Part shown: in pieces, positions 1 through 64,000 of the stretch
Position numbering within the stretch: the first letter of the stretch is position 1
Layout of the letters: every line of letters starts with the position of its first letter
DNA from: an uncultured Candidatus Saccharibacteria bacterium
GTDB lineage: Bacteria > Patescibacteriota > Minisyncoccia > UBA6257
Assembly (NCBI GenBank): GCA_964479005.1
Contig: CAYZJA010000001.1
Span: forward strand, 96,001-160,000
Length of the DNA stretch: 64,000 nt
Direction: 5' to 3'
Made by a program: the position numbers and the translations under genes
Notes under the pieces: generated by a model
What the model was told of the DNA's origin: nothing
Database searches by the model: none
The model's input: only the letters and a program-made list of their open reading frames with translations

Positions 1-1429
1 TGAAAAAGATGGTCGGCGTTTTGGCATTAGGCCAGGCGATGAATTAGTTGTTAAATGGGAAGAAAAGCAAACAGAAATCGCAGTAGATACTACAGAATCT
101 TTGGTAAAAAAGGGAGAAATTGGAGTTTTTCGAGATATAACAAACAGGTACAAAATTAAACAAGGGGAATTTTTGGAATTAAAACTCGCAGGCCATGCGC
201 CTTCTCTTAAAATTATTCACAAAAAGCTAAATAGAAAGAAATTGTCTTATAAGGAAATGCATTCCTTGGTTTCAGATATAGCTAAGCATAGAATTAATGA
301 TTTAGAATTATCTTTTTTTATTGCTTCTGCTTTTGATGAAAAAAACTTTTCAAAAGAGGAGATTTATTATTTAACCAAAGCTATTAGTGAAACAGGGGAA
401 ATGATGAAATTTGGAAAAGTTGCGGCTGATAAACATTCTATCGGAGGAATTCCAGGTAATCGCGTAAGCCCCATAATAGTTGCCATTGTGGCAAGTCATG
501 GAATTACAATCCCAAAGACTTCTTCCAGAGCAATAACTTCCGCAGCAGGGACGGCAGATACAATGGAAGTGTTGGCGCCAGTGAGTTTTTCTTTAGATAA
601 AATAAAAAAGATTGTTAAAAAAACGAATGCTTGTTTAATTTGGGGAGGGGCTTTAAAATTAGCTCCTGCTGATGATAGGTTTATTAAAATTACTCGTCGA
701 TTAGGATTAGAACCTTATTCTAAAATGGTTGCTAGTATTATGTCTAAACAAGTAGCCACTGGAATTAATCATTTGGTTATAGATATGCCGATTGGCCCCA
801 CCGCAAAAATTTCAAGTGTAAAAGATATTCAGTTTGTTAAAAATTTATTCTTGTATTTAGCAAAAAGATTTAATATTAAAATTAAAATTGTTTCTCAAAA
901 AACGATGGGCCCTATAGGAAAAGGTGTTGGTCCTTGTTTGGAAGCAAGAGATGTATTGAGAGTTTTGCAACAAAAAGAAAACAGGCCAAAAGATTTAGAG
1001 AAAAAGGCCATATTATTATCAGGATATTTATTAGAATTAGTTGGGAAAGCAAAAAAAAGAAATGGGAAAAAATTAGCCGAGGAGAGTTTGCGATCAAAGA
1101 ATGCTTTTAAAAAAATGCAAGAGATTATAAAAGAACAGGGAGGGAATTCAAATATTGATTCTGAAGAGCTTCCTTTGGGTAAAGTCACTTATGAATTGAA
1201 ATCTTCTCAAAATGGTTTAGTTAAGTCTATTCATAATAAAAATCTGAACAAGATTTGTGGATTATTAGGTACGCCTTTGACTCAAGAGGCAGGGATTTAT
1301 TTAAATAAATCTATTGGAGAAAAAGTAAAAAAGAAAGATACTCTTTGTATTTTTTATACTGATAGCGAACAAAGGTTAATTTTAGCTAAGCACGCTTTGC
1401 AAAAATTGGAATTGTATAACATATCATAA
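1..1429 (+). CDS. AMP phosphorylase / thymidine phosphorylase family (glycosyltransferase family 3), 5' partial; the frame is open back to the window start, so the real N-terminus lies upstream
   Basis: Motifs HSIGGIPGNRVSPIIVAIVASHGITIPKTSSRAITSAAGTADTMEVL typical of the pyrimidine-nucleoside/AMP phosphorylase family. No in-frame stop between positions 2 and 101. The ORF tool start at 101 is a TTG. Confidence 0.6.
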   Translation, partial: EKDGRRFGIRPGDELVVKWEEKQTEIAVDTTESLVKKGEIGVFRDITNRYKIKQGEFLELKLAGHAPSLKIIHKKLNRKKLSYKEMHSLVSDIAKHRINDLELSFFIASAFDEKNFSKEEIYYLTKAISETGEMMKFGKVAADKHSIGGIPGNRVSPIIVAIVASHGITIPKTSSRAITSAAGTADTMEVLAPVSFSLDKIKKIVKKTNACLIWGGALKLAPADDRFIKITRRLGLEPYSKMVASIMSKQVATGINHLVIDMPIGPTAKISSVKDIQFVKNLFLYLAKRFNIKIKIVSQKTMGPIGKGVGPCLEARDVLRVLQQKENRPKDLEKKAILLSGYLLELVGKAKKRNGKKLAEESLRSKNAFKKMQEIIKEQGGNSNIDSEELPLGKVTYELKSSQNGLVKSIHNKNLNKICGLLGTPLTQEAGIYLNKSIGEKVKKKDTLCIFYTDSEQRLILAKHALQKLELYNIS

Positions 1430-1478
1430 GGTAGTATAATAATATATAGAAGGTCGATAATTTTAAAAAAATAAAAAT

Positions 1479-1844
1479 ATGATTTGGATACTTTATTTTC
1501 TTGTGGCTGTATGGGGAATTTTTGGGATTCTTATGCTTTTTGCTCCTAGAAAAGCAATAGGTTTAGCCTTAAAGTTTACTCATAGCGGTCCTTATTGGGT
1601 ATGGGGAATAATAGCTCTAATAATTGCTGTTTTGCTTTGGCAGTCTGCGAATTCACTAAGCACTCCTTTACCTATTCAGATTTTAGCAGTTTGGGCAGGT
1701 ATTAAAGGATTATTTACGTTACTTTTGCCAAAAAGCAAAATGAATCGCATGTTAAATTATTTCACTAGTATCTCAGATGTTTTTTTAAGAGTATTTGGTG
1801 TAGTTTTGTTGGTTTTAACTTACTACATCTTCATGCTGATTTAG
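1479..1844 (+). CDS. small hypothetical membrane protein (3-4 TM helices)
   Basis: Hydrophobic 121-aa ORF followed by an intrinsic terminator. Confidence 0.4.
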   Translation: MIWILYFLVAVWGIFGILMLFAPRKAIGLALKFTHSGPYWVWGIIALIIAVLLWQSANSLSTPLPIQILAVWAGIKGLFTLLLPKSKMNRMLNYFTSISDVFLRVFGVVLLVLTYYIFMLI

Positions 1845-1870
1845 GAAATTAATCATTAATAGAAATAAAG

Positions 1871-1906
1871 ATAGCAGGTATGTTTATCATGCCTGCTATT
1901 GTTTTT
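1871..1906 (+). terminator. rho-independent terminator
   Basis: Hairpin atagcagg...cctgctat followed by gttttt. Confidence 0.55.
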
Positions 1907-1960
1907 AAAAAAGATAAAAGAATGATACAATAAAATAAGTATATTTTAATTATTAAATTT

Positions 1961-2581
1961 ATGTTTGCAGAAGTTCCTTTGATTTTTCAGCTTATAATTC
2001 TTTTATTTTCTGTTGTTGTTCATGAAGTTTCTCATGGATTGGCTGCTTTACGTTTGGGCGACGACACAGCAGAAAAAATGGGACGTTTAACATTAAACCC
2101 ATTAAAACATTTAGATCCGATTGGGTCTGTTCTTGTTCCTTTGATGCTAGTTTTAATGAAATCAGGATTTATATTTGGTTGGGCTAAACCTGTTCCTTAT
2201 AATCCATTGAATCTTAAAATGCCGCGTCGTGATTCAGCTATATTGGCTTTTGCCGGACCAATGTCCAATTTTTGCTTGGCTCTTATTTTTGGATTGATTA
2301 TTAGAATAATAATTATAACTTCTTCGTTTGTATCGCTTTTGCCGTTTTTGATAGTTATAGTAAAGATTAATTTAATTTTAGGTATATTTAATTTACTACC
2401 GATCCCTCCATTAGATGGTTCAAAAATATTATTTTATTTTTTTCCATCCCGTGAATTAGAAATCTTTCTTCACCGATATGGCATCATTGTTTTGTTTCTT
2501 TTTATTATGTTTGCAGGGGCGATTATCTTTCCCATTATTAAGTTATTATTCTTGATTTTAACTGGAATCCCATTGGGCTGA
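1961..2581 (+). CDS. peptidase M50 / site-2 protease family zinc metalloprotease (membrane)
   Basis: HEVSH (HExxH) in a TM helix, polytopic membrane protein, LDG motif in a later TM segment. Confidence 0.6.
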   Translation: MFAEVPLIFQLIILLFSVVVHEVSHGLAALRLGDDTAEKMGRLTLNPLKHLDPIGSVLVPLMLVLMKSGFIFGWAKPVPYNPLNLKMPRRDSAILAFAGPMSNFCLALIFGLIIRIIIITSSFVSLLPFLIVIVKINLILGIFNLLPIPPLDGSKILFYFFPSRELEIFLHRYGIIVLFLFIMFAGAIIFPIIKLLFLILTGIPLG

Positions 2582-2610
2582 TTGACATAAAATGCCTTAT
2601 TTGCTAAACT
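2582..2610 (+). promoter_or_regulatory. sigma70-type promoter of the str operon (TTGACA-17-TAAACT)
   Basis: TTGACA at 2582, 17-bp spacer containing TTTGCTA, -10 TAAACT, immediately upstream of rpsL. Confidence 0.4.
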
Positions 2611-2620
2611 ATTTTTTGTT

Positions 2621-3034
2621 ATGCCTACTTTACATCAATTAATTAAAAAAGGGAGAAAATCAATTGTGAAGAAGAGCAAATCAGTTGCTCTGTCTTTTTC
2701 TTTTGATACTATAAAAAATAGGCCAAGCAATCATCCATCTTCTTTTAAAAAAGGTGTTTGCTTAAAAGTTTTTACAGCAACTCCAAAAAAGCCAAACTCC
2801 GCTTTACGAAAAGTAGCTAGAGTGAAATTAAGCAATGGCATGGAAGTTACCGCATATATTCCAGGAATAGGGCATAATTTACAGGAGCACTCAATAGTCT
2901 TAGTAAGAGGTGGAAGAGTAAAAGATTTGCCAGGAGTTCGTTATCATGTAGTTCGTGGCAAACATGATATTTCTGGAGTAGATGGAAGAAAACAGCAAAG
3001 AAGTAAATATGGAACAAAAAAAGCAAAAGAATAA
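2621..3034 (+). CDS. rpsL: 30S ribosomal protein S12, with a ~15-aa internal insertion relative to E. coli
   Basis: [11 protein letters not shown]...[15 protein letters not shown]...[29 protein letters not shown]. Confidence 0.95.
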
Positions 3035-3043
3035 GCATCTATT

Positions 3044-3511
3044 ATGAGGAGAAAACATAGACAAGAAAAAGAATATGAACCAGATTTAATTTATAAAAGC
3101 GCTTTAGCGACGCGTTTTATTAATTATTTAATGAAAGATGGAAAAAAGTCAGTGGCGCAGAGAGTTCTTTATAACACAATGGAAAATATTAAAAAACAAA
3201 CTAAGCAAGATCCATTGAGTATTTTTGATTTAGCTATTAAAAATGTTTCACCAGAATTAGAAGTTAAAAGCAGAAGAATAGGAGGCGCTAATTATCAAGT
3301 TCCTCAAGCGGTTCCTGAATATAGAAAAACCACATTAGCTTGCCGTTGGATTATTAATATGGCCCGGGCTAAAAAAGGAAAAACAATGGCAGAAAGATTA
3401 GCAGAAGAATTAATTCTGGCTTCGAAAAACGAGGGAGCAGCTATAAAGAAAAAATTAGATATTCATCGTATGGCTGAGGCAAATCGCGCTTTTGCTCGTT
3501 TTCGTTTCTAA
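3044..3511 (+). CDS. rpsG: 30S ribosomal protein S7
   Basis: Conserved S7 sequence; position after rpsL. Confidence 0.95.
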
Positions 3512-3521
3512 ATTTAATATC

Positions 3522-5630
3522 ATGACTAAAATATATCCTATAGATAAAATAAGGGACATTGGTTTTATAGCTCACATTGACGCTGGTAAGACTACCACTA
3601 CTGAGCGCGTTTTATTTTATACTGGAATATCCCATAAAATAGGAAATATAGATGACGGAGATACTGTGATGGATTGGATGGACCAAGAGAGAGAAAGAGG
3701 CATTACCATTACTTCTGCCGCCACTACTTGTTTTTGGATTCCTTCATATAGAAATCAAGATTCTAATTATGAACATCGAATAAATATTATTGATACTCCA
3801 GGGCATATTGATTTTACTGCTGAAGTGCAGCGATCTTTAAGGGTGCTTGATGGCGCAGTAGTCATTTTTGATGGAGTAGCTGGTGTGGAATCTCAATCTG
3901 AAACAGTTTGGCATCAAGCTGATAAATATAATGTTCCGAGGATGTGTTTTATTAATAAAATGGATAGAATAGGCGCTGATTTTTATAAAGGACTAAAATC
4001 TATTTATGAAAGATTAACTCCAAATGCCCAACCAATTAATATACCTATTGGAGCTGAAGATAAATTTGAAGGGATTGCTGATTTAATTACAATGAAAGCT
4101 GTGTATTTTGAAGGTGAAAAAGGTGAGAATATAATCACAAAAGAAATCCCTTCAGATTTACTGGATAAAGCCAAAGAATATAGAAAATTATTGATAGAAA
4201 AAGTAGTGGAGCAGGACGAAAAATTATTAGGCGAATATTTAGAAGGCAAAGAGCCAACAGAGGAAAAGATAAGAGAGATATTGAGAAAGATTACTATTAA
4301 AGGGGATATAGTTCCTGTTCTTTGCGGCGCTTCTTTTAAAAACAAAGGAGTGCAGCTTCTTATTGACGCGATTGTAGAATATTTGCCTTCTCCTAAAGAT
4401 GTTCCAGCTGTTGAAGGAATTCATCCTAAAACCGGAGAAAAAGTCATTTGTCCTCCAGATGATAAAAAACCTTTTGCTGCTTTGGTATTTAAGGTAGCGA
4501 ATGATCCTTATGTTGGTACATTAAGTTTTTTCCGGGTTTATTCTGGAGTGTTTAAAAAAGGCAATTATGTTCTTAATGCCACTAAATCAAGCCAAGAAAG
4601 GATTGGAAGATTATTGCAAATGCATTCTAATCGCCGTGAAGAATTAGATGTGATACGAGCAGGTGACATAGCGGCTACAGTTGGATTAAAAGATACAGGA
4701 ACAGGTGACACTTTGTGTGATATTAATTCACCTGTCATTTTAGAAAAGATTTTTTTCCCAGAACCTGTTATTTCAATAAAAGTAGAGCCACAGACAAAAT
4801 CTGACCAGGAAAAAATGTCTTTGGTATTAAAAAAATTAGCTGAAGAAGATCCAACTTTTCAAGTAAAAACTGATGAAGAAACTTCAGAAACAATCATATC
4901 GGGAATGGGTGAACTTCATTTGGAAATCTTGGTAGATAGAATGAAAAGAGAGTTTAATCTTAAAGTGGACACTGGAAAGCCTCAAGTGGCTTATAGAGAA
5001 ACAATTAAGAAAATTGTTGAAAGTGAAGGTAAGTATATTCGGCAATCTGGGGGACGCGGCCAATATGGCCATGTTGTATTGAGATTAGAGCCATTAGAAA
5101 GAGGAAAGGGGTTTGAATTTGTTGATAGTATTAAAGGTGGAGATATTCCTAAAGAATTTATTCCTGCAGTACGAAAGGGAATAGAACAAGCTTTGGAAAA
5201 AGGTATTTTAGCGGGTTATCCAATGTCTGATGTAAGAGTTGCGCTTTATGATGGATCTTTCCATGATGTGGATTCTTCAGATTTTGCTTTCAAGATTGCT
5301 GGTTCTATGGCTTTTCAAGATGGAGCAAAAAGAGCTAATCCCGTTCTTTTAGAGCCAATAATGAAATTAGAAGTTGTGGTGCCTGAAAAATTCTTAGGTG
5401 ATGTTGTGGGTGATTTGAGTTCTAAAAGAGGCCTTGTAGAAAGCATGCATGATAGAGGGGTCATGAAAGTAATTGACGCTAAAGTTCCTTTAGCTGAAAT
5501 GTTTGGTTTTGCTACAAAATTACGTTCTATGACTGAAGGCAGAGGTACGTTTACCATGGAGTTCTTCTGCTATAAAGAAGTTCCTTCTAATATAACCGAG
5601 GAGATAATGGGTAAACAGTCTGCGGCTTGA
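3522..5630 (+). CDS. fusA: elongation factor G (start moved to [25 protein letters not shown]; the ORF tool start at 3492 overlaps rpsG)
   Basis: G-domain [17 protein letters not shown]; ~700 aa; str operon context. Confidence 0.95.
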
Positions 5631-5749
5631 CAATGAATTAGTTATGCCTTAATATTGTAGATACAAAGGTAATCCGCCATTTACCAGTCAGTGAAGGCGG
5701 AGAAAAATAAAAAAAACAATAAAAATAATAAAAATTAAAATTAAAAAAC

Positions 5750-6949
5750 ATGGCAGAAAAAGAGAAATTTGTTCGTGGAAAAACACATATGAATGTAGGA
5801 ACCATTGGTCATATTGATCATGGTAAAACTACCTTAACAGCAGCTATTTCACATGCGCTTCACCTGAAAGGTTTAGCGAAGAAGGCCCTTAATGTTGCTG
5901 AAATTGATAAGGCTCCTGAAGAAAAAGCCCGTGGTATTACCATTAACGTTCATCATTCCGAGTATGAAACTGAAAAAAGGCATTATGCTCATATCGATTG
6001 TCCAGGACATATTGATTATATTAAAAATATGGTCACTGGATCAGCGCAAATGGATGGCGCCATCCTAGTAGTTTCTGCTCCTGATGGCCCTATGCCGCAA
6101 ACATTTGAGCATATTCTTTTAGCTCGTCAAGTTGGAGTTCCTGCAATGGTAGTCTTTTTGAATAAAACAGACATGGTTCAGGATAAAGAATTATTGGAAT
6201 TAGTGGAAACTGAGATAAGGGAACTTTTAACTAAGAATGGTTATCCTGGAAATGATGTTCCTATAATAAAGGGATCATCTTTAAAAGCATTGGATGCTAA
6301 ATCTGTTGATGATACTGAAATAAAGCCAATATTTGAATTAATAGATGCGCTTGATTCTTATTTCCCTGATCCAGTAAGGGATACAGATAAACCATTTCTT
6401 ATGCCTATTGAAGATATATTCTCTATAGAAGGACGTGGTACTGTAGCTACTGGAAGAGTTGAAAGAGGAAGAATTAATATCAATGATGAAGTAGAAATTA
6501 TAGGATATCATCCAACAGTAAAAACTGTTGTGACTGGCCTTGAAATGTTTAATAAATCTCTTGATGAAAGCCAAGCTGGAGATAACGTAGGCGTTCTATT
6601 AAGAGGAACTAAGAAAGAAGAAATAAGGAGAGGCCAAGTATTAGCTAAGCCAGGTTCTATTACTCCTCATACAGAGTTTGAAGCAGAGGTTTATATCTTA
6701 GCCAAAGAAGAAGGCGGAAGGCATACGCCGTTCTTTAGTGGCTATAAGCCCCAATTCTTTATTCGCACAGCTGATGTTACAGGAGAAGTTACTCTTCCTG
6801 AAGGAGTAGAAATGGTTATGCCTGGCGATAATGTAAAGTTTAAAGTTAAATTAATTGCTCCAGTTGCGTTAGACGATACTTCTCGTTTTGCCATTAGAGA
6901 AGGTGGACGAACTGTAGGTGCTGGAGTTGTTACAAAAATTATAAAGTAA
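5750..6949 (+). CDS. tuf: elongation factor Tu
   Basis: [26 protein letters not shown]; 399 aa. Confidence 0.97.
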
Positions 6950-6959
6950 AGAATTTATC

Positions 6960-7286
6960 GTGCCTACTTCTAAGACCGAGATTCAACAGAAGATTAGAAT
7001 TAAAATAAAGGGCTATGATCATCGGATCCTTGACAACTCTTGTCAGCAAATTATTGAGACTGTAATGAGATATGGCAGCGAAGCTATTGGTCCAATCCCT
7101 TTGCCAACCGAAATTCATCGTTATACAGTGAATAGGGCTACTTTTGTTAAAAAGGATGCCAGGGAGCAGTTTGAAATCAGGATTCATAAAAGATTGATAG
7201 AAATTCCTAATCCTAATCAGAAAATTATTGAAGCCCTTACAAGTTTAGATTTGCCGGCAGGAGTAGATATAGAAATAAAGATGTAA
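6960..7286 (+). CDS. rpsJ: 30S ribosomal protein S10 (GTG start)
   Basis: [16 protein letters not shown]... S10 signature. Confidence 0.95.
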
Positions 7287-7299
7287 AATCAGCACAGCT

Positions 7300-7345
7300 A
7301 GTCTATAGCGGTAACCTTGAGGAAAACTGGGCTAGTGCCCAGTTT
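7300..7345 (+). promoter_or_regulatory. stable hairpin between rpsJ and rplC (AACTGGGC-tagt-GCCCAGTT followed by TTTT); possible attenuator or processing site
   Basis: 8-bp GC-rich perfect stem then U-run, inside the operon. Confidence 0.3.
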
Positions 7346-7360
7346 TTCAATGTCAAATTT

Positions 7361-7960
7361 ATGAAATTTATATTAGCTAAAAAATTGAAAATGTCGCAGG
7401 TTTTTGATAGCGAAGAAAAAGTTATTCCAGTAACTATTTTAGAGGCTGGTCCTGTTAAAATTACACAAATAAAAACCGAAGATAAAGATGGTTATGAAGC
7501 TATTCAGATTGGCTATGGGCATAAAAAAAATCAAACAAAAGCTTTGGCCGGGCACTTAAAGGATTTAGGAAAGTTTTCTTGGCTAGCAGAAATTCATGGA
7601 AAGGTTTCTGATTACAAAGTTGGTGATGAAATTAAGGTAGATATTTTTAAAGAAGGGGATAAAGTAATAGTAATAGGAAAAAGTAAGGGAAAGGGCTTTC
7701 AGGGCGTGGTTAAAAGACATGGATTTAGAGGTTCTCCTGCAAGCCACGGAACAAAAGATAGATTGAGAGCGCCTGGATCAATTGGCGCTACTGGGCTTCA
7801 TCGTGTAGTAAAGGGCAAAAAAATGGCGGGCAGAATGGGCCAGGATCAGTTGACATTAAAAAAAATAGAGGTTATAAAAGTTGATTCAGAAAAAGGTCTT
7901 CTTTATTTGAAAGGAGCTATTCCCGGCAGAAGAGGTTCATTAATAAAAGTTATGGGATAA
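7361..7960 (+). CDS. rplC: 50S ribosomal protein L3
   Basis: Sequence similarity to L3; S10 operon order. Confidence 0.95.
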   Translation: MKFILAKKLKMSQVFDSEEKVIPVTILEAGPVKITQIKTEDKDGYEAIQIGYGHKKNQTKALAGHLKDLGKFSWLAEIHGKVSDYKVGDEIKVDIFKEGDKVIVIGKSKGKGFQGVVKRHGFRGSPASHGTKDRLRAPGSIGATGLHRVVKGKKMAGRMGQDQLTLKKIEVIKVDSEKGLLYLKGAIPGRRGSLIKVMG

Positions 7961-7965
7961 AAGAT

Positions 7966-8598
7966 ATGAAAGCGCCTATTTACAATTTAAAAGGAAAGAC
8001 ATTAAAAAAGATTGAGTTATCTGAGGATATTTTTGGTAAGAAGATTAATAATAATCTTGTTCACCAGGTTTATACAAGCCTTTTAAGCAATCGACGAAAA
8101 CCATTAGCTTTTAGTAAAGACAGGTCAGAAGTGAGAGGTGGAGGAAAAAAGCCATGGAGGCAAAAAGGGACAGGAAGGGCCAGGCATGGCTCTATTCGTT
8201 CTCCTTTATGGAAAGGAGGTGGGGTGACATTTGGTCCGAGAGCAAAAGAAAGAGATTTTAAAAAGAAGATAAATAAAAAGATAAAAAAGGACGCTATTAA
8301 AATGGTTCTTTCCCAGAAGTTTAGAGATGGGGAGATTAAAATAATTGAGGATATCGATTTAAAGGAACATAAAACCAGCCAAATGGATAAATTTTTTAGA
8401 AGCCTTTTAAAAATAGAAAAGAAATTTCCAAAAGTTTTGTTTTTAATTGACTCAAAAAATGAGGTATTACGAAAGAGTGCGAAAAATCTACCCTATATTA
8501 AAATTATGAATGCTGAGAATATTGATTTGATAGAAATATTAAATAATAAATATTTGGTGATATCAAAAAATATTTTGCCAATGATAGAGATTAAGTAA
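7966..8598 (+). CDS. rplD: 50S ribosomal protein L4
   Basis: S10 operon order; L4-like sequence. Confidence 0.9.
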   Translation: MKAPIYNLKGKTLKKIELSEDIFGKKINNNLVHQVYTSLLSNRRKPLAFSKDRSEVRGGGKKPWRQKGTGRARHGSIRSPLWKGGGVTFGPRAKERDFKKKINKKIKKDAIKMVLSQKFRDGEIKIIEDIDLKEHKTSQMDKFFRSLLKIEKKFPKVLFLIDSKNEVLRKSAKNLPYIKIMNAENIDLIEILNNKYLVISKNILPMIEIK

Positions 8599-8606
8599 AT
8601 AAATTT

Positions 8607-9065
8607 ATGGGTATTTTGAATATTTTTAAAAATAAGAACCTTTTTCGTTCTACTCAAAAGAACCTTGTTTCTCGTGATGCTCGAAATAAGAAAATCGAAG
8701 AAAAAAAGGTTGAGAAAGAGAAAACCAAAAAGCCAGTAGCAGAAGAAAAGAAAGTTGAAATAAAAGGGAAGATTGTTTTAGAAGGATCCTCTTCGGCATT
8801 GTTGATTAATCCTTATTTGAGCGAAAAGTCTACTAGTTTAAGAGAGCAAGAAAATAAATATATTTTTAAAGTTAGCCCTAGAGCGACAAAAAACGAAATA
8901 AAAAAACTTTTAGAAAATATTTACAATGTGGAGGTAACCAAGATTAATGTAATAAATACCCCTGCTAAGCCTAAAAGATGGAGACAGAAAAAAAGATATT
9001 TTAACAGGAGTAAAAAAATGATGGTTACCATAAAGAAAGGCCAAAAAATAGAATTAGGAATATGA
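8607..9065 (+). CDS. rplW: 50S ribosomal protein L23 with a ~55-aa Lys-rich N-terminal extension
   Basis: C-terminal half matches L23; the extension carries two copies of the aagaacctt(gtt) motif (see findings). Confidence 0.85.
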   Translation: MGILNIFKNKNLFRSTQKNLVSRDARNKKIEEKKVEKEKTKKPVAEEKKVEIKGKIVLEGSSSALLINPYLSEKSTSLREQENKYIFKVSPRATKNEIKKLLENIYNVEVTKINVINTPAKPKRWRQKKRYFNRSKKMMVTIKKGQKIELGI

Positions 9066-9898
9066 TAAAAAGATATAAACCAACAACACCATCTCGTCGC
9101 CACTATACTGTTTCTGATTATTCAGTTTTAACTAGTGAAAAGCCTTTTAAAAGACTAACTTCTTCTAAAAAAAGAAGCGTTGGGAGATCTAAAGGAAGAA
9201 TAACGGTTCGGCATAAAGGTGGCGGCAACAAGAAACTGCATAGAGAGATTGTTTTTGGCGAGCAAAAAAAAGGAGTTCCGGGAATAATAAAGACCATAGA
9301 ATATGATCCTTACCGCTCTGCATTTATCTCATTGGTATCTTATAAAGACGGCGATTGGCGCTATATTTTATCTCCACATAATTTGAAAGTTGGGGATGAA
9401 ATTATTTGTGATGAAAAAACGCCTTTTAAGAAAGGAAATAGATTGCAATTAAAAAATATTCCAGTCGGAAGCTTGATACATAATATAGAAATTAGAGTAG
9501 GCGCTGGAGGAAGACTAGCTAAGTCAGCAGGATCTTCTGCGCAAGTTATAACCCAAGATGGAAAACATACCCATCTTAAAATGCCTTCATCAGAAATAAG
9601 GAAGATATTGGATGTTTGCTATGCGTCAATTGGGCAACTTTCTAATGTTGAACATGGAATGGTAAGCATTGGAAAAGCAGGAAGGGCGCGTCATATGGGA
9701 AGAAGGCCCAAAGTAAGAGGAACGGCAATGAATCCTGTAGATCATCCATATGGTGGCGGAGAAGGAAAAACGCAAAGAGGAACAAAAAGGCCAAAAAGCA
9801 TTTATGGTAAAGTTACTGGTGGCGTAAAAACAAGAAAGAAGAAAAAATATTCTAATAAGTTTATTATAAAAAAGCGAAAGAAAAAACGTAAAAAATAA
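9062..9898 (+). CDS. rplB: 50S ribosomal protein L2 (poly-Lys C-terminal tail)
   Basis: L2 signature; ATGA overlap with rplW. Confidence 0.95.
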
Positions 9899-9902
9899 TA
9901 TT

Positions 9903-10232
9903 ATGTCTCGTTCACTAAAAAAAGGCCCATACGTTCATCCAAAATTGTTAAAGAAACTCTCCAAGATAAAGATAGGAGATAAAACTCCTATTAAAACTTG
10001 GTCTAGAGATTCAATAATTACACCAGAAATGGTTGGTTTTGTTTTCGCCGTGCATAATGGTAAAGATTTTATTGAGGTAGAAACAAGAGAAGAAATGGTT
10101 GGGCATCATTTAGGGGAATTTTCTTTAACAAGAAAGTTTTTTAAACATGGTGGAAAAATGCAAAAAGAATTGGAAGCAAAAGCAAGGGTTTCAGAAAAAA
10201 CATCAGCGTCTGCGCAAAGTGAAAAAAAATAA
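9903..10232 (+). CDS. rpsS: 30S ribosomal protein S19
   Basis: [10 protein letters not shown]... S19 signature. Confidence 0.95.
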
Positions 10233-10251
10233 ATATTTAGCAGAATAAATT

Positions 10252-10764
10252 ATGGAAGTTAAAGCCTCTTTAAAATATTTAAGAATTAGTCCTCGGAAAG
10301 TCCGATTACTCACAAATTTAATAAAAGGGCTATCTGTTAAAAGCGCAGAAGCTAATTTGCTTCATATTTCTAAGAAAAGCAGCAAGCCTTTGTTAAAATT
10401 ATTAAGATCTGCTATAGCTAATGCTAAACATAATTTTGATTTAGATAAAGACAATCTTTTTATTAGGGCTATTAGAGTAGATGAAGGGCCGGCTTTTAAG
10501 AGGTTCCGTCCTAGAGCGCGTGGAGCAGCTTATCCAATAAGAAAAAGAACCTCACATATCTTTCTTACCTTAAAGGAAATAAAAGAAAAGGAAACTAAAA
10601 CAAAAAAAGAAGTTAAAGATGTTAAACATGAGAAGGAGATAAAAGAGAAAAAAGCTCGAGTAAAAAGTTCCGCTTTTGTAAAAAAACCAGAGTTTAAAAA
10701 AGAAGAAAAAATAATAAAGAGATCTGCTCAAAAACAAAGAATATTTCGTCGTAAAGCAATTTAA
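10252..10764 (+). CDS. rplV: 50S ribosomal protein L22 with a Lys/Glu-rich C-terminal extension
   Basis: L22 core plus ~55-aa charged tail. Confidence 0.9.
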   Translation: MEVKASLKYLRISPRKVRLLTNLIKGLSVKSAEANLLHISKKSSKPLLKLLRSAIANAKHNFDLDKDNLFIRAIRVDEGPAFKRFRPRARGAAYPIRKRTSHIFLTLKEIKEKETKTKKEVKDVKHEKEIKEKKARVKSSAFVKKPEFKKEEKIIKRSAQKQRIFRRKAI

Positions 10765-10772
10765 ATATTGAT

Positions 10773-11420
10773 ATGGGTCAAAAAATTAATCCAAAATCTT
10801 TTAGGATAGGTATTAACAAGGGATGGCATTCCCGTTGGTTTAATTTAAAAGAATCCCCAAAATTATTGGAACAGGATTATAAAATTCGTGAATTTATTTA
10901 TAAAAAAGCTAAAACATGCAGGATAGAAAGCGTGGATATTGAAAGAAAAGCCGGTGATATTAAAATTATTATTAAAACTGCTCGTCCCGGATTATTGATT
11001 GGCCGTCAGGGTAAAGGCATAGAAGATATTCAAAAAGGATTAGCAAAGTTATTAAAGATCAAATCGCGTATTGATATTTCAATTGAAGAAGTTAAACATC
11101 CGGAAATATCTGGGGAGATTGTAGCTCAAAGCATTGCTGAAGATATAGAAAAGAGAATGCCATACAGAAGAGTCCTAAAGCAATATATAACCAAAGTAAT
11201 ACAGCGTAAAGAGGTCTTGGGTGTGAAAATTATGCTTTCAGGCAGGTTAGACGGAACAGAGATTGCACGTAATGAATGGCTAAAAGAAGGAAAATTGCCC
11301 TTATCAACTATTAGGGCAGATATTGATTATGGTTTTACTGAAGCGCGTTGTACTTATGGAACAATAGGAATAAAAGTATGGATTTATAAAGGAGAAAAGT
11401 TTTCAGATATTAATAAATAG
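10773..11420 (+). CDS. rpsC: 30S ribosomal protein S3
   Basis: MGQKINP... KH domain. Confidence 0.95.
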   Translation: MGQKINPKSFRIGINKGWHSRWFNLKESPKLLEQDYKIREFIYKKAKTCRIESVDIERKAGDIKIIIKTARPGLLIGRQGKGIEDIQKGLAKLLKIKSRIDISIEEVKHPEISGEIVAQSIAEDIEKRMPYRRVLKQYITKVIQRKEVLGVKIMLSGRLDGTEIARNEWLKEGKLPLSTIRADIDYGFTEARCTYGTIGIKVWIYKGEKFSDINK

Positions 11421-11428
11421 TAATTCTT

Positions 11429-11842
11429 ATGTTATTGCCAAAAAAAGTAAAACATAGAAAAATGCATAAAGGTCGGAAGAGATTTCGCCAAGTAGAAACC
11501 AGGGGAATTGAACTTTCTTTTGGTAGTTTTGGATTAAAGGCCATGGAAGAATCCTGGTTAACATCCCAACAGATTGAATCAGCTTATCGGGCAATAGCCC
11601 GTTCCTTGCGAAAAGAAGGAAAAATCTGGATGAGGGTATTTCCTGATAAACCTATTACTAAAAAAGCGGCAGAAACTAAAATGGGCAAAGGAAAGGGTTC
11701 TGTGGATCATTACGTTTTTCCAGTAAGGCCCGGAAGAATTCTTTTTGAATTAGACGGAATCTCTTATGAAAAAGTGAAAGAAGCTTTTCGTTTGGCTAAT
11801 TCAAAATTACCAATTAAAACTTTAATTATTAGAAAACAATAA
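11429..11842 (+). CDS. rplP: 50S ribosomal protein L16
   Basis: MLLPKKVKHRK... L16 signature. Confidence 0.95.
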   Translation: MLLPKKVKHRKMHKGRKRFRQVETRGIELSFGSFGLKAMEESWLTSQQIESAYRAIARSLRKEGKIWMRVFPDKPITKKAAETKMGKGKGSVDHYVFPVRPGRILFELDGISYEKVKEAFRLANSKLPIKTLIIRKQ

Positions 11843-11844
11843 TT

Positions 11845-12045
11845 ATGGTAAAAGCAAAAGAATTACGATTAAAACCCGAAGAGGAATTAAATCAATTACT
11901 GTCTGAATCCCAAAAGAAATTACGGGAATTGAGGTTTAATTTGGCTAGCGGAAAAGTTAAAAACGTACGCACCATTCGTGTTTTGAAAAAGAACATTGCG
12001 AGAATTTTAACTATTTTAAATGAAGAAAATGAAAATCAACTCTAA
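11845..12045 (+). CDS. rpmC: 50S ribosomal protein L29
   Basis: Size, coiled-coil character and operon position. Confidence 0.85.
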   Translation: MVKAKELRLKPEEELNQLLSESQKKLRELRFNLASGKVKNVRTIRVLKKNIARILTILNEENENQL

Positions 12046-12168
12046 TTATGAGCCAAAGGCGAATAACAAGGTTCTTATTATGAGCAAAGCAAATAACAAG
12101 GTTCTTATTATGAGCCAAAGGCGAATAACAAGGTTCTTATTATGAGCAAAGCAAATAACAAGGTTCTT
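12045..12168 (+). repeat. four tandem ~31-bp units (A-B-A-B; A=attatgagccaaaggcgaataacaaggttctt, B=attatgagcaaagcaaataacaaggttctt) filling the rpmC-rpsQ spacer; each unit duplicates the rpsQ translation-initiation context aacaaggttcttat-ATG
   Basis: Direct reading of the sequence; the real rpsQ start at 12171 is preceded by the same 14-nt context. Confidence 0.9.
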
Positions 12169-12170
12169 AT

Positions 12171-12479
12171 ATGGAAAAACAAATTAAAAAACAAAAAAGG
12201 ATATTAAAAGGAGAAGTTATATCAGACAAGATGGATAAAACTGTTGTAGTTAAGGTTTCCAGATTGAAAGTGCATCCGAAATATAAGAAGCGCTATAAAA
12301 TTACCAAGCGTTTTAAAGCCCATGATGAGAAGAATGAGTGTCGTGTAGGCGATAAAGTAATGATTGAAGAAACAAGGCCTCTATCTAAAGGGAAAAGATG
12401 GAAAGTGAAACATAAAGAACAAATAACAAATAATAAGAAAGAAGATGATTCAACCGCAGACAATATTAAAAGTAATTGA
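12171..12479 (+). CDS. rpsQ: 30S ribosomal protein S17
   Basis: S17 OB-fold signature [15 protein letters not shown]... Confidence 0.9.
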
Positions 12480-12813
12480 TAATAGTGGCGCGAAAGTAAT
12501 CCGTTGTTTTCGAGTATTAGGCGGAACGAAAAGAAGATATGCTGAGATTGGCGATATTGTTGTTGCTTCTGTTCAAATAGCTGAGCCTCGTAGAGAAGTG
12601 AAGAAAAAAGCGGTAGTAAAAGCCATAATCGTGCGTCAGAAAAAGGCTTTTAGGAGAAAAGACGGAAGCTATATTCGTTTTAATGAAAACGCTGCGGTTC
12701 TTGTTAATGATAAAAAAGAACCTTTGGGTAATCGTATTTTTGGTCCTGTGCCGCGCGAAATAAAAGAAAGAGGGTATAGTAAAATAGCGGGTTTAGCCCC
12801 AGAATTAGTATAA
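12445..12813 (+). CDS. rplN: 50S ribosomal protein L14
   Basis: [17 protein letters not shown]... Confidence 0.95.
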
Positions 12814-12822
12814 TTTATATTT

Positions 12823-13131
12823 ATGAATATTAAAAAAGGCGATACAGTTTTAATGAAAAAAGGCAAAGATAAAGGAAAGACAGGTAAAGTGATAAAGGTT
12901 TTGCCAAAAGATGGCAAGGTGGTTGTTGAAGCTTTAAATTTAATAAAAAAGATTCAAAAAGCCAAAAAGGCAGGTGAAAAAGGGCAAATGATTTCAGTTC
13001 CGAGACCTGTTTATAGAGCTAATGTTATGCTAATTTGTCCTAATTGTAAGCGACCTACAAGAATTAGTTATACTAAAGATGATGGCGCTAAATACAGAGT
13101 TTGTAAAAAATGCGGTTCAAAGATTTCCTAA
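12823..13131 (+). CDS. rplX: 50S ribosomal protein L24 (KOW) with an unusual C-terminal CxxC-x17-CxxC zinc ribbon
   Basis: N-terminal KOW region; C-terminus CPNCKRP...CKKCGS. Confidence 0.85.
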   Translation: MNIKKGDTVLMKKGKDKGKTGKVIKVLPKDGKVVVEALNLIKKIQKAKKAGEKGQMISVPRPVYRANVMLICPNCKRPTRISYTKDDGAKYRVCKKCGSKIS

Positions 13132-13137
13132 GTATTA

Positions 13138-13710
13138 ATGACGTTTATGAAATTTTCTTACAAAGAACAATTTAAAAAAATAGTAATTCCAGAAATGAAA
13201 AAAGAATATCATATTGATAATGATTTGAGAGTACCAAGAATTATAAAGGTGGTGGTTAATATAGGCATAGGTCGATTAACTACTGGTTCTAAGAATAACA
13301 AAGAATTAATTAAAAGGGTTTCAGATGCTTTGGCAATAATTACCGGCCAAAAACCATCTGTAAGGGCGGCAAAAAAATCTATTGCAAGCTTTAAAACAAG
13401 AGAAGGAATGCCGATTGGTTTGAAAGTTACTTTAAGAGGCAAGAGGATGGAGGATTTTATTTATAAATTTGTTAGTTTGACCATTCCAAGGATTAGAGAT
13501 TTTTGGGGAATCCCTTTAAAGAATATTGACGAGACTGGAAATTTAAATTATGGTATTAAAGAATGTAATGTTTTTCCGGAGACAGAAAGCATACAAAATA
13601 TTCCTTCATTTGGCTTGGAAATTACCTTTGTTACAAGCACAAAAAATAGAGAGCAGTCAATGAAATTATATAAACTATTAGGTTTTCCTTTATGGCAAAA
13701 AAATCAGTAA
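13138..13710 (+). CDS. rplE: 50S ribosomal protein L5
   Basis: L5 signature; spc operon order. Confidence 0.95.
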
Positions 13711-13877
13711 TAGCAAGATCTAAAAAGAAACCCAAGTTCTCTTCACGAATAGTGCGGCGTTGTTGGCGTTGCGGAAGAAAAAAAGGCTATATTAGAGATT
13801 TTGGCCTTTGCCGTATATGTTTTAGGGAGTTAGCTTCAGAAGGAAAAATACCTGGAATAAAAAAAGCAAGCTGGTAA
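13692..13877 (+). CDS. rpsZ: 30S ribosomal protein S14 type Z (zinc-binding, 61 aa)
   Basis: [20 protein letters not shown]. Confidence 0.9.
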
Positions 13878-13931
13878 AAGGTAAATAACAAATAACAATA
13901 AACAATAGAACAATTTAGTAATTTATATCTT

Positions 13932-14324
13932 ATGACCGATCCTATAGCAGACATGTTAACAAGAATACGTAATGCTCAAGCAGTTAAAAAAGAAACCGTT
14001 GTTTTCCCTTATTCAAAAATAAAATGGGAGATTTTAAATGTTTTATCAAAAAGTGATTATATCAAGGGGTTAGATAAAACAAACAAAAAAAATAAAAAGT
14101 TTATTGAAATAATTCTAAAATATGATGAAGAGAAAACTCCAAAGATTTCTGAATTAAAGAGAGTTTCTAAGCCATCAAGACGCGTATATGTTCACGCAAA
14201 AGATATTTGGTTTTTTAAAAAAGGTTTAGGCATAAAAGTTTTGTCAACTCCAAAAGGAGTTCTTTCTGATAAAGAATCAAAGAAATTAAATGTCGGCGGG
14301 GAGATTTTATTAGAAATATGGTAA
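13932..14324 (+). CDS. rpsH: 30S ribosomal protein S8
   Basis: MTDPIADMLTRIRNA... Confidence 0.95.
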   Translation: MTDPIADMLTRIRNAQAVKKETVVFPYSKIKWEILNVLSKSDYIKGLDKTNKKNKKFIEIILKYDEEKTPKISELKRVSKPSRRVYVHAKDIWFFKKGLGIKVLSTPKGVLSDKESKKLNVGGEILLEIW

Positions 14325-14334
14325 TTTATATATT

Positions 14335-14877
14335 ATGTCTCGTATAGGTAAAAAAGAAATTAATATTCCAGATTCAGTTGAAGTAGTATTGGAAGAAAAC
14401 AAATTAAAAGCCAAGGGTCCTAAGGGTGAGGATTTTTTAATTATCAAAAATGGTTTTAAAATTAATATTAAAGATAATGCCTTATTAGTTATTCCTTTAG
14501 AGCAAAAAAAAGATACTTCTGCCCAATGGGGGACTTTAAGAGCATTAATTAATAATCTTATAATAGGGGTAGATAAAGGATTTGAAAAACAATTGGAGAT
14601 TAATGGAGTAGGTTATCGCGCTGATATGGATGGAGCTAATTTGAATCTTAAATTAGGATATAGTCATCCAATTATACTTTCTGTTCCCGAAGGACTGGAT
14701 GTAAAAGTGGAAAAAAATATAATCACTATTAATGGTATTTCAAAAGAAAAAGTTGGACAATTTGCCGCGCTAATAAAGTTTCAAAGGCCTGTGGAACCTT
14801 ATAAAGGAAAAGGTGTTCGTTATGTTGGGGAAAAAGTTTTACGAAAAGCGGGTAAGAAGGTGGTAACCACTGCTTAA
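14335..14877 (+). CDS. rplF: 50S ribosomal protein L6
   Basis: L6 two-domain sequence. Confidence 0.95.
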   Translation: MSRIGKKEINIPDSVEVVLEENKLKAKGPKGEDFLIIKNGFKINIKDNALLVIPLEQKKDTSAQWGTLRALINNLIIGVDKGFEKQLEINGVGYRADMDGANLNLKLGYSHPIILSVPEGLDVKVEKNIITINGISKEKVGQFAALIKFQRPVEPYKGKGVRYVGEKVLRKAGKKVVTTA

Positions 14878-14894
14878 ATTAATTAAAAGAGTAA

Positions 14895-15299
14895 ATGAAT
14901 AAAAATAGCAAAAGAGAGCAAAGAGAAAAAAGGCATAGAAGAGTAAGGGCAAAGATCCATGGAACAAAAGATAGGCCCCGTCTTTGTATTTTTAAATCCA
15001 ATAAGCATATTTACGCTCAAATTATTAATGATGATAAGGGATTTACACTCGTTTTTGCTTCAGATTTAGAAATCAAAGATTCAAAAAAAGATAAGAACCT
15101 TGCTTCGCAAGAACCTTGTTATTCGCCTTTGGCTCATAATAAAAAAATTAATTTAGCTCAAAAAGTTGGGGAATTAATAGCTAAGAGGGCAAAAGATAAA
15201 AAAATAACGAAAATTCTTTTTGACAGAGGTGGATTTAAATATCACGGTCAAGTGAAAACTTTAGCTGATGAAGCCAGAAAACACGGATTACAGTTTTAA
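14895..15299 (+). CDS. rplR: 50S ribosomal protein L18, with a ~14-aa in-frame insertion encoded by an inverted copy of the S17-leader repeat
   Basis: Core and C-terminus [26 protein letters not shown] match L18; ~13-15 aa longer than E. coli L18 in the middle. Confidence 0.9.
15094..15140 (-). repeat. inverted copy of the S17-leader repeat inside rplR: 15109-15140 is the exact reverse complement of unit A (32/32), preceded by a partial copy aagaaccttgcttcgc
   Basis: Reverse complement of attatgagccaaaggcgaataacaaggttctt = aagaaccttgttattcgcctttggctcataat, found verbatim. Confidence 0.85.
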
Positions 15300-15312
15300 T
15301 TTTTAAACCATT

Positions 15313-15867
15313 ATGGCTTTTAATAGAAGATCGAAGGTAAATAAAAGTGAATTTGAAGAGAGTCTTTTAGATATTGCGCGTGTAACTCGAGTAGTAGCAG
15401 GAGGAAAACGTTTAAGTTTTCGAGCTACGTTGGTAATTGGCAATAAATCCAAGCATCAAGTTGGTGTCGGGATAAGTAAAGGAAAAGATGTGGCTCAGGC
15501 GATTCAAAAAGCAAATAATAATGCAAAAAAGAATCTCATTATTGTTCCAATTATTAATGAAACAATTCCACATGAAGTAAAAGCGAAATATAAAGCCTCA
15601 AGAGTAATCATAAAGCCAGCCAAAAAAGGAAGAGGAATAAGAGCTGGCGGAGCAGTGCGAACTGTATTAAAATTAGCTAATGTCCCAAATGCTAATGCTA
15701 AAATTTTAAGTTCCAGCACTAATGCTATTAATAATGCCAGAGTAACTATTCTTGCTCTTTCTAAATTAAAGAGTTTTGTCAGTAAAGAAAAATCTAATGA
15801 AGAAAAATCCATTGATAAAAAACAACAAACAAAGAATTATGCAAATTCATCAGATAAGATCAAATAA
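15313..15867 (+). CDS. rpsE: 30S ribosomal protein S5 with a C-terminal extension
   Basis: S5 dsRBD and S5 domain-2 signature. Confidence 0.9.
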   Translation: MAFNRRSKVNKSEFEESLLDIARVTRVVAGGKRLSFRATLVIGNKSKHQVGVGISKGKDVAQAIQKANNNAKKNLIIVPIINETIPHEVKAKYKASRVIIKPAKKGRGIRAGGAVRTVLKLANVPNANAKILSSSTNAINNARVTILALSKLKSFVSKEKSNEEKSIDKKQQTKNYANSSDKIK

Positions 15868-16282
15868 TAAATCATCAAAAAAAAGGAAAGTCGGCAGAGG
15901 CGGTAAGAGAGGGACTTATTCTGGGCGAGGAATTAAAGGTCAGAAATCCCGGGCTGGATCAAAGATAAAACCTCAAATAAGAGAGATGATATTAAGGTTT
16001 CCTAAAAGACGCGGGGTGTCTTTTAATCCTTTAAAAAAGAAATCTTTAGCCATAAAATTGAATGATATAGTAAAAGCTTTTCCTGAAGGTGGCGTTATTA
16101 ACCTTAATAAATTAAAGAAAGCAGGCTTGATAAAAAAAATAAAAGGTGAAATTCGTCCAATTAAAATTTTAGGTGCAATACCTTTATCCAAAAAATATAT
16201 TATTAAAAATTGTTTAGTTTCTGAAAAAGTAAAGGAGGTAATTATAAAAGCCGGAGGAAAAATAGATTTTAAAATTAAATAA
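15836..16282 (+). CDS. rplO: 50S ribosomal protein L15 (start chosen at MQIHQIRS; the ORF tool start at 15776 is also possible). It directly follows rpsE with no L30 gene between.
   Basis: KVGRGGKRGTYSGRGIKGQKSRAG matches the L15 glycine-rich N-terminus. Confidence 0.8.
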   Translation: MMQIHQIRSNNKSSKKRKVGRGGKRGTYSGRGIKGQKSRAGSKIKPQIREMILRFPKRRGVSFNPLKKKSLAIKLNDIVKAFPEGGVINLNKLKKAGLIKKIKGEIRPIKILGAIPLSKKYIIKNCLVSEKVKEVIIKAGGKIDFKIK

Positions 16283-16289
16283 ATTTAAT

Positions 16290-17561
16290 ATGTTCAAAAA
16301 TCTTTTAGCTCTATTACGAACGCCTGATTTAAGAAAAAAAGTAATTATAATTTTACTGCTCTTGGTGATTTTTCGGATAATGGCTACCATTCCATTGCCT
16401 AATGTTGACAGAGAGCAATTACAGGTTTTCCTCAGCGCTAATCAGATATTCGGGCTTTTTAACGTTTTTACAGGAGGCGCTTTTAAAAATATTTCAATTG
16501 CTTTACTCGGTGTCGGGCCTTTTATTACAGCTTCTATTATAATGCAGCTTCTTACCATGGTTTTTCCTGCCTTAAAAGAGATGCTTAGCCAAGGTACTGA
16601 TAAAGAAAGAGCAAAATTTATGCAATATTCCCGTTTATTGACGATTCCTTTAGCTGCTTTGCAGGGATTTGGTTTTTTAAATTTATTAAGCAGGCAGGGT
16701 GTTATTGTTTTTGCTAATCCTATTGATTTGATAAGAAGTGTTATTATAGTTACTACGGCTTCAATATTTTTGATGTGGATTGGTGAATTGATAACAGAAC
16801 AAAAATTGGGAAATGGAATTTCTTTAATAATTTTTACAGGTATTGTTATAGGTTTTCCACGTGAAATTATGCAAACAATAATAAGCACAGACCCAACAAG
16901 GCTTCCTAATATGATAGCGTTTTTTGCTATTGCGCTTTTGATGATTGTAGGAGTGGTATTTATTTCAAGGGGAGAAAGAAGGATTCCTGTGAGTTATGCA
17001 AAGCAAGTGCGTGGAACAAAAATTTATGGGGGGGCTTCTACATATTTACCATTGAAAATCAATCAAGCTGGCGTAATTCCTATTATTTTTGCTCTTTCTA
17101 TTTTAATGTTTCCTCAAATGATTAGTCAGTTTTTAGCAAATTCACAAAGTCCGTTTATGCTTAAAATGGCTCTCTTTTTGCAAGGATTTAATCAACAATC
17201 ATTAATTTATCTTGCTTGTTATTTTGGTTTGGTTGTTCTATTTACGTTTTTTTATACAACCATTACTTTTAATCCTGAAACTATTGCTGAAAACTTACAA
17301 AAAAGAGGCGGTTTTGTTCCTGGTTATCGGCCTGGCAAAATAACTTCACAATACCTTGTCAACACCAGCCATAAGGTTACTTTTTTTGGAGCTATATTCT
17401 TGGGCATGATCGCTATTCTTCCAATAATTATGCAGCAGACTACCGGTGTTACCACTTTTGCTATTGGAGGTACTTCAATCTTAATTATGGTAAGTGTAGC
17501 TATAGAAGTCATGGATACAATAGAAGCTCAATTAATAATGCGTGAATATGAAATCTCATAA
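16290..17561 (+). CDS. secY: preprotein translocase SecY
   Basis: 10-TM protein with SecY signatures, follows rplO. Confidence 0.95.
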   Translation: MFKNLLALLRTPDLRKKVIIILLLLVIFRIMATIPLPNVDREQLQVFLSANQIFGLFNVFTGGAFKNISIALLGVGPFITASIIMQLLTMVFPALKEMLSQGTDKERAKFMQYSRLLTIPLAALQGFGFLNLLSRQGVIVFANPIDLIRSVIIVTTASIFLMWIGELITEQKLGNGISLIIFTGIVIGFPREIMQTIISTDPTRLPNMIAFFAIALLMIVGVVFISRGERRIPVSYAKQVRGTKIYGGASTYLPLKINQAGVIPIIFALSILMFPQMISQFLANSQSPFMLKMALFLQGFNQQSLIYLACYFGLVVLFTFFYTTITFNPETIAENLQKRGGFVPGYRPGKITSQYLVNTSHKVTFFGAIFLGMIAILPIIMQQTTGVTTFAIGGTSILIMVSVAIEVMDTIEAQLIMREYEIS

Positions 17562-18192
17562 TATCATTTTTTTAGGACGCTCTGGTTCGGGAAAAGGCAC
17601 ACAGGCAGAATTATTAATGAAAAAATTCGCCTTAGTGAATATAGATACAGGTGATATTTTAAGAAAGTTGGCAAGAAGAAAAGATAAATTTGGAAAAACG
17701 ATTTTAGAAATCATGGACCAGGGGAAATTAGTTCCAATTTGGTTAGTACTTTATTGTTGGGTGGATAAACTTCTTAAAATTTCTTCCAAAAAAGGAATAA
17801 TGATGGAAGGAAATCCTCGTCAGCTGGAAGAGGCAAAGATTTTAGAGGAAGTCTTTTCCTGGCTTGGGCGTGAAAATTTTAAAGTAGTTTATTTACGAAC
17901 ATCAGCAAAAGAAGTGATGCAGAGATTATTAATGAGGCGAATTTGTTCTAAATGCGGCAGAGAATTTTCTTTGAATTTCACTCCAAATTTAAAAGAATGT
18001 TCTCATTGTAAAGGAAAATTGATTCGGCGATCTGATGATTATCCAAAAGCTATCAAAAATAGAATGTTATTTTTTCAAAAAAAGATTTTACCTGTAATTA
18101 ATTATTTTCGAAAGAAAAAAATTGTAATTGAGGTTAATGGAGAGGGTTCTATTGAAGAAATCCATAAAGGGATTCTTAAAAAATTATTGTGA
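17542..18192 (+). CDS. adk: adenylate kinase with a zinc-binding LID (CxxC...CxxC)
   Basis: GRSGSGKGTQ P-loop; CSKCGREF...CSHCKGKL. Confidence 0.9.
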   Translation: MNMKSHNIIFLGRSGSGKGTQAELLMKKFALVNIDTGDILRKLARRKDKFGKTILEIMDQGKLVPIWLVLYCWVDKLLKISSKKGIMMEGNPRQLEEAKILEEVFSWLGRENFKVVYLRTSAKEVMQRLLMRRICSKCGREFSLNFTPNLKECSHCKGKLIRRSDDYPKAIKNRMLFFQKKILPVINYFRKKKIVIEVNGEGSIEEIHKGILKKLL

Positions 18193-18950
18193 TATATTTT
18201 AAAACTTCTCAAGATATCAGTATTCTACGTGAAGGCGGAAAAAAATTGGCATTAGTTTTAAAAAAAGTAACGCAGGCTGTTCAGCCAGGAATATCTACTG
18301 CTGATTTGGATAAATTGGCTTTTAATCTTATTTGTGAATACGGGGGTAAACCCTCGTTTTTAAATTATCAACCAAGTTTTGCTAATAAGCCATTTCCATC
18401 AAGTTTATGTACTTCAATAAATGAAACTGTGGTTCATGGCCTTCCTTCAGAGAAAAAGATCTTAAAGCAAGGTGATGTGATTTCATTAGATTTAGGAATG
18501 GAGTATAAAGGATTATTTACTGATATGGCAGCAACAGTAGGCGTAGGAGAAATAAAGCCAATATATGAAAAATTGATAAAAATAACGAATGAGTCTTTAT
18601 TACAAGCAATAAAAACGTCAAAGGTAGATAATACTTTGGGTGATATAGGTTATGCTATTCAAAAATGTGTAGAAAAAGAGGGATTTGTTGTTGTAAAAGG
18701 TTTAGTGGGGCATGGAGTTGGTTATTCTCCGCATGAAGATCCTGTTGTTTTTAATTATGGAACCCCGCATCAGGGGTTAAAATTGGAAGAGGGTATGGTT
18801 ATAGCAATAGAGCCAATGGTGACTTTTGATGATGGAACTGTAAAAGAAGAAAAAGATGGCAGTTTTGTGACTCTCAATGGAAGAGTATCGGGTCATTTTG
18901 AACATACAGTGGCTATTACAAAAAAGGGACCAATAGTAATTACGGAGTAA
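18189..18950 (+). CDS. map: methionine aminopeptidase type I
   Basis: Pita-bread fold metal ligands; follows adk. Confidence 0.95.
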   Translation: MIYFKTSQDISILREGGKKLALVLKKVTQAVQPGISTADLDKLAFNLICEYGGKPSFLNYQPSFANKPFPSSLCTSINETVVHGLPSEKKILKQGDVISLDLGMEYKGLFTDMAATVGVGEIKPIYEKLIKITNESLLQAIKTSKVDNTLGDIGYAIQKCVEKEGFVVVKGLVGHGVGYSPHEDPVVFNYGTPHQGLKLEEGMVIAIEPMVTFDDGTVKEEKDGSFVTLNGRVSGHFEHTVAITKKGPIVITE

Positions 18951-18969
18951 CAAAGGCGAGGAGATATAT

Positions 18970-19161
18970 AAGCAAGTATTTCTCTTTCACTCCTACATTC
19001 CAGCAGAGACAAACAATACTCACTCACTCGGGAACACCTTCCGAAATTCCGCTTCGCCACGTTAAACGTGGCTTCGCTCCAGTTTCGGCTTTCCTTTTCG
19101 TTCGTTTCATTTGTTTGTATCTCTGCTTCCATTAATGTCGTTCAGGAGCAAATACTTGCTT
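18970..19161. repeat. ~190-nt imperfect palindrome / long hairpin in a non-coding, GC-richer gap after map
   Basis: aagcaagtattt (18970) is the reverse complement of aaatacttgctt (19150); agcagagacaaacaa pairs with ttgtttgtatctctgct; centre ccacgtt-a-aacgtgg. Confidence 0.5.
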
Positions 19162-19605
19162 TAATATTTTTTCAACAGCCTCTTCTTGCATTAAACTTTT
19201 ATACATTCACACTTTGTTAATTGTTATTTGTTTTTTGTTTATATCCTGGAGGTTGACCTTCGAGCAATAATGTGGTAGCATATAAATGTCCAAAAATGGA
19301 CATTGTTTTTTTGACAAAAGAATAAAAATATAGAAAATAAAAATATAGAAATTATAGAAAAGGAGATTAAGAAATGAAAAAAAAGAAAGGAAAAAAGGAA
19401 AAAAGAATCAAAGAATCAAAGAATCAAAGAATCAAAGAAAATGATACCGTCTGATGAGGAGATTGGAAAAATGCTGGATATGTCTGAGTTTGTACAAGTA
19501 ATGTATATCGATTGGGGAAATCCACTGGGCACAAAGCCCATCAAATCAAAGTCAAAATAAAAGCCAGAGGAGATAAAAAAATATAGAAAAAGGAGGTGAA
19601 ATGTA

Positions 19606-19866
19606 ATGTTAAAAGTTGTAATAAAGGTTTTGTCTTTATTTGTTTTTATAGTTTTATGTTCATTATTTGCTGATAAAGCTTTATCTCAAATGATAAGTCT
19701 TTATGATAAATTTGGAACGAGATATATCATTGCAATTAATGGATTTGAATTTCTGAGTTTTATCTTTTGGACGGGGTTTATAGTCATGACTTTAATTATA
19801 TTAAAGATAATTATATTGGTTGCTACAGAAAAGAAAGAAGAAAAGCAAGAAGAAGTAGAAGAATAA
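19606..19866 (+). CDS. small membrane protein (86 aa, 2 TM, acidic tail) with a strong SD; preceded by two tiny strong-SD ORFs
   Basis: aaaaggaggtgaaatgtaATG; hydrophobic core. Confidence 0.4.
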   Translation: MLKVVIKVLSLFVFIVLCSLFADKALSQMISLYDKFGTRYIIAINGFEFLSFIFWTGFIVMTLIILKIIILVATEKKEEKQEEVEE

Positions 19867-19873
19867 AAAATGA

Positions 19874-19915
19874 CCCTCGCATCTATGGAGAGATAGGTGT
19901 GAGGGTTTTTTATTT
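19874..19915 (+). terminator. rho-independent terminator
   Basis: ccctcgca...tgtgaggg stem (one G-U wobble) then ttttttatttt. Confidence 0.65.
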
Positions 19916-19951
19916 TCTTAAATTTTTGGTATACTACAGTATATATAGAAG

Positions 19952-20410
19952 ATGAATGAACTTTGGACTATTATTATTGCTGGTTCTCCGATAGTTGAAT
20001 TGCGAGGGGCGATTCCTGTGGCTATGGGAATTTTTAATTTTGCTTGGCCTAAAGCGTTAATTTTAAGTTTAATTGGGAATATTTTACCAATTATTCCTAT
20101 AATTTGGTTTTTAGACAAATTATCTGATTATTTGAGTAAACAATTTGATATTTTTAATCGTTTTTTTAATTGGCTTTTTGAAAGAACTAGGAAAAAGACA
20201 GAAAACAGCTTTAATAAATGGGGAAAATGGGCCTTAGTGGCATTTGTTGCGATTCCTTTGCCTTTTACAGGGGTTTGGACTGGTTCAATAGCGGCATTTT
20301 TGTTTGGTGTTAAGTACAGAAACGCTTTTTGGCTTATTAGTTTGGGAGCGCTTTTTGCCGGGATATTAGTTACGATTTTAACTCTTTTAGGCACAAATAT
20401 ATTTTCATGA
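19952..20410 (+). CDS. small integral membrane protein, possibly of the putative small multidrug export protein family (COG2426-like)
   Basis: 152 aa, 4 TM helices, ELRGAIP motif near the N-terminus. Confidence 0.35.
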   Translation: MNELWTIIIAGSPIVELRGAIPVAMGIFNFAWPKALILSLIGNILPIIPIIWFLDKLSDYLSKQFDIFNRFFNWLFERTRKKTENSFNKWGKWALVAFVAIPLPFTGVWTGSIAAFLFGVKYRNAFWLISLGALFAGILVTILTLLGTNIFS

Positions 20411-21183
20411 ATAAATTTATTGTTTTTAATTTTAAAATGGCCCCAGCATCTCTTGTAGAAGCAAAAGAAATTTTTCAAATTTTTAAAAAGTTTGCGCAAA
20501 AAACTAAGCCGAACAAAATAATTATAGCGCCGCCTTCTATCTATTTAGCAGAAGCGTCAGATGTTTTTCAAAAAGAATGCATCTTAGGGGCTCAAGATGT
20601 TTTTTGGTTTAATCGTAATTCTGCTACGGGAGAGATTTCACCTAAGATGTTAAAATCATTGGGTGTAGAATATATTATTGTTGGGCATTCTGAAAGACGA
20701 GAATATTTTAATGAAACTAACGAAATAATTAATTCTAAAATAAAAGCCTGTCTAAGTAATGATTTAACTCCGATTCTCTGTATTGGAGAAAAAGAGAGAA
20801 AAAAAGGGGATTGTTCTTTATCTTTCCGGATAAAAAAGATTCTTTTTGAACAATTAAATTATGCTCTAAGAGGCATTATTCTCGAGAAATCCACAGATTT
20901 AGTCATTACTTATGAGCCAGTTTGGGCTATTAGCGCTAATCAACCAAAAGAATTGGAAGATCCAGAAGAAATTGAAAAAACAATTAGTCTTATTCGTTTT
21001 TGGCTTGCCAGACGATTTTCAGAAAATATAGCAAAAAATATACATATTCTTTATGGCGGTTCAGTAGACTCACAGAATATTTCTTCTTTTTTGTCTTTGA
21101 AAGAAATTAACGGAGTTTTAGTTGGTCGAATGAGTACAAATAAAATAGGCCTTAAAAAACTTTTTAAAAAAATAATAAAATAA
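20407..21183 (+). CDS. tpiA: triosephosphate isomerase
   Basis: IVGHSERR, CIGE, YEPVWAIS motifs. Confidence 0.9.
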   Translation: MNKFIVFNFKMAPASLVEAKEIFQIFKKFAQKTKPNKIIIAPPSIYLAEASDVFQKECILGAQDVFWFNRNSATGEISPKMLKSLGVEYIIVGHSERREYFNETNEIINSKIKACLSNDLTPILCIGEKERKKGDCSLSFRIKKILFEQLNYALRGIILEKSTDLVITYEPVWAISANQPKELEDPEEIEKTISLIRFWLARRFSENIAKNIHILYGGSVDSQNISSFLSLKEINGVLVGRMSTNKIGLKKLFKKIIK

Positions 21184-21191
21184 ATAAAATT

Positions 21192-21761
21192 ATGGATAAG
21201 AAGTATATTATAATTATAGCTATCTTAATTATTGTTAGTGGAATTTTTGCTTCGCTTATGATTTATGAAAAATTGACAGGAGTAAACAAAATTGAACCAT
21301 TAGGGATAGCATCGGAAAATATTATAGTGGCAGGAGATGAAGAAGAAATAGTTCAGGTTATTACGCCAGCGACTGTAGATCAGGAGATAGAATTAGCAGC
21401 TAATTGTGATGCTTTTCCTGATATGTTAACATCTTGTACAAAATATAAATGTCAATTTATTCATCCATTTACTGGCGAGGATATGAAGAGAGAAATTTTG
21501 GGAATAATTGATGGAAAATGTAATTATATTGAGCAGATGCCTAATAGTGGGCAAATGGAATGTAAATATACAGAAAGTTTTAGAAAAGTTGTCGCTCAAT
21601 ATTATAGGGATATTGAATATGCAGAATCTATTGGATTTGAAATAGATATAGATTTAGGAAGTGAAGAGCAAGTAACAAAATATACTATAGACGGCAAAGA
21701 GGTAGCAAATCCTCTGCAAGAAGCGACAGACACTGGAATTTGTATTATCTCAGGCTATTAA
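21192..21761 (+). CDS. hypothetical secreted/membrane-anchored Cys-rich protein
   Basis: N-terminal TM helix, 8 Cys, no recognisable family. Confidence 0.4.
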   Translation: MDKKYIIIIAILIIVSGIFASLMIYEKLTGVNKIEPLGIASENIIVAGDEEEIVQVITPATVDQEIELAANCDAFPDMLTSCTKYKCQFIHPFTGEDMKREILGIIDGKCNYIEQMPNSGQMECKYTESFRKVVAQYYRDIEYAESIGFEIDIDLGSEEQVTKYTIDGKEVANPLQEATDTGICIISGY

Positions 21762-21863
21762 AGGATAAATTTTGACCAGATATATTTTGAGAGCAAGTGA
21801 TATTAATAAAATCCATAGAAGTTAAAAATAATAAAACAAAAATATAATAAAATAAATAAAATT

Positions 21864-22646
21864 ATGAATGAAAAAAAACAAAAACAGTTAATTGATACTT
21901 TAATAGTCTTCTTGGTAATTTTAGGTTTAGGTGTTTTGAGCTGGGGTTATTATAATTATCATCAAGCGCAAAGTATTATCAATGAAGGCGAGCATACGAT
22001 TTCTTTTACTGCCGAGGGAAAAGTTTTGGCTAAACCTGATATTGCGAAAATTACTTTTTATGTAATAAATCAAGGAGAAAAAGCTGAAACAGTGCAGAAA
22101 GAGAATAATGAAAGGATGCAAGAAGCTGTTACTTTTGTTAAAAATCAAGGAGTTGAAGATGACGATATTAGAACAGTTAGGTATAATTTAAACCCTGAAT
22201 ATGATTATACCTGGTGTAAAAAACCTGGTGAAAAACCTTATCCCTCTTGTCCTCCAAAAATTATTGGTTATAAATTAGATCAGGGTGTAGAAGTTAAAAT
22301 TAGAGATTTTGATAAAATTGATACAATTGTAGGAGGATTGTCTGAAAAAGGAGTGAATCAGATTTCCAATGTGAGTTTTGTTATTGATGATACTGAAAAC
22401 TACAAAAATGAGGCTCGTATTTTGGCATTGGACAAGGTAGAAAAAAGAGCTAAATTATTAGCGCAAAAAAGCTCAATTAAATTAGGAAAGATTATTGATA
22501 TTTCAGAAGGACAGGGCATTTACCCTGTTTATAGGGCTGCAACAATGGAAGCAGTGCCTGGTTCTTCCGATGAAATAACAGCTCCAATTGAACCTGGCAC
22601 AGAGGAAATTACTGTAACATTGACTGTTACCTACAAACTACGTTAA
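21864..22646 (+). CDS. SIMPL-domain (DUF541, BP26/YggE-like) periplasmic protein
   Basis: N-terminal TM; pattern ISFTAEGKV...PDIAKITF...RTVRYNLNPEY fits SIMPL. Confidence 0.5.
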   Translation: MNEKKQKQLIDTLIVFLVILGLGVLSWGYYNYHQAQSIINEGEHTISFTAEGKVLAKPDIAKITFYVINQGEKAETVQKENNERMQEAVTFVKNQGVEDDDIRTVRYNLNPEYDYTWCKKPGEKPYPSCPPKIIGYKLDQGVEVKIRDFDKIDTIVGGLSEKGVNQISNVSFVIDDTENYKNEARILALDKVEKRAKLLAQKSSIKLGKIIDISEGQGIYPVYRAATMEAVPGSSDEITAPIEPGTEEITVTLTVTYKLR

Positions 22647-22651
22647 GGGCA

Positions 22652-23836
22652 TTGAAGATATTTATGAAGTCCATTAGATCTGCAAATATTTTGGGTCAGC
22701 TTGTTTTAATGAGAGTGGATTTTAATATTCCTGTTAAAAATGGCAAGGTTTTAGATGATTTTCGTATTCAGCGCGTTTTACCGACCATTCAATTCTTAAG
22801 AGATAAAAAAGCGAAAAAGATTATCTTAATTTCTCATTTAGGTCAGCCAGATGCTAAAGACAGAGATAAACCAGAATTTAGTTTAGCTCCAATCGCGAGT
22901 CATTTAGAAAAATTAATTGGGGAAAGTGTATATTTTACAGCAATGTTAATTGGAAAAGGTCTAAAACAAGAAATTGAAAATCTACCAGATGGTTCCATAA
23001 TTCTTTTAGAGAACATTCGCTTTTATAAAGAAGAGAATCAGAATAATAAAAATTTTGCTAAACAATTAGCAAAAATAGCTGATATTTTTATTAATGAAGC
23101 TTTTTCAGTTTGTCATCGCAAGATAGCTTCTTTATGCGCAATAACAGAGTTCCTGCCTTCTTATGCAGGAATTTTGCTTGGAGAAGAGTTGGTTAATTTA
23201 AATAAACTTATTCAAAAACCGCAACATCCTTTAGTTGTAATTTTGGGCGGAGTTAAAATAAAAGACAAAATATCTGTTATAGAGAAATTTAAGAATAAAG
23301 CTGATTTCATTTTATTAGGCGGAGTTATGGCTAATACGTTTTTAAAGGCAAATGATTTTTCTATTGGTAAGTCACTTCATGATGAAGAATCTTTTACACA
23401 AGTGAAAGATTTAAACATTGGAAAAACAGAGTTGATTTTACCTGGTGACTTTGTGGTTTTAGATAAAAATAATCAAAAACAAATAAGAGAATTGGGGAAA
23501 ATAGCTGAAAATGATAAAATTCTTGATATTGGGCCAATAGCTTGTGATACTTTTTCTAAAATTATTTCTAAAGCAAAAACAGTATTTTTTAATGGTCCTA
23601 TGGGGAAATTTGAAGATAAAAGATTTTCTGATGGAACCAATAAGATTATTAATGCAGTTATTGAAAATAAATTAGCTTTTTCAGCAATAGGCGGAGGAGA
23701 AACTATTGCCTGTTTTAGATTTTTTAATTCCAAATTCCAAATTCCAAATTCTATATTCTTATCAACGGGCGGTGGGGCAATGCTTAAATATCTTGCTGGC
23801 GAATCTTTACCCGGCTTAGTAGCACTAAATAAATAA
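22652..23836 (+). CDS. pgk: phosphoglycerate kinase; carries an internal ccaaatt x3 microsatellite between the two GGG motifs
   Basis: RVDFNIP, SHLGQP, GGGE...STGGGAMLKYL motifs. Confidence 0.9.
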   Translation: MKIFMKSIRSANILGQLVLMRVDFNIPVKNGKVLDDFRIQRVLPTIQFLRDKKAKKIILISHLGQPDAKDRDKPEFSLAPIASHLEKLIGESVYFTAMLIGKGLKQEIENLPDGSIILLENIRFYKEENQNNKNFAKQLAKIADIFINEAFSVCHRKIASLCAITEFLPSYAGILLGEELVNLNKLIQKPQHPLVVILGGVKIKDKISVIEKFKNKADFILLGGVMANTFLKANDFSIGKSLHDEESFTQVKDLNIGKTELILPGDFVVLDKNNQKQIRELGKIAENDKILDIGPIACDTFSKIISKAKTVFFNGPMGKFEDKRFSDGTNKIINAVIENKLAFSAIGGGETIACFRFFNSKFQIPNSIFLSTGGGAMLKYLAGESLPGLVALNK

Positions 23837-23844
23837 CAATAAAA

Positions 23845-24684
23845 ATGTCTGATATTATAGTTTTTTATCATAAAAATTGTCAAGATGGACTTGCTTCTGC
23901 TTGGGTGGCTTGGAAAAAATTTAAAAATAAAGCAGAATACATAGCATTAAATTATCAAGATCCTTTTGATTATAATGTTAAAGGAAAAAAGATTTATTTT
24001 CTGGATGTAATTCCGAATAGAAAGATTTTAGAAAAACTGAAAAAAAGTGGTTGTGAAATTGTTATTATAGATCATCATTTAAGCGCTAAAAAGAACTTAG
24101 ATTTAGCATCTCCTGGTTCGTTTATTATTAGGCTTGATATGAGGCGTTCGGCAGCGGTTTTAACTTGGAAATACTTCTTTCCAAGGAAGAAAATTCCGAA
24201 GATATTGCTTTATGTAGAAGATATGGATTTATGGAACAATAAAAAGCGATTTAGCCGTGAAATTGTAGCATCTATAAGTTTATCAGACTTTGATTCTAAA
24301 AAGTGGGATAAATTAGTTGATGATATTGAGGATAATAAAAAAAGAAAAAAATACATATTAAGAGGAAAAGAGATTGTTAAACATGAAGATGAAATGATAA
24401 AAGAGATTGTGCAAAAGGCAAAAAAGATTAAAATGGGGAAAATAAAAACCTTAGTCGTTAATTCTTCAGTCTTAATTTCTCAGATAGGGGGTGTTTTAAT
24501 AAAACAATTGCCTCCAATGGCAATAATATGGTTTGAGGCAGGAGATTTTAAAAGAATATCTTTGCGCTCTAATGGGGAGGTCGATGTTTCAAAAATAGCA
24601 GAAAAATATGGCGGCGGAGGGCATAAACGTGCAGCAGGTTTTGCTATTAAATCAAAAGATCCTTTTCCGTGGGAAAAGAATTAA
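23845..24684 (+). CDS. DHH/DHHA1 family phosphoesterase (NrnA-like nanoRNase / pAp phosphatase)
   Basis: IIDHH motif; GGGGH of the DHHA1 domain. Confidence 0.7.
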   Translation: MSDIIVFYHKNCQDGLASAWVAWKKFKNKAEYIALNYQDPFDYNVKGKKIYFLDVIPNRKILEKLKKSGCEIVIIDHHLSAKKNLDLASPGSFIIRLDMRRSAAVLTWKYFFPRKKIPKILLYVEDMDLWNNKKRFSREIVASISLSDFDSKKWDKLVDDIEDNKKRKKYILRGKEIVKHEDEMIKEIVQKAKKIKMGKIKTLVVNSSVLISQIGGVLIKQLPPMAIIWFEAGDFKRISLRSNGEVDVSKIAEKYGGGGHKRAAGFAIKSKDPFPWEKN

Positions 24685-24688
24685 TTTT

Positions 24689-25126
24689 ATGAAAGAAAAA
24701 ATAGATAATAAATTGGAAGTTTATACTGATGGAGGAGCAAGAAATAATCCCGGACCAGCAGGAATCGGGGTTGTTATTGGTGATAAAGAATACGCTGAAT
24801 ATATAGGCAAAGCGACTAATAATATAGCTGAGTATAAGGCGGTTATTTTTGCTTTAAAAAAAACCAAACATTTATTAGGAAAATCAAAGCTTAAAAACAC
24901 CGAGGTAATTGTTAATATTGATTCGTTATTAGTAGTAAACCAACTAAATGGGGAATATAAGATTTTAGAAAAAGAACTTCAACTGCTTTTTATGGAAATA
25001 TGGAATTTAAAATTTAATTTCCCCTATTTAAGATTCAATTATATACCAAGAGAAGAAAACAAAAAGGCTGATCATTTAGTTAATCAGGCTATTGATACAC
25101 GCAGCCAAAACACATTAAATTTGTAA
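24689..25126 (+). CDS. rnhA: ribonuclease HI
   Basis: VYTDGGARNNPGPAGIGVV...NNIAEYKAVIFAL...ADHLVNQAI. Confidence 0.85.
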   Translation: MKEKIDNKLEVYTDGGARNNPGPAGIGVVIGDKEYAEYIGKATNNIAEYKAVIFALKKTKHLLGKSKLKNTEVIVNIDSLLVVNQLNGEYKILEKELQLLFMEIWNLKFNFPYLRFNYIPREENKKADHLVNQAIDTRSQNTLNL

Positions 25127-25160
25127 AAAAAATCGTCCCGTTTAGCGAGACGATTTTTAT
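25125..25160. terminator. bidirectional intrinsic terminator shared by rnhA (+) and rnpB (-)
   Basis: A-run, hairpin atcgtcccg...cgagacgat, T-run. Confidence 0.6.
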
Positions 25161-25167
25161 CTATTGA

Positions 25168-25586
25168 CGATTGAACCTATAAGCCGAATTCTGTATCCTG
25201 TTAAACAGGACGATAGTCATTTATCTAGCCCTGAAATTACTCTCAGGGTCAAGCGGCCACTTTCTGACAAATGTCAGAACACGAGCCTTGCACCCAGTAA
25301 GGATTTAGCCGTTTCATTCTTGAAATTGCTTTCAAGACTCACCCTAATTAAAAAATAATTAGGGTGTTTTGAACTTTTCAGTTCAAAACGTCTCTGTTCG
25401 CACCTCTATTCCAGTTGTAAATCCGTCATTAGCGTTACCGCTAAGAGGCAAAAACTGGAGCGATAGCTGTTAGCTATTACCTTTTACCAACTTTGTTTTA
25501 GGCAAAATTGGTGGTGTTCGGACTTTCCTCCCCGCCTAAGTTTTGCGAACAAAATTTTGGCGGGGTAACTACCCAGTTCAATCGAG
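25168..25586 (-). ncRNA. rnpB: RNase P RNA (bacterial type)
   Basis: Minus strand reads ...GGGGAGGAAAGTCCGAACACC (P4 5' strand) and ...ACAGAATTCGGCTTATAGGTTCAATCG (P4 3' strand + P1); P1 pairing CGATTGAAC/GTTCAATCG; P3 hairpin ACCCCGCC...GGCGGGG; ~420 nt. Confidence 0.85.
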
Positions 25587-25652
25587 AATTATTATACACC
25601 TTTTTTTTGATTAATTCAAGGATTTATAGTAAGATAAAAAAAACAAGGAATA

Positions 25653-27344
25653 ATGATGAAAAATAAAAAAGTTCTGTTTATTTTTATATTAAGCTTATCA
25701 CTTGTAGGTTTAATTTTTTTTGCCGGGCAGAAAATAGTTAAATATAACAATACCAGTAAACAAATTATCAGTTTTTTAAGAGAAAATAATCTAGAAAAAG
25801 CAGTTAATTTAATTAACAATAAACCAGTTCTTAATGAAAACTTTTCTTTTTTGCCTGTAATTGGGCAGGGGATTGAATTAAGACGATGCTTAGAAAGGAT
25901 TGATAATAATTTAAAAGAAATAAATAGCGGATTTTTACTTGCTTCAATGTTCCAACAAGATAAAGATTCATTGTTTTTTCTGCAAGGAATCTATAAAGAT
26001 TTAGATTATTTGAATAGATACAATATAGATTATATAAACAACCAAAAACACTATTTAGAAAATTGGCTTTTGTTTTTTGGAGATAATAAGCCAAAGAATT
26101 ATCTTGTTTTATTTCAGGAAACAGCGATACCAAGGCCTACAGGTGGTTTCATTGGGGCTTATGTGATTTTATCTTTTAATGAAGGAAAGATAGAATTTTC
26201 AGGAAATAATATTTTTGCTTTGGAGGAAACTTTTTTAGAGAAGATTATTCCGCCTGACCCCTTGCAATCTATTAGTGATAAATGGTTTTTTCATGACAGC
26301 AATTGGTTTTTTGATTATCCTTCCAGCGGACAAAAAATATTAAATTTTTATTCAAATACAGGAAATAAGCCCTTATTGGACGGAGTGATAGTTGTTAATT
26401 CTTCTGTCTTAAACAATCTTTTAGAAGTTATTGGACCAATAAGAGTTGATAATTACGATTCAATTATTGATCAAAGTAATTTTTATTCTTTTTTTAAAGA
26501 CCAAATTCAAGAAGGAGCTAAACCTGCTCCTATGCGCGAACAATCGGAGTTTTTTTCAGTATTTTTTCAAGCTTTGCAAACAAAATTGAGAAAGGTTTCT
26601 CCTCAAGTGCTTTCCCAGATTCCAGATATTTTAACAAATAATTTTACAAAAAAGGAGATTCAACTTTATGTTATTGATGACAAATTGGAATATTTTTTCG
26701 ATTCTTTAAATTGGACGGGGAAAATAGAAGAAAGCAAAGATGATTACCTGGGAGTTTCTTTTAATCTTCTTAATCAGAATTTTTCTGAGGATATAAGAGG
26801 CAAAACAATAGAGTTAAAAACCGAGTTTGTTTCTAATGGGCAAATAATAAATACTTTAATAATCGATGTTCCTTCCCATTATTCTATGGATAGAACTCAG
26901 GAAACTTATCTAAAAATTTATCTTCCTAAAGGAATAATAATTGAAAAGGCAGAAAACGGTTATTTAAAAAATAATAAAGATATTTCCTCGTATTATAAAA
27001 AATTAGGATACAAAGAGGACGATGATTTGTTTTTAATAGAGAAAACGAAAATAAGAAATGATAGTCTCGGAATTGAAATTTATGAGGAAGGAGGAAAAAC
27101 AGTGGTTGGTACTTGGACAAAATTATCAATAAAACCTTTTAGGCTGGTTTATAAATTGCCTTTTGATTGGACTGATTTTTCGTCATGGGAATTAAAAATC
27201 CAAAAACAAAGTGGGCAGAATGTAAAATTTTCTTATCAATTTGCTATGCCTGATAATGTGAAAATTATTCCCACCCTTTTCCCTTTTAATAAATTTGTTT
27301 CATTGGAAAAAGATATGGTTCTTGAATTTGAAAGAGAATATTAA
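25653..27344 (+). CDS. large membrane-anchored extracytoplasmic protein, possibly DUF4012 family
   Basis: N-terminal TM; the PRPTGGFIGAYVIL motif resembles the DUF4012 signature (from memory only). Confidence 0.4.
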   Translation: MMKNKKVLFIFILSLSLVGLIFFAGQKIVKYNNTSKQIISFLRENNLEKAVNLINNKPVLNENFSFLPVIGQGIELRRCLERIDNNLKEINSGFLLASMFQQDKDSLFFLQGIYKDLDYLNRYNIDYINNQKHYLENWLLFFGDNKPKNYLVLFQETAIPRPTGGFIGAYVILSFNEGKIEFSGNNIFALEETFLEKIIPPDPLQSISDKWFFHDSNWFFDYPSSGQKILNFYSNTGNKPLLDGVIVVNSSVLNNLLEVIGPIRVDNYDSIIDQSNFYSFFKDQIQEGAKPAPMREQSEFFSVFFQALQTKLRKVSPQVLSQIPDILTNNFTKKEIQLYVIDDKLEYFFDSLNWTGKIEESKDDYLGVSFNLLNQNFSEDIRGKTIELKTEFVSNGQIINTLIIDVPSHYSMDRTQETYLKIYLPKGIIIEKAENGYLKNNKDISSYYKKLGYKEDDDLFLIEKTKIRNDSLGIEIYEEGGKTVVGTWTKLSIKPFRLVYKLPFDWTDFSSWELKIQKQSGQNVKFSYQFAMPDNVKIIPTLFPFNKFVSLEKDMVLEFEREY

Positions 27345-27355
27345 TTAAATTTACA

Positions 27356-28951
27356 ATGGCTAGTTTTAGAAAAATATTAAACCATAAATCTGAAACAATT
27401 TTTGGTGCTGCAATGCTAATGAGCAGTTTGACATTGTTTGGCGCTTTTTTGGGTATTTTGAGAAACGCACTTTTGGCTAGCCGCTTTGGAGCTTCTGGAA
27501 ATTTAGATATCTATTATGCTTCTTTCCGTTTGCCTGATATGATCTATAATATTTTTATTATGGGCGCTATTTCTGCTGCTTTCATTCCTGTTTTTAGCCA
27601 GTACTGGGCAAAAGATGAAAAAAAAGCATGGCAATTTTCTAATGCCATCCTTTTAATTATTGGTTCTTTTGTTGGGACATTAGCTCTATTAGTCGCGATA
27701 TTTACAAAGCCTCTTTTATCCCGCCTTTTAGTGGGCTTTAGTCCTGATCAATTAGCAATAGCTGTTACCTTGACAAGAATTATGATGATTCAGCCTATCT
27801 TAATGGGAATTTCTTCTGTTGCTGCGAGTATTTTAAAAATATTTAAATTATTTTTAGCCAGCGCCTTGGCGCCCTTAGTTTATAATTTAGGAATAATAAT
27901 CGGCATTCTTTTTTTAGTTCCATCAATGGGCTTAAAAGGATTAGCATGGGGAGTGGTTTTAGGGGCTTTATTGCATGTTTTAGTCCAAATTCCAGTCCTT
28001 TTTGGAACAGGTTATAAATTTACTTTTAATTTCTCTATTTTTAGGGAGTTAGATAATGGTCTAAAAAAAGTGGTTTTAATGATGGTTCCTCGTTCCTTAG
28101 GGATTATTGCTTATCAGGTTTTTCTTTTGGGTATTACTGCCATAGCCAGTATGTTAAGAGAGGGAAGTATTGCTGTATTTAATTTTGCTAACGATATTCA
28201 GAATTTGCCTCAAACAGTTTTTGCATTGTCTTTTGCTGTTGCCGCTTTTCCAAGTTTATCAAAGTTAAACGTTGAAAAAAGATATAAAGATTTTGTTAAA
28301 ACTTCTTTTGATACTCTTCTACAAATTTTCTTTTTCCTTATCCCTATAGCTGTTTGGTTTTTCATTTTCCGCGAACCTATTATTCGATTTTTATTGGGGT
28401 ATGGAAAATTTGATTGGACTTCTACGGTGAAAACGATACAAGTTTTTTCGGTTCTTTCTTTTGGAATGATTTTTCAAGGTGTTAACGCTTTTCTCTTGAG
28501 AGTATTTTTTGCAAAAGGAGATGCTTTAAAGCCATTTATTGCCAGTGTGATTTCTTATTCAACAGGATTCTTTTTGTGCTATAAATTAGGAATATCTTTT
28601 GGAGTAGTTGGTCTAGCCATTGCAGTAGCAATTACCTATCTTTTTTATTTTCTTATTCTTTTTCTTTTATTAAAAGCATATGTTCCTATTTCTTTATTGA
28701 AAAAGTTTTATTATTCTTTAGGGAAAATAACCATTGTTTCTCTATCAAGCGGAATAGTGGCTTATTTATTCTTTGCTTTTCTTAAGGGAATCTTTTCTAT
28801 AGATAAAGTAATCAATTTGGCATTGTGCGCTTGCGTCGCTTTTATAATTTCTTTTGCCGTGTTTGTAGTTCTTTGTAATTGGTTTAAGATTAAAGAAATA
28901 GATGAATTAAAAAGAGTTGTTCTTCAAAAAATATATGGAGCAAAAGAATAA
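27356..28951 (+). CDS. murJ: lipid II flippase MurJ (MviN)
   Basis: 14-TM protein with the MurJ N-terminal signature SRFGASGNLDIYYASFRLPD. Confidence 0.85.
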   Translation: MASFRKILNHKSETIFGAAMLMSSLTLFGAFLGILRNALLASRFGASGNLDIYYASFRLPDMIYNIFIMGAISAAFIPVFSQYWAKDEKKAWQFSNAILLIIGSFVGTLALLVAIFTKPLLSRLLVGFSPDQLAIAVTLTRIMMIQPILMGISSVAASILKIFKLFLASALAPLVYNLGIIIGILFLVPSMGLKGLAWGVVLGALLHVLVQIPVLFGTGYKFTFNFSIFRELDNGLKKVVLMMVPRSLGIIAYQVFLLGITAIASMLREGSIAVFNFANDIQNLPQTVFALSFAVAAFPSLSKLNVEKRYKDFVKTSFDTLLQIFFFLIPIAVWFFIFREPIIRFLLGYGKFDWTSTVKTIQVFSVLSFGMIFQGVNAFLLRVFFAKGDALKPFIASVISYSTGFFLCYKLGISFGVVGLAIAVAITYLFYFLILFLLLKAYVPISLLKKFYYSLGKITIVSLSSGIVAYLFFAFLKGIFSIDKVINLALCACVAFIISFAVFVVLCNWFKIKEIDELKRVVLQKIYGAKE

Positions 28952-30722
28952 GAATATTAGAAATTTTGTTATAATTGCGCATATAGATCATGGTAAGTCT
29001 ACTTTGGCTGATAGATTTTTGGAAATAACAAATACTATTTCCCAGAATAAACTAACACCACAATACTTGGATGGGATGGCTTTAGAAAAAGAACACGGGA
29101 TTACTATTAAAATGCATCCTGTTCAGATGAATTATAATGGTTTTATTTTAAATCTTATCGATACTCCCGGTCATGTAGATTTTACTTATGAAGTTTCCCG
29201 CGCTTTAGCTGCTGTAGAAGGGGCTATATTATTAGTTGATGGTATTCAAGGGATTCAAGCGCAGACACTTTCTAATCTCCAATTAGCTAAGGAGCAAAAA
29301 TTGAAAATTATTGGCGCTATTAATAAGATTGATTTAGATATTCATGATTTAGAAAACAGGAAAAAAGAACTAGCAGATTTATTAAATATAACAAGTGATG
29401 ATATTATTCTTGTTTCTGCTAAGACAGGTGAAAATGTGGATTTATTATTGAAAAAAATCATTTCTGAGATTCCTGAACCAGTTATTAATGAAAAATTACC
29501 TTTTCGCGCTTTAATTTTTGATTCCCATTATGATTATTATAAAGGAGTAATAGCTTATGTTCGCGTTGTAGAAGGTGAAATTAAAAAAAGGGAAAAGATT
29601 ATTTTTGCTGCAAGTAAAACAAAAGGTGATATTGTAGATTTGGGTTATTTTGCTCCAGAATTAAGACCAAAGGAAAGCTTGAAATCTGGAGAAATAGGAT
29701 GGATAGCCACTGGTTTAAAAAATCCAGGATTAGTGAGAGTGGGTGATACAATAACCAAAAAACTGCCAATAGAGATTTTGCCAGGATATAAAGAACCAAA
29801 ACCAATGGTATTTGCCGGTTTCTATTTGGCTAAAGGTGGTCAGGATTTTGAGAATTTTCGTTATTCTTTATCCCAATTAAAATTAAATGATTCTGCTATC
29901 TATTTTATTCCCGAAAATTCGGAAGTATTGGGAAGAGGTTATCGTTTAGGATTTTTAGGAATGTTGCACTTAAAAATTACACAAGAGCGGCTTAAAGATG
30001 AATATGGGTTAGATTTGATTATTACTCATCCCACTGTACCGTACAAAGTTTTGTTAAAAGGCGATAAGGCGCCAAAGATTATTACTAATCCAAGTAAATG
30101 GCCACTTTCAGATGAAATTCTTTATTGTGAAGAACCTTGGGCAAAAATGGAAATTATCACACCTTTAGAATATTTATCAGTAATTTTGAAACTTATTAAC
30201 GACTCTCGTGGTCAGGATATAAATACGCTTAGTCTTTCAGATAGGCTGATAATTACTTGCCAGATTCCTTTAGAAGAGGTCATCAAAGATTTTTATGATA
30301 ATTTAAAATCTATCTCTTCGGGATATGCTTCTTTAAATTATGAAATATCTGGATATAAAAAGACTCAATTAGAAAAATTGGAAGTAATTTTAGCGGGAAA
30401 AACATTCCAAAGTTTGTCTAGAATAATTTTTGAAAAAAAGGCAGAAAAGGAAGCTAGGAGTTTGGCCTTAAAACTTAAAAAGATTCTATTACGCCAGAAT
30501 TATCCAGTTTCTATTCAGGTAAGAGCGTTTGGGAGAATTGTTGCCAGGGAAACTTTATCAGCGTTAAAAAAGGATGTGACGGCAGGCCTTTATGGAGGCG
30601 ATAGAACAAGAAAGATAAAAGTTTTGAAAAGACAACAAAAAGGAAAAAAAAGATTGTTGGATAAAGCTAATCTTCAGGTTCCCCCAGAAGTTTTTCTTAA
30701 GATTTTTTCTAAATCCGATTAA
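28935..30722 (+). CDS. lepA: elongation factor 4 (LepA); start chosen at MEQKNKNIRNF
   Basis: IIAHIDHGKSTLADRFL; DTPGHVDF; conserved LepA C-terminal domain. Confidence 0.95.
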   Translation: MEQKNKNIRNFVIIAHIDHGKSTLADRFLEITNTISQNKLTPQYLDGMALEKEHGITIKMHPVQMNYNGFILNLIDTPGHVDFTYEVSRALAAVEGAILLVDGIQGIQAQTLSNLQLAKEQKLKIIGAINKIDLDIHDLENRKKELADLLNITSDDIILVSAKTGENVDLLLKKIISEIPEPVINEKLPFRALIFDSHYDYYKGVIAYVRVVEGEIKKREKIIFAASKTKGDIVDLGYFAPELRPKESLKSGEIGWIATGLKNPGLVRVGDTITKKLPIEILPGYKEPKPMVFAGFYLAKGGQDFENFRYSLSQLKLNDSAIYFIPENSEVLGRGYRLGFLGMLHLKITQERLKDEYGLDLIITHPTVPYKVLLKGDKAPKIITNPSKWPLSDEILYCEEPWAKMEIITPLEYLSVILKLINDSRGQDINTLSLSDRLIITCQIPLEEVIKDFYDNLKSISSGYASLNYEISGYKKTQLEKLEVILAGKTFQSLSRIIFEKKAEKEARSLALKLKKILLRQNYPVSIQVRAFGRIVARETLSALKKDVTAGLYGGDRTRKIKVLKRQQKGKKRLLDKANLQVPPEVFLKIFSKSD

Positions 30723-30731
30723 AATTAAAAT

Positions 30732-31124
30732 ATGAAAAAATTATTATTGATTATAATTAGTTTAGCTCTTATTCTTCTCTTTTCATCAAGGATTAGGGAG
30801 GATTTGCAGACATATCGATTATTAACTGATGAAGTAAAAAGCCTAGAGCAAACAAAAGGCAATATTGAAAAAGAGAGGGAAAAGACTGAGCAACTTTTGG
30901 AAAAGGAAAAGCAAGAAGAGACACTTGAGCAGGCAGCGCGTTTAATGTTAGGACTTAAAAAAAGCGGGGAAGAAGTTATAATGATTTTACCTCCTAAAAA
31001 TTCTTCTGATTCCGAACTTCAAATTAGTACTTCTTCTGATGTTTTACCTGAAAAATCTTTTAATTCCTTTTTTTCCAAAATTTCTCAAATTTGGTATAAT
31101 TTAATAAGAAAATTAAAAAAATAG
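30732..31124 (+). CDS. FtsB/DivIC-like septum formation initiator (TM + coiled coil)
   Basis: N-terminal TM, Glu/Lys coiled coil, C-terminal LGLKKSGEEVIMI resembling the FtsB/DivIC motif. Confidence 0.4.
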   Translation: MKKLLLIIISLALILLFSSRIREDLQTYRLLTDEVKSLEQTKGNIEKEREKTEQLLEKEKQEETLEQAARLMLGLKKSGEEVIMILPPKNSSDSELQISTSSDVLPEKSFNSFFSKISQIWYNLIRKLKK

Positions 31125-31129
31125 ACGTT

Positions 31130-31336
31130 GCGGGCATCGTATAGTGGCAGTACGTAACCTTCCCAAGCCCCCACACCAAACGAGTATCATTGCGAGATTA
31201 GTATAGTGGTAGTACATCACCTTCCCAAGGTGAAGGTGCCGGTCCGATTCCGGTATCTCGCTCCGTTTAAAATTTAAAATACTCGTTGTGGTGTGGGGGC
31301 AAGGTTAAAGTGTGGGTTCGATTCCCATTGTCCGCT
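31130..31336 (+). tRNA. tRNA-Gly(CCC) gene interrupted in the anticodon loop (5' half 31130-31166, 3' half ~31302-31336) by a ~135-bp insert
   Basis: GCGGGCA acceptor pairs with TGTCCGC (one G-U); D arm GTAT/AGTGGCA/GTAC; anticodon stem TAACC...GGTTA split by the insert; loop TTCCCAA; T arm GTGGG-TTCGATT-CCCAT. Confidence 0.55.
31192..31262 (+). tRNA. tRNA-Gly(CCC), complete, nested inside the insert of the outer tRNA
   Basis: Acceptor GCGAGAT/ATCTCGC; D arm GTAT-AGTGGTA-GTAC; anticodon stem TCACC/GGTGA; loop TTCCCAA; T arm GCCGG-TCCGATT-CCGGT; discriminator T. Confidence 0.8.
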
Positions 31337-31419
31337 CAAATTATTTTTTCGTTACTATCCAAAAAGATTGACGAAGTTTCAAGTGCAATATGGTTTTGTA
31401 TAATCTTTTTACATTGCTC

Positions 31420-31448
31420 TTGACAAATAGTTTTACATCGCATATACT
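31420..31448 (+). promoter_or_regulatory. promoter TTGACA-17-TATACT upstream of the GIY-YIG gene
   Basis: Matches the recurring local consensus cTTGACAa-N16/17-TATACT. Confidence 0.4.
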
Positions 31449-31489
31449 GGAGTTAGGTCGTAATAATTAACTATTTCATCACCAAAGCT

Positions 31490-31777
31490 ATGGCTACAAA
31501 AAAATTTAGTCCAACAAGAACAATAACGCAAAAAAACCTCGAAAATGTACCTGGCGACAAGCCAGGTGTCTATCGCATCAAAAACGCGTCAAATGATATT
31601 CTTTACATAGGTAAAGCAAAAGGAGGTAGATTAGATGACAGAATCGCTGAACATAAAGGACAATTCCAAGGTGGAACGAAATTCCAGTATAGATTAACTC
31701 ACAGCAAAGATGCCGCCGAGCGATTAGAGCGTAAAGAAATTCGTGAATGGAAACCGCCTAGAAATAAAGATAAATAA
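31490..31777 (+). CDS. GIY-YIG domain nuclease-like small protein
   Basis: PGVYRIKN...ILYIGKAK; conserved R and E downstream. Confidence 0.6.
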   Translation: MATKKFSPTRTITQKNLENVPGDKPGVYRIKNASNDILYIGKAKGGRLDDRIAEHKGQFQGGTKFQYRLTHSKDAAERLERKEIREWKPPRNKDK

Positions 31778-31780
31778 TTT

Positions 31781-32266
31781 ATGCCCTCTTCGTTAAAAAC
31801 ATACGCGAGCATAGAAGACATCAATAGAATTTATATGAGGGCTAATGCGCATAGTCTTACCGAAAGAATTAATAAGGATAGTGGTCTTGAACAAGATGTT
31901 TTATACATAGAAGCCTTTTTATTGCAAGCAACGTTATTGGAAGGCGTTCTTGTTAATCTTGGTCTAAGATTATTAGAAAGCAAAAAAGAATTAACTGGGC
32001 TTAAAGGTAAAAGATACGTTAAATATGGTTATGATAATGCGATCAATGATTTATATTTAATGAATGCGATAAAAACAAAAGAGTTTAATTTATTAGAGAA
32101 ATATAAATCAAAAAGAAATAAGTATATTCATAATCTATTGTCAAAAAATACGGAGTGTATAGAAAATGAGGTTTTGGATATTCATAATCAGTATAAAGAT
32201 TTTGTTTGGAAAATGATAAAAAAATTGGGGAGATTAGAGAAAAAAAGATTAAGTAAAAAAAAATAA
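31781..32266 (+). CDS. hypothetical all-alpha protein with a C-terminal RNxxxH motif (HEPN-like?)
   Basis: KRNKYIHNL resembles the HEPN/HepT Rx4-6H motif. Confidence 0.25.
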   Translation: MPSSLKTYASIEDINRIYMRANAHSLTERINKDSGLEQDVLYIEAFLLQATLLEGVLVNLGLRLLESKKELTGLKGKRYVKYGYDNAINDLYLMNAIKTKEFNLLEKYKSKRNKYIHNLLSKNTECIENEVLDIHNQYKDFVWKMIKKLGRLEKKRLSKKK

Positions 32267-32270
32267 AACT

Positions 32271-33047
32271 GTGCTTACAAAATTTATTCAAAAATTGCGA
32301 AAAAAGAATAATATGACGCAGGAATTTTTGGCGTCCGAGTTGAATATCTCTCGTCCTACTTATGTTCAAATAGAACAAGGCGAACGGGATTTAACTATCA
32401 CCGAAGCGGAAAAACTAGCTTCTATTTTTGGAATTTCTTTTGAAGATTTTAGACATGGAAAAGATTCTTCAATTACCGCAAAAATTGAAAAGAATAAAAT
32501 CAAACCAAAAATAGGAAAACAAGAGATAAGAATTAACGTCCCGCAAAAAAATCTTAAAAAATTTAAGGAAGTTTTACTTTATGTTTTGTCAAAAGTCGGC
32601 GGTAAATCAAATGTCGGCGAAGCGGTATTATATAAACTGCTTTATTTTATTGATTTTGATTTTTACGAAAAATTTGAGGAACAATTGATTGGCGCGACAT
32701 ATATTAAAAATCATTATGGGCCAACTCCTGTTGAGTTTAAAGCTATTATTGGCAATATGATTCAAAACGATGAAGTCGTAAAAGTTGAGGGAAAATATTT
32801 TAATTATCCACAAAGAAAATATCTGCCAGTTAGACGGCCAGATCTTAATGTTTTATCTGGACGAGAGATAGAACATATTGATGATGTTTTGGCGCGTCTT
32901 GCTGATAAAAATGCTAAAGAAATGGAAAATTACTCCCATGAAGATATTCCGTGGAAAACGGCGGAAAATGGCAAACCACTTTCCTACGAAAGTGTTTTTT
33001 ATCGTGACGAACGTTATTCTGTAAGAAATTATGAAGACGAACTTTAA
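32271..33047 (+). CDS. XRE-family HTH fused to a Panacea (DUF4065/SocA-like) domain; candidate PanA-type antitoxin
   Basis: N-terminal HTH_3 (TQEFLASELNISRPTYVQIEQGER); C-terminal KLLYFIDFDFYEKF...HYGP resembling DUF4065. Confidence 0.5.
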   Translation: MLTKFIQKLRKKNNMTQEFLASELNISRPTYVQIEQGERDLTITEAEKLASIFGISFEDFRHGKDSSITAKIEKNKIKPKIGKQEIRINVPQKNLKKFKEVLLYVLSKVGGKSNVGEAVLYKLLYFIDFDFYEKFEEQLIGATYIKNHYGPTPVEFKAIIGNMIQNDEVVKVEGKYFNYPQRKYLPVRRPDLNVLSGREIEHIDDVLARLADKNAKEMENYSHEDIPWKTAENGKPLSYESVFYRDERYSVRNYEDEL

Positions 33048-33366
33048 TGAACTATCTGAATTTTCTAAGGAATTTAAGCGGTTTTCAAAAAAATATAAAT
33101 CGTTATATGATGACTTAGAAGAGTTTAAGCGCATCGTTGATGTTGTACCATTAGGAAATAGCAAGCATTTTAATATTATTACACAAAACGAGCAATGCAC
33201 CGTTATTAAGGCTCGTTTCTTTTGTCGTTATTTAAAACACTCTTCTTTAAGGATTATCTACGCTTTTTACAGCCAAAATTGTAAAATTGAGTTTATTGAG
33301 ATATATTTTAAAGGCGAAAAAAATAATGAGGATCGCGAGAGAATCAAAGATTACTTGAAAGATTAA
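33031..33366 (+). CDS. RelE/ParE-fold toxin-like protein, overlaps the antitoxin by 17 nt
   Basis: 111 aa; LRIIYAF...IEFIEIYFKG pattern typical of RelE/ParE; translationally coupled arrangement. Confidence 0.4.
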   Translation: MKTNFNELSEFSKEFKRFSKKYKSLYDDLEEFKRIVDVVPLGNSKHFNIITQNEQCTVIKARFFCRYLKHSSLRIIYAFYSQNCKIEFIEIYFKGEKNNEDRERIKDYLKD

Positions 33367-33375
33367 AAATAGATT

Positions 33376-33843
33376 TTGTTATTCTCTCACAGAAAATTTA
33401 TGGATAAAAGAATAATCAGGGAAAAATTGGATTTAATCAGAGGAGAAGTTATCTCATCCGCCACAAGAGTTGAGTTCGTTCTCGGCTATCGCTTAAGAAG
33501 GTATTTTTTTCCTAAAAGTAATAATAAAGCAACAATTCTTTTTTGGAATGTTATGAATACTCCTTACCTTACTTTTGATAATAAAATTAGTATTTATGAA
33601 TCAATACCTTATTTTAAAAAATTGAAAGGTTATCCTACTATTAAAAAATCTTTGAGATTTGTTCAGAGGTTGAGAAATACAATGGCTCATTGGGATTTAG
33701 ATGAAAAGAAAAGCGATCTTAAAAATATTTTTATGTTCACATTAGTTGGGAAATATAGAAAAATAACAATTAACGATAACTTGATTGAAAATTATAGAAA
33801 ACAGATTACTTTTCTTCTAAAAAAATTTGGTTATAGTAGATGA
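33376..33843 (+). CDS. hypothetical protein with an RNxxAHW motif (HEPN-like?)
   Basis: FVQRLRNTMAHWDLD resembles HepT-type Rx4HxY. Confidence 0.25.
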   Translation: MLFSHRKFMDKRIIREKLDLIRGEVISSATRVEFVLGYRLRRYFFPKSNNKATILFWNVMNTPYLTFDNKISIYESIPYFKKLKGYPTIKKSLRFVQRLRNTMAHWDLDEKKSDLKNIFMFTLVGKYRKITINDNLIENYRKQITFLLKKFGYSR

Positions 33844-33917
33844 AGCTTGACGAGGGATTATCTATTTAGATGAAATCTTTTTTGTTTTCTCACTCTTATC
33901 TTAAAAAGATAATATAC

Positions 33918-35000
33918 TCAAATTATTCTTCCGCCGCCTAAGCATTTATCCTTTTGATAAAATACAGCAAATTGACCTGGGCAGGGAGCAAAGACGCCTT
34001 TTTTAAAGATAATCTTTAATTTTCTTTTTTCTGGAATTAAACAAGCTTGCGATAGTTTTTGTTGATAGCGGGTTTTAACTTGCGCATGAATAGATTTTAT
34101 CATTCTTTTTCCTGAAATCAAATGATATGGAAAAACAAACAGCTCTTTTTTATAAAGAGTTTTCTTATTTTTAGTAACAAAAAGTGTGTTTTTATTCTTA
34201 TCCCAGCCTGCTACAAAATATGGACCCCCAGATAATTTTATACCTTTTCGTTGGCCTAAAGTAAAAAAATGTAGCCCTTGATGTTTAGTCAGTATATTTC
34301 CTTTTAAATCTAAAACTGGTCCTTGTTTTTCACCAACCTTTTCTTTAAGAAAGGGACAAACTGATTGGCCAGCAACAAAGCAGAAATCTTGGCTTTGTTT
34401 TTTCTTAATAAAAAATTTGAAACCTTGCTTTTTAGCAATTTTATATATGTCTTTTTTTATATAATTTGCTAATGGAAAAATAATATGAGCAAGATATTTT
34501 TGTGGTAATAAGCATAAATTATATGATTGGTCTTTATTTTTATCTCGCGCTTTTAAAAGCTCATATTTTTTGGTTCTATTGTTTAATCTGAGTCGCGCAT
34601 AGTGGCCAGTGGCGATATATTGAATCTTGTGTTTTCTTGCCCATTGCAATAACTGTTTAAATTTAAAATTAGGGTTACAAATAACGCAGGGGTTTGGAGT
34701 TCTTAGATTTTTCCATTCGGAAATAAAATAATCAACAACTTCTTTTTGAAAATCTTTTCTGGCATCTATAATATAGTAGGGGACATCTAGTTTTTTGCAA
34801 ATGTTCTTGGCGATTTTCAAAGACTCCTTAGTGCAAAAAGGGTTTTCTTTAAAAGGATTTAATTTGTTTTGCCAGATAGGTAGTTTTAAAGAAACGCCAA
34901 TTGGGTTCCACCCTTGCTTTTTTAATAATATTAAAGCCATGGAAGAATCTATTCCACCTGACATTCCAACAACAATTTTTTTACCCTTACCTAATTCCAT
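33918..35000 (-). CDS. mnmA: tRNA-specific 2-thiouridylase MnmA
   Basis: PP-loop VVGMSGGIDSS; catalytic Cys region. Confidence 0.9.
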   Translation of the reverse strand: MELGKGKKIVVGMSGGIDSSMALILLKKQGWNPIGVSLKLPIWQNKLNPFKENPFCTKESLKIAKNICKKLDVPYYIIDARKDFQKEVVDYFISEWKNLRTPNPCVICNPNFKFKQLLQWARKHKIQYIATGHYARLRLNNRTKKYELLKARDKNKDQSYNLCLLPQKYLAHIIFPLANYIKKDIYKIAKKQGFKFFIKKKQSQDFCFVAGQSVCPFLKEKVGEKQGPVLDLKGNILTKHQGLHFFTLGQRKGIKLSGGPYFVAGWDKNKNTLFVTKNKKTLYKKELFVFPYHLISGKRMIKSIHAQVKTRYQQKLSQACLIPEKRKLKIIFKKGVFAPCPGQFAVFYQKDKCLGGGRII

Positions 35001-35470
35001 TCCTTATACTTTTCTTCAATTATCTTTTTTTCTTTTTCTACTCTTTTATGATGTTTTTCCAATTCTTCTGATATTTCAATTTTGTTTTTTAAAAAATAAT
35101 TATAAATCGCCTCTTTTAGGGAATCGGCAGCTAAAATCGAACAATGGAGCTTAAAAGGTGGCAAAGGTTTACCCAATTTGTTTATTAAGTCTTCTTTTGC
35201 TATCTTTAATACTTTTTCAATTTTCTTGCCCTTTACTAAGGTAGTAAGTAAACTGGTATTGGCGATAGCAACAACGCAACCTAAGGTTTCGAATTTTATA
35301 TCTTTGATAATCTTTCCGCCTTTTTTATTTTCTCCGATTTTCAAATAAATATTCATTATATCACCACAAAGAAAATTACCAGCACTACCTGCGCCGTCGG
35401 GATTTTTAATTTTACCCACATTCCTCGGTTTTTTAAAATGTTTAATTATTTCTTTTGAATAAATTGCCAT
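34991..35470 (-). CDS. IscU/NifU/SufU-like Fe-S scaffold or sulfur acceptor
   Basis: HFKKPRNVG...CGD...LGC...HCS conserved Cys triad. Confidence 0.8.
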   Translation of the reverse strand: MAIYSKEIIKHFKKPRNVGKIKNPDGAGSAGNFLCGDIMNIYLKIGENKKGGKIIKDIKFETLGCVVAIANTSLLTTLVKGKKIEKVLKIAKEDLINKLGKPLPPFKLHCSILAADSLKEAIYNYFLKNKIEISEELEKHHKRVEKEKKIIEEKYKEWN

Positions 35471-35474
35471 GAAT

Positions 35475-36641
35475 TTATTTTTTAAATGGAGATATTTTTC
35501 TTAATTTTTTTATGGCTTTTGACAGTATTTTAAGCAGATAATTAATATCTTGTTCTGTAGTCCATCTTCCTATTGTTAATCTCAAAGAACTATGTGCTTG
35601 TTCTGGTCGTAATCCGCATGCCAAAAGAATATGGCTAGGTTCTAATTTTTCAGAAGAACAGGCAGAACCAGTAGAAGCGGCAATTCCATAGGAGTTTAAA
35701 TTCATTACAATAGATTCACCTTCAACATAAGAAAACCAAAAATTAGCATTATTAGGCAATCGTTTTTTGCCATGGCCATTAAGATGAGAATCTGGTATTT
35801 TCTTCAAAACTTCATTAATTAGCTTATCTCTTAACTTGATTTGTCTTTTTGATTCTTTTTTCATTTCTTTTTCACAGATTTCTATTGCTTTTCCAAACCC
35901 TACAATTGCCGGAACATTAACAGTTGATGCTCTTAATCCAAATTCATGGCCTCCGCCGTGAATTAATGGTTCTATTTTTGTTCCTTTTTTAACATATAAC
36001 AAAGCCGCGCCTTTTGGCCCATAGATTTTATGTGAAGAAGCAGTTAATAAATTAACTTTCATTTTCTGTACATCAAGAGGCATTTTTCCAAAACTTTGGA
36101 CTGCGTCAGTATGAAAATATACTTTTTTCTTTTCACAGATTTTTCCTATTTTTTCAATTGGTTCAATAGTTCCTATCTCATTGCTCCCATGAATAATTGA
36201 TACTAATATTGTATCTTTTCTTATGGCTTTTTCTATTTCTTTTGGATCGATCATGCCATATTTATTGACTTTTATTTTTGTAAGCTCAAAACCTTGTTTT
36301 TCTAACCATTCAGCGCTGTTTAAAACGCAGCTATGTTCAATAGAGGAAATAATAATGTGTTTGCCCTTGTTTTGGTTAGCAAAAGCTATTCCCTTAATAG
36401 CAAGATTATTACTTTCTGTTGCTGAGCTTGTAAAGATTATTTCATTTTTATTTTTCGCATTAAGGACTTTTGACATTATTGAGCGGCTTTTTTCCAGAGC
36501 TTTTTTTGCTTCTTCACCAAAACTATGCAAAGAAACAGAATTCCCAAATTTTTCTGTAAAATAAGGAAGCATCGCCTTTAATACGCGAGAATCAACAGGA
36601 GTAGTAGCAGCATAATCCAAATATGTTTTTGTAATTTTCAT
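35475..36641 (-). CDS. iscS: cysteine desulfurase (IscS/NifS, class V aminotransferase)
   Basis: SSHKIYGPKG PLP-lysine motif; C-terminal SGSACSS active-site Cys loop. Confidence 0.9.
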   Translation of the reverse strand: MKITKTYLDYAATTPVDSRVLKAMLPYFTEKFGNSVSLHSFGEEAKKALEKSRSIMSKVLNAKNKNEIIFTSSATESNNLAIKGIAFANQNKGKHIIISSIEHSCVLNSAEWLEKQGFELTKIKVNKYGMIDPKEIEKAIRKDTILVSIIHGSNEIGTIEPIEKIGKICEKKKVYFHTDAVQSFGKMPLDVQKMKVNLLTASSHKIYGPKGAALLYVKKGTKIEPLIHGGGHEFGLRASTVNVPAIVGFGKAIEICEKEMKKESKRQIKLRDKLINEVLKKIPDSHLNGHGKKRLPNNANFWFSYVEGESIVMNLNSYGIAASTGSACSSEKLEPSHILLACGLRPEQAHSSLRLTIGRWTTEQDINYLLKILSKAIKKLRKISPFKK

Positions 36642-36713
36642 AATTCAATCAATTTTAGCACAAAGAAAATGAGTTTACAATTCTTATAATTTCTGTTAAT
36701 TTATATAAAGAAC

Positions 36714-36785
36714 GCCGGGGTAACTCAGTGGTAGAGTAGCTGTTTCGTAAACAGCAAGTCGCGAGTTCGAATCTCGCCTCCGGCT
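36714..36785 (+). tRNA. tRNA-Thr(CGU)
   Basis: Acceptor GCCGGGG/CTCCGGC; anticodon stem GCTGT/ACAGC; loop TTCGTAA; T arm GCGAG-TTCGAAT-CTCGC. Confidence 0.9.
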
Positions 36786-36843
36786 CAGTAATTTTTATTC
36801 CTTGACTTGATTTTACTTTGCTCTATAATTATGCATTAGGGTA

Positions 36844-37212
36844 ATGGCAGGAAAAAAGGAGGTGTTTGTTATGAGAATTAAAAGAACAATCTCTGGACCA
36901 AAAAGAAACACCCCCTCTACTTATGGACAGGAACTTTCTATGGCCAAAAACGTTGTGGAAAGTACATTAAGTAGTAAAAATAAGCAACTGATAGAATATA
37001 TTTTATCAGTTGCTAAATTGAAAATTAGAGGCGATAATTTTTTCGCTACTAAGATAAAAAAACTTTCAGATAGGGTAATGATAAACGGGGGTGTTTTAAT
37101 GAAAAAAACCAGGAGAATCAATCTTTACATTTACAACATGGATTTAAGGTCAACGCAAGAATTGATTGATAAAGCCCGAAGTATTTTAGAGGTAAATAAA
37201 AATGCAGCTTAA
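36844..37212 (+). CDS. hypothetical protein
   Basis: 122-aa ORF with SD-like GGAGGTG upstream; no recognisable family. Confidence 0.3.
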   Translation: MAGKKEVFVMRIKRTISGPKRNTPSTYGQELSMAKNVVESTLSSKNKQLIEYILSVAKLKIRGDNFFATKIKKLSDRVMINGGVLMKKTRRINLYIYNMDLRSTQELIDKARSILEVNKNAA

Positions 37213-37267
37213 TAAATTAACAAACAAAGTAAAACAATACATCCTGCCATTGCCTTACCCTACTTAC

Positions 37268-37359
37268 TTGACAAAAAAATTAGATTCTATATACTTAAGT
37301 AAAGTTTCCCAAGACATCAGGCAGCGATTAAGCATAAGGCCTGGTAAGGAATAAATTTA
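37268..37359 (+). promoter_or_regulatory. promoter (TTGACA-16-TATACT) plus structured leader upstream of rplJ (candidate L10 leader)
   Basis: Consensus promoter at 37268-37295; ~65-nt leader with GC-rich hairpin GGCAGCG...GGCCUGG. Confidence 0.35.
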
Positions 37360-37410
37360 ATGTTTTTATATTCTATCTGTGGGAAACCACAGATTTTTAA
37401 TTATTTTTTT

Positions 37411-37929
37411 ATGATTTCTAAAGAAAAAAAGGAACAAATTATTAAAGAATTATCAGAACAGATAAAAAAAGCCAAGGCAATTTATTTTGCCAAATTTTTA
37501 GGACTAAAAGTTTCTGAAATGAATGAATTACGCCAAGAATTGAAAAAAGATAATGCTAAAGCGAGAGTAGTAAAAAAGAACCTGGCTAAAATTGTTTTTT
37601 CTCAGAAAGGTTATAAAGACGAGATTTCTAATGATGAAGCAAATTCTTTTATGGTTAATTTTGCTTTTGATGATCCGATTAGCACAGCTAAAGTACTTTG
37701 GAATTTTTCCAAAAAGAATGATAAATTTCAAATTTTGGGAGGAGTAACAGACGGAGTGTTCTTAGACGCAGAAAAAGTAATAAGATTAGCAAAGATACCA
37801 TCAAAAGATATACTTTTAGGTCGATTAGTTGGTTCAATAGCTTCTCCAATACAACGATTATTATATGTCTTAAATGGAAATATTCAGAAATTAGTTGTGG
37901 TATTGGAAGGCATAAAAGCAACAAAATAA
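37411..37929 (+). CDS. rplJ: 50S ribosomal protein L10 (start chosen at MISKEKKEQ)
   Basis: L10 N-terminal pattern; followed by rplL. Confidence 0.9.
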   Translation: MISKEKKEQIIKELSEQIKKAKAIYFAKFLGLKVSEMNELRQELKKDNAKARVVKKNLAKIVFSQKGYKDEISNDEANSFMVNFAFDDPISTAKVLWNFSKKNDKFQILGGVTDGVFLDAEKVIRLAKIPSKDILLGRLVGSIASPIQRLLYVLNGNIQKLVVVLEGIKATK

Positions 37930-37959
37930 TTCATTTAATAATTTAGTAATATAATTATC

Positions 37960-38394
37960 ATGGCAGAAAAAAAAGAAGAAAAAAAAGAGGAAAAGAAAGA
38001 AAAAAAAGTTTCTGAAAAATTACAGGAAATAATGAAAAAAGTTGAGGAATTGACCGTTATAGAATTGGCAGATTTAGTTAAGGCATTAGAAGATAAATTC
38101 GGTGTTTCTGCTGCTCCTCAAGCAGTAGCCTCAGCTGGCGCAGCTGGCGTTGGCGAAGGTGAAGAGAGAGCTGAAGAAAAAAAAGAAACAGTTTCTGTAA
38201 TTCTTAAAGATGCTGGTCAGGCAAAAGTGCAAATAATCAAGGAAATAAAGGAAATTATGGGTTTGGGGCTGAAAGAAGCAAAAGATTTAGTAGATGCTGC
38301 TCCAAAAGCGTTAAAAGAGAATATTTCTGTGTCTGAAGCAGAAGAAATTAAGAAAAAATTAGAAGAAGCTGGCGCTACAGTAGAGATAAAATAA
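37960..38394 (+). CDS. rplL: 50S ribosomal protein L7/L12
   Basis: Ala-rich hinge and C-terminal domain ...[12 protein letters not shown]...[11 protein letters not shown]. Confidence 0.95.
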
Positions 38395-38418
38395 TACGAA
38401 AGTGTAAAAGCGAAAAGT

Positions 38419-38493
38419 GCGCGTGTAGCTCAGTTGGTTAGAGCGTACGATTCACATTCGTAAGGTCTCTGGTTCGAATCCAGACACGCGCAC
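38419..38493 (+). tRNA. tRNA-Val(CAC)
   Basis: Acceptor GCGCGTG/CACGCGC; D arm GCTC-AGTTGGTTA-GAGC; anticodon stem TACGA/TCGTA; loop TTCACAT; T arm TCTGG-TTCGAAT-CCAGA. Confidence 0.9.
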
Positions 38494-38610
38494 TGGTAAT
38501 TTCAAGTTCTTGACTAATAGTTAAAGGTTGTTATACTTTAAATGTAGAAGAAAATTAAATAAAAAAGGTCGATAAAACTTTAAAATAATTATAATTGGAA
38601 TTTTAAAAAT

Positions 38611-38811
38611 ATGAATAAAACCTGGTTAATCATAGCACTTGCAGTATTAGTAGTGGTTATTATTATGATCGTTCGTAGTGCAGGAGCGCCAACTGATGTT
38701 CCTGAAACAACAACTACTACTGAGGCAGTTGTAGATGAAGTTTTGCCTTTAGAAGGTGAAACAGTCGAAGATGAAGTTTCAGAAGATGAAGCAGTGGTTC
38801 CTGTTGAATAG
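38611..38811 (+). CDS. small membrane-anchored protein with a Thr-rich, acidic tail
   Basis: 66 aa; TM helix; followed by an intrinsic terminator. Confidence 0.35.
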   Translation: MNKTWLIIALAVLVVVIIMIVRSAGAPTDVPETTTTTEAVVDEVLPLEGETVEDEVSEDEAVVPVE

Positions 38812-38825
38812 ACGATTTTTAAAAA

Positions 38826-38860
38826 GACCTGTTATATTTGATATAGCAGGTCTTTTTCTT
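38826..38860 (+). terminator. rho-independent terminator
   Basis: agacctg...caggtct hairpin then ttttt. Confidence 0.6.
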
Positions 38861-38871
38861 TATACATAAAG

Positions 38872-38984
38872 TTATCCACAATGGGACTTGACAAGATTTA
38901 AATGTTTGCTATACTACGGATGCTGTCGTTTGGAAGTATTTGTTAGCTTGCTAATGGATATGGAAGAGTGGCAGCATTTTTTTA
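38872..38984 (+). ncRNA. candidate small RNA module, copy 1: TTATCCACA box, promoter TTGACA-16-TATACT (38888-38915), ~60-nt hairpin transcript ending in an intrinsic terminator
   Basis: No ORF; stem ATGCTG...CAGCAT then T7; a paralogous module sits in inverted orientation at 61018-61140. Confidence 0.45.
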
Positions 38985-39065
38985 TACTTACATAATAACA
39001 AAAGATACGAAGAATTGTCCTTCATATTTTTGATTGACTTTATTAATAAGACGTGATATAGTAAA

Positions 39066-39091
39066 AATGCTCTTAATTGAGCATTTTTTTG
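39066..39091 (+). terminator. intrinsic terminator hairpin in the 5' region upstream of the EPS module
   Basis: aatgctc-ttaatt-gagcatt then ttttttt. Confidence 0.5.
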
Positions 39092-39212
39092 TACTTTGAC
39101 ATTTAAAATATATAGCCGTAACAGGGAAAATTCTTTGTTATTGGAGATAAAAGATAGATTATTAAATGATTTGATTAGTAAAAAATAAATTTAAATAAAG
39201 GAGGAAAGAAAG

Positions 39213-39926
39213 ATGAAAAGGAAGTTAGTTATAGTTTTTGTTTTGTTTATTTTAGTGCTGAGTTTTACTCCAATTTTGAAACACTGGTCTTCAGAATGGG
39301 AATTGAATGCCCCAGTGTTATTGGATAGCGTTCAATTATCGAATGATTGCCGTATATTGTTGGGATCGTATTATTCAAGCGGGGTGATTTATCAGGATAA
39401 TTCTTTTGAATTTATTACTCATTCATCTGATGTGTTTTCTGATGTAAATGGTTTTAGGCCCTATCCTTGGGGAGGAGAAGTGTTTTCAGGAGAAATATCT
39501 TTTTTATGTTCCCTTGATAATTATACAGGATTCAGATCATTTATGATCCAGGGGAAACAGAAAGATGATCATGGCGCCATTGCTGTTCCTGGTTTACTGT
39601 CAAAACCAAATGTAGAATCAGGAGAATTATATTATCTATCGTTTTGGGTGAAATATGATATTCAAGAAGGAGGATTTAGGCTTACACAACAATTCTTTCG
39701 TAAGCAAGACAGCGAATATCCTCATTATGCTTGCTATGGTTCTTTGATTAAAGGTAATAGTAATAAACGCTGGGAGTATGTAGGTTTAATTGTTCAGGCA
39801 CCAATTGATGCTTGGAAAGGAGATCCAGTATTAGAATTGAAAGGCAAGGGATTTGTTTTAGTTGATGATGTTTATTTCGGAAAGATAGAAATAATAAAGG
39901 AGGTGAATAAAGGTGAGATTCTTTAG
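39213..39926 (+). CDS. secreted/membrane-anchored hypothetical protein, first gene of the EPS module
   Basis: Strong SD aaggagg; signal anchor; beta-rich composition. Confidence 0.4.
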   Translation: MKRKLVIVFVLFILVLSFTPILKHWSSEWELNAPVLLDSVQLSNDCRILLGSYYSSGVIYQDNSFEFITHSSDVFSDVNGFRPYPWGGEVFSGEISFLCSLDNYTGFRSFMIQGKQKDDHGAIAVPGLLSKPNVESGELYYLSFWVKYDIQEGGFRLTQQFFRKQDSEYPHYACYGSLIKGNSNKRWEYVGLIVQAPIDAWKGDPVLELKGKGFVLVDDVYFGKIEIIKEVNKGEIL

Positions 39927-41196
39927 AAAATTAGGTATTTTTTCTTTTGAGGATTTTGTCTATGCCGGTTCTACTTTTGTGCTCGCGATGTATGTCATTT
40001 GTATTCTTGTAATTACTCTTTTCCAAATAACAGGGCAATCAGTAATTTTTAGCAGCCGTTTTTCACTCTGTTCTTTGGACATTCAATTTCCTTTTTTCTT
40101 AATTATTTGCATCATCCTGATGTATTTGAGTATGTTTATCTGGATTTTTATGGGATTTGCAGGTATATTTTATAGAAAAAAGGTAGATTTGAAGCAAGAA
40201 GATGATTCTACTCTAATATCAGTTCTTATCCCTGCGCATAATGAAGAAGATGTTATAGAAGGTATTTTGGGAGATTTAGTAGCGCAAGAATATAAGAACT
40301 TAGAGATTATCGTATTAGCTCATAATTGTACTGATTCCACAATATCCAGAGCGCAATCAGTAGATGATTCAAGGATTCAAATATTGGATATAAGAACTCG
40401 TAAGTCAGGAAAAGCATTAGCCCTTAACAGAGGATTAGAAGAAGTAAAAGGAGAAATTATTGCTCTATTTGATACTGACAACAGGATAAAAGATAAAAAA
40501 TTCTTTAATCGAGCAATAGTATATTTCAGAGACGAAACCATTGATGCTATCCAAACCGAACTTGCTACAAGTAACAGATCTGCTTCTTTGTTGACTTTTC
40601 TTCAGGAAGTAGAATATGATACTTTCTCTTCAATATCCTGGCGTGGTAGGGATGTTCTAGGTCTTCCTTGTTTTTTAGCAGGAACAGGTATTTTTATCCG
40701 AACAAAAACCTTAAGAGAGATGGGTGGATGGAAAAATTCCTTGGTGGAAGATTTTGAACTTTTTACTAGATTGACTTTGGAAAAGAAGAAGATAGTTTTT
40801 GCTGATAATCTTGTTGTTTATGATGAAAAACCGCCATCTTGGAGTGGAATAATGAAACAAAGATCACGTTGGATAAAAGGTCATTTGAAGGTTACTTGGG
40901 ATAATCTAGATAAGTTTGGAAATTGGTTGGACTATATTTATCGCTTGACTCCTTTAGCTGTTTTTGCATGGTGGGCATCAAATTTCCTATACTGGTTTTA
41001 CTATCTAACTGGCCAAATTTCTATTTTTAATGTAACAGGATGGATTTGGTTAAGTTGGACTTTTGCCTTCTTTGCTCTTCCTACTTATAATAGTATAAAA
41101 AAACGCAGTTGGAAAGGGGTTTTATTTTTGCCTGTTTATTGGTTCTTTGTTTTTCACTTGCTGTGGGCAAGTTTATACAGTTTAGGAGTGAAATGA
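39913..41196 (+). CDS. processive family-2 glycosyltransferase (polysaccharide synthase; cellulose/chitin/PNAG-synthase-like) with flanking TM helices
   Basis: GT-A fold motifs LISVLIPAHNEE and DTD (LFDTDNR), processivity motif QRSRW, multiple C-terminal TM helices. Confidence 0.8.
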   Translation: MRFFRKLGIFSFEDFVYAGSTFVLAMYVICILVITLFQITGQSVIFSSRFSLCSLDIQFPFFLIICIILMYLSMFIWIFMGFAGIFYRKKVDLKQEDDSTLISVLIPAHNEEDVIEGILGDLVAQEYKNLEIIVLAHNCTDSTISRAQSVDDSRIQILDIRTRKSGKALALNRGLEEVKGEIIALFDTDNRIKDKKFFNRAIVYFRDETIDAIQTELATSNRSASLLTFLQEVEYDTFSSISWRGRDVLGLPCFLAGTGIFIRTKTLREMGGWKNSLVEDFELFTRLTLEKKKIVFADNLVVYDEKPPSWSGIMKQRSRWIKGHLKVTWDNLDKFGNWLDYIYRLTPLAVFAWWASNFLYWFYYLTGQISIFNVTGWIWLSWTFAFFALPTYNSIKKRSWKGVLFLPVYWFFVFHLLWASLYSLGVK

Positions 41197-42353
41197 AACT
41201 TAGTAGGGAAATTGTAATAACGATTATAATTTTAATCTTTTTATTGGTATCTTTATCCGAATTTGGAGCAACTTTTTATTCTTCTATATCTCAAAAGCAG
41301 AAAAGTAGTAATTATATTTACGATGAGAAAATTATAGTTATAGATGAGAAAGTTATAGAAGATGAAAGACAGGAGATAGAGAATATTCAAATCAGTTTTA
41401 GAGGAATAGATTTCTATCCTGATCCTTATCCTTATTCTACTTCAGAAGCTTTTGATGCCTTAGAACAGCTCCTTAATTTTCAGGGAATGAATTATGTCCA
41501 ATTACGTTTTTTCCTAACTCAAGATTCTCTTACTTCCAACAAAGTGGTTTATGATGAAAAACAAGATATTACTCTAGAAAGCATGATTGTTATGATTCAT
41601 CAAGCAGGAAAGAGAGTATCATTACTGCCTGATATTATCATTAAAACAGGGGATTATGTAGCTAGTCTTAGTCCTGAAGATATTGAACAATGGTTTGCTT
41701 CTTATTATGATGCTTTAATGCACTATGCTATTTTGGCGCAGACATATGATGTAGAATTATACTGTATCGGTAATGAGCTTCATTCTTTATGGATAGAGGA
41801 TCAAAAATGGAGATACATTATTGATAAACTGAGAGAGCAATACAAAGGTTTAGTCACTACTAAACTTAACTGTTGGTGGCAGGAAAAAACATTCCAAAAA
41901 GTATTAACTTATGGTTGGCTGGAAAAACTTGATTATATTGCCATTGCTCCATATTTTGATCTAACGTGGGAAAATGATCTTTCTTTAGAAGAAATAAAGA
42001 GCAGCTGGCAGAATAGTCGTCATGGACTTAATATAGTAGCAGAATTGGAAGAAATCGCTAAAAAATATAAAAAAAAGATGATTTTTTCAGAGATTGGTTA
42101 TAGAAGCATTGATGGAACTACTATTGAACCTTGGAATAGTGATTCTATAGTACCTCGTTCAGGAGGAAGTGGTAAGATTGATTTAGAAGAACAATCCTTA
42201 GCTACTCAAGCTTTATTTGATGTTTTCAAAGATAAAGATTGGTGGGGAGGAGTATTCTGGTTCTATTGGCCGACTGTTAAACCAAATGAACAAGATAAAA
42301 CATGGGCTATATGGAATAAACCAGTACAGCTGGTTATTCAAAATAATTTTTGA
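41193..42353 (+). CDS. membrane-anchored clan GH-A-like glycoside hydrolase (TIM barrel; GH5/GH113-like)
   Basis: ATGA overlap with the GT2 gene; candidate catalytic pair IGNE ... FSEIG about 140 aa apart. Confidence 0.45.
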   Translation: MKLSREIVITIIILIFLLVSLSEFGATFYSSISQKQKSSNYIYDEKIIVIDEKVIEDERQEIENIQISFRGIDFYPDPYPYSTSEAFDALEQLLNFQGMNYVQLRFFLTQDSLTSNKVVYDEKQDITLESMIVMIHQAGKRVSLLPDIIIKTGDYVASLSPEDIEQWFASYYDALMHYAILAQTYDVELYCIGNELHSLWIEDQKWRYIIDKLREQYKGLVTTKLNCWWQEKTFQKVLTYGWLEKLDYIAIAPYFDLTWENDLSLEEIKSSWQNSRHGLNIVAELEEIAKKYKKKMIFSEIGYRSIDGTTIEPWNSDSIVPRSGGSGKIDLEEQSLATQALFDVFKDKDWWGGVFWFYWPTVKPNEQDKTWAIWNKPVQLVIQNNF

Positions 42354-42355
42354 AA

Positions 42356-42390
42356 CAAAGGGGAAGATTAATCTTCCCCTTTTATTTTTT
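42356..42390 (+). terminator. rho-independent terminator
   Basis: aaaggggaaga-ttaa-tcttcccctttt then T-run. Confidence 0.65.
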
Positions 42391-42486
42391 ATAAATATAA
42401 AATATTTTTATCATTTAATTTATAAAGCCAATGAAAGAGTTGGCAAATCATTATTAATATCATATTTTACTTAATTAAGAGTGGAC

Positions 42487-42680
42487 TTGACAAGAAAAAA
42501 AAAGTTTGCTATTGTGTTTTCACGGTGGGGCTTTTATTTTAGCCCCGCAGTGGGGCTTATGAATAATATTCAAAAAAGGGGATTTCATAATTTAAACAAA
42601 ATTTCTTTTCGATTTCTTGCGTTTAGTAAAATTGAAAAAGAAGTTTTTTGAGGTTGGCGTTTTTGCGCCAACTTTTTAAT
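42487..42680 (+). ncRNA. candidate promoter-to-terminator non-coding unit (~160 nt): promoter TTGACA-17-TATTGT at 42487-42515, terminator 42653-42680
   Basis: Same gGACTTGACAAG...GTTTGCTAT promoter architecture as the sRNA modules; hairpin GGGGCT...AGCCCC; only a weak 29-aa ORF inside. Confidence 0.3.
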
Positions 42681-42735
42681 ATTAAAATTAATAAAAAAAA
42701 TAAATAAAAAAATAAAAATTAATAAAATAAAAAAA

Positions 42736-43998
42736 ATGAAAAAAATAATAACAATTTTAAGTACTTCCCTTTTGATGTTTGCTTTTGTAACTTCAGTTTC
42801 CGCAGCAGCTCCGAATTGGAATGTCAGTGGAACATGGATGGCAGAGCATGAGTTCGGGGGGAATACTTACTCTCATGTAAACAACATTGTTCAAGCACTA
42901 GACGGTTCCCTGACGGGGACCGGAGGATGGGATGGTACGCAAAACGGCATCCCCGTTGGTACTCCTAATACATGGGAGATAACCAACGGTTCGGTTTCTG
43001 GTAACAACATTCAATTTAACTACCAATACAATACCGTCGAGTTATGCGCCAAGGATGGAGGTATTGATGCAGTAATTAATGCTGACGGTTCTATGACTGG
43101 AACATGGCATGATGATTGTGGTACTGGACGAACTGGCGCATGGACAGTCCCAGCAGGTTCCGCAGTCTATTTAAGAACTGCAGAAATTACTTCTCCAACA
43201 TCAGGAGAAGAAGTTTCGGGAATGGTTTCATTTGATGCAATACTAACTGACAAAGATGGTGATGATAGTGTTCAATGGGCAGTTCGTCAGGGTACTTGCA
43301 CTGCAGGAATAGGAACAGTGTTTGGTAATGTAGATGGTAAATCAGATATCTACACTTGGGATCATGTCAATTTCCATGCATCAGCCGATACTTCTTCCTG
43401 GGCTCCTGGAAATTACTGTTTTGTCTTTAATCCCACAGAGAGTGCTGGAGATATAGCTATTAGAGAGACACGAGAGTTTATCCTAAAAGACACTGTAGCA
43501 CCATTGGTAACGATAGAAAGTCCTAGTGAGGGTGATGTTGTTTCTGGTACAGTTGAAATTTATGGAACTGTTGTAGAATACTATATGCTAAGTCACTACA
43601 ATATCTCGGTTTATCCAGGTGATGCCGACTTTAATGATTTCAGCAAAAGAATAGCTCAAGCAACTATTTATCGCACTACGGGTTTTAGTAATGAATTAAT
43701 TTTCGCATGGGATTCAACTGGATTTGAAGATGGCGAGTATCTAATTAGATTAGCTGCTAGAGACGCTGCTGGTAATCGTAGTTATGATGGCGATGCATAT
43801 CTAGGTGGTGATGATTCACAGCATGTGATTAGAGTAACTGTGAATAATATACCAGACCTAATTGGTCCACCGATTAATAAAGATCAATGTAAAAAAGATG
43901 GTTGGAAGATATTTGATAATCCAAGTTTTAAGAATCAGGGAGATTGTGTAAGTTATGTCCAGAGTAATGAAAATGCAAAAGGAAATAAAAATAAATAA
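42736..43998 (+). CDS. secreted protein with Ig-like beta-sandwich domains (GC-richer composition)
   Basis: Signal peptide ...SVSAAAP; TVAPLVTIESPSEGDVVSGTVEIYG is Big-like; Lys-rich tail. Confidence 0.45.
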   Translation: MKKIITILSTSLLMFAFVTSVSAAAPNWNVSGTWMAEHEFGGNTYSHVNNIVQALDGSLTGTGGWDGTQNGIPVGTPNTWEITNGSVSGNNIQFNYQYNTVELCAKDGGIDAVINADGSMTGTWHDDCGTGRTGAWTVPAGSAVYLRTAEITSPTSGEEVSGMVSFDAILTDKDGDDSVQWAVRQGTCTAGIGTVFGNVDGKSDIYTWDHVNFHASADTSSWAPGNYCFVFNPTESAGDIAIRETREFILKDTVAPLVTIESPSEGDVVSGTVEIYGTVVEYYMLSHYNISVYPGDADFNDFSKRIAQATIYRTTGFSNELIFAWDSTGFEDGEYLIRLAARDAAGNRSYDGDAYLGGDDSQHVIRVTVNNIPDLIGPPINKDQCKKDGWKIFDNPSFKNQGDCVSYVQSNENAKGNKNK

Positions 43999-44023
43999 AA
44001 AATAAATAAAAAAAATAAAAAAT

Positions 44024-45772
44024 ATGAATAAACAATTATTCTCTAAAACGATTTCACTTTTCTTAGTTTTTTCTTTGGTGTTCGTAGGTGTTTCAATATT
44101 TTCACCAAATAATATTGAAGCTAAAGGACAGAAACCAAATAACAAAATATCAATTTGTCATAGAACTAGTTCTGCTACTAATCCTTGGAATGTAATTAAT
44201 GTTAGTGTTAATGCTCAAGATGCTCACTTAGCTCATGGAGATTTTCTTTATGAAGGTAGTTATCCAGTGAATTCTAAAGAAGCAGAGGAATGGTGTGGCA
44301 TGACTAGATATACTTGTAATGAAAGTACTTGGCAATGTGTAATTGATAACCAAGGTCAATATTCAAGTTATGATGATTGTTCAACTGTTTGTCAGGAACC
44401 AATGGCAACTGTAACAATTTGTAAATATGACGAAGAAAGGAATCCTTTAAGTGGATGGAAAATGATTTTGAAAGGGGATTTGCAAGACCAAGTAACTGTT
44501 TTTCCTGATGGGTCAGCATATTTGTCAGGAGATTTACCATTAGAAGATTATTTATTAATGGCTTCTGGTCAATATGTTTATAGGCCTGGAACTTTAGGGG
44601 CTGAATATTCTGATGCTGGCTATACTAAGAGGAATTGTCCAGGAGATGCTACTTATTTATGTAGTGGTCCCTATACCCCATGGTTTAATGTTTTTGATAT
44701 TATAGGTATTCATAAAGGATGGTTGGGGATTATGGTTAATGACGCCGCAACTAATTGGGGTTCTTACTTTAACTCTGCTCATACTTATGCTCTGGGATAT
44801 CCTAATTATAGTGGTTCATTATCTTTTACAATTAAAGATGATGTGTATAGTGATAATTCAGGACAATTAAATGTTGATATTTATAAAGGATATACTGGGG
44901 AGACAGATGAAAATGGTTGTATAACCTTTAATGATGTTCCTTTGGAAACTTATTCTCTTGAGGAAATTCTTAAAGATGGATGGCAAAATGTTAGTGGTTT
45001 AGGACAGATTGTTATTGATGAATCTCAAGAAACTTTTGATGTGATTAATAGTGAAATTAAAAGCGAAAAAGAACTAGCATGCATAAATTCAGGTGGCACA
45101 GTTGGAACAGGTATATGCTGCAAAAGTGTAGAAGGTTTTCCAAATGATTGTGCTACAGGAGCCTGCGGTTGTTCTGCAGGAGATAGCCATGAAGTTCAGG
45201 TTTGTAATTGTCCAGCAGGCAAATGTTTTGATGGAAATTCCTGCGTAACAAAATGTGAAGAAGGAATTAATCTTCTTAAAAACGGTAGTTTCGAATATCC
45301 GGAAGTAACTAATACAAGCAAATGGCAGTTATTTCCATCAGGGACAGCTCTACTTGAATGGGTAGTTGGATGGGTTAGCGCTGCTCCATCAGACCCTCCA
45401 ACAATTGAAATACAGAAAGGCGTAGTAGTTTCTCCTAGTAATGGACTTCAAAGCATTGAATTAGATTCAGAAGCTCCAACCTATATTTCTCAAGCAGTTA
45501 ATACAGAATCTGGCTATGGATATAAATTAAGCTTTGATTTTGCAGCCAGGCCTAATACTTCAGAAGAAGATAATAAATTAGAGGTTTGGGCTGATAGTAT
45601 TCTTAAAGATAGTATTAGCAGCAATACATCTTGGCAAACAAAAACATATAATTTTAATGCTACTTCTAACCTTACGGAAATCAAATTCGTGGATATAGGA
45701 ATTCCTAATACCGATTCAATGGGTACATTATTAGATAATGTTAAATTAGAATGTGTTCCGCCGGTTCTGTAA
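44024..45772 (+). CDS. secreted multidomain protein, shorter paralogue of the 1440-aa giant: Cys-knot module, ~210-aa prealbumin/CnaB-like tandem domain, C-terminal jelly-roll-like domain
   Basis: Signal peptide MNKQLFSKTISLFL...; the TVTICKYDEER...ETFDVIN block is >60% identical to 1440-aa residues ~810-1020; C-terminal NGSFEYPEVT...LDNVKLECVP matches NGDFESPEVT...LDNVSVRCVP. Confidence 0.5.
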   Translation: MNKQLFSKTISLFLVFSLVFVGVSIFSPNNIEAKGQKPNNKISICHRTSSATNPWNVINVSVNAQDAHLAHGDFLYEGSYPVNSKEAEEWCGMTRYTCNESTWQCVIDNQGQYSSYDDCSTVCQEPMATVTICKYDEERNPLSGWKMILKGDLQDQVTVFPDGSAYLSGDLPLEDYLLMASGQYVYRPGTLGAEYSDAGYTKRNCPGDATYLCSGPYTPWFNVFDIIGIHKGWLGIMVNDAATNWGSYFNSAHTYALGYPNYSGSLSFTIKDDVYSDNSGQLNVDIYKGYTGETDENGCITFNDVPLETYSLEEILKDGWQNVSGLGQIVIDESQETFDVINSEIKSEKELACINSGGTVGTGICCKSVEGFPNDCATGACGCSAGDSHEVQVCNCPAGKCFDGNSCVTKCEEGINLLKNGSFEYPEVTNTSKWQLFPSGTALLEWVVGWVSAAPSDPPTIEIQKGVVVSPSNGLQSIELDSEAPTYISQAVNTESGYGYKLSFDFAARPNTSEEDNKLEVWADSILKDSISSNTSWQTKTYNFNATSNLTEIKFVDIGIPNTDSMGTLLDNVKLECVPPVL

Positions 45773-45878
45773 GTTATAAATAATATCCGGCAATTACAAA
45801 AGAAAAAGTTGATAGGATTTAATGGCGAATTAACCGTTCATTTTAAATAAAAGATTAAAAAGTTAAATATATAAAAAA

Positions 45879-48800
45879 ATGAAAAAACAATTTTTCTCTA
45901 AAACATTTTCAATTTTCTTGGCACTTTCTTTTGTACTTTCTAATAGCGCAATGTTAGTGCCATTACAAGCTGAAGCTTGTGAGGAAGAAATATGCGAAGA
46001 CGTTATTGTGGTAAGTAATATAGAAGATAAGGTTTTTGATATTGCAGAAACTCTTCCCGGTGAAGCAGCTGTTCTTGCTTGGGATGATCATCCGGCATGG
46101 ACAGCGTATATTGAAGGCGCAAATTGGATTTGGAAGACAGAATATGTAGAAAATCCTGATCAAGACGAAACATATATATTTAAAAAAGATTTTGATATTG
46201 TTGGCATTCCAGATTCTGCAACATTAAAAGTTGCAACTGATAATTCGTATAGTGTTTGGGTTAACAATGTTTTGATTGGAGAAGTTATAACTGAAGATAA
46301 TCACAGTTCAACAACCCAAGATCAATATAATAATATCGTTGACTTTCATACCGGTTCAAATGAAATTAAATTTGAAGTTAAAAACTGGGCAGGAAATGCG
46401 TCACCGAAATTAAATCCTGCAGGTCTTTTGTATAGACTTGAGATTGTAAGATCTTCTTGTGAACCTCAATGTATACCTCAATCTTCTATAGAAACAGACT
46501 GTACTAATGGTTTAGATGATGACTGCGATGGTTTTATTGATAGTGAAGATTCTGATTGTCAGATGTTAATAATGGCTTCTAAAGTAATTTGTGATAATGA
46601 ATCAGATTTACCTAATTGGGGGACAGGATCTGGAGTTGACTATCCTTCATATAACATTGATCAAAACACAGCTTCGGATTATGTAGCTGAACATTCTGGT
46701 TGTTATTTAGCTTCTAATTGGTTTTTTCAATGGGGACAACAAGGTTCTGATGATTTTGGAAAAGACTTTTATGGAGAAGCTGGCAATGGCTACACTACTT
46801 TTGGGCCAACAAATGAAAATGGAGTAGCTAGTACAACAGTGGATTCTGTTACCGGTAGTTATTTGGAATTAAGGGAAGTTCTGCAGCAAGGTTATATTCC
46901 TTTTACGTATGACCAATCACATAAATCTAATGATAATAATATTTCTGCAGAATTTTATTGCCACAATGATATTCTCAATTATGATAACTGGGATTATATA
47001 AAAAATCCTCAATTAGGAATTACTCATTATTGCGTTGGATTTAATGCATTAATCGAACAAGAAGAACCAGAACCTGTTTGTGGAAATGAAATTATAGAAA
47101 CTGGTGAACAATGTGATCCACCTTCAACCACTGCTCCTAATTCTACTGATGAATATTTCTGTGACCAAAATTGTAATTTAGTTCCTATCTATCATTCTCT
47201 GGATGGTTGTCCAAAAAATCAAATCCTAGAATTTATTCAGTCTTATCAAATTCATTCAACTAGTACGACAGAAGTTATTATTCCTGTGAGTGGTAGCGAT
47301 ACATATAAGTTTGAAGTTAAAGGAACTTTTTATCCTACTCAAAATGGAAAAAATGAGAATTTCCTATCAGATGCCGCCTATACGACTGAAGATGGCTGGG
47401 TTTCAACTTCTACAAAATACGGAATTAAAGGCATACCACCTGATTATGCTGCCCATGCTTTATTAGGTGATTTAGGATTAGGGGCTGGAGTAATTAATTG
47501 GGGAGATTATGATTCTTCTCATGAATATGATTTCTCTTACACAATTCCTTCAGGCGCTACTTCTACTCAATTTGTGATAGGTGATAGATGGGATAATTGG
47601 TTTATACCAGATGATATTAGTTGGAATAATCAAGGCGGAATGAAAGATAATCTTGGAAATTTGACTTTAGATGTTTATGAGTGTAAGCCAATCCAAGCTA
47701 GATGTGATCCTAAGTTAGAATTAGTTATGAATGGCGATTTTGAGAGTCCTGAAGTGACTGATCTAGTAAAAAAATGGGGTATTTTTCCATCAGGGACAAC
47801 CGATTTAGAATGGTTAATTAATTGGAGAGAAATTTGGCCTTCAGCACCAAAAATAGCAAATCTTGAAATTCAGAAAAGTTATTATACTCCAGTAATAGCT
47901 CCTGTAGTTCCTGGAGATCCAGATCAATATGCTGAGTTAGATACTGATTGGCATGGTCCAGGTGGACCTTCTGGTGAACCAGCCTCAGTAGCTATTTCTC
48001 AAGATATTCCAACAATTATAGGGGAAACTTATAGATTAAGTTTTGATTTTTCACCACGACCATATACTGATTTAGAACAGAATCATTTAAAGGGTTTTGT
48101 TGATAGCGCTGAATTATTTGATATTTCTGCTGATGGTTCTGGTTTAACAGATACTTTATGGAATCAATATTCTGATAATTTTGTTGCTACAAGTTCAATA
48201 ACAAACATTAAATTTACTGATTATGGTACACCAGACTCTTTAGGCACTTTCTTAGATAATGTTAGCGTAAGATGTGTTCCTCAGGACGAACCTACTATGT
48301 ATCATTGTAATGAGGAATGGCAATGTATAGCAGATCCTGAAGGTGAATATAATACTGATAATTGTGACAATCAATGTATTAAACCTGGAACATCCACAGT
48401 TACTATTTGTAAATATAATGAACAAGAAGAACCTTTAAGAGGTTGGAAGATGATACTTAAAGGTGATAGGTATGATACAGTGCCTGTTTTTCCAGATGGG
48501 CAAAATTATTCTTCAAATCCTTTGCTATTAGGTGATTACTTAATTCAGGCTTCTGGTCAATATTTATATAGACCAGGAACACCTGGCGCTGAGTATTCTG
48601 ATGCTGGCTATACTAAGAGGAATTGTCCAGGAGATGCTGATTATTTATGCAGTGGAGATTATACCCCATGGTTTAATGTTTTTGATATTATAGGTATTCA
48701 TCAAGGATGGTTGGGGATTATGGTTAATGATAATCTTACTGATTGGGGGTATTTTACTTCTGACCATACTTATACTCTTGGCTATCCTGGTTATAGTGGT

Positions 48801-50201
48801 TCGTTCACTTTTACTATAAAGGATGATGTATATTCAGATAATAGTGGATCATTAACAGTTAAAATCTATAAAGGCTATGTAGGGGAAACTGGAGAAAAAG
48901 GATGTGTTACATTTAATGGTGTTCCTTATGGCGAGTATATAGTTGATGAAGATCTTCAAAGTGGTTGGATAAATCAAGATGGTTTAGGAAATGTTACAGT
49001 AGATGACCTAGAAGAAACATTTGATGTTGTCAATATTCCACCAGAAGGACAGATAGGTTCTTTAACTGTTTGTAAATATAGAGATCACGAACCATTTGGG
49101 GAATACAATACAGGTATTGATACACCTCTAACTTGGGAGATGAGAATTATTGGACCTAATAGTTATGATCAATTGTACGAAACTGATCCTCAGAATGGAT
49201 GCAAAACAATAAATAATTTAGAATATGGCCAATATGTAGTTTCTGAAGAATTGAAGATTGGTTGGGATCAAACTTATCCTCTTGATCCTAATACCCATAC
49301 CATTGATATAAATGGCGGTAATTCTAATCCATCAGTATATTTCTTGAATTATAAAACAATTGATAATGGTGGAACAAAATATGCTTGTAATGCAGAAGGG
49401 CAATGTATAGAAAATGAAGGGGGTAATTATACCACTTCTAATTGTGATGAAGAATGTAGACCATATCCATATACTTGTAATTCATCTACCTCAGAATGTG
49501 TACGTGATGTTCATGGCCAATTTGGTTTATTGCAAGGTTGTGAGGATGCTTGTAGGGTATCTACTCCATTAGGAGGTCAATATGCAATATTGGGAACAGT
49601 TTTGGGTGCTGCTACTGAAAAGGAAGAAGAACCTTGCGGTCTTTATCTTTTGGAATACATAAAGCTTGGAGGTGATAATAATCCTGAGGAAGTGAAGAAA
49701 TTACAATATTTCTTAAATGAATATCTTGGCATTAATTTAGAGATAACAGGAGTTTATAATCAAGCTACTTATCAAGAAGTTATGAGATTCCAGCTTCTTT
49801 TGAACGATGAAATTTTGGCTCCTTGGGTTGAAGTTAATTGTCTTCCATCTAGTAATATAGCTACTGGTTATGTTTATCGAACAACACAATGGAAAATAAA
49901 TATGATTGTTTGTCCAGAATTGAACCTTCCAGTACCGAATTTATATGATGAAACTTGTAAATATATTAGTCTATATCCAGGAGAAGGTGTAGTTGCTGGA
50001 GCAGCTACTTCTACAGTGGGTGGAACTAATGGAACTACCACAACTACCTCAACTACAACTCCTGAAACAATAGGAGATACTACAACAACTGTTCCTCAAG
50101 ATACTGGGGATGAGCAGTCACAAAATTGGATTTGGGTTTTGATTGGACTTTTAGTGATTGGCGGCGCAGCTTATTTGGTTTATCAAACTAGACAAGTATA
50201 A
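45879..50201 (+). CDS. giant (1440 aa) cell-surface protein: signal peptide, Cys-rich Myxococcus-type repeats (CGNEIIETGEQCD), a metal-binding-like CTNGLDDDCDGFIDSEDSDC, two prealbumin/CnaB-like blocks, a jelly-roll-like domain, a PG_binding_1-like domain, a Thr-rich linker and a C-terminal TM anchor
   Basis: Motifs read directly; C-terminus ...TTTTSTTTPETIGDTTTT...NWIWVLIGLLVIGGAAYLVYQTRQV. Confidence 0.55.
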   Translation: MKKQFFSKTFSIFLALSFVLSNSAMLVPLQAEACEEEICEDVIVVSNIEDKVFDIAETLPGEAAVLAWDDHPAWTAYIEGANWIWKTEYVENPDQDETYIFKKDFDIVGIPDSATLKVATDNSYSVWVNNVLIGEVITEDNHSSTTQDQYNNIVDFHTGSNEIKFEVKNWAGNASPKLNPAGLLYRLEIVRSSCEPQCIPQSSIETDCTNGLDDDCDGFIDSEDSDCQMLIMASKVICDNESDLPNWGTGSGVDYPSYNIDQNTASDYVAEHSGCYLASNWFFQWGQQGSDDFGKDFYGEAGNGYTTFGPTNENGVASTTVDSVTGSYLELREVLQQGYIPFTYDQSHKSNDNNISAEFYCHNDILNYDNWDYIKNPQLGITHYCVGFNALIEQEEPEPVCGNEIIETGEQCDPPSTTAPNSTDEYFCDQNCNLVPIYHSLDGCPKNQILEFIQSYQIHSTSTTEVIIPVSGSDTYKFEVKGTFYPTQNGKNENFLSDAAYTTEDGWVSTSTKYGIKGIPPDYAAHALLGDLGLGAGVINWGDYDSSHEYDFSYTIPSGATSTQFVIGDRWDNWFIPDDISWNNQGGMKDNLGNLTLDVYECKPIQARCDPKLELVMNGDFESPEVTDLVKKWGIFPSGTTDLEWLINWREIWPSAPKIANLEIQKSYYTPVIAPVVPGDPDQYAELDTDWHGPGGPSGEPASVAISQDIPTIIGETYRLSFDFSPRPYTDLEQNHLKGFVDSAELFDISADGSGLTDTLWNQYSDNFVATSSITNIKFTDYGTPDSLGTFLDNVSVRCVPQDEPTMYHCNEEWQCIADPEGEYNTDNCDNQCIKPGTSTVTICKYNEQEEPLRGWKMILKGDRYDTVPVFPDGQNYSSNPLLLGDYLIQASGQYLYRPGTPGAEYSDAGYTKRNCPGDADYLCSGDYTPWFNVFDIIGIHQGWLGIMVNDNLTDWGYFTSDHTYTLGYPGYSGSFTFTIKDDVYSDNSGSLTVKIYKGYVGETGEKGCVTFNGVPYGEYIVDEDLQSGWINQDGLGNVTVDDLEETFDVVNIPPEGQIGSLTVCKYRDHEPFGEYNTGIDTPLTWEMRIIGPNSYDQLYETDPQNGCKTINNLEYGQYVVSEELKIGWDQTYPLDPNTHTIDINGGNSNPSVYFLNYKTIDNGGTKYACNAEGQCIENEGGNYTTSNCDEECRPYPYTCNSSTSECVRDVHGQFGLLQGCEDACRVSTPLGGQYAILGTVLGAATEKEEEPCGLYLLEYIKLGGDNNPEEVKKLQYFLNEYLGINLEITGVYNQATYQEVMRFQLLLNDEILAPWVEVNCLPSSNIATGYVYRTTQWKINMIVCPELNLPVPNLYDETCKYISLYPGEGVVAGAATSTVGGTNGTTTTTSTTTPETIGDTTTTVPQDTGDEQSQNWIWVLIGLLVIGGAAYLVYQTRQV

Positions 50202-50373
50202 ATATCAGACAAGATTGAATCAAAAAACAGTGCTGATTTAGCATTTTTTGCGTCAATTTTTAGTAGTTGGACCTAAATATGAAATTTAGGTAGTAAAAAC
50301 TAATAGGTCGATCTTTGGTAAAAACCAAAGTAAAAAAATCAAAAATAACAAATTAAATTAATTAAAAATTAAA

Positions 50374-50889
50374 ATGAAAAAGATATTAATTGGTTTAACG
50401 ATCATTACATTGGCTGCAATGGTTGCTAGTCCTGCTATGGCTTACTACTGGCCAATGCCAATGGAATCCAGTGACGTAACAGTCAATAATGATAGTTACT
50501 CGAGGATTCGCAATAACGTAACAGTTGTTGCTAAAACCGGCGATAACACTGCTAATACTGGCTCGGCAAGTTTCGGTGGTTTGGGTAGTACAATTCAGAC
50601 TGGTAATGCTGTCGCTGAAGCGACAGTAGTAACTGTTGCCAACACAAATTACACCAGAATTAAGGCTCCTTGCACTAATTGCGACGGCGATGTCACTGTT
50701 AACAATGATGATAGTGACGCTTTTGTCAGGAATAGAGTTAGGGTTATTGCCGACACCGGCGATAACACTGCTAATACTGGCTCGGCATGTTTAGGTGGTG
50801 AGGGTAGTTTGATTGTAACAGGCAGTGCATGGGCTGAAGGAAATGTTGTTACTGTTACTAACACTAACATAACCAGAATTCGCAGATAG
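50374..50889 (+). CDS. secreted protein made of two ~62-aa copies of a novel TGDNTANTG/NTN repeat
   Basis: Signal peptide; VTVNNDSYSRIRNNVTVVAKTGDNTANTGSA...VANTNYTRI repeated as VTVNNDDSDAFVRNRVRVIADTGDNTANTGSA...VTNTNITRI. Confidence 0.5.
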   Translation: MKKILIGLTIITLAAMVASPAMAYYWPMPMESSDVTVNNDSYSRIRNNVTVVAKTGDNTANTGSASFGGLGSTIQTGNAVAEATVVTVANTNYTRIKAPCTNCDGDVTVNNDDSDAFVRNRVRVIADTGDNTANTGSACLGGEGSLIVTGSAWAEGNVVTVTNTNITRIRR

Positions 50890-50958
50890 TAATTGATTGT
50901 TATGAACAGGAAGGGGGTTCTTTGTCCTCTTCCTTGCATAAGCCCTTAAAAGATTATT

Positions 50959-51549
50959 TTGAGGGCTTATGCAAGGGATATTAAAAAATCAAATATGAAA
51001 AATCAAATATCAAAAATTCCGGTTTTAGTTGCTTTTCTGACAATTATTCCGTTAGTTTGCGGGGCTTTTTCCTTTGAAGAACCTTTTGATGATTTTGAAG
51101 AATGGATTTCGGATCTTAGTGATGGAATGAGTAGTACTCATATAATAAATGAAGTTAAGGTTTTAACAAATACTGGCAATAATGTAATTAATGGCGAAAT
51201 AACAGAAGGTGAAGCAAAAAGCCGGATTTTTATTAAAAACGTTATTAATGGAAAAGAAATAGACCCAATTGAGATTGAATCTGATAAAAACGAAATTAAA
51301 GTGGAAAGCCAAATTAAAACAGAAAATGGCAAAGTTATTATTCAGAGAGAAATTCAAATTGATTCTGAAAAAAGCACTGAAAATTATGAGGTTGATTTGG
51401 AAAATTCAGAAACTGAGACAGAAAGTGAAGGAATATTGAAAGACGGTTTAGATTCCTTTCAAGAAGGATGGTTAGATTTTATCGAAGATTTAAGGTCTTT
51501 TTTTGACGATATCTTTAATATTTTTAAATTAAATGCAAGAATCAAATAG
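50959..51549 (+). CDS. secreted acidic protein with one degenerate TNTGNN repeat (true start probably MKNQISK at 50995)
   Basis: Signal peptide IPVLVAFLTIIPLVCGA; VKVLTNTGNNVINGEITEGEA; 17-nt overlap with the next gene. Confidence 0.4.
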   Translation: MRAYARDIKKSNMKNQISKIPVLVAFLTIIPLVCGAFSFEEPFDDFEEWISDLSDGMSSTHIINEVKVLTNTGNNVINGEITEGEAKSRIFIKNVINGKEIDPIEIESDKNEIKVESQIKTENGKVIIQREIQIDSEKSTENYEVDLENSETETESEGILKDGLDSFQEGWLDFIEDLRSFFDDIFNIFKLNARIK

Positions 51550-54163
51550 ATTAAAAAACTTTATTTTAATTCCTTTGCTAATCATAAGTTTGGTAGGTTT
51601 TAATTTTTATCCCTTTTTGGTTTTTGCAGAAGGAGATGGAGTTGTCACCGAAGGAGTAGTAATTGAGAATAATGAAGACACGCAGATTGTTACTGGAGAT
51701 TCTAATACTGAAGTTAATCTTGAAAACACTGTAAATTCTAATCTTACCGAATTAAACGGGGATGATTCTTCAGACGGAGAATCAGAACCTCTTGAGAATT
51801 TAGAATGTGAGGAAATTGATGTTACTACTTCAAGCACTGATGTTGTTTTTAATATTGCCAATGATAATGAGGCAGAAGTAGAGAATAATATCGAGACTGA
51901 GGAAGAAACTGGAGATAATGAAATTGATCAAAGTGAAGGAGATGCCATCATTGACACCGGAGATATAAATTTAGTCGTTGGCGTAGTTAATACAGTCAAC
52001 ACTAATGTTACTGGTTCTGATTTTTCTCAGCTTTTGTTAAACGTTTTTGAAAATTTAGAAGAAGATATTGATTTATCTGACCAATTAATGGGAATTTCTT
52101 CTTTGGAAAATTGTTATTCACCAATGGAATGTTTTGATCTTAATATTGTTAATGATAACCAAGGAAGTATTGAAAATAATATTTTAGTTGATGCATCAAC
52201 TGGCGAAAATACTGCCCAGAGTATTGATGGAGACGCAATCATTAAGACCGGTAACGCTAATGTTGCAGTTAATGCTTTAAATATTCTCAATACCGATATT
52301 ATCGGCTCAAACTGGACTCAGCTTATTATCAATGTATTTGATAATTGGACTGGCGATTTAGTTTTTCCCGGAAAAGGAAAAATGCAAGGATTTTTAAATC
52401 AAAAACCGCGCTCCTGTGAAGGAGATTGTGGAGATACTAATATAGTTAATTCTAATGAAGGCGAGATTGAAAATAAAGTCCATGTTCAGGCTAATACTGG
52501 CGAAAATCAATCTAATGGAAATTCAAGTATTATCCGCACTGGCCAAGCTAATGCTGAAGTTAATCTTTTAAATATTGCCAATACTAATTTATATGATAAG
52601 AATTGGTTTTTTGTAGGAATTAATAATTTTGGCAACTGGAAAGGAAATGTATTTAGTTTGCCTCCTGGTTTGGAAATGTCAGGAGATTCTAATAGTGTTC
52701 AAATTTATAATCTTGAACTAGAAGATGTTAATAATCCAACAGAAGATTTTGATAATAACACCAGTGGTAATTCTTTGAATATAGTCAATGAAAATACCGG
52801 GATTATTAAAAATAATATTATAGTTAATCTTTCGACTGGCGAGAACTCAGCTATTTCTTCTAACGGTCAGACAACGATAGAGACCGGAGATGCCAATACC
52901 CTAACTAACATTGCCAATCTTTTAAATTCAAATATTGTCGGCAGTAATTGGCTTTTGGGAACTGTAAATATTTTAGGAGATTGGAATGGAGATTTGGCTT
53001 TTGGCCGTCCTGATAATTGGATTGGTGGGAGTGTTGCCTCTTCTCATAATCCGGTTTCTCCTGGAGAAACTATAACTTATACTTTGACATATATTAACAA
53101 TGGGGATGCTGATGCTACACAAGTAATGATTATTGATGATTACGATGAGGCGCATCTTTCTATTATAGATACAGGTGGTGGAATTATCATTGATAATCCT
53201 GGCGAGATTCAGTGGGACATTGGAACAATTGCAGTAGGCGGTTCCGGTTCAGTTTCTTATTCTGCTGTAATTGATCCAGAAGTACCTTATGGTACTACCT
53301 ATCTTACTAATCAGGCGACAATTGATAGTTTTGAAGAAGATTTTAATAATGAAGATAACATTGAAATTTTATCAATTGAAGTGTATAGACCTTTGCCAGT
53401 TGCTTCAGTTATGTTGGGTTTTTCTTCTCCCTCGTCTTCGCCAAAATTGGAAATTAGCAAAACTCACAATGTAGATGATTTCGTTTATTCAGGAAGCGAT
53501 GTTGATTTTAAGATAGTGCTATATAATGATAGCGATAGTTCTGCTTATGATGTTGTCGTTTATGATACTTTACGGAACGATGCATCTGAAGCGATCAGTA
53601 CTTCCCATTGGGATTTGGGAGAAGTTTTCCCTCACGAAGAAATAATTATTGACTATACGGCAGCCATAGGTTCTGAGTTTCCAGCCGGCTTTTATACTAA
53701 TATAGCTGAGGCTCTAGGTTTTGATAGCCAGGGAAATCCAGTTAGTTCTCCTGAGGCCTCTAGCACAATTGAGGTTAGGGCGGCAGAAGTTCCTCCTGAT
53801 GAAACAGAGGAAGTGGAGGAAATTTCTCTTGAGGAGATAGAAAAGGAATTAAAAGAAATGAAAGACAAGATAAGAAAAATAAGAGAAGAGATAGAAAGAC
53901 TTTCTCATCCGTCTCCAGTCGAAGAATTTACAAGTTCTCTTCCAAAACAATTAATATCAGAGGTTTTGGCTGCTGAAGAACCTTTTGTTCCCAAAGAAAA
54001 AATTAATTTGCCTGAAAGAGGTTTGGCTCCGTTGCTTTTGGCTAGCTTAAGAGAGATAGGGGGAACGGATTGGATGATGATTTTGGCCATTTTTTGCCTT
54101 ATTGGGTTAATTATAATTGGAATTAGAGAGTGGGAATTAATTCGAAAAAAGAAAAAGAGATAA
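51533..54163 (+). CDS. large (876 aa) surface protein: N-terminal TM/signal, four or five copies of the ~75-aa TGEN/NTN repeat, two DUF11-type domains, a Glu/Lys coiled coil and a C-terminal TM anchor with KKKKR tail
   Basis: Repeats NIVNDNQGSIENNILVDASTGENTAQS...TGNANVAVNALNILNTDI and variants; DUF11-like PVSPGETITYTLTYINNGDADATQV...WDIGTIAVGGSGSVSY. Confidence 0.55.
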   Translation: MQESNRLKNFILIPLLIISLVGFNFYPFLVFAEGDGVVTEGVVIENNEDTQIVTGDSNTEVNLENTVNSNLTELNGDDSSDGESEPLENLECEEIDVTTSSTDVVFNIANDNEAEVENNIETEEETGDNEIDQSEGDAIIDTGDINLVVGVVNTVNTNVTGSDFSQLLLNVFENLEEDIDLSDQLMGISSLENCYSPMECFDLNIVNDNQGSIENNILVDASTGENTAQSIDGDAIIKTGNANVAVNALNILNTDIIGSNWTQLIINVFDNWTGDLVFPGKGKMQGFLNQKPRSCEGDCGDTNIVNSNEGEIENKVHVQANTGENQSNGNSSIIRTGQANAEVNLLNIANTNLYDKNWFFVGINNFGNWKGNVFSLPPGLEMSGDSNSVQIYNLELEDVNNPTEDFDNNTSGNSLNIVNENTGIIKNNIIVNLSTGENSAISSNGQTTIETGDANTLTNIANLLNSNIVGSNWLLGTVNILGDWNGDLAFGRPDNWIGGSVASSHNPVSPGETITYTLTYINNGDADATQVMIIDDYDEAHLSIIDTGGGIIIDNPGEIQWDIGTIAVGGSGSVSYSAVIDPEVPYGTTYLTNQATIDSFEEDFNNEDNIEILSIEVYRPLPVASVMLGFSSPSSSPKLEISKTHNVDDFVYSGSDVDFKIVLYNDSDSSAYDVVVYDTLRNDASEAISTSHWDLGEVFPHEEIIIDYTAAIGSEFPAGFYTNIAEALGFDSQGNPVSSPEASSTIEVRAAEVPPDETEEVEEISLEEIEKELKEMKDKIRKIREEIERLSHPSPVEEFTSSLPKQLISEVLAAEEPFVPKEKINLPERGLAPLLLASLREIGGTDWMMILAIFCLIGLIIIGIREWELIRKKKKR

Positions 54164-54185
54164 AAGAATTGAATTAGAAATAAAA

Positions 54186-54222
54186 CAGGACTGATAACAA
54201 TATTAGCCCTGTTTTGTTTTAC
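54186..54222 (+). repeat. dispersed ~30-bp palindromic repeat, copy 1 (aaaacaggactgataacaatat...cctgtttt)
   Basis: Copies at 55197-55231 and 56610-56640 are in reverse orientation; core aaaacaggactgataacaatat matches exactly. Confidence 0.7.
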
Positions 54223-54329
54223 GATAATTGACTATTGACTCTTGGCCTATAATCTGTTATCATTTTAGAGCAATTAAAGAAGATTATTTTATAGCATTTT
54301 GAAAATTTTATAAAAAGAGGTGAAATATA

Positions 54330-54578
54330 GTGGATAAGAAAGAAAAGATAGATGTATTGGTTTTATGTTGTATGATGATAGTTTTTGTTACTTTGTCGAA
54401 ATTGACGTATAATTTTTGCATGTCTAAAGGAGTAGAATATATATCAAAATATATCGCTGCTTCTTTAACACCTTTAGAATCCATATTAGCTTTAGTTTGC
54501 TGGATTATTTTTTCTTGTCTTATGTTTCTTCTGACGCTTTACTTGTTTTGTCTTTGGAAAGATGATTTTTGCGAATGA
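54330..54578 (+). CDS. small 2-TM membrane protein (GTG start)
   Basis: SD aaagaggtg; hydrophobic 82-aa ORF. Confidence 0.3.
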   Translation: MDKKEKIDVLVLCCMMIVFVTLSKLTYNFCMSKGVEYISKYIAASLTPLESILALVCWIIFSCLMFLLTLYLFCLWKDDFCE

Positions 54579-54606
54579 TGAAAATTATATTAAGGAGGTA
54601 ATTAAT

Positions 54607-54849
54607 ATGTCAAGGGAATTAACAAATCTCGAGATAAGAGCATTGAATTTCAAAGTAGGAGAAAAAGTCAAGGAGTTTTTAGTGTGCGCGGTATGCAAAG
54701 GCAATCCCGGTATAGAATATGGGAATATTGACAATGTCAAATTTTGCGGTGATAAAGATTTTGCTAAAGAAAAAAAGAAGAAATTAAAAAAGAAATTTTC
54801 TAAAGATAATGTAAGCATTTTAGAAATTCAAGTTAGAAAAATAGAATAA
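54607..54849 (+). CDS. small Cys-containing protein (80 aa) with a Lys-rich tail
   Basis: Strong SD taaggaggtaattaatATG; CAVCKGNPG...FCGD. Confidence 0.35.
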   Translation: MSRELTNLEIRALNFKVGEKVKEFLVCAVCKGNPGIEYGNIDNVKFCGDKDFAKEKKKKLKKKFSKDNVSILEIQVRKIE

Positions 54850-54882
54850 TAAAATTAATTAATAAAAAAGGAGGTAATTATA

Positions 54883-55083
54883 ATGATACATATTTTAGAC
54901 ACTGAAGAAACACCTAATATTGGAAACCAAGTGTTTGCAAACTGCGGAGAGAAATTAGATTTTCGTCCTATATGCGCAGATATTTATGGCCGAAAAACTT
55001 GTCCCGAGTGTTTGAAAAAACATGATTTATTATCAAAATCGAAAACACCATCAATGTACATGTTTATACTAGAAGAAAAGTAA
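54883..55083 (+). CDS. small zinc-ribbon-like protein (66 aa)
   Basis: Near-identical SD context aaaaggaggtaattataATG; NCGEK...CPEC. Confidence 0.35.
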   Translation: MIHILDTEETPNIGNQVFANCGEKLDFRPICADIYGRKTCPECLKKHDLLSKSKTPSMYMFILEEK

Positions 55084-55196
55084 ATTTAAATTGGTGTGAG
55101 AGCCCTCTTAAAGGTACGTAAAACTATCTTAAGGGGGTTTTTATTTTGATATAGCTAAGTTGCTAAAGTTAATTTATTGTAATGATTTATTTAGAG

Positions 55197-55231
55197 CTGA
55201 TATATTGTTATCAGTCCTGTTTTGTTTTATA
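55197..55231 (-). repeat. dispersed ~30-bp palindromic repeat, copy 2 (reverse orientation)
   Basis: gagctgatatattgttatcagtcctgttttgtttt. Confidence 0.7.
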
Positions 55232-55253
55232 ATTTGTATTAAGTTTATTAAAT

Positions 55254-56606
55254 ATGTCTTATACGGTTGACACATTATTAATTATATCTTATTTCGTAAT
55301 AATAATTCTTGTAGGTTTATTTGCAGCGAGAAAACAAACTAAAGAAGGTTTTCTTATTTCTAATAGAAAGCTTTCTTCATTTCCATTGATATCTACGATC
55401 GTAGCTTCGCTTATTGGAGGAAATGCTATTGTTGTTTTTACAACAGCTATTTTCCTATATGGAATTTCTGCTTTTTGGGGTTTTATAGGGCTTGCCTGTG
55501 GTTGTTTATGCCTTATTTTTGTTACAAAAAAGGTAAAATCAATAGCTGATGAAAAGAAGTTCTATACTCTTAGTGATTTCTTTTATGAAAAATATGGTAA
55601 AAGCGTTGGTTTATTAATAGCTTTTACTATTACATTAACCTTTTTTATTCTCTTACTTATTCAGATAATCGCTGGCAGCATTCTACTAAGTAAAATAATC
55701 GGTTTAAGCTATGTATTATCTGTTTTAATTGTAACCACAGTTGTTTTCCTTTATCTACTCGCAGCAGGCTTTAAAGCGGTTGTTAGAACAGATATTTTTC
55801 AATGTTTTGCTATTTTGATACCGCTTTTAATAATTGCTATTTTTTTATCCACTGGGAAAGGTATTAGTATTTCAGAGTTTAATCCATTTAGAAGTGGCTT
55901 TATGTCCATATCATTTTTTCTATTTGGGTTAATTACTGTGATAATTGGTGCGGATATGTGGCAACGTATTTACGCAGGGGAAAATTTCAAGACAATTAAA
56001 AAATCTTTGATTATTTCAGCTATTACTATTCCAATTATTGGTCTTGGAGTATCTATGATTGGTTTTGCAGCTAAATCAAATTTTCCAAATATTCTATCTG
56101 AAGAAGCGCTTATTTATGGTATCTCATATTTATTACCTGCTGGATTGTCTGGTTTAGCACTTGTTGTTTTATTTGCAGCAATTATGTCTACCATAGATAC
56201 GATAACATTTGTTCTGGCTACTAATTTTTCCAAAGATTTTATTTCTAGATTAAAAAACGAAGAAACTAGTAAAAAAGACCTTGTGTCTTTAACTCGTTTA
56301 GGAATATTTTTATTTATTGCCCTCGCTTTAGTTATAGCTTTATTTTATTCAAATATAATAAATGTAGCTTTATCATTAGCTAGTATGACTTTTATCTTGG
56401 CCCCAACGATAATTGGCTCCTTGTATATTAAATTAAAAAGGAGGGCAATATTATTAAGTATTTTGTCAGGATTATTCTATACCTTTTTGATGGTATTATT
56501 AGGACTTATAAAACCAGAAACCATTACCGTATCTTTGTTTATTTCTCTGGGATCTCTTTTTATAGGTCAAAAAATTTTTAAATATAAAGAGGTTAAATCT
56601 GATTAA
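55254..56606 (+). CDS. sodium:solute symporter family (SSS) transporter
   Basis: 12-13 TM helices; N-terminal region typical of PutP/PanF-like SSS proteins. Confidence 0.65.
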   Translation: MSYTVDTLLIISYFVIIILVGLFAARKQTKEGFLISNRKLSSFPLISTIVASLIGGNAIVVFTTAIFLYGISAFWGFIGLACGCLCLIFVTKKVKSIADEKKFYTLSDFFYEKYGKSVGLLIAFTITLTFFILLLIQIIAGSILLSKIIGLSYVLSVLIVTTVVFLYLLAAGFKAVVRTDIFQCFAILIPLLIIAIFLSTGKGISISEFNPFRSGFMSISFFLFGLITVIIGADMWQRIYAGENFKTIKKSLIISAITIPIIGLGVSMIGFAAKSNFPNILSEEALIYGISYLLPAGLSGLALVVLFAAIMSTIDTITFVLATNFSKDFISRLKNEETSKKDLVSLTRLGIFLFIALALVIALFYSNIINVALSLASMTFILAPTIIGSLYIKLKRRAILLSILSGLFYTFLMVLLGLIKPETITVSLFISLGSLFIGQKIFKYKEVKSD

Positions 56607-56609
56607 AAA

Positions 56610-56640
56610 TAGAGCTGATATATTGTTATCAGTCCTGTTT
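56610..56640 (-). repeat. dispersed ~30-bp palindromic repeat, copy 3 (reverse orientation)
   Basis: agagctgatatattgttatcagtcctgtttt. Confidence 0.7.
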
Positions 56641-56681
56641 TAATATAATAATAGCCAGAGATTTCCAATTCTATTAGGTTC

Positions 56682-56709
56682 TTGACTTCCTTAATAGATT
56701 GGCTATAAT
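56682..56709 (+). promoter_or_regulatory. promoter TTGACT-16-TATAAT for the Fic gene
   Basis: Near-consensus -35/-10; the ORF tool start (TTG at 56709) overlaps the -10, so the true start is probably ATG 56739. Confidence 0.45.
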
Positions 56710-56738
56710 TGGATATAGCTAATATAGCCAATAATCAT

Positions 56739-57800
56739 ATGGCAAGAAATAAACAATTTGATCAGAGAATAGAAAATATTCCTACAGAAATTTGGTCAAA
56801 GCTTATACAAATTGATGAATTAAAGGGGCAATGGATTGCCGGCGCTCGGTTGAGCCCACAAGTTTTAAACCACCTTAAGCGGTCTGTTTTGATTACTTCT
56901 ACTGGTGCCTCAACTCGTATTGAGGGAGCTCGGCTTTCTGACGAAGATGTTGAGAAATTAATGCGTGGTATTGATATTCAGAAGTTTACTGACCGTGATA
57001 AGCAGGAAGTAAAGGGATATTTTGAATTACTAGAAAATATTTTTGATTCTTGGAGATCGATTAAGCTTTCAGAAAGCGCTATCAAGCATTTTCACAAAGA
57101 GCTTTTGAAGTATGTAAAAAAGGATGAACTCCACAGAGGTGATTATAAGAAAACCGAGAATAAAGTTGAGATGATTGATGCAGCTGGTAAATCCATCGGA
57201 ACTCTTTTTGACACTACACCGGTATATCTTACCCCGAAAGAAATGCAGGAATTAGTAGAGTGGACCCGAGAATCTTTGGCTGAAAAAAAATCTCATCCAC
57301 TTTTGATTGTTGGTAATTTTCTTGTTGAGTTTTTACAGATTCATCCATTCCAAGATGGCAATGGCCGGCTTAGCCGTGTTCTTACAAATCTTCTTTTATT
57401 GAAAGAGGGATATTTATATATGCCCTATATTTCTCATGAGAAGCTGGTTGAAGACAATAAGCCGGATTACTATATGGCCTTACGCAGAAGTCAAAAGACT
57501 TTTAAGACAGATCACGAAGACATCACTTCGTGGTTGGATTTCTTTTTGACTATTTTATTGAAGCAGTCAAAGATGGCCGTTGAGCTACTCTCAAAAGAGA
57601 ACATTGAAAAACTTCTTTCAATGAAGCAACTTGCTGTTTGGGAGTATTTGCAAAAGGCAAAAGAAACTACTACCGGCGAGATTATCAGAGGAACCAAGAT
57701 TACACGGCCTACTGTAAAACAGGCTCTTAACAAATTATTGCGTCTCAAAAAAATTGAACGCATTGGGCTCGGTAGAAGCACAAGATATAGAAAATTATGA
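56739..57800 (+). CDS. Fic family protein (AMPylator type) with a class II N-terminal inhibitory motif and a C-terminal winged HTH
   Basis: Fic motif HPFQDGNGRLSR; STRIEGA fits (S/T)xxxE(G/N); C-terminal wHTH-like ...LLRLKKIERIGLGRSTRYRKL. Confidence 0.85.
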   Translation: MARNKQFDQRIENIPTEIWSKLIQIDELKGQWIAGARLSPQVLNHLKRSVLITSTGASTRIEGARLSDEDVEKLMRGIDIQKFTDRDKQEVKGYFELLENIFDSWRSIKLSESAIKHFHKELLKYVKKDELHRGDYKKTENKVEMIDAAGKSIGTLFDTTPVYLTPKEMQELVEWTRESLAEKKSHPLLIVGNFLVEFLQIHPFQDGNGRLSRVLTNLLLLKEGYLYMPYISHEKLVEDNKPDYYMALRRSQKTFKTDHEDITSWLDFFLTILLKQSKMAVELLSKENIEKLLSMKQLAVWEYLQKAKETTTGEIIRGTKITRPTVKQALNKLLRLKKIERIGLGRSTRYRKL

Positions 57801-57830
57801 TAATTTAATAAAAGTGATAAATCTAAAAGT

Positions 57831-58847
57831 ATGAGTTTATCAATTGGAATTGTCGGTTTACCTAATGTGGGAAAATCCACTCTTTTTAAACTTTTAACAA
57901 AGCAGGAAGTTAATATTGCTAATTATCCATTTACTACCATTGATCCTAATGTGGCTGTTGTTTCAGTGGCTGATGAGAGATTAGAAAAAATAGCTGAGAT
58001 AAGCAAACCGGAAAAAGTAATTCCTGCCGCAATTGAATTTTTTGATATTGCAGGGTTAGTAAAAGGAGCTAATAAGGGAGAAGGGTTAGGAAATCAATTT
58101 TTAGCCCAGATTCGCGAAACCAATGCTATAGTACAAGTAGTTCGATGTTTTTCTGAAGAAACAGTAGCTCATATAGATGGCAGTATAGATCCTTTAAGAG
58201 ATATTAAAGTAGTTAATACCGAGTTAATCTTAAAAGATTTAGAAACTACAGAAAAGAGAATTAGTAAAATAGAAGGGGAAGCTCATGCTGGAAATAAAGA
58301 CATTGTTAAAGAATTAGAAATATTAAATCAGATAAAAAATTTACTAACAGAAGACAATCTTTTGATAAATTTTTTGAACGAAGAGTTATTAAATAATCCA
58401 GCAGTGAAAGATTTAAATTTTTTAACGGCAAAAAAACAAATCTACTTGTTTAATGGCAGAGACGAGGATACTCCAAAAGAAGTTATTAATTTTATTCAGC
58501 AATTAAAAAGTGAATATATTATTACTGGTTTAGAAACAAATCCTGATTTATTAGAGCTTATTAAAAAAGCCTATCAGGTTTTGGGGCTTATTAGCTTTTT
58601 TACTATTGTAGGTGAAAAAGAGGCGCGCGCTTGGCCTGTAAAAAAAGGTATTAAAGCTCAGGAAGCGGCAGGGATGATTCACAGTGATTTTGCCGATAAA
58701 TTTATTAAAGCTGAAGTTATTGATTGGAAGAAATTATTAGAAGCAGGCAAGTGGAGTGTTGCCCGCCAAAAAGGATGGATTCAATTAGAAGGAAAAGAGT
58801 ATGAGGTACAGGATGGAGATGTTATAATATTTAAACACGGGGGATGA
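57831..58847 (+). CDS. ychF: ribosome-binding ATPase YchF (Obg family)
   Basis: IGIVGLPNVGKSTLF; NYPFTTIDPN; C-terminal TGS-like. Confidence 0.9.
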   Translation: MSLSIGIVGLPNVGKSTLFKLLTKQEVNIANYPFTTIDPNVAVVSVADERLEKIAEISKPEKVIPAAIEFFDIAGLVKGANKGEGLGNQFLAQIRETNAIVQVVRCFSEETVAHIDGSIDPLRDIKVVNTELILKDLETTEKRISKIEGEAHAGNKDIVKELEILNQIKNLLTEDNLLINFLNEELLNNPAVKDLNFLTAKKQIYLFNGRDEDTPKEVINFIQQLKSEYIITGLETNPDLLELIKKAYQVLGLISFFTIVGEKEARAWPVKKGIKAQEAAGMIHSDFADKFIKAEVIDWKKLLEAGKWSVARQKGWIQLEGKEYEVQDGDVIIFKHGG

Positions 58848-59104
58848 AAAAGAAATTTATATTTTATGGTCGGGTCCAAGGTATAGGGTTTCGTTTTAGA
58901 GCCGAAATGTTAGCTAAAAAATTTAATATATTTGGTTGGGTGGAGAATAATGATGATGGAGGTGTTACTTTAATAGCAGAAGGGGCAGAAGAAAACATAG
59001 AAAGTTTAATAAATAATTTAAAAGATTATTTTCAAGATAATATTGAAAATATAAAAGAAAGTATAGAAAAAGGCGAGGGGTTAATTGATTTCAAAATAAA
59101 ATGA
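58844..59104 (+). CDS. acyP: acylphosphatase-like protein
   Basis: YGRVQGIGFRFRAEMLAKK...GWVENNDDG. Confidence 0.7.
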   Translation: MKKKFIFYGRVQGIGFRFRAEMLAKKFNIFGWVENNDDGGVTLIAEGAEENIESLINNLKDYFQDNIENIKESIEKGEGLIDFKIK

Positions 59105-59451
59105 GTTTTATTAAGCATAAAGAGAGTAAAGAAAGCTTATTTGTTTGGACTAAGCATTCGCAAGCAAAGATGCGTCAATATATGCTTTCTGAAAGTAGAG
59201 TAAAGCGGGTGATAAGAAATCCTAAAAGAGTGGAAGAGGGTATTGCTCCAAAGACTTTAGCTTCAATGCAAAAGGCGGGTTCTAAAAAGCATCCTTATGA
59301 GATTTGGGTAATGTATCAACTTGTTAGTGAGCGAGGCCGTAGAATAAAAGTTATTAGCGCGTGGAAATATCCTGGTACTACTCATCCCGGAGATCCAATT
59401 CCTATTCCACCAGATATTTTTGAGGAAATTATTAAAGACCTTGGAACATAA
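59101..59451 (+). CDS. hypothetical protein
   Basis: 116-aa ORF translationally coupled to acyP; no recognised motif. Confidence 0.35.
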   Translation: MSFIKHKESKESLFVWTKHSQAKMRQYMLSESRVKRVIRNPKRVEEGIAPKTLASMQKAGSKKHPYEIWVMYQLVSERGRRIKVISAWKYPGTTHPGDPIPIPPDIFEEIIKDLGT

Positions 59452-59453
59452 AT

Positions 59454-60164
59454 ATGGAGAAAGAAAAGTTTGAAGATTTAATAAGCCAGTCCTTAAAAAA
59501 ACTTCCTTATCGGTTCTTAAATAAATTAAAAAATATCGCTATTATAGCGCAAGATAAGCCAAGTGAATTCCAGAGACAACAATTAGGTTATTCTTCCGGC
59601 GGCTCTATTTTGGGCTTGTATGAAGGAGTTCCTCAAATTAAAAGGGGATACTATTATAGAGCAGCGCCAGACAAAATAACTTTATTTCAAAAAAACATTG
59701 AAAGAGCGGCAGGTAATAATGAAGAAAGAATTAAGGAAATTGTGCAAGGAACAGTTTGGCACGAAATAGCTCATCATTTTGGAATGAATGAAGAGGAGAT
59801 TCAAAAGCGAGTTCAAGACAATAAACCATTTTCTCGAAAAAATATGATTACTTTTGACCAATTTGAACAATTAGATTTACGCGTAGCTAAAATTTTAAAA
59901 GCGGAAAAAATAGAAGAAGCAGACGAGCTTCTTATTTTGCATATTGACTTGGGTGCAGAAAAAAGGCAATTAGTTGCCGGTATTGCTAAGGATTATTCTT
60001 TAGAGGAATTAGAGGGCAAAAAAATTATTATTGTGGCTAATTTAGAGCCAAAAAAAATAAAGGGTTATATAAGTCAGGGCATGCTTTTAGCAGTTGATTC
60101 TCCGCAAGGGCCCGTTTTATTAGTTCCAGAAGGTGAAGTATCACCTGGTAGTAAAGTAAGATAA
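59454..60164 (+). CDS. fusion of a zincin-like putative metallopeptidase (DUF1025-like, HExxH) and a C-terminal tRNA-binding OB-fold domain (CsaA/Trbp111/EMAP-like)
   Basis: VWHEIAHHFG; C-terminal LDLRVAKILKAEKIEEADELLILHIDLG...VANLEPKKIKGYISQGMLLAV. Confidence 0.5.
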   Translation: MEKEKFEDLISQSLKKLPYRFLNKLKNIAIIAQDKPSEFQRQQLGYSSGGSILGLYEGVPQIKRGYYYRAAPDKITLFQKNIERAAGNNEERIKEIVQGTVWHEIAHHFGMNEEEIQKRVQDNKPFSRKNMITFDQFEQLDLRVAKILKAEKIEEADELLILHIDLGAEKRQLVAGIAKDYSLEELEGKKIIIVANLEPKKIKGYISQGMLLAVDSPQGPVLLVPEGEVSPGSKVR

Positions 60165-60168
60165 AAAT

Positions 60169-61017
60169 ATGAAAAAACTATATGTTATCAACAGTTTAGG
60201 TATGAAGGAGCCTTTTTCATGGAGAAAGATTTGTAATGGCGCTGAACGAGTTGGCGCTTCAAAAGCATTAGCAAAAGAAATTGCCACTATTATTGAAAGA
60301 GAAGCATATCCTGGAATAACCACAAAAGAGATTTTTCAACGAGTGGAACAAATTTTATCAAAAGAGTGTCCTCGCGGCAGAATTCGTTTTAGATTAAAAG
60401 AAGCAATGAGACGTTTAGGCCCCAGTGGTTTTCCATTTGAAAAATATGTTGGAGGGATTTTAATGCAATTAGGTTTTTCCATTGAACTTAATCGATATGT
60501 TAAAGGGCAATGTGTTCGTCACGAAATTGATTTTTTAGCCAAAGAGGAAAAATATTTTTTAATTGGAGAATGTAAATATCATAGTTTGCCAGGGGGAAGG
60601 GTGGATTTAAAAGTTGGTTTGATTCATTGTGCCCGTTTTTTAGATTTGAAATCAGGTGATTTTTTTGGAAAGATTAAATCAGAAAAACTAAAAATACGAC
60701 CGATTATTGTCACCAATACTAAATTTACAAGCAAAATAATTAAATATGCTGAGTGTGCTGGCATAGATTTATTAGGATGGAAATATCCAGAGCTGAGAGG
60801 ATTAGAGTATGTGATTGAATCAGAAAGATTTTACCCAATTACTATTCTTCCGTCTTTAACTAATAATTTATTAGAAATATTTTATCAGCAAAAATTAATG
60901 TTGGTTCAGGATTTATTAAAGTTAGATGTAATAAAATTTTCAAAAAAGACAAGAATTCCAGAAAAAAAGATATCTGCCATTAAAAGGGAGGCAGAGATAT
61001 TGTTATTAGAAGAGTAG
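60169..61017 (+). CDS. ATP-cone domain fused to an Mrr-like (PD-(D/E)xK) restriction-endonuclease domain
   Basis: N-terminal LYVINSLGMKEPFSWRKI...EIFQRVEQIL (ATP-cone pattern); C-terminal FEKYVGGILMQLGF...HEIDFLA...GECKYH. Confidence 0.45.
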   Translation: MKKLYVINSLGMKEPFSWRKICNGAERVGASKALAKEIATIIEREAYPGITTKEIFQRVEQILSKECPRGRIRFRLKEAMRRLGPSGFPFEKYVGGILMQLGFSIELNRYVKGQCVRHEIDFLAKEEKYFLIGECKYHSLPGGRVDLKVGLIHCARFLDLKSGDFFGKIKSEKLKIRPIIVTNTKFTSKIIKYAECAGIDLLGWKYPELRGLEYVIESERFYPITILPSLTNNLLEIFYQQKLMLVQDLLKLDVIKFSKKTRIPEKKISAIKREAEILLLEE

Positions 61018-61140
61018 TAAAAAAATGCTACTGCCCTTTGAAACTAAATAGCAAGCTATTCAATCTCTCTAGACAGTAGCATTGGTAGTATAGCAAACAT
61101 TTAAGTCTTGTCAAGTCCCATTGTGGATAACTTAAAATTA
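61018..61140 (-). ncRNA. candidate small RNA module, copy 2 (minus strand): TTATCCACA box 61132-61140, -35 TTGACA 61119-61124, -10 TATACT 61097-61102, ~65-nt hairpin RNA ending in a terminator at ~61018-61033
   Basis: 48/49-nt identity of the promoter region with copy 1; stem ATGCTACTG...CAGTAGCAT then T8. Confidence 0.45.
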
Positions 61141-63548
61141 TGATAATTATGAAGAAAAAATATATTTTGTGGTTTAAGGAAATAAATATTAAAGATGTTC
61201 CTATTGTTGGCGGGAAAAATGCTTCATTAGGGGAGATGTATAGGAATTTATCAAAAAAAGGAGTAAATATCCCAAATGGTTTTGCTATTTCTGCTCAGTC
61301 ATATTTCTATTTTTTGAAAAAAGGAAAAATAAAAAAAAGAATTCAAGAGATTTTGTCTGAGTTTAATCCGAAGAGCATTAAGAGTCTTCAAGAAACAGGA
61401 AAGAAAATAAGAAAATTAATTTTAGATATACCATTACCAAAAGATTTGGAAAAAGATATTATTAAAAATTATCAAAAGCTTTGCAAGATGTATAAGCAAG
61501 ATGATTTAGATGTGGCAGTTCGTTCTTCTGCCACAGCCGAGGATCTTCCCTCAGCCAGTTTTGCAGGTCAACATGAAACCTATCTTAATGTAAGAGGAGA
61601 AGAAGAATTACTGAAAGCGGTTAAAAACAGTTATGCGTCTTTATTTACAGATAGGGCAATAATGTATCGTGAGGAAAAAGGATTTAAACACATGGATATT
61701 GGGCTTTCCACTGGAGTCCAAAAAATGGTGCGTTCTGATTTAGCATCTTCTGGAGTTATGTTTACTTTAGATACAGAGACAGGATTTGCTAATGTAGTTT
61801 TAATTAATTCTATTTTTGGAATAGGAGAGATGATAGTAAAAGGGTTGATTACTCCTGACGAATTTTATGTTTTTAAACCAACACTTAAACAAGGATATAA
61901 AGCGATTATTAGAAAAGATTTAGGAAGAAAGACAAAAAAATATATTTATAACAAAAAAGCTGGGCTCAAGGAAATTGCGGTTTCTAAAAAAGATCAATTA
62001 AAATTTTCTCTTTCTGATGACGAAATTCTTACTTTGGCAAAATGGGGAATTATTATTGAAGAGCACTACTCAAAAATTCAAAAAAAATGGATGCCTCAGG
62101 ATATAGAATGGGCAAAAGATGGAAAAACAGGCGAATTATTTATTGTTCAATCAAGGCCAGAAACTGTTCATTCAATTGAAACAAATATTTATAAGGAATA
62201 TAAAATAAAAACCGCTAAAAGACCAATTTTAAATGGCATTGCTATTGGTAATAAAATAGGCGCAGGTAAGATTCATATTATAAAAAACGCTTCAAAACTT
62301 TCAGAATTTAAAAAGGGAGAGATTTTAGTCACCAAGATGACTGATCCTGACTGGACTTCAGTTTTCCCTATGGCTTCAGCTATTATTACTGATGAAGGTG
62401 GTAAAACCTGCCATAGCGCAATAATTTCCAGAGAATTAGGCGTGCCTTGTATTGTAGGGACAAGAAACGCGACAAAAATTCTTAAAAATGGACAGGAAGT
62501 AACTGTAGATTGTACTCAAGGCCTTGATGGAAAGATCTTTAATGGAAAAGTTCCTTTTAAAATTAAAGAATATAATTTTAAAAAATTTCCAAAAATAAAG
62601 ACCAAGATCATGATTAATATCGGCGCTCCTGAAATAGCTTTTGCAACATCATTTCTTCCTAATGATGGAGTAGGTTTAGCCAGAGAGGAATTTATTATTG
62701 CGGAGAAAATCAGGATTCATCCGTTGGCGTTATATCACTACAAAAAACTTAAGTCAAAAGAGGTTATTAAAAAGATTGACGAGATGACTGTGGAACATAA
62801 GGATAAGAAAGAATATTTTATAAAAGAATTAGCAGAAGGAATTGCTCAGATAGCTGCTGCTTTTTATCCAAAAGAAGTAATTGTAAGATTTTCTGATTTT
62901 AAAACCAATGAATATCGCAATCTGATTGGAGGAGAACTTTTTGAACAGGAAGATGAAGCCAATCCAATGCTTGGATTCAGGGGTGCTTCAAGGTATTATG
63001 ATGAAAAATTTAAACCAGCTTTTTTGATGGAGTGTGAAGCGATAAAGCGAACTCGCGATGTTTTTGGTTTAAAGAATATTAAAGTAATGATTCCTTTTTG
63101 TCGGACAGTCGATGAGGGAAAAAAAGTGATTGAATTAATGAAAAAGGCAGGTTTACAAAGAGGGAAAGATGGTTTGAAAATTTATGTAATGTGCGAAATT
63201 CCGTCAAATGTAATTTTAGTAGATCGTTTCAGTGAAATTTTTGATTTTTACTCAATTGGGAGCAACGATCTAACACAACTCATATTAGGAGTTGATCGAG
63301 ATAATGCACATTTAACACAAGTTTTTAATGAAAATGATGATGCAGTAAAAAGAGCTATAGAGGAGTTTATTAAAAAAGTTCATCAATATAAAAAGAAAGT
63401 GAGTATTTGTGGTGAAGCTCCAGCGAGCGTTGAAGGATTTGTAGAATTTCTTATTAAGTGTGGGATAGATTCTATTTCAATAAACCCTGGCTCTGTTATA
63501 AAGACGATGCTTTTAGTAAGTAAAATAGAGAAAAAATTACAAAAATGA
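61140..63548 (+). CDS. ppsA: phosphoenolpyruvate synthase (pyruvate, water dikinase)
   Basis: N-terminal ATP-grasp (VPIVGGKNASLGEM); phospho-His domain GGKTCHSAIISRELGVPCIVG; C-terminal PEP-utilising TIM barrel; 802 aa. Confidence 0.85.
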   Translation: MIIMKKKYILWFKEINIKDVPIVGGKNASLGEMYRNLSKKGVNIPNGFAISAQSYFYFLKKGKIKKRIQEILSEFNPKSIKSLQETGKKIRKLILDIPLPKDLEKDIIKNYQKLCKMYKQDDLDVAVRSSATAEDLPSASFAGQHETYLNVRGEEELLKAVKNSYASLFTDRAIMYREEKGFKHMDIGLSTGVQKMVRSDLASSGVMFTLDTETGFANVVLINSIFGIGEMIVKGLITPDEFYVFKPTLKQGYKAIIRKDLGRKTKKYIYNKKAGLKEIAVSKKDQLKFSLSDDEILTLAKWGIIIEEHYSKIQKKWMPQDIEWAKDGKTGELFIVQSRPETVHSIETNIYKEYKIKTAKRPILNGIAIGNKIGAGKIHIIKNASKLSEFKKGEILVTKMTDPDWTSVFPMASAIITDEGGKTCHSAIISRELGVPCIVGTRNATKILKNGQEVTVDCTQGLDGKIFNGKVPFKIKEYNFKKFPKIKTKIMINIGAPEIAFATSFLPNDGVGLAREEFIIAEKIRIHPLALYHYKKLKSKEVIKKIDEMTVEHKDKKEYFIKELAEGIAQIAAAFYPKEVIVRFSDFKTNEYRNLIGGELFEQEDEANPMLGFRGASRYYDEKFKPAFLMECEAIKRTRDVFGLKNIKVMIPFCRTVDEGKKVIELMKKAGLQRGKDGLKIYVMCEIPSNVILVDRFSEIFDFYSIGSNDLTQLILGVDRDNAHLTQVFNENDDAVKRAIEEFIKKVHQYKKKVSICGEAPASVEGFVEFLIKCGIDSISINPGSVIKTMLLVSKIEKKLQK

Positions 63549-64000
63549 GACACTTTCATTTAATAGATTTACCTTCGGATTTAGTTTTTGTTTATTTAGA
63601 AGATGAATTTCGGAAACAATTTTTGGAAACAGCCAGGCAAGCTTTTAGAAGTTTTAAAAAATTAGGAGAGTTTGTTGGTTATACAAGGACAGGGATTATA
63701 GAAACTTTTAGAGTTAAAAATAGATTTACAAAATTATCAACCGTAATAAAATTAGCAAATTTTCTTTCTCGAGAAGGGTTTCAAGGCTTTAGCCTTAATG
63801 AAGTGGAAAAGAAAATCATTGCTTATCGAGGAATTGGAACGAGTTTAATTATCAAAAATTCATATTTTTCTCTGAAAGAAGATGAAAGAATGATTAGAAT
63901 ATTTTTTCATTTATTAGGTGATGGATATGGTGGAAAATATGGTGCAGGTAAACCTTTTTATCGAAACTACGCGAAAGAATTGTTGAATGAATTTGGGGAA
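63545..64000 (+). CDS. hypothetical protein, 3' partial (open to the window end); ATGA overlap with the ppsA stop
   Basis: Frame open from ATG 63545 to position 64000; contains FFHLLGDGYGG, faintly LAGLIDADG-like. Confidence 0.35.
   Translation, partial: MRHFHLIDLPSDLVFVYLEDEFRKQFLETARQAFRSFKKLGEFVGYTRTGIIETFRVKNRFTKLSTVIKLANFLSREGFQGFSLNEVEKKIIAYRGIGTSLIIKNSYFSLKEDERMIRIFFHLLGDGYGGKYGAGKPFYRNYAKELLNEFGE

Follow-up and report, generated by a model that had tools for sequence, protein, structure and literature searches.

The two convergent sequence modules found in the window (the whole 64,000-nt stretch of DNA analysed here) are, with a probability that we put at roughly 60%, paralogous genes of one small-RNA family of Patescibacteria, with the hairpin as the functional unit. 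A paralogous sRNA pair was one of two options raised in the initial annotation, and it is supported by the existence of a multi-copy family, by covariation, and by the organization of each module as a self-contained promoter-hairpin-terminator unit.

Two modules in the window

A repeat search showed that the longest inverted repeat of the window consists of arms at 38869-38984 (plus strand, copy A) and 61133-61018 (minus strand, copy B), which span 116 nt and are 78% complementary. Both arms share a near-identical core of 49 nt (38869-38917 and 61133-61085), and a 25-mer from this core occurred exactly twice in the window versus 0 expected from 100 shuffles. The repeat search and a re-reading of the sequence bore out the 49-nt repeat with one mismatch that had been described initially (T38897 versus C61105), while the outer end then given for the minus-strand arm, 61140, is 7 nt too far, because the core ends at 61133. 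In each arm, a 13-nt box containing a perfect DnaA-box 9-mer is followed by a near-consensus sigma-70 promoter, a hairpin of ~58 nt and a U-run (Table 1). In agreement with the initial annotation, the DnaA-box-like 9-mer and the TTGACA-16 nt-TATACT promoter were confirmed by sequence in both copies, and the modules point toward each other. The box of copy B lies 9 nt from the ATG (61140) of a divergent PPDK/PEP-synthase gene.

Table 1. Positions of the module elements and associated features in the window.
Feature	Position	Strand	Basis or remark
Intrinsic terminator of 66-aa membrane-protein gene, AAAAAGACCTG...CAGGTCTTTTT	38821..38857	+	Sequence; weak hairpin match
Upstream box, copy A, AAGTTATCCACAA	38869..38881	+	Sequence
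DnaA-box 9-mer, copy A, TTATCCACA, perfect	38872-38880	+	Ends 7 nt before -35 hexamer
Promoter, copy A, TTGACA-16 nt-TATACT, TG (extended -10)	38888..38915	+	Score 11/12
sRNA, copy A (predicted)	38916..38983	+	Leader, hairpin, U-run; fold and covariance model R1
Second, weaker terminator-like hairpin and T-run, 3' of copy A	39004..39032	+	Sequence
Mini-module, promoter TTGACT-17-TATAGT then AAAAAUGCUC-UUAAUU-GAGCAUUUUUUU	39034..39095	+	Covariance-model match, 17.6 bits
Class-I family promoter remnant after GH113 gene, GGACTTGACAAGA...GTTTGCTATTGT	42483..42515	+	Sequence
Second terminator, AUAUCUCUGCC...GGCAGAUAUCU and U7	60962..61000	-	Sequence
sRNA, copy B (predicted)	61019..61086	-	Leader, hairpin, U-run; fold and covariance model R1
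Promoter, copy B, TTGACA-16 nt-TATACT, TG (extended -10)	61087..61114	-	Score 11/12
Upstream box, copy B, AAGTTATCCACAA, including TTATCCACA at 61130-61122	61121..61133	-	Sequence

The ~60-nt hairpin and U-run previously proposed for each copy were also recovered: both hairpins fold well, and seven U follow each. In copy A, a purine leader (38916-38919) precedes the hairpin (38920-38977), whose basal and upper stems are separated by a GGAA/GGAA internal loop and capped by a G(CUUG)C tetraloop; the U-run follows at 38977-38983, and transcription would start at about 38919-38922. Copy B has a leader (61086-61083), a hairpin (61082-61025) with an AGA/AAA internal loop and the same tetraloop, and a U-run (61025-61019); 1-2 nt separate its end from the stop codon of the ATP-cone gene (60169-61017), which is convergent. 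The folds reached -23.1 kcal/mol (z -4.8) for copy A and -30.3 kcal/mol (z -5.5) for copy B, with covariance model R1 scores of 70.5 bits (E 2.5e-18) and 83.7 bits (E 2.8e-22), respectively. The reverse complements of both hairpins were no better than shuffles (z about 0 to -0.3). This strand specificity of the structure is what G-U pairing in an RNA would lead one to expect.

We considered it very improbable that the hairpins are ordinary terminators with incidental promoter-like sequence, or that they encode a leaderless micro-peptide (AUG...UAG, 8 codons). A U-run does follow each hairpin, but the gene upstream of copy A has its own terminator, which is also present in L061, so the module A hairpin is not the terminator of that 66-aa gene; the gene at copy B lies on the opposite strand; and the promoter is retained in members found independently of it. 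The initial annotation's alternative that these terminators simply belong to the upstream genes thus fails. Most hairpins start with AUG, GUG or UUG, and the long forms have UAG in the apical stem, yet the putative ORF lacks a ribosome-binding site, lies buried within the paired stem and is down to 4 codons in the short forms, and some members have ACG or GCG as its 'start'.

A probable small-RNA family of Patescibacteria

Further members were sought by a metagenome pattern scan and by protein-anchored look-ups at ATP-cone homologues. The scan returned at least 120 loci with at least 64 distinct RNA sequences, and with short forms and protein-anchored members included we counted at least 90 distinct modules in at least 120 contigs of Patescibacteria. 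Because the pattern that yielded most members required the promoter hexamers and the TAGCTTGCTA loop, the conservation of both is inflated in the scan sample; ~20 members are independent of the loop requirement, and no DNA pattern was used to find L122, L124, L126, L128 and L140, which lie at the syntenic site beside ATP-cone homologues, where they and L001 represent orthologues of copy B. Among the matches listed, a genome carries 2-5 genes, and the RNAs occur in long (58-60 nt) and short (44-50 nt) forms and as two or four hairpins per transcript. The search for further copies in relatives that had been proposed at the outset thus revealed a family conserved in many of them, and not confined to the two window sites. 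Rfam gave no match at gathering score or E<=10, and a literature search found no published description of this RNA family. It represents a widespread, so far uncatalogued family of predicted RNAs in tiny-genome Patescibacteria (CPR; NCBI phylum Minisyncoccota), and the carrier clade is defined at phylum level only, since the public records label carriers inconsistently as Saccharibacteria, Paceibacterota, Pacebacteria or Minisyncoccia.

The compensatory changes first noticed between the two window hairpins recur both among ~60 distinct members of the long form and in an extended set. In the alignment of 59 distinct sequences (A1), 94.9% of cells were paired, compared with 32-66% in slid controls, and 14 of the 23 pairs had changed on both sides; none of 500 shuffles reached the observed pairing percentage or covariation score, and one reached the observed count of pairs changed on both sides. 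The extended set, in which new short forms and protein-anchored members make up about half of the 20 distinct sequences, was 97% paired, with compensatory changes at 15/23 pairs. Family members conserve the basal stem (5' (A)UGCU, 3' AGCA(U)), U-G wobble pairs, a small symmetric purine-rich internal loop (AGA/AAA, GGAA/GGAA) and an extra-stable tetraloop, while the upper stem varies in length. The tetraloop is CUUG, with UUCG or GNRA instead in distant members (UUCG in L126, GAAA/GCAA in L137). In L126 the first hairpin, and in L137 the first three, have the same architecture, with the next hairpin following directly and no U-run between. Judged by these sequence comparisons, the hairpin is more than a terminator.

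The upstream box was found 6-8 nt from the -35 hexamer in 22 of the 90 distinct modules and with 1-2 mismatches in six more (28/90), leaving 62/90 box-less (class II). It is retained despite a diverged promoter spacer in L059, L075, L109, L124, L126 and L140, and doubled in L137. Class-I promoters, including both window copies, may be gated by DnaA or another box-binding factor. No origin-like GC-skew switch was seen within the window.

Genomic setting of the two sites

Copy A, preceded by L7/L12, tRNA-Val and the 66-aa gene, borders a variable island. Copy B lies opposite the ATP-cone gene's 3' end, in antisense orientation; this site is deeply conserved and is occupied between that gene and PPDK even in relatives with as little as 54-59% protein identity. 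A back-up terminator like that after copy A stands downstream of many family members in relatives, and the one that belongs to copy B, which runs antisense inside the ATP-cone ORF's 3' end, is kept at the B-type loci of ~20 relatives. Operons downstream of family members have their own promoters. Of the family stem, the mini-module beyond copy A, conserved in L016, retains the base alone (AUGCU/AGCAU); it is probably a tandem copy with an internal deletion. Where the window has the promoter remnant behind the GH113 gene, L078 has a full module.

The initial annotation's second option, that the copies bound a mobile or invertible segment of 22 kb as its terminal inverted repeats, is hardly credible. 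The pair is inverted, its best-conserved part lies at the outer ends and the content in between varies among relatives, but the two sites lie anywhere from 3.4 to 22 kb apart (3.4 kb in L061, ~3.9 kb in L108, ~5.8 kb in L104, 10 kb in Ga0315289_10000075 and Ga0315285_10000017) and are convergent in every relative with both copies. A check of related strains for absence or inversion of the block had been proposed at the outset; the island can be missing, as in L061, where the site-A copy persists, and both sites stay. Five core syntenic genes adjoin copy B, no recombinase or transposase domain was detected in the ORFs scanned, members in other contigs are single, tandem, or 70 kb apart on one strand, and the G-U pairing reveals selection at the RNA level. 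Because of the variable spacing, the constant convergence and the five core genes inside, the paralogous sRNA pair holds and the segment-end reading fails. The 22-kb interval is thus shown to be no unit, consisting of a variable island (~39.2-57.8 kb, after tRNA-Val and site A) plus the five core genes. Its description as an accessory block is only partly right, since 57.8-61.0 kb carries core genes syntenic in relatives (YchF, acylphosphatase, tRNA-binding protein, ATP-cone gene). The stretch at 42.7-50.2 kb called GC-richer does differ in that direction, but modestly (0.34-0.36 versus 0.30-0.33).

A selfish or neutral dispersed repeat of the Correia, BOX or RUP kind, bearing a promoter and a terminator and spreading and recombining with no cellular function of its own, is also a rather unlikely reading of the modules. 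Several copies per genome, local amplification in tandem (L128 with four copies in 3 kb, L020 and L103 with two each), assemblies that break within the module (L007/L011), the two remnants in the window, and swapped hairpin types (window copy A is an L078:2025-type hairpin in L078:5648-site flanks) would agree with such an element. However, the module edges show neither terminal inverted repeats nor target-site duplication, the copy number is low, site B is occupied across deep divergence (neighbouring protein 54-96% identity), and purifying and compensatory selection clearly acts on both the sequence and the structure of the RNA.

Somewhat less unlikely, though still doubtful, is action in cis, in which strong self-terminating units would insulate or interfere with neighbouring transcription and the RNA would be a by-product; at site B, transcription reading through from the YchF...ATP-cone operon into PPDK would meet collision or antisense pairing, and the divergent PPDK promoter would face competition. 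Copy B occupies the entire 122-nt gap between two plus-strand genes, where the hairpin on the ATP-cone strand is weak and lacks a U-run, making read-through likely; being antisense to that likely transcript and divergent from PPDK, copy B may have a role in cis at this site. CTTGACAAG is nearly palindromic and yields TTGTCA on the other strand, and the box lies close to the PPDK start codon. Relatives down to 54% protein identity preserve the convergence with the ATP-cone 3' end, even where PolX lies between module and PPDK, and the two tandem terminators suggest strong transcription to be contained. Yet most members, copy A, L128 and L020 among them, either run in the same direction as their neighbours or are isolated, with nothing to disturb, the hairpin sequence is conserved across sites and lineages beyond the needs of termination, and the non-terminal hairpins of two- and four-hairpin transcripts share the same design.

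Proposed mode of action and comparison with known systems

As a small-RNA gene, each module would be a self-contained transcription unit of box, sigma-70 promoter with extended -10, hairpin and U-run. Transcription would start 5-7 nt after the -10 hexamer and release a 5'-triphosphate hairpin of ~60-65 nt with a short U tail, start site and product both being predicted from sequence. Almost every base is paired and no conserved single-stranded seed was found among family members; from this, and from dosage via gene copies or tandem hairpins, a structured protein ligand (decoy, sponge or RNP component) appears the most likely role, rather than a base-pairing regulator. We arrived at this mechanism by elimination; as a best guess, the RNA would be a hairpin that binds protein, acts in a dosage-dependent manner and is controlled through the DnaA box.

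TIGR stem-loop arrays of TIGR-Tas systems have been reported in CPR bacteria, with units that carry box C/D motifs and two spacers in loops, beside a Nop-domain Tas gene (PMC12045711). The family likewise occurs in CPR genomes and has tandem hairpin units per transcript in some lineages, but its tetraloops leave no room for spacers, and no Tas-like neighbour was present among the genes examined around its members. Neisseria Correia elements and pneumococcal BOX and RUP elements are short intergenic repeats whose RNA folds into hairpins, which can have promoter and terminator activity and which mark sites of rearrangement. The family units resemble them in these traits, but differ in lacking terminal inverted repeats and target duplications, in having few copies and in the deep conservation of one site.

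Sibling sRNA genes are known as Vibrio Qrr1-5, the streptococcal CiaR-dependent csRNAs and Listeria LhrC1-5, RNAs that act by base pairing through exposed, conserved single-stranded seeds. The family resembles them in having several short paralogues per genome, placed in unrelated intergenic sites, each with its own promoter and upstream box, its own intrinsic terminator and no ORF; unlike them, its members are nearly fully paired single hairpins, and there is no sequence similarity or shared Rfam match. RNAs of the CsrB/RsmY/RsmZ type sequester proteins on repeat hairpins. Membership in this type cannot be claimed for the family, whose loops are stable tetraloops without GGA motifs, but the short hairpin unit, the dose set by repeats (two in L126, four in L137) or gene copies, and the predicted strong regulated promoter are alike. 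DnaA-regulated promoters include those of dnaA, nrdAB and mioC in E. coli and sda and ywlC in B. subtilis. Although the product here would be a small hairpin RNA, neither a protein nor an origin-proximal transcript, and DnaA binding is a prediction, the family shares with these promoters a 9/9 consensus box near the -35 hexamer, at a fixed distance and duplicated in one lineage.

Two inverted putative small-RNA modules and their predicted transcription signals

The initial annotation had described a promoter, a hairpin RNA and a U-run terminator at two sites of the window, and we found all of these elements at both copy A (plus strand) and copy B (minus strand), as laid out in the table. A repeat search returned the two 116-nt arms, 78% complementary to each other, as the longest inverted repeat of the window. 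The outer 49 nt differ between the copies by a single base, and a 25-mer taken from this near-identical segment occurs in the window only at these two places, against a chance expectation of 0. The hairpins fold with energies of -23.1 (A) and -30.3 kcal/mol (B), corresponding to z-scores of -4.8 and -5.5, while their reverse complements fold no better than shuffled sequence, from which we infer that the structure relies on G-U pairs and has been selected on this strand at the RNA level.

Coordinates of the RNA modules and of other elements discussed in the text
Feature	Location	Coordinates	Description
Inverted-repeat arms	window, copies A and B	38869-38984 / 61018-61133	116 nt
Outer segment	window, copies A and B	38869-38917 / 61133-61085	49 nt
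Upstream box	both copies	38872-38880 (A), 61130-61122 (B)	AAGTTATCCACAA; includes TTATCCACA at these positions
Promoter	both copies		TTGACA-16 nt-TATACT, TG ahead of -10; starts 7 nt after box
Leader	both copies		4-5 nt, purine-rich
Hairpin	both copies		58 nt, imperfect
U-run	both copies		seven U after hairpin
Terminator of 66-aa gene	window	38821-38857	upstream of copy A
Mini-hairpin	window	39063-39088	covariance-model match
Promoter remnant	window	42483-42515	family promoter
Tandem form	L126	10863-11040	one box, one promoter, two hairpins
Tandem form	L137, Minisyncoccia MAG GCA_049969555.1	1686-1925	two head-to-tail boxes (AGTTATCCACAAGTTATCCACA), one promoter, four consecutive hairpins, GNRA loops
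Interrupted tRNA-Gly(CCC) gene	window	31130-31338	interrupted in anticodon loop
Inserted element	window	31168-31299	132 nt
tRNA-Gly(CCC) within element	window	31192-31264	intact
Terminal repeat of element	L087, L094, L121	~2992, ~2413, ~1208 respectively	adjoins RNA module
Terminal repeat of element	L041		downstream of RNA
Terminator-plus-promoter element	window	54178-54225, 55190-55235	~45 nt, two direct copies
Small-ORF cassette	window	54330-55083	~1 kb
Tandem units	window	12041-12168	four units of ~31 nt
Inverted copies of tandem unit	window	15109-15145, 8643-8692	near-perfect
Alternative hairpins	window	42516-42565	downstream of promoter remnant
RNase P RNA (class A)	window (-)	25164-25584	
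Paralogous surface-protein segments	window	44408-44942 vs 48396-48927; 48300-48378 vs 49380-49458	
GlmS homologue	L124	16062-19214	downstream of PPDK

An in-silico test placed a sigma-70-type promoter directly upstream of both copies, and by the same approach the promoter is also kept in members reached through protein synteny (L124, L126, L128, L137 and L140). The suggestion that the terminators merely belong to the upstream genes did not hold, as a separate terminator serves the 66-aa gene that precedes copy A and both genes flanking copy B lie on the strand opposite to the RNA. A second terminator stands 3′ of many family members, both window copies included, and the operons downstream of modules have their own promoters. 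We ruled out the sequence ACGGAGGA downstream as a ribosome-binding site, which would have made the RNA a leader or attenuator, since it forms one arm of the second terminator hairpin. On sequence evidence, each copy has what would be expected of an independent non-coding small-RNA gene, namely a promoter, a covarying structure and a Rho-independent terminator that no neighbor needs.

A covarying hairpin family in Patescibacteria

A scan for the box plus -35 through a genome collection that did not include the source genome identified a single other species, a MAG labelled Saccharibacteria (L001), which carries an orthologous B site with a compensatory change from C-G to U-A in the basal stem. 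With a -35/-10/loop pattern, metagenomes yielded at least 120 loci and at least 64 distinct RNA sequences, about three quarters of the matches listed being true members with hairpin and U-run. Members are thus present in many relatives. The carriers could be placed at phylum level only (Minisyncoccota/Patescibacteria), and two patterns gave only chance matches in viral contigs, none of which was confirmed by a covariance model.

This model was built from an alignment of 59 distinct sequences, in which 94.9% of cells were paired, compared with 32-66% in slid-register controls, and both sides had changed in 14 of 23 pairs; in 500 shuffles the observed pairing and covariation score were never reached, and the number of pairs altered on both sides was reached once. 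Applied to the window, the model found two full copies only, plus a mini-hairpin, and at related loci it picked up shorter versions, 44-50 nt long, that are preceded by the same promoter. To avoid pattern bias, contigs were also fetched via homologues of the ATP-cone protein that neighbors copy B, and the RNA was present at the same place beside these homologues in L122 (83% protein identity), L124 (64%), L126 and L128 (both 59%) and L140 (54%). Extending the analysis to short forms and protein-anchored members, in a set of 20 distinct sequences, gave 97% pairing and 15/23 compensatory pairs. The compensatory pattern first noticed between the two copies holds in both sets, with slid and shuffled controls far lower.

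Nothing relevant reached the gathering score in Rfam 15 at either window site or at six relatives' loci, and matches at E<=10 were noise, such as miRNA and snoRNA hairpins or CopA (16.7 bits versus a gathering score of 60). A literature search found no description of this RNA family. Elsewhere in the window, RNase P RNA scored 110 bits where the gathering score is 100, a low score that fits a divergent CPR lineage. Of the origins initially considered for the two copies, that of a paralogous sRNA pair is supported by the promoter, covarying hairpin and terminator at both, and we conclude that the finding is real and that the two are a paralogous pair of predicted small-RNA genes from a new, widespread CPR family.

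Members share a common design. The stem base opens with (A)UGCU and closes with AGCA(U), a conserved U-G wobble follows a G-C pair in the stem, the internal loop is symmetric and purine-rich (GGAA/GGAA in A, AGA/AAA in B), and the upper stem ranges from 3 to 12 bp. The hairpin of most members is capped by the extra-stable tetraloop G(CUUG)C, which the metagenome pattern itself required but which is also present in short forms that the model detected. It is swapped for C(UUCG)G in L126 and for GAAA/GCAA in L137, indicating that the loop is kept for stability rather than sequence. These two loci carry tandem forms, whose folds have z-scores of -8.9 and -9.2, respectively. A plain terminator would explain the hairpin and its U-run, but the non-terminal hairpins of the tandem forms keep the same design without a U-run, which argues that the hairpin is selected for more than termination; the plain-terminator reading fits the data poorly, as does a micro-ORF, which we rejected on its defining features.

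Perfect TTATCCACA, which is identical to the consensus DnaA box, lies 6-8 nt upstream of -35 in 22 of 90 distinct modules, and with one or two mismatches in 6 more; both window copies match the consensus at 9/9 positions. The other class, with spacer AAATTATTTTTCTTTGC and no box, accounts for 62/90. The box persists despite a diverged spacer at L059, L075, L109, L124, L126 and L140, and is doubled head to tail in L137. A third exact TTATCCACA in the window, at 32804, is intragenic, and GC skew is uniformly positive over the window, with no origin-like switch that would mark an origin of replication.

The interval between the copies and neighboring elements

Pfam annotation of the 22-kb interval between the copies gave, in order, an unannotated 237-aa gene, GT2, GH113, large surface proteins, a solute symporter and Fic, then YchF, acylphosphatase, a weak DUF4258 match, a zincin/tRNA-binding protein and the ATP-cone/AF1548-like protein, with PPDK immediately outside. 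The order from YchF to the ATP-cone gene, RNA, PPDK and enolase is syntenic across relatives. L7/L12, tRNA-Val and the 66-aa gene precede site A both in the window and in the relatives L061, L108, L078 and L029. In L061 YchF comes directly after the site, leaving 3.4 kb between the two RNA genes; the symporter follows in L108 and L104 and an Hsp20-like gene in L029, and the window has the GT2/GH113 operon there, as do L016 and L078. The proposed accessory block thus stands only in part: the stretch downstream of tRNA-Val and site A, ~39.2-57.8 kb, is a variable island, whereas the five genes beside B, and B itself, belong to the core.

The inverted copies had also been read as the ends of an invertible or mobile segment. 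However, both sites stay occupied and convergent in every case while the distance between them varies from 3.4 to 22 kb (10 kb in two long contigs), and the block is neither inverted nor absent as a unit in these relatives; the sites stay and the intervening content varies. Pfam scans of 20 ORFs over 38.6-63.5 kb found no recombinase or transposase (four ORFs had no match at all), and no target-site duplication is common to the outer flanks (...cataa|AGTTATCC at A; ...aatttta|AGTTATCC at B) or to the inner flanks. Transposon ends therefore fit the data poorly, and the interval as a transposon or invertible element is a false lead that can now be removed; a selfish repeat likewise fits poorly. 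The modules do coincide with points of rearrangement. After GH113, L078 has a complete module at the place where only a promoter remnant is left in the window, copy A of the window has the hairpin type of one relative within the flanks of another site, and L128 has four modules spaced between cassettes. We read this as recombination between repeated genes rather than a dedicated mobility function; on a more speculative reading, the conserved modules might serve as homology anchors for accessory-cassette swaps by natural transformation at the tRNA-Val island. The family accounts for some of the assembly breaks and rearrangement points in Patescibacteria genomes.

Several other elements were observed. 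A tRNA-Gly(CCC) gene in the window is interrupted by a 132-nt element that is bounded by 19-nt terminal inverted repeats (CCCCCACACCAAACGAGTA / TACTCGTTGTGGTGTGGGGG), shows a 4-nt duplication (CAAG) and contains an intact tRNA-Gly(CCC) of its own; in-silico removal of 31168-31303 regained a perfect tRNA-Gly(CCC). The insert resembles a miniature mobile element bringing a replacement for the gene it disrupts. Its terminal repeat (CCCCCACACCA[A/T]AACGA, complement GGTGTGGGGG) adjoins RNA modules in relatives, either straight after the U-run or directly before -35 (L016, L051, L084, L092), there replacing the DnaA-like box, and this element family seems to insert beside RNA modules. Copies of a ~45-nt terminator-plus-promoter element (AAAACAGGRCTGATAACAATAT..CCCTGTTTTGTTTTATAAT) flank a cassette of small ORFs, which occur at other places in L001 and L104; in L061 and L104 one such element follows the site-A RNA and serves as the next operon's promoter. 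An inverted repeat at 54178-54203 / 55202-55227 was considered as an insertion-split hairpin, but these are direct copies, each with an internal palindrome. The ~31-nt tandem units, TCTTATTATGAGC[C]AAAG[G]C[G/A]AATAACAAGGT, have inverted copies 3 kb to either side. The stretch that precedes the first surface-protein gene can fold into either of two G+C-rich hairpins, GGGGCUUUUAUUUUAGCCCC or GCCCCGCAGUGGGGC, but not both at once, and may be a leader or attenuator. The 582-aa and 1440-aa surface proteins have paralogous segments in common (72-78% identity), and cysteine-rich repeat units recur within the latter, which together point to a cluster that is probably recombining. Downstream of PPDK in L124, the GlmS homologue contains an intein that includes a LAGLIDADG endonuclease domain (1050 aa, versus 590 aa in L122).

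Possible function and comparison with known RNAs

Transcription would start 5-7 nt after the -10 and the RNA would be released at the U-run; its synthesis may be under the control of DnaA or some other box-binding factor. The product could act as a structured protein ligand, whether decoy, sponge or RNP part, a role favored by the lack of a single-stranded seed, by copies that amplify dose, and by the conservation of helical sequence, wobble pairs and purine loop. At site B a role in cis is possible, either as antisense to read-through into PPDK or by competition with the divergent promoter, but this leaves the other copies without explanation. A type I toxin-antitoxin antisense RNA with 3′ overlap was rejected, since the gene convergent with B encodes a 282-aa ATP-cone/AF1548-like protein and belongs to a conserved operon; copies other than B have no convergent ORF. 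We consider it unlikely as yet, at a probability of about one in five, that the hairpin serves as the repeating unit of a novel CPR-specific class of RNA that titrates a protein or forms an RNP, with its dose set by gene copies and tandem hairpins and its synthesis coupled to replication status by DnaA boxes. If true, the RNA would link the cell cycle to a target such as RNase III, the neighboring tRNA-binding/zincin protein or the ATP-cone nuclease. An RRM-domain protein near the L137 array was dismissed as a partner, with no homologue in the window or the related loci examined.

Patescibacteria make up a large part of bacterial diversity and have genomes of ~1 Mb. To our knowledge, CPR genomes miss most known regulators, and almost no regulatory RNAs have been characterized in Patescibacteria. 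A conserved multi-copy RNA outside Rfam, with covariation, a consensus promoter and a DnaA-box-like operator, offers a concrete entry to their regulation.

Among known systems, TIGR-Tas arrays are recognized by box C/D motifs, by dual spacers within the loop and by a Tas gene with a Nop domain next to the array (PMC12045711). We rejected such a stem-loop array, as the loops here are 4-nt tetraloops and there is no Nop-domain neighbor in the window or related loci. Integron attC sites were likewise rejected, GTTRRRY boxes and an integrase being absent. SRP (4.5S) RNA has a GNRA-capped domain IV with conserved loops, and 6S RNA a large central bubble; neither RF00169 nor RF00013 was matched even at E<=10, and the RNA described here is a hairpin of 44-60 nt with a 3x3 or 4x4 purine loop.

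Follow-up and report, generated by a model that had tools for sequence, protein, structure and literature searches.

The window analysed here, a 64,000-nt stretch of DNA, carries on its forward strand a three-gene locus (positions 39213-42353) in which neighbouring open reading frames overlap (Table 1). The start of the second gene, GT2, overlaps the end of the first, ORF1, by 14 nt and is preceded by the Shine-Dalgarno sequence AGGAGGTGA. The three frames, which a preliminary description of this DNA had presented as one module, were recovered at the positions given there, and they are real genes rather than chance open frames because dozens of homologues of the cassette genes were found and pairwise comparisons gave dN/dS values of 0.09-0.30. 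A hairpin resembling an intrinsic terminator follows the third gene, GH113, and is likely where the operon ends. The promoter consensus was matched 21 times in the intergenic region of 400 nt that lies 5' of ORF1, compared with 20.0 expected from shuffled sequences. An Rfam scan of the same intergenic region returned tRNA-Val alone, with no riboswitch or leader, and control of the cassette by a c-di-GMP-type riboswitch is therefore unsupported.

Table 1. Coordinates of the genes, motifs and other features of the locus, numbered from the first nucleotide of the window.
Feature	Position	Strand	Remarks
Candidate promoter	39034..39062	+	TTGACT-17-TATAGT with TG; tentative, consensus match only
ORF1	39213..39926	+	237 aa
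GT2	39913..41196	+	427 aa; GTG start, TGA stop
GT2 D141, NCTD motif	40333..40335	+	Invariant in alignments A1 and A2; translation-verified
GT2 DxD, D187-T-D189	40471..40479	+	Aligned to BcsA FDAD; translation-verified
GT2 E279-D280	40747..40752	+	Aligned to BcsA TED; translation-verified
GT2 QRSRW, aa 316-320	40858..40872	+	Aligned to BcsA QRGRW; in predicted interface helix; translation-verified
GT2 Leu416 codon	41158..41160	+	Trp (FHWLW) in at least 90% of relatives; within 47-aa stretch of raised dN/dS
GAAAT deletion junction	41190..41194	+	From DNA alignment with closest relative, L005; exact repeat positions
GH113	41193..42353	+	386 aa; ATG start; ATGA overlap with GT2 TGA stop
GH113 N194-E195	41772..41777	+	Aligned to AaManA Glu151; translation-verified
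GH113 E300	42090..42092	+	Aligned to AaManA Glu231; translation-verified
Intrinsic-terminator-like hairpin	42357..42392	+	11-bp stem with 5 GC pairs, then T-tract; begins 4 nt past GH113 stop

The GT2 protein contains the full set of GT-A motifs of processive GT2 enzymes, and these catalytic motifs are conserved across the family; the DxD motif, for example, does not vary in alignment A1, and its conservation in the broader set A2 is 90% or more. By likeness to other GT2 enzymes D141 would participate in nucleotide binding, and D280 is the putative catalytic base. A hydropathy scan located transmembrane (TM) segments at residues 21-39, 61-79, 371-389 and 403-426. The D, DxD and QxxRW signature with flanking TM helices, as first described, is borne out by translation and by hydropathy, and its DxD and QxxRW elements also by alignment to BcsA. 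A structure model (pLDDT 90.3), made of a full-length homologue that is 92% identical to the GT2 of this genome, predicts a membrane helix at 346-365 and assigns residues ~400-425 to an interface helix rather than a TM segment. The order of elements is two N-terminal TM helices, the GT-A domain, the interface helix containing QRSRW, two C-terminal TM helices and an amphipathic interface helix. The 2+2 TM helices of the model, interface helices aside, are fewer than those of BcsA or HAS and may be too few to form a channel. Neither the Pfam search nor the model revealed a PilZ or any other C-terminal domain.

Profile searches matched the protein to Pfam Glyco_tranf_2_3 (6.9e-28). The top NCBIfam model, PgaC_IcaA (TIGR03937), scored 101.3 bits (cutoff 422.3) and CelA (TIGR03030) 39.4 bits (cutoff 699.1), so the GT2 is a member of neither family; the sequence match to BcsA was 1.6e-10. 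In the structural comparison with known synthases that had been proposed for this protein, the homologue model did fit the folds of BcsA and HAS; the highest-ranked match, however, was PcManGT, for which a role as a polymer exporter is not known. It should be emphasized that GT2 and GT21 enzymes that are not processive can have QxxRW too, which counts against reading the protein as a polymer synthase. The GT2 could instead be non-processive, or form oligomers only, and act on lipids, adding sugar at the cytoplasmic face to a membrane lipid or to a glycan linked to polyprenyl phosphate, in which case ORF1 and GH113 would act outside on the resulting glycoconjugate or on a different target. We consider this unlikely. 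The structural alignments with BcsA and HAS extend over more residues (372 and 356, respectively) and span the membrane part, the family has two additional N-terminal TM helices, and a conserved Trp motif located after IF3 resembles that of HAS and chitin synthase, both of which make polymers. Furthermore, the obligate linkage of the GT2 to an extracytoplasmic CBM-like protein and an endo-type glycoside hydrolase, two partners that may even be fused to each other (see below), is typical of polymer systems.

The GH113 protein comprises a TM anchor (aa 7-25 in a hydropathy scan) followed by a catalytic domain of the clan GH-A type, which is predicted to be extracytoplasmic. Pfam GH113 (PF22612) matches it at 1.6e-37 and 129.9 bits, covering profile positions 12-276 of 289, and was detected in all 49 homologues; as the score lies far above the cutoff of 27, the third protein does belong to a hydrolase family, as the preliminary description had anticipated. 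The Alicyclobacillus acidocaldarius mannanase AaManA (4cd6/3civ) was matched at 1e-19 across aa 81-383. Hydropathy and this alignment support the TM-anchored TIM barrel with a candidate NE...E pair that had been noted from the translation, and the alignment designates E195 as the putative acid/base and E300 as the putative nucleophile; N194-E195 and E300 are unchanged in the GH113 family sequences (43/43).

ORF1 begins with a hydrophobic anchor or signal (aa 4-22 in a hydropathy scan), after which fold matches to known CBMs indicate a beta-jelly-roll of the CBM4/9/22-like type that is predicted to be extracytoplasmic. Its best-conserved motif, SFEF...DxFSDxNGxRPxPWGGE, spans aa 64-89. The protein falls outside defined CBM families, as Pfam CBM_4_9 gave an E value of 0.11 and 13.3 bits, below the cutoff of 25.9, and NCBIfam returned no match; the ORF1 family amounts to 40 clusters among 1.84 billion representatives. 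That ORF1 binds glycan is suggested, indirectly, by relatives in which its domain is fused to GH113.

The trio, with overlapping genes, recurs in Paceibacteria-type contigs (L001-L009, L012/13, L096 and L097/98), and the genes that flank it vary between most of these contig groups. In L099/L100 a fusion of the ORF1 domain to GH113 lies directly downstream of a GT2, and in L004 a CE4 deacetylase with an intact D-H-H triad is fused to GH113. It could be argued that the locus is mainly catabolic, with a surface GH113 mannanase and its CBM partner scavenging beta-mannan from the host or environment and the GT2 being an unrelated neighbour. The solved GH113 enzymes matched here are beta-1,4-mannanases, and CPR bacteria are believed to rely on substrates from outside. 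We regard this explanation as highly improbable, however, since the GT2 invariably sits either in the middle of the trio or immediately 5' of its partners, with overlapping frames, in several contexts and also beside the fused version of its partners, and sugar transporter or downstream mannose-catabolism genes do not accompany the cassette in the contexts examined. Nucleotide-sugar genes were likewise not associated with it in the CPR contigs examined.

The complete trio was confined, among the contigs examined, to bacterial ones of CPR type. A Thermofilum GT2 homologue (39% identity) is flanked by a genuine wecB gene and by one for a dehydrogenase that resembles WecC. Near the archaeal GT2 relatives L010 and L014 hmmsearch detected no homologues of ORF1 or GH113, and the L014 neighbours of 305 aa and 528 aa had no Pfam or NCBIfam matches. 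Among the matches listed in a search of genome contigs with the GT2 alignment, identity did not exceed 33% and GH113 was nearby in L092 only. Searches of the literature found nothing on GH113 in association with a synthase or exopolysaccharide, on a cellulose-synthase-like system in CPR bacteria or on this cassette, nor any characterised member of the GT2 clade, the GH113 clade or the ORF1 family. The trio is a real, conserved cassette, for which we found no earlier description, consisting of a predicted sugar-binding protein, a putative membrane synthase for a sugar polymer and a matching hydrolase.

The copy of the cassette in this genome departs from its relatives at the end of the GT2. A W-x-x-(T/S)-K-T-x-H motif is present at the C-terminus of all 74 full-length GT2 relatives, from CPR bacteria to archaea, and is absent only here and in L006, a contig that is 99.98% identical and carries the same deletion state. 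The protein is 427 aa long, whereas relatives of near-full coverage have 438-472 aa. With L005 as reference, 80 nt have been lost between two GAAAT repeats, which would fit a slippage-type event. The deletion removed the last ~29 GT2 codons, including the tail SWQETKTVHFG..., such that the protein now stops four residues before the motif, and it also took the ancestral Shine-Dalgarno sequence of GH113, leaving an AGGAG that precedes the GH113 start codon by 4 nt. The deletion thus accounts both for the missing motif and for the ATGA stop/start overlap to which attention had been drawn; the overlap is present at 41193 but is not an ancestral feature. Read-through of the TGA or an alternative code does not provide a rescue, as it adds 'NLVGKL' before a TAA and does not restore the motif.

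In polymer synthases the gating-loop motifs FxVTxK and WGTR/KG are located after IF3, and catalysis depends on them (PMC10592267). Trp454 of CvHAS, in the WGTRG gating loop, is essential (PMC11750622), as are loops of this kind in BcsA, CesA8 and CvHAS (PMC11750622, PMC10592267). The HMM alignment places the family Trp within ~2 residues of CvHAS W454, although the alignment itself ends at HAS residue 448, 6 short of WGTRG, and the tail was modelled with a pLDDT of 61-86. A phmmer search of the PDB with the C-terminal 161 aa of the GT2 returned no matches, and similarity to HAS emerged only with a profile of that region. Judged by position and motif resemblance, the C-terminal motif is plausibly the positional equivalent of the HAS/chitin synthase gating loop, an element that the GT2 of this genome lacks. 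Because the tail that corresponds to this loop has been deleted, this copy is probably inactive or severely impaired. Two further conserved positions of the GT2 are substituted (W416L and S84G), and dN/dS of the last 47 aa is 0.30-0.33, compared with 0.08 in a control pair.

Alternatively, the cassette could be fully functional despite the truncation, making its surface polymer with a C-terminal motif that is regulatory, dispensable or replaced by another component. In keeping with this, the GT2 is otherwise intact, keeps each of its catalytic motifs and evolves under purifying selection (dN/dS 0.17-0.19, tail excluded), ORF1 and GH113 retain every conserved residue, the L006 contig has the same allele, and the AGGAG sequence still precedes GH113. 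The selection on the rest of the GT2 means that the truncation could be tolerated or very recent. We nevertheless find full function doubtful, given the retention of the motif in every full-length relative, the requirement of BcsA, CesA8 and CvHAS for equivalent loops, the loss of the near-invariant W416 and the raised dN/dS beside the deletion. To judge from the truncation, the function of the synthase has probably suffered here, and the cassette may be non-working, although ORF1 and GH113 look intact.

We consider it somewhat better than an even chance that the locus is a self-contained operon, of a Paceibacteria-type (CPR) bacterium, for a synthase-dependent surface glycan, and that the copy found here is probably impaired. 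The earlier reading of the locus as a synthase paired with a hydrolase for exopolysaccharide is borne out in part and has to accommodate a synthase whose tail is deleted. The arrangement of the genes, their families and folds, the conservation of their linkage, the fusions and the deletion are established by the data, while processive synthesis, export, the nature of the polymer and the consequence of the truncation for function are inferred. In the intact system the membrane-embedded GT2, its GT-A domain in the cytoplasm, would draw on a housekeeping nucleotide sugar to build a polymer and pass the chain outward, as BcsA, HAS and PgaC-type enzymes do. ORF1, anchored by one helix, would hold its CBM-like jelly roll outside and bind the emerging polymer, and the anchored GH113 would trim or release the chain in the manner of BcsZ, PssZ or the PgaB hydrolase domain. 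Since four TM helices are all that the GT2 has, completion of the export path may involve the single anchors of ORF1, GH113 or both.

The polymer would most likely be a beta-linked N-acetylhexosamine chain based on GlcNAc or ManNAc, followed by a beta-mannan or glucomannan. The CE4::GH113 fusion in L004 suggests an acetylated substrate, and the solved GH113 structures, which are beta-1,4-mannanases, hint at mannan. Further hints to the polymer are the top NCBIfam model, PgaC_IcaA, and the wecB and wecC-like neighbours of the Thermofilum homologue. The coupling of the cassette GH113 to a synthase, together with its occasional fusion to CE4 or to the ORF1 domain, indicates that the enzyme may act on something other than plain mannan. 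Such hints are drawn from relatives that share 39-68% identity and could be misleading. A bolder and decidedly speculative proposal, to which we assign a low probability, is that this is a minimal exopolysaccharide system of monoderm CPR bacteria in which a beta-linked N-acetylhexosamine polymer, such as a poly-beta-ManNAc- or PNAG/chitin-like chain, is exported through a four-helix synthase completed by the ORF1 and GH113 anchors and serves epibiont-host attachment, the deletion being a loss-of-function allele of a lineage that gave up the polymer.

Synthase-dependent exopolysaccharide systems, such as those for cellulose, PNAG, Pel, alginate and Listeria Pss, play a central part in attachment and in the formation of biofilms, and the epibiotic lifestyle of CPR/Patescibacteria relies on surface contact. 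To our knowledge, no synthase-dependent exopolysaccharide system has been described for this group. If the proposed function is correct, the cassette would be among the smallest such systems, GH113 would join the hydrolase families recruited by synthases and ORF1 would define a new CBM-like family. As a minimal model of coupled polymerisation and export, a synthase that has four helices and its gating loop at the C-terminus could also prove tractable. Annotation pipelines will label the truncated GT2 as intact although a universally conserved motif is missing, and because the GT2 lacks this motif, surface or metabolic reconstructions of this genome should not take synthesis of the polymer for granted.

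Among characterised systems, the cassette shares with the Bcs operon (BcsA-BcsB-BcsZ; clostridial CcsA/CcsB/CcsZ) a membrane GT2 with D, DxD, (T)ED and QxxRW, an extracytoplasmic carbohydrate-binding partner on a single TM helix and a dedicated endo-glycanase, and BcsA, at ~17% identity, is among the top sequence and structure matches of the GT2. It differs in having no PilZ or c-di-GMP module, in a synthase with 4 TM helices rather than the 8 of BcsA, in a W-x-x-T-K-T-x-H motif at the extreme C-terminus of the family where BcsA has an internal FxVTxK gating loop, and in a GH113 hydrolase in place of GH8 or GH5. ORF1, a single small N-terminally anchored CBM-like domain, has no detectable similarity to BcsB. 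The PNAG systems (PgaABCD/IcaADBC) resemble the cassette in that PgaC_IcaA is the top NCBIfam model for the GT2, in GT2 size (~430-460 aa) and in the split TM layout, and the CE4::GH113 fusion of L004 mirrors the two-domain deacetylase-hydrolase architecture of PgaB. In contrast, the GT2, at 101 bits, remains far below the 422 bits that the PgaC_IcaA model requires, a PgaD/IcaD-like small partner and a PgaA porin are absent (we infer a monoderm-type envelope), GH113 stands in place of the GH153 hydrolase domain, and the locus in this genome has no CE4. In its conserved Trp motif after IF3 the GT2 family resembles class I HAS and chitin synthase. PcManGT of Pyrobaculum calidifontis (PDB 6YV7; 346 residues) differs in being reported as an enzyme of an N-glycan pathway rather than a polymer exporter, and its sequence similarity to the GT2 is confined to the N-terminal half of the GT-A domain. 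Finally, AaManA (PDB 3CIV/4CD6) has in common with the cassette GH113 the Pfam family, the TIM-barrel fold and both catalytic glutamates; the match is distant (E ~1e-19), however, and the cassette enzyme is membrane-anchored, extracytoplasmic and genetically coupled to a synthase.

The preliminary description of a three-gene module at 39213-42353 holds on inspection: three open reading frames lie here on one strand, encoding a CBM-like jelly-roll protein (ORF1), a membrane glycosyltransferase (GT2) and a hydrolase (GH113), and the trio recurs across several groups of contigs from relatives. The many homologues of each, together with low dN/dS (pairwise values of 0.09-0.30), indicate that all three are genuine genes. 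The ORF1 and GT2 frames overlap by 14 nt, and the trio is found with overlapping frames in the syntenic Paceibacteria contigs L001-L003 and L005-L009, in a more distant lineage (L012/13; GT2 identity 44%), and in L096 and L097/98, where the neighbours are quite different. In L099/L100 the gene for a 443-aa GT2 overlaps by 4 nt the next gene downstream, which encodes a 631-aa fusion of an ORF1 domain to GH113. Comparative sequence evidence indicates that the three genes form one unit. Archaeal relatives of the GT2 (35-40% identity) are accompanied by neither ORF1 nor GH113. The window has a G+C content of ~32%, and the genes for ribosomal proteins L10 and L7/L12 lie immediately upstream of the cassette. 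Attribution to the CPR is reasonable, since the closest relatives are labelled Candidatus Pacebacteria/Paceibacterota.

Features of the cassette, its surroundings and related loci (window positions unless a contig is named)
Feature	Position	Length	Remarks
tRNA-Thr(CGU), tRNA-Val(CAC)	36714-36786, 38419-38493		one on each side of L10-L7/L12, a short way 5' of the cassette
Small ORF	38611-38811	66 aa	N-terminal TM helix; strongly acidic Thr/Glu/Val-rich tail
Intergenic region 5' of ORF1	38812-39212	400 nt	two strong promoter-like matches
Promoter-like match	38888-38915		11/12 with TG
Promoter-like match	39034-39062		
Hairpin and T-tract	39063-39088		immediately after second promoter-like match
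ORF1	39213-39926	237 aa	ATG start preceded by AAAGGAGG
GT2	39913-41196	427 aa	GTG start 7 bases downstream of AGGAGGTGA
Deletion junction	41190-41194		DNA alignment with L005
GH113	41193-42353		ATG shares ATGA with the GT2 TGA stop
Terminator-like hairpin	42357-42382		3' of GH113 gene
Three large secreted/surface proteins	42736-50201		directly 3' of cassette
Downstream protein 1		420 aa	Big_7
Downstream protein 2		582 aa	DUF642, SpaA
Downstream protein 3		1440 aa	DUF642, SpaA, PG_binding_1, C-terminal TM helix
Duplicated segment, proteins 2 and 3	44408-45042, 48396-49027	~640 nt	76% identity
GH113 of closest relative (P0125)	L005 2492-3625	377 aa	
GT2 homologue P0034 and flanking genes	L010 5160-8354		Thermofilum sp. 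MAG
Sulfotransferase (PF00685)	L012 3980-4867		~1.1 kb upstream of trio
Polysacc_deac_2 (PF04748) protein	L012 9744-10607		~1.2 kb downstream of trio

DUF642 surface proteins likewise lie downstream of the cassette in L007. The small ORF upstream has only a weak DUF948 match, and L001 and L007 carry a gene of 65-74 aa at the corresponding position. No Rfam family matched the intergenic region, which may hold a small RNA or act as a leader or attenuator. The ORF1-type jelly-roll also occurs inside P0197, a giant 3042-aa RHS-repeat protein with Laminin_G_3 and PA14, and in several 700-900-aa proteins without Pfam matches; it is therefore a mobile module not confined to the cassette.

The GT2 matches Pfam Glyco_tranf_2_3 (6.9e-28). 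Its top NCBIfam model, PgaC_IcaA, gives only 101 bits where the cutoff is 422, so the GT2 does not belong to that family. The processive-type signature originally noted is borne out: cellulose synthase BcsA is the top sequence hit in the PDB, and its DxD, TED and QRGRW motifs pair with D187-T-D189, E279-D280 and QRSRW316-320 of the GT2, residues confirmed in the translation; all catalytic motifs are intact. A confident structure model (pLDDT 90.3, pTM 0.89) of P0002, a full-length homologue 92% identical to the window GT2, has two TM helices at the N-terminus, then a GT-A domain and an interface helix with QRSRW; a second pair of TM helices follows, and the chain closes with an amphipathic helix (~400-425) and a short tail. 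Judged by where positive charges lie, the GT-A domain and the C-terminal tail are predicted to be cytoplasmic. Foldseek matched this model to BcsA (E 5e-16, TMq 0.63), then to the mannosyltransferase PcManGT and hyaluronan synthases.

The window GT2 is truncated. In an alignment of 30 homologues the others, of 430-465 aa, all run beyond its last residue with S-W-x-x-T-K-T-x-H-x-G; among the first 75 hits a W-x-x-(T/S)-K-T-x-H-type motif is present in 74/74 full-length proteins, the sole exception being a 276-aa fragment. Relative to L005 the window is short by exactly 80 nt, lost between two GAAAT repeats, which cost the GT2 its last ~29 codons and removed the former ribosome-binding site of GH113. 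The sequence left at the junction, GTG AAA TGA, creates the ATGA overlap, which is thus a product of the deletion and not the design feature it was first taken to be. The truncated allele is probably real, because L006, 99.98% identical over 10.5 kb (JGI sample 3300005782), carries the identical 427-aa gene, although these could be non-independent assemblies.

In cellulose synthases an FxVTxK gating loop after interface helix 3 enters the active site and is needed for catalysis, and its counterpart in hyaluronan and chitin synthases is WGTR/KG (PMC10592267); replacing W454 of WGTRG abolishes function in the hyaluronan synthase CvHAS (PMC11750622). A profile of the C-terminal half of the GT2 family aligns with CvHAS up to residue 448, and the family's conserved Trp falls at most ~2 residues from W454, just after the equivalent of interface helix 3. 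The tail is therefore read as a gating loop, and its position and motif type make it likely that this is what the window enzyme has lost. In the window GT2 the near-invariant W416 is replaced by Leu and S84 by Gly, and the C-terminal 47 residues have a dN/dS of 0.30-0.33, compared with 0.08 for the L005-L007 control pair. These changes look like local decay and favour a functional effect of the truncation. Complete decay, however, is opposed by a whole-gene dN/dS of 0.17-0.19 and the intact motifs; the synthase is probably impaired.

The membrane-anchored TIM-barrel hydrolase proposed earlier can now be assigned to GH113 (Pfam, 1.6e-37). Residues 81-383 align with the beta-mannanase AaManA (1e-19), the suspected catalytic pair, N194-E195 and E300, matching Glu151 and Glu231 and being unchanged in 43 family members. 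One predicted N-terminal TM helix (aa 7-25) would put the barrel outside the cell. The C-terminus of P0125 is shorter and divergent (…EQDSFFINIKYFII vs …EQDKTWAIWNKPVQLVIQNNF), as if its gene had a frameshift or deletion at the 3' end; the damage to the cassette seems to differ between populations.

Hints to the polymer come from relatives, none from the window. A CE4 deacetylase domain (D62-D63, H116...H120), fused N-terminally to GH113 in L004, suggests an acetylated sugar, and the best-scoring GT2 family model is PgaC_IcaA. In Thermofilum a bona fide wecB (424 bits, TIGR00236) lies on one side of the GT2 and a wecC-like dehydrogenase on the other, pointing to UDP-ManNAc or UDP-ManNAcA. There P0034 overlaps both the upstream 284-aa dehydrogenase, whose best match is UDP-ManNAc dehydrogenase and which apparently lacks the C-terminal domain, and the downstream wecB, with an IS605 OrfB/TnpB element 2-4 kb upstream. 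Solved GH113 enzymes hydrolyse beta-1,4-mannosidic bonds. Together these hints make a polymer of beta-linked N-acetylhexosamine the favoured candidate, the alternative being beta-mannan or glucomannan. No nucleotide-sugar genes accompany the CPR cassette in the contigs examined, suggesting that a housekeeping nucleotide sugar is the donor. In the 44%-identity lineage, the sulfotransferase and Polysacc_deac_2 genes hint at further modification of the polymer.

A literature search found no description of the cassette. In pairing a synthase with a hydrolase it is functionally similar to Bcs, Ccs, Pga and Pss, and the L004 fusion reproduces the deacetylase-plus-hydrolase architecture of PgaB. In contrast with these systems, however, the cassette has no c-di-GMP module, its synthase falls under all curated family cutoffs and has only four TM helices plus a C-terminal gating-type motif, its hydrolase belongs to GH113, and its partner is a new CBM-like protein.

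Follow-up and report, generated by a model that had tools for sequence, protein, structure and literature searches.

Two distinct, unrelated sets of Sec-exported Patescibacteria envelope proteins lie next to each other in this region, and not one paralogous cluster. The first (set A: p420, p582 and p1440) consists of ordinary mosaic surface proteins of the lectin or adhesin type, and the second (set B: p171, p196 and p876) is a conserved unit of three genes that share a beta module of ~65 aa not described before. We give about an even chance to the proposal that set B is a non-covalent surface-display system with a logic like that of WxL/WxLIP proteins, set A being ordinary adhesin-type mosaics.

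Two adjacent sets of exported proteins

The region contains six ORFs, all on the + strand (420, 582, 1440, 171, 196 and 876 aa), whose sizes and coordinates (Table 1) agree with an earlier, sequence-only reading of the window, that is, of the whole 64-kb stretch analysed; p196 has a TTG start. That reading described a paralogous cluster, which holds for p582 and p1440, as they have common domains, but it missed the different repeat of p171, p196 and p876. The proximity of both sets is not general, with DUF642 or X1 genes within 7 kb in only ~8/80 loci. A consensus scan placed a terminator-like hairpin at the end of the upstream GT2/GH113 unit and a promoter-like site after it, which suggests that the cluster is its own transcription unit.

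As called from hydropathy and AF2, all six proteins have a hydrophobic stretch at the N-terminus with an AXA-like site behind it, and only p1440 (1417-1435) and p876 (846-864) have a C-terminal TM helix. The earlier view that the genome is of the Patescibacteria (CPR) and that these are Sec-exported proteins of the cell envelope, with domains typical of adhesins and lectins, is upheld, and the S-layer or attachment role suggested for them is possible. It had also been noted, correctly, that p1440 and p876 are held by plain C-terminal TM helices and that LPXTG, PEP and PGF motifs are absent from the last 80 residues (regex, six proteins). LP.TG, the sortase-substrate signal, does not occur anywhere in the six proteins, and no PEP-CTERM, PGF-CTERM or GlyGly-CTERM signal was found in the last 80 residues; the sole GG within a TM segment lies at mid-helix in p1440. 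An LPERG in p876, considered as a sortase signal, lies 17 residues before the TM helix and does not fit. No SLH or comparable S-layer anchoring domain was matched in Pfam/NCBIfam.

Table 1. Features of the region (window coordinates; res, residues of the protein)
Feature	Position	Strand	Remarks
Terminator-like hairpin	42357..42382	+	End of upstream GT2/GH113 unit; consensus scan only
Promoter-like site	42487-42515		3' of the hairpin; consensus scan only
p420	42736..43998	+	Secreted; Big_7-type Ig domains, C-terminal two-Cys motif; GC-rich (40%), codon-usage outlier
p582	44024..45772	+	Signal peptide; 4-Cys module (res 96-124); block in common with p1440, SpaA-like at its end (res 127-340); linker rich in Cys; DUF642/choice-of-anchor C domain at the C-terminus (res 416-575)
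p1440, whole gene	45879..50201	+	Mosaic surface protein
p1440 N domain	45993..46478	+	res 39-200; rhamnosidase N-terminal/galactose-binding-like; kept in 100/119 homologues
p1440 X1 domain	46575..47054	+	res 233-392; best-conserved part of the family, 115/119
p1440 DUF642/choice-of-anchor C domain	47694..48284	+	res 606-802
p1440 p582-shared block and two SpaA-like prealbumin-fold domains	48393..49358	+	res 839-1160
p1440 PG_binding_1-like (PGB) domain	49581..49928	+	res 1235-1350; usual C-terminal module of the family, 101/119
p1440 Thr-rich linker and TM helix	49962..50183	+	res ~1362-1410 and ~1413-1435; tail QTRQV
p171	50374..50889	+	Signal peptide; two ~65-aa beta modules (res 33-97, 106-170) linked by C-x2-C; end ..NTNITRIRR; GC 43%, codon-usage outlier
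p196	50959..51549	+	184 aa if started at ATG 50995; signal peptide; single, divergent module (res 58-121); acidic stretch; C-terminus ..FFDDIFNIF aromatic and amphipathic
p876 N-terminal head	51665..53002	+	Half module and four full modules (res 45-490)
p876 Ig domains	53015..53782	+	Two, CLIPPER/DUF11-type (res 495-620, 636-750)
p876 C-terminal part	53828..54136	+	Predicted helix (res 766-790); disordered linker (792-845); TM helix (847-868); basic tail REWELIRKKKKR; stop at 54163

Set A and the p1440 family

In another locus (L004), the C-terminal half of a DUF642 protein has 57% identity to the central part of p420. p582, which does not have a C-terminal anchor, is 62% identical to p1440 over 281 aa, in line with the >60% block previously reported, and 41% over the DUF642 domain; at the DNA level, the common block is 76.5% identical over 646 nt. 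The signal peptides of both proteins are similar, but “near-identical” was a generous wording, since they agree at only 10/14 residues. There are four-Cys modules in p582 (one) and p1440 (three) and, as also read before, the motifs NG[SD]FE.PEV, LDNV..CVP and CGNEIIETGEQCD and an acidic Cys motif are all present in set A proteins.

The earlier reading had named, as an outcome that would refute it, domains that resolve to known adhesin families, and this is largely the case (DUF642, SpaA, CLIPPER/DUF11 and PG_binding_1). DUF642 (PF04862) matches p582 with 52.0 bits (Pfam cut-off, 27); the p1440 region, with 21.5 bits, is below the cut-off, but its 41% identity to p582 spans the whole domain. 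SpaA (PF17802) scores 24.8 bits in p582 and 26.9 in p1440 against a cut-off of 23.1, with the profile partly covered, and weak matches to MopE/acid_disulf_rpt and DUF4215 were also found in the region. The PG_binding_1-like domain previously assigned to p1440 is borderline when its region is isolated (PF01471, 23.0 bits, with the cut-off at 23; match to positions 3-38 of the 57 in the profile), and many of the 120 listed homologues have a precomputed PF01471 match. p582 and p1440 resemble DUF642/choice-of-anchor C proteins (PF04862, TIGR04362) in the domain that they carry and, as the NCBIfam name implies, in the variable ends of p1440 relatives (PGB only, PGB plus TM or LPXTG-like). By contrast, their TIGR04362 scores (75.9 and 51.8 bits, respectively) are under the NCBIfam subfamily cut-off of 120, and here the domain is set within Patescibacteria-specific mosaics with an X1 domain.

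The p1440 family has at least 309 homologues, for which C-termini were counted over 120 and domain conservation over 119. The N, X1 and PGB domains are kept in most of them, the middle varies and the Pfam content is mosaic. X1 has four conserved Cys and near-invariant K235, E333 and N389, with no Pfam or PDB match, and a module-tagged protein of locus L017 (see below) has a head with 40% identity to the N domain. About 70/120 homologues end at the PGB domain as judged by reading the printed C-termini (49 by a strict regex), and a few carry LPXTG-like signals (GAPNTG, LPHTG). p1440 combines a conserved head (galactose-binding-like N plus X1) with a shuffled middle of DUF642, SpaA-like and small disulfide modules, and may be retained through its putative wall-binding PGB domain, reinforced in this lineage by the Thr-rich linker and a stop-transfer TM helix.

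The beta module and the p171-p196-p876 unit

A single-module HMM found 2, 1 and 4.5 copies in p171, p196 and p876, respectively, and nowhere else in the window, where no module-tagged cargo protein was detected with it; p171 and p876 are also related by BLASTP (7e-13). The module is rich in Asn, Gly and Thr, with alternating residues, and has no Pfam, NCBIfam or PDB match. Its profile retrieves at least 2,852 representative clusters, whose lengths concentrate at ~160-260 aa and 750-1050 aa. In p171 homologues, there are long, variable Gly/Asn loops within each module, and p171 itself models poorly as a monomer (pLDDT 62.9), without a PDB match.

The AF2 model of p876 has a mean pLDDT of 81.6, with modules and Ig domains above 90. 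Each full module of p876 is extended by a GSNW..IN.F..W.GDL hairpin, and a JGI variant has one additional 95-aa unit, so near-identical strains differ in length (876 vs 971 aa). The Ig domains combine a CLIPPER/DUF11 (PF01345) profile match with a CnaA-like Ig fold, and in Foldseek searches the pair matches the WxLIP structure 9i1y (E 2e-7). With its signal peptide, its C-terminal anchor and, in the second domain, the Lys/Asp/Asn set at conserved positions (K643, D678 and N723, at least 90% conserved), p876 resembles the CLIPPER (DUF11) fibrillar adhesins (10.1101/2025.04.25.650565). It differs from them in having only two stalk domains, a new repeat as head instead of a known adhesive domain, a TM helix as anchor and a first domain without the first-strand Lys, an isopeptide being putative in the second domain only.

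Synteny was analysed in 67 loci with at least 1.5 kb of sequence 5' of a p876-like gene. In all of them (67/67), a same-strand, module-bearing ORF shorter than ~500 aa, either p171-like or a module-tagged cargo, lies upstream of that gene. The p196 position is occupied by an ORF in 44/67, many of these ORFs having the C-terminus ..F..IFSIF, and several loci have 2-3 tandem p171-like genes. The p876-type loci are divergent, with 27-54% identity across lineages. Additionally, p876-like genes are adjoined by fusions of the module pair to VWA, to DUF642 or to the p1440 N domain, in which the modules are C-terminal and are followed by neither TM nor LPXTG.

The proposed display system and its alternatives

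The export signals and domains of these proteins, their TM anchors, the shared module with its fusions, and the synteny are observed; module-module binding, surface display and the binding of a ligand (host glycan) are what we infer. p876 would be a type-I membrane protein in which a TM helix, a flexible linker, a helix and two CLIPPER Ig stalk domains carry 4-5 modules at the distal end. If modules associate with each other, the p876 scaffold could retain p171 (modules only) and p196 (one module plus an amphipathic tail) at the surface by non-covalent contacts and, in related genomes, also module-tagged VWA, DUF642 or lectin-like heads. Some points speak against this: simple homotypic stacking is not guaranteed, since the additional hairpin sets the p876 modules apart from those of p171 and cargo, the p171 monomer models poorly, module-tagged cargo is absent from this window, and a wall polymer could instead be the direct target of the modules.

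This arrangement recalls the logic described for the WxL/WxLIP csc clusters of Firmicutes (PMC10599100), where a small secreted protein is the module alone, larger proteins have N-terminal binding heads and a C-terminal module, and a conserved partner combines a tandem pair of Ig-like domains with a TM helix at its C-terminus. By contrast, the module here is an unrelated all-beta repeat, with no match to WxL, DUF916 or DUF3324 (Pfam, E <= 0.1), the anchored partner itself bears 4-5 modules atop the Ig stalk, and the phylum is another one, Patescibacteria. For the CPR bacterium Vampirococcus lugosii (PMC8080830), long membrane-localised proteins have been described that contain DUF11, integrin or FN3-type domains and have a proposed role in host attachment; those of this region resemble them. 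Neither the beta module nor the three-gene unit nor a p1440 family with PGB ends appears in that report. A broader proposal, which we regard as tentative and rather doubtful, is that the module is an undescribed self-associating display module, apparently confined to Patescibacteria, and that the main protein structure on the outside of these cells (scaffold or lattice/fibre), on which host-binding heads (VWA, DUF642, lectin-like) are mounted, is the product of the p171-p196-p876 operon. If so, the operon would belong to the core of the CPR cell envelope and of the means by which episymbionts attach.

One domain may occur in both short secreted and long cell-bound proteins, as in the Streptomyces chaplins (short ChpD-H, long anchored ChpA-C), and fibre logic of this kind extends to curli CsgA/CsgB and to TasA/TapA. 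By analogy, p171 could be a polymerising subunit that assembles on the membrane-anchored modules of p876, through templated surface assembly, into fibres or into the coat, similar to an S-layer, that has been seen on CPR cells, with p196 as nucleator, cap or chaperone and module-tagged heads co-assembling. We consider this unlikely. It would suit the occurrence of the same module in a small secreted and a long anchored protein side by side in 67/67 loci, the tandem p171-like genes, the Asn/Gly/Thr-rich, alternating composition and the module modelling well within p876 but poorly in the p171 monomer, as if the fold were completed on assembly. However, the long variable loops of p171 homologues argue against it, no sequence or structural match to the chaplin, curli or TasA families was found, and the codon usage of p171 is not that of the ribosomal-protein or EF-Tu genes of this genome and so gives no hint of very high expression. 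Set B also differs from the chaplins in that the p876 anchor is a TM helix instead of a sortase signal. It is less probable still that the three genes are just co-regulated neighbours encoding independent adhesins that do not bind each other, with the module as a stalk or spacer repeat or as a direct wall-polymer binder like LysM or SLH. Although fibrillar adhesins commonly use repeat-rich Ig-like and beta domains as spacers (10.1101/2025.04.25.650565) and module number varies between near-identical strains, as in stalk repeats, the cargo modules are C-terminal with no anchor behind them, the p876 modules sit beyond the stalk instead of linking a head to the anchor, and complete synteny over such divergent lineages exceeds what co-regulation usually maintains.

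The sequence-only reading favoured an island of giant paralogous surface proteins, gained by horizontal transfer, with a new, sortase-independent C-terminal sorting signal and its processing enzyme, which is largely refuted and which we hold to be very improbable. Close p1440 relatives do have a common TM sequence (NW[IL]W.LIG..VIGG..YLV), but the TM helix is present in only 37/120 p1440 homologues and absent from 83, and the p1440 and p876 tails are unrelated, with nothing in common but the interfacial Trp. The expected conservation of TM helix and basic tail is seen for p876 (90/120 homologues) and not for p1440. Additionally, the ORFs scanned (25.6-63.5 kb of the window) included none resembling a sortase, exosortase or rhombosortase gene. 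As for base composition, the region is indeed the highest of 566 7.5-kb windows in GC, yet by only 3 points (35.3% vs 32.2%), less than “clearly higher” suggests. In p582 and p1440, the rise sits at codon positions 1-2 and is attributable to amino-acid composition, because their GC3 (0.17-0.18) is below that of nearly all comparison genes listed (0.19-0.34). Consequently, there is no evidence for horizontal transfer in these values. Homologues bearing an organism name are from Patescibacteria, except for a few binning labels, taken as errors, and the synonymous codons of p582, p1440, p196 and p876 are the genome's own (z = +0.1 to +2.0); the only outliers, p420 and p171, would speak for acquisition.

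The six surface-protein genes and their neighbourhood

The six consecutive ORFs of the cluster, named here by the length of their products in amino acids (p420, p582, p1440, p171, p196 and p876), lie on the + strand exactly at the coordinates assigned by the sequence-only reading, and all six proteins start with a hydrophobic stretch and, after it, an AXA-like site. A hydrophobic helix at the C-terminus is present in just two of them, p1440 (residues 1417-1435) and p876 (846-864). That reading had also placed all of them in one cluster of paralogues, but p171, p196 and p876 form a separate family, defined by a module that they share with each other rather than with p582 and p1440. We therefore distinguish set A (p420, p582 and p1440), of mosaic lectin or adhesin type, from set B (p171, p196 and p876).

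The flanking genes code for a family-2 glycosyltransferase (GT2), a GH113-like hydrolase, an SSF transporter, Fic, YchF and housekeeping functions, and the same window holds core genes such as a ribosomal-protein operon, RNase P RNA, MurJ and LepA. The window ORFs scanned (25.6-63.5 kb) yielded no sorting enzyme. On the 5′ side (39213-42382), an unknown 237-aa protein, the GT2 and the GH113-like hydrolase are followed by a strong terminator; the latter two genes, which adjoin those for the surface proteins, look like an exopolysaccharide synthase/hydrolase pair. Other neighbours include a DUF4012 protein beside MurJ (25653-27344), an HTH-plus-SocA/Panacea antitoxin-like gene (32271-33047) and a Fic-domain protein with a C-terminal HTH (56709-57800).

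Features of the cluster, in window positions unless residues (res) or another contig are indicated
Feature	Position	Strand	Remark
GT2	39913-41196		polytopic
GH113-like hydrolase	41109-42353
Terminator-like hairpin	42357-42382		ends the upstream GT2/GH113 genes
Promoter-like site	42487-42515		5′ of p420
p420	42736-43998	+	ORF
p582	44024-45772	+	ORF
p1440	45879-50201	+	ORF
p1440 N domain	res 1-200		kept in 100/119 homologues
p1440 X1 domain	res 233-392		kept in 115/119 homologues
p1440 PG_binding_1-like domain	res 1235-1350		kept in 101/119 homologues
p171	50374-50889	+	ORF
p196	50959-51549	+	ORF, TTG start; 184 aa from ATG at 50995
p876	51533-54163	+	ORF
p876 indel	51823-52013		L001 (JGI contig) 16135-16230

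A module shared by a syntenic three-gene unit

The relationship within set B is apparent from p171, which aligns (E = 7e-13) to p876 over the N-terminal half of the latter. An HMM of the single module, for which 116 copies were used, detects it twice in p171, once in p196 (i-E 8e-6) and four and a half times in p876, with no further copies in the window. The consensus, ..N.N.A.V.N.V...A.TG.N.A..[variable Gly/Asn loop]..I.TG.A.A...V.N.VN.N.T.., matches no Pfam or NCBIfam model. Each p876 module is followed by a GSNW..IN.F..W.GDL hairpin, which is extra in comparison with the modules of p171 and of the cargo proteins described below. A profile built on p171 together with close relatives retrieves 2,852 representative clusters at E <= 1e-3, of which 1,586 reach E <= 1e-10, and the lengths of the module-bearing clusters group around 160-260 aa and 750-1050 aa.

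The order p171-like, p196-like, p876-like is found on three homologue contigs. When species-representative genomes were scanned for p876-type loci with a 23-sequence alignment, 131 loci were found, 80 of which were fetched for analysis. Of these, 67 include at least 1.5 kb upstream of the p876-like gene, and every one of the 67 has there, on the strand of that gene, a module-bearing ORF shorter than ~500 aa, which is p171-like or codes for a module-tagged cargo protein; this strict synteny spans at least seven named candidate lineages. The position of p196 is filled by an ORF of at least 100 aa in 44 of these 67 loci, many of them ending, like p196, in ..F..[IV]FS[IF]F.

In the cargo proteins encoded beside p876-like genes, a module pair forms the extreme C-terminus behind other heads: a VWA domain, seen at four loci with Pfam E-values from 1e-13 to 1e-16 (for example L033, 4762-6102), DUF642/choice-of-anchor C, or a domain like the N domain of p1440 (E 1e-24 at 40% identity). 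Cargo proteins end, as p171 does, in ..N.N.TR[IV]RR, and none of those tagged with modules has a TM helix or LPXTG. In a related genome (L003, 10840-18660), a Peptidase_S8 gene comes after the p876-like gene, then four Peptidase_M73 (TasA/camelysin-like) genes and one for a 168-aa SipW-like signal peptidase; together they are a candidate for a second fibre system, of a different type, within that surface island.

Members of the p876 family conserve the architecture over their full length. In an AlphaFold2 model based on 80 homologues (mean pLDDT 81.6, pTM 0.64), four all-beta module units (pLDDT > 90) come first; Ig-like domains at 495-620 and 639-749 lead to a helix of 25 residues (766-790), and a disordered linker (792-845) connects this to the TM helix (847-875). 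The Ig domains are of the CLIPPER/DUF11 type; CLIPPER is a stalk domain of fibrillar adhesins in which an isopeptide bond is possible (10.1101/2025.04.25.650565), and K643, D678 and N723 of the second domain are each at least 90% conserved. In Foldseek, the pair also matches RbmA, transglutaminase barrels and WxLIP. The module region has no PDB match, and the p876-family profile retrieves from the PDB only a designed coiled coil. The expectation that the C-terminal TM helix and basic tail would be conserved holds for p876, as 90 of 120 members have a TM helix in the last 80 residues, followed in 89 of the 90 by at least two K/R. Distant relatives of ~750 aa (P0199-P0248) have in common a conserved TM motif at the C-terminus, [IV]NLAW[LA]L..P, with basic residues after it, which resembles a dedicated sorting signal more closely than does the tail of p876.

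Because the module makes up all of p171, the C-terminus of anchorless cargo and the head of an anchored, ever-adjacent p876, it is most simply read as a retention or assembly module. On this reading, we propose that p171, p196 and module-tagged heads would dock non-covalently on p876, itself a putative type-I membrane protein whose linker and helix would cross the wall, with the Ig domains as a short stalk and the modules distal. The closest known logic is that of the WxL cluster of Firmicutes, where a small WxL-only protein accompanies large WxL proteins with binding heads, and where WxLIP has a pair of Ig-like domains plus a TM helix (PMC10599100). By sequence, set B does not belong to that cluster; the whole would be a system of the non-covalent surface-display kind. 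The main rival to docking is that p171 polymerises on p876 as a template to form fibres or a coat, following the logic of chaplins or curli; it is a weaker proposal that the module is a mere spacer or a wall-binding repeat. The strict synteny of set B, a module without a Pfam, NCBIfam or PDB counterpart that occurs in thousands of protein clusters, and the fusions to recognisable binding heads single this set out as a concrete candidate, open to testing, for a system of surface display or coat formation in Patescibacteria, and the module profile offers a handle for cataloguing its cargo. We found no description of the module, the three-gene unit or the cargo fusions, nor of a CPR S-layer protein, in the open-access literature.

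Mosaic proteins of set A and their retention

Little is known about how CPR/Patescibacteria cells construct their envelope or attach to hosts, and genome reviews state that the envelope structure “remains unclear” (PMC5220378). Large surface proteins of adhesin type, with DUF11 or comparable domains, have been reported in CPR genomes as putative attachment factors (PMC8080830), and in Saccharibacteria, the one genetically tractable lineage, epibiotic growth requires lectin-like envelope proteins and an exopolysaccharide (PMC10633639). Consequently, the large adhesin-like proteins of set A and the TM anchors are of kinds already known in CPR, where such mosaics are expected, and set A adds little compared with set B.

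All the motifs quoted in the sequence-only reading are present, and neither p1440 nor p876 has LPXTG, PEP or PGF before its TM helix, as it had stated. Pfam and NCBIfam searches match p420 to Big_7, p582 to DUF642/choice-of-anchor C and SpaA, and p1440 to SpaA, DUF642, an acidic double-disulfide repeat and, weakly, DUF4215, with PG_binding_1 borderline; PDB sequence searches with p420, p876 and p1440 gave nothing useful. Between p582 and p1440, identity is 62% over 281 aa and 41% over the DUF642 domains, and their common block is 76.5% identical in DNA over 646 nt. Small Cys-containing motifs without a family occur at the C-terminus of p420 (CKKDGWKIFDNPSFKNQGDCVSYV, 43786-43995) and the N-terminus of p582 (44130-44230).

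At least 309 homologues of p1440 exist, with highly mixed Pfam content (DUF642, PG_binding_1, SpaA, SdrD_B, DUF4215, TSP_1, VWA and others). When p1440 was cut into segments and compared across 119 homologues, its middle proved to be shuffled: 72 have DUF642, 53 have the p582-like block and 13 have X2. X1 (46575-47054) is the best-conserved part in more than 100 large Patescibacteria surface proteins, with the consensus KIVC..E.DLPNWG...REVL..GYIPF...SAEFYC..DVLNYDN...YYCVAFN; it conserves four Cys, and K235, E333 and N389 hardly vary. As its profile matches nothing in PDB or Pfam, a CnaB-like isopeptide domain formed around these three residues stays a guess.

The suggestion that the TM tail of p1440 is a conserved sorting signal is not borne out. 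Only 37 of 120 homologues have a TM helix in the last 80 residues, and the Thr-rich linker with TM is common to just 12 close relatives. Around 70 of the 120, with C-termini read by eye, end at a conserved PG-binding-like terminus (49 by a strict regex), the domain closing in ..TGYVYKTT.R.IN.I.CP.L.LP.P.LP. Given these counts, the usual retention device of the family is probably this wall-binding domain, and the TM helix of p1440 is a lineage-specific addition. Sortase-type signals, GAPNTG or LPHTG, are present in a few homologues. In some, the C-terminus is an aromatic amphipathic stretch, which replaces the TM helix in P0002, P0066 and P0117. Such ends (e.g., ..SWFSNFSNWLRRLFGTSR and ..LKSFFQNIFNIF) occur in these three and in the p196 family (51490-51546, and gap ORFs of loci L006-L069), and may be in-plane membrane anchors or recognition motifs.

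Base composition and origin

The GC content of 42736-50201 is 35.3%, vs 32.2% for the rest, and ranks top of 566 sliding windows, although the margin is only three points. It had been read as a possible mark of a horizontally acquired island, but this fails for the large proteins p582 and p1440. Their GC excess is located at codon positions 1 and 2, their GC3 (0.17-0.18) is under that of nearly every listed comparison gene (0.19-0.34), and in a synonymous-codon likelihood test against 30 other window genes, p582, p1440, p196 and p876 (z = +1.4, +2.0, +2.0 and +0.1) fall inside or above the reference range. The outliers are p420 (z = -2.7; GC 40%) and p171 (z = -4.8; GC 43%, GC3 0.355). Both favour C-ending codons, whereas ribosomal-protein and EF-Tu genes do not, and high expression was consequently rejected as the cause of the p171 bias.

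Homologues of p1440 and p876 with organism names are all from Patescibacteria (Paceibacterota/Parcubacteria, Nealson-, Nomura-, Giovannoni-, Zambryski-, Kaiser-, Taylor-, Ryan-, Portnoy- and Moranbacteria), except for a few binning labels of other phyla, which, in the locus scan, we take to be mislabels. Two contigs carry identical copies of the proteins, one from NCBI and one of 551,616 bp from a JGI metagenome, 3300028837 Ga0309839_1000001. The window and the JGI contig are 99.95% identical, apart from one 285-bp indel that amounts to one more 95-aa repeat unit in p876 (876 vs 971 aa), and that is either genuine copy-number variation or a repeat collapsed in one assembly.
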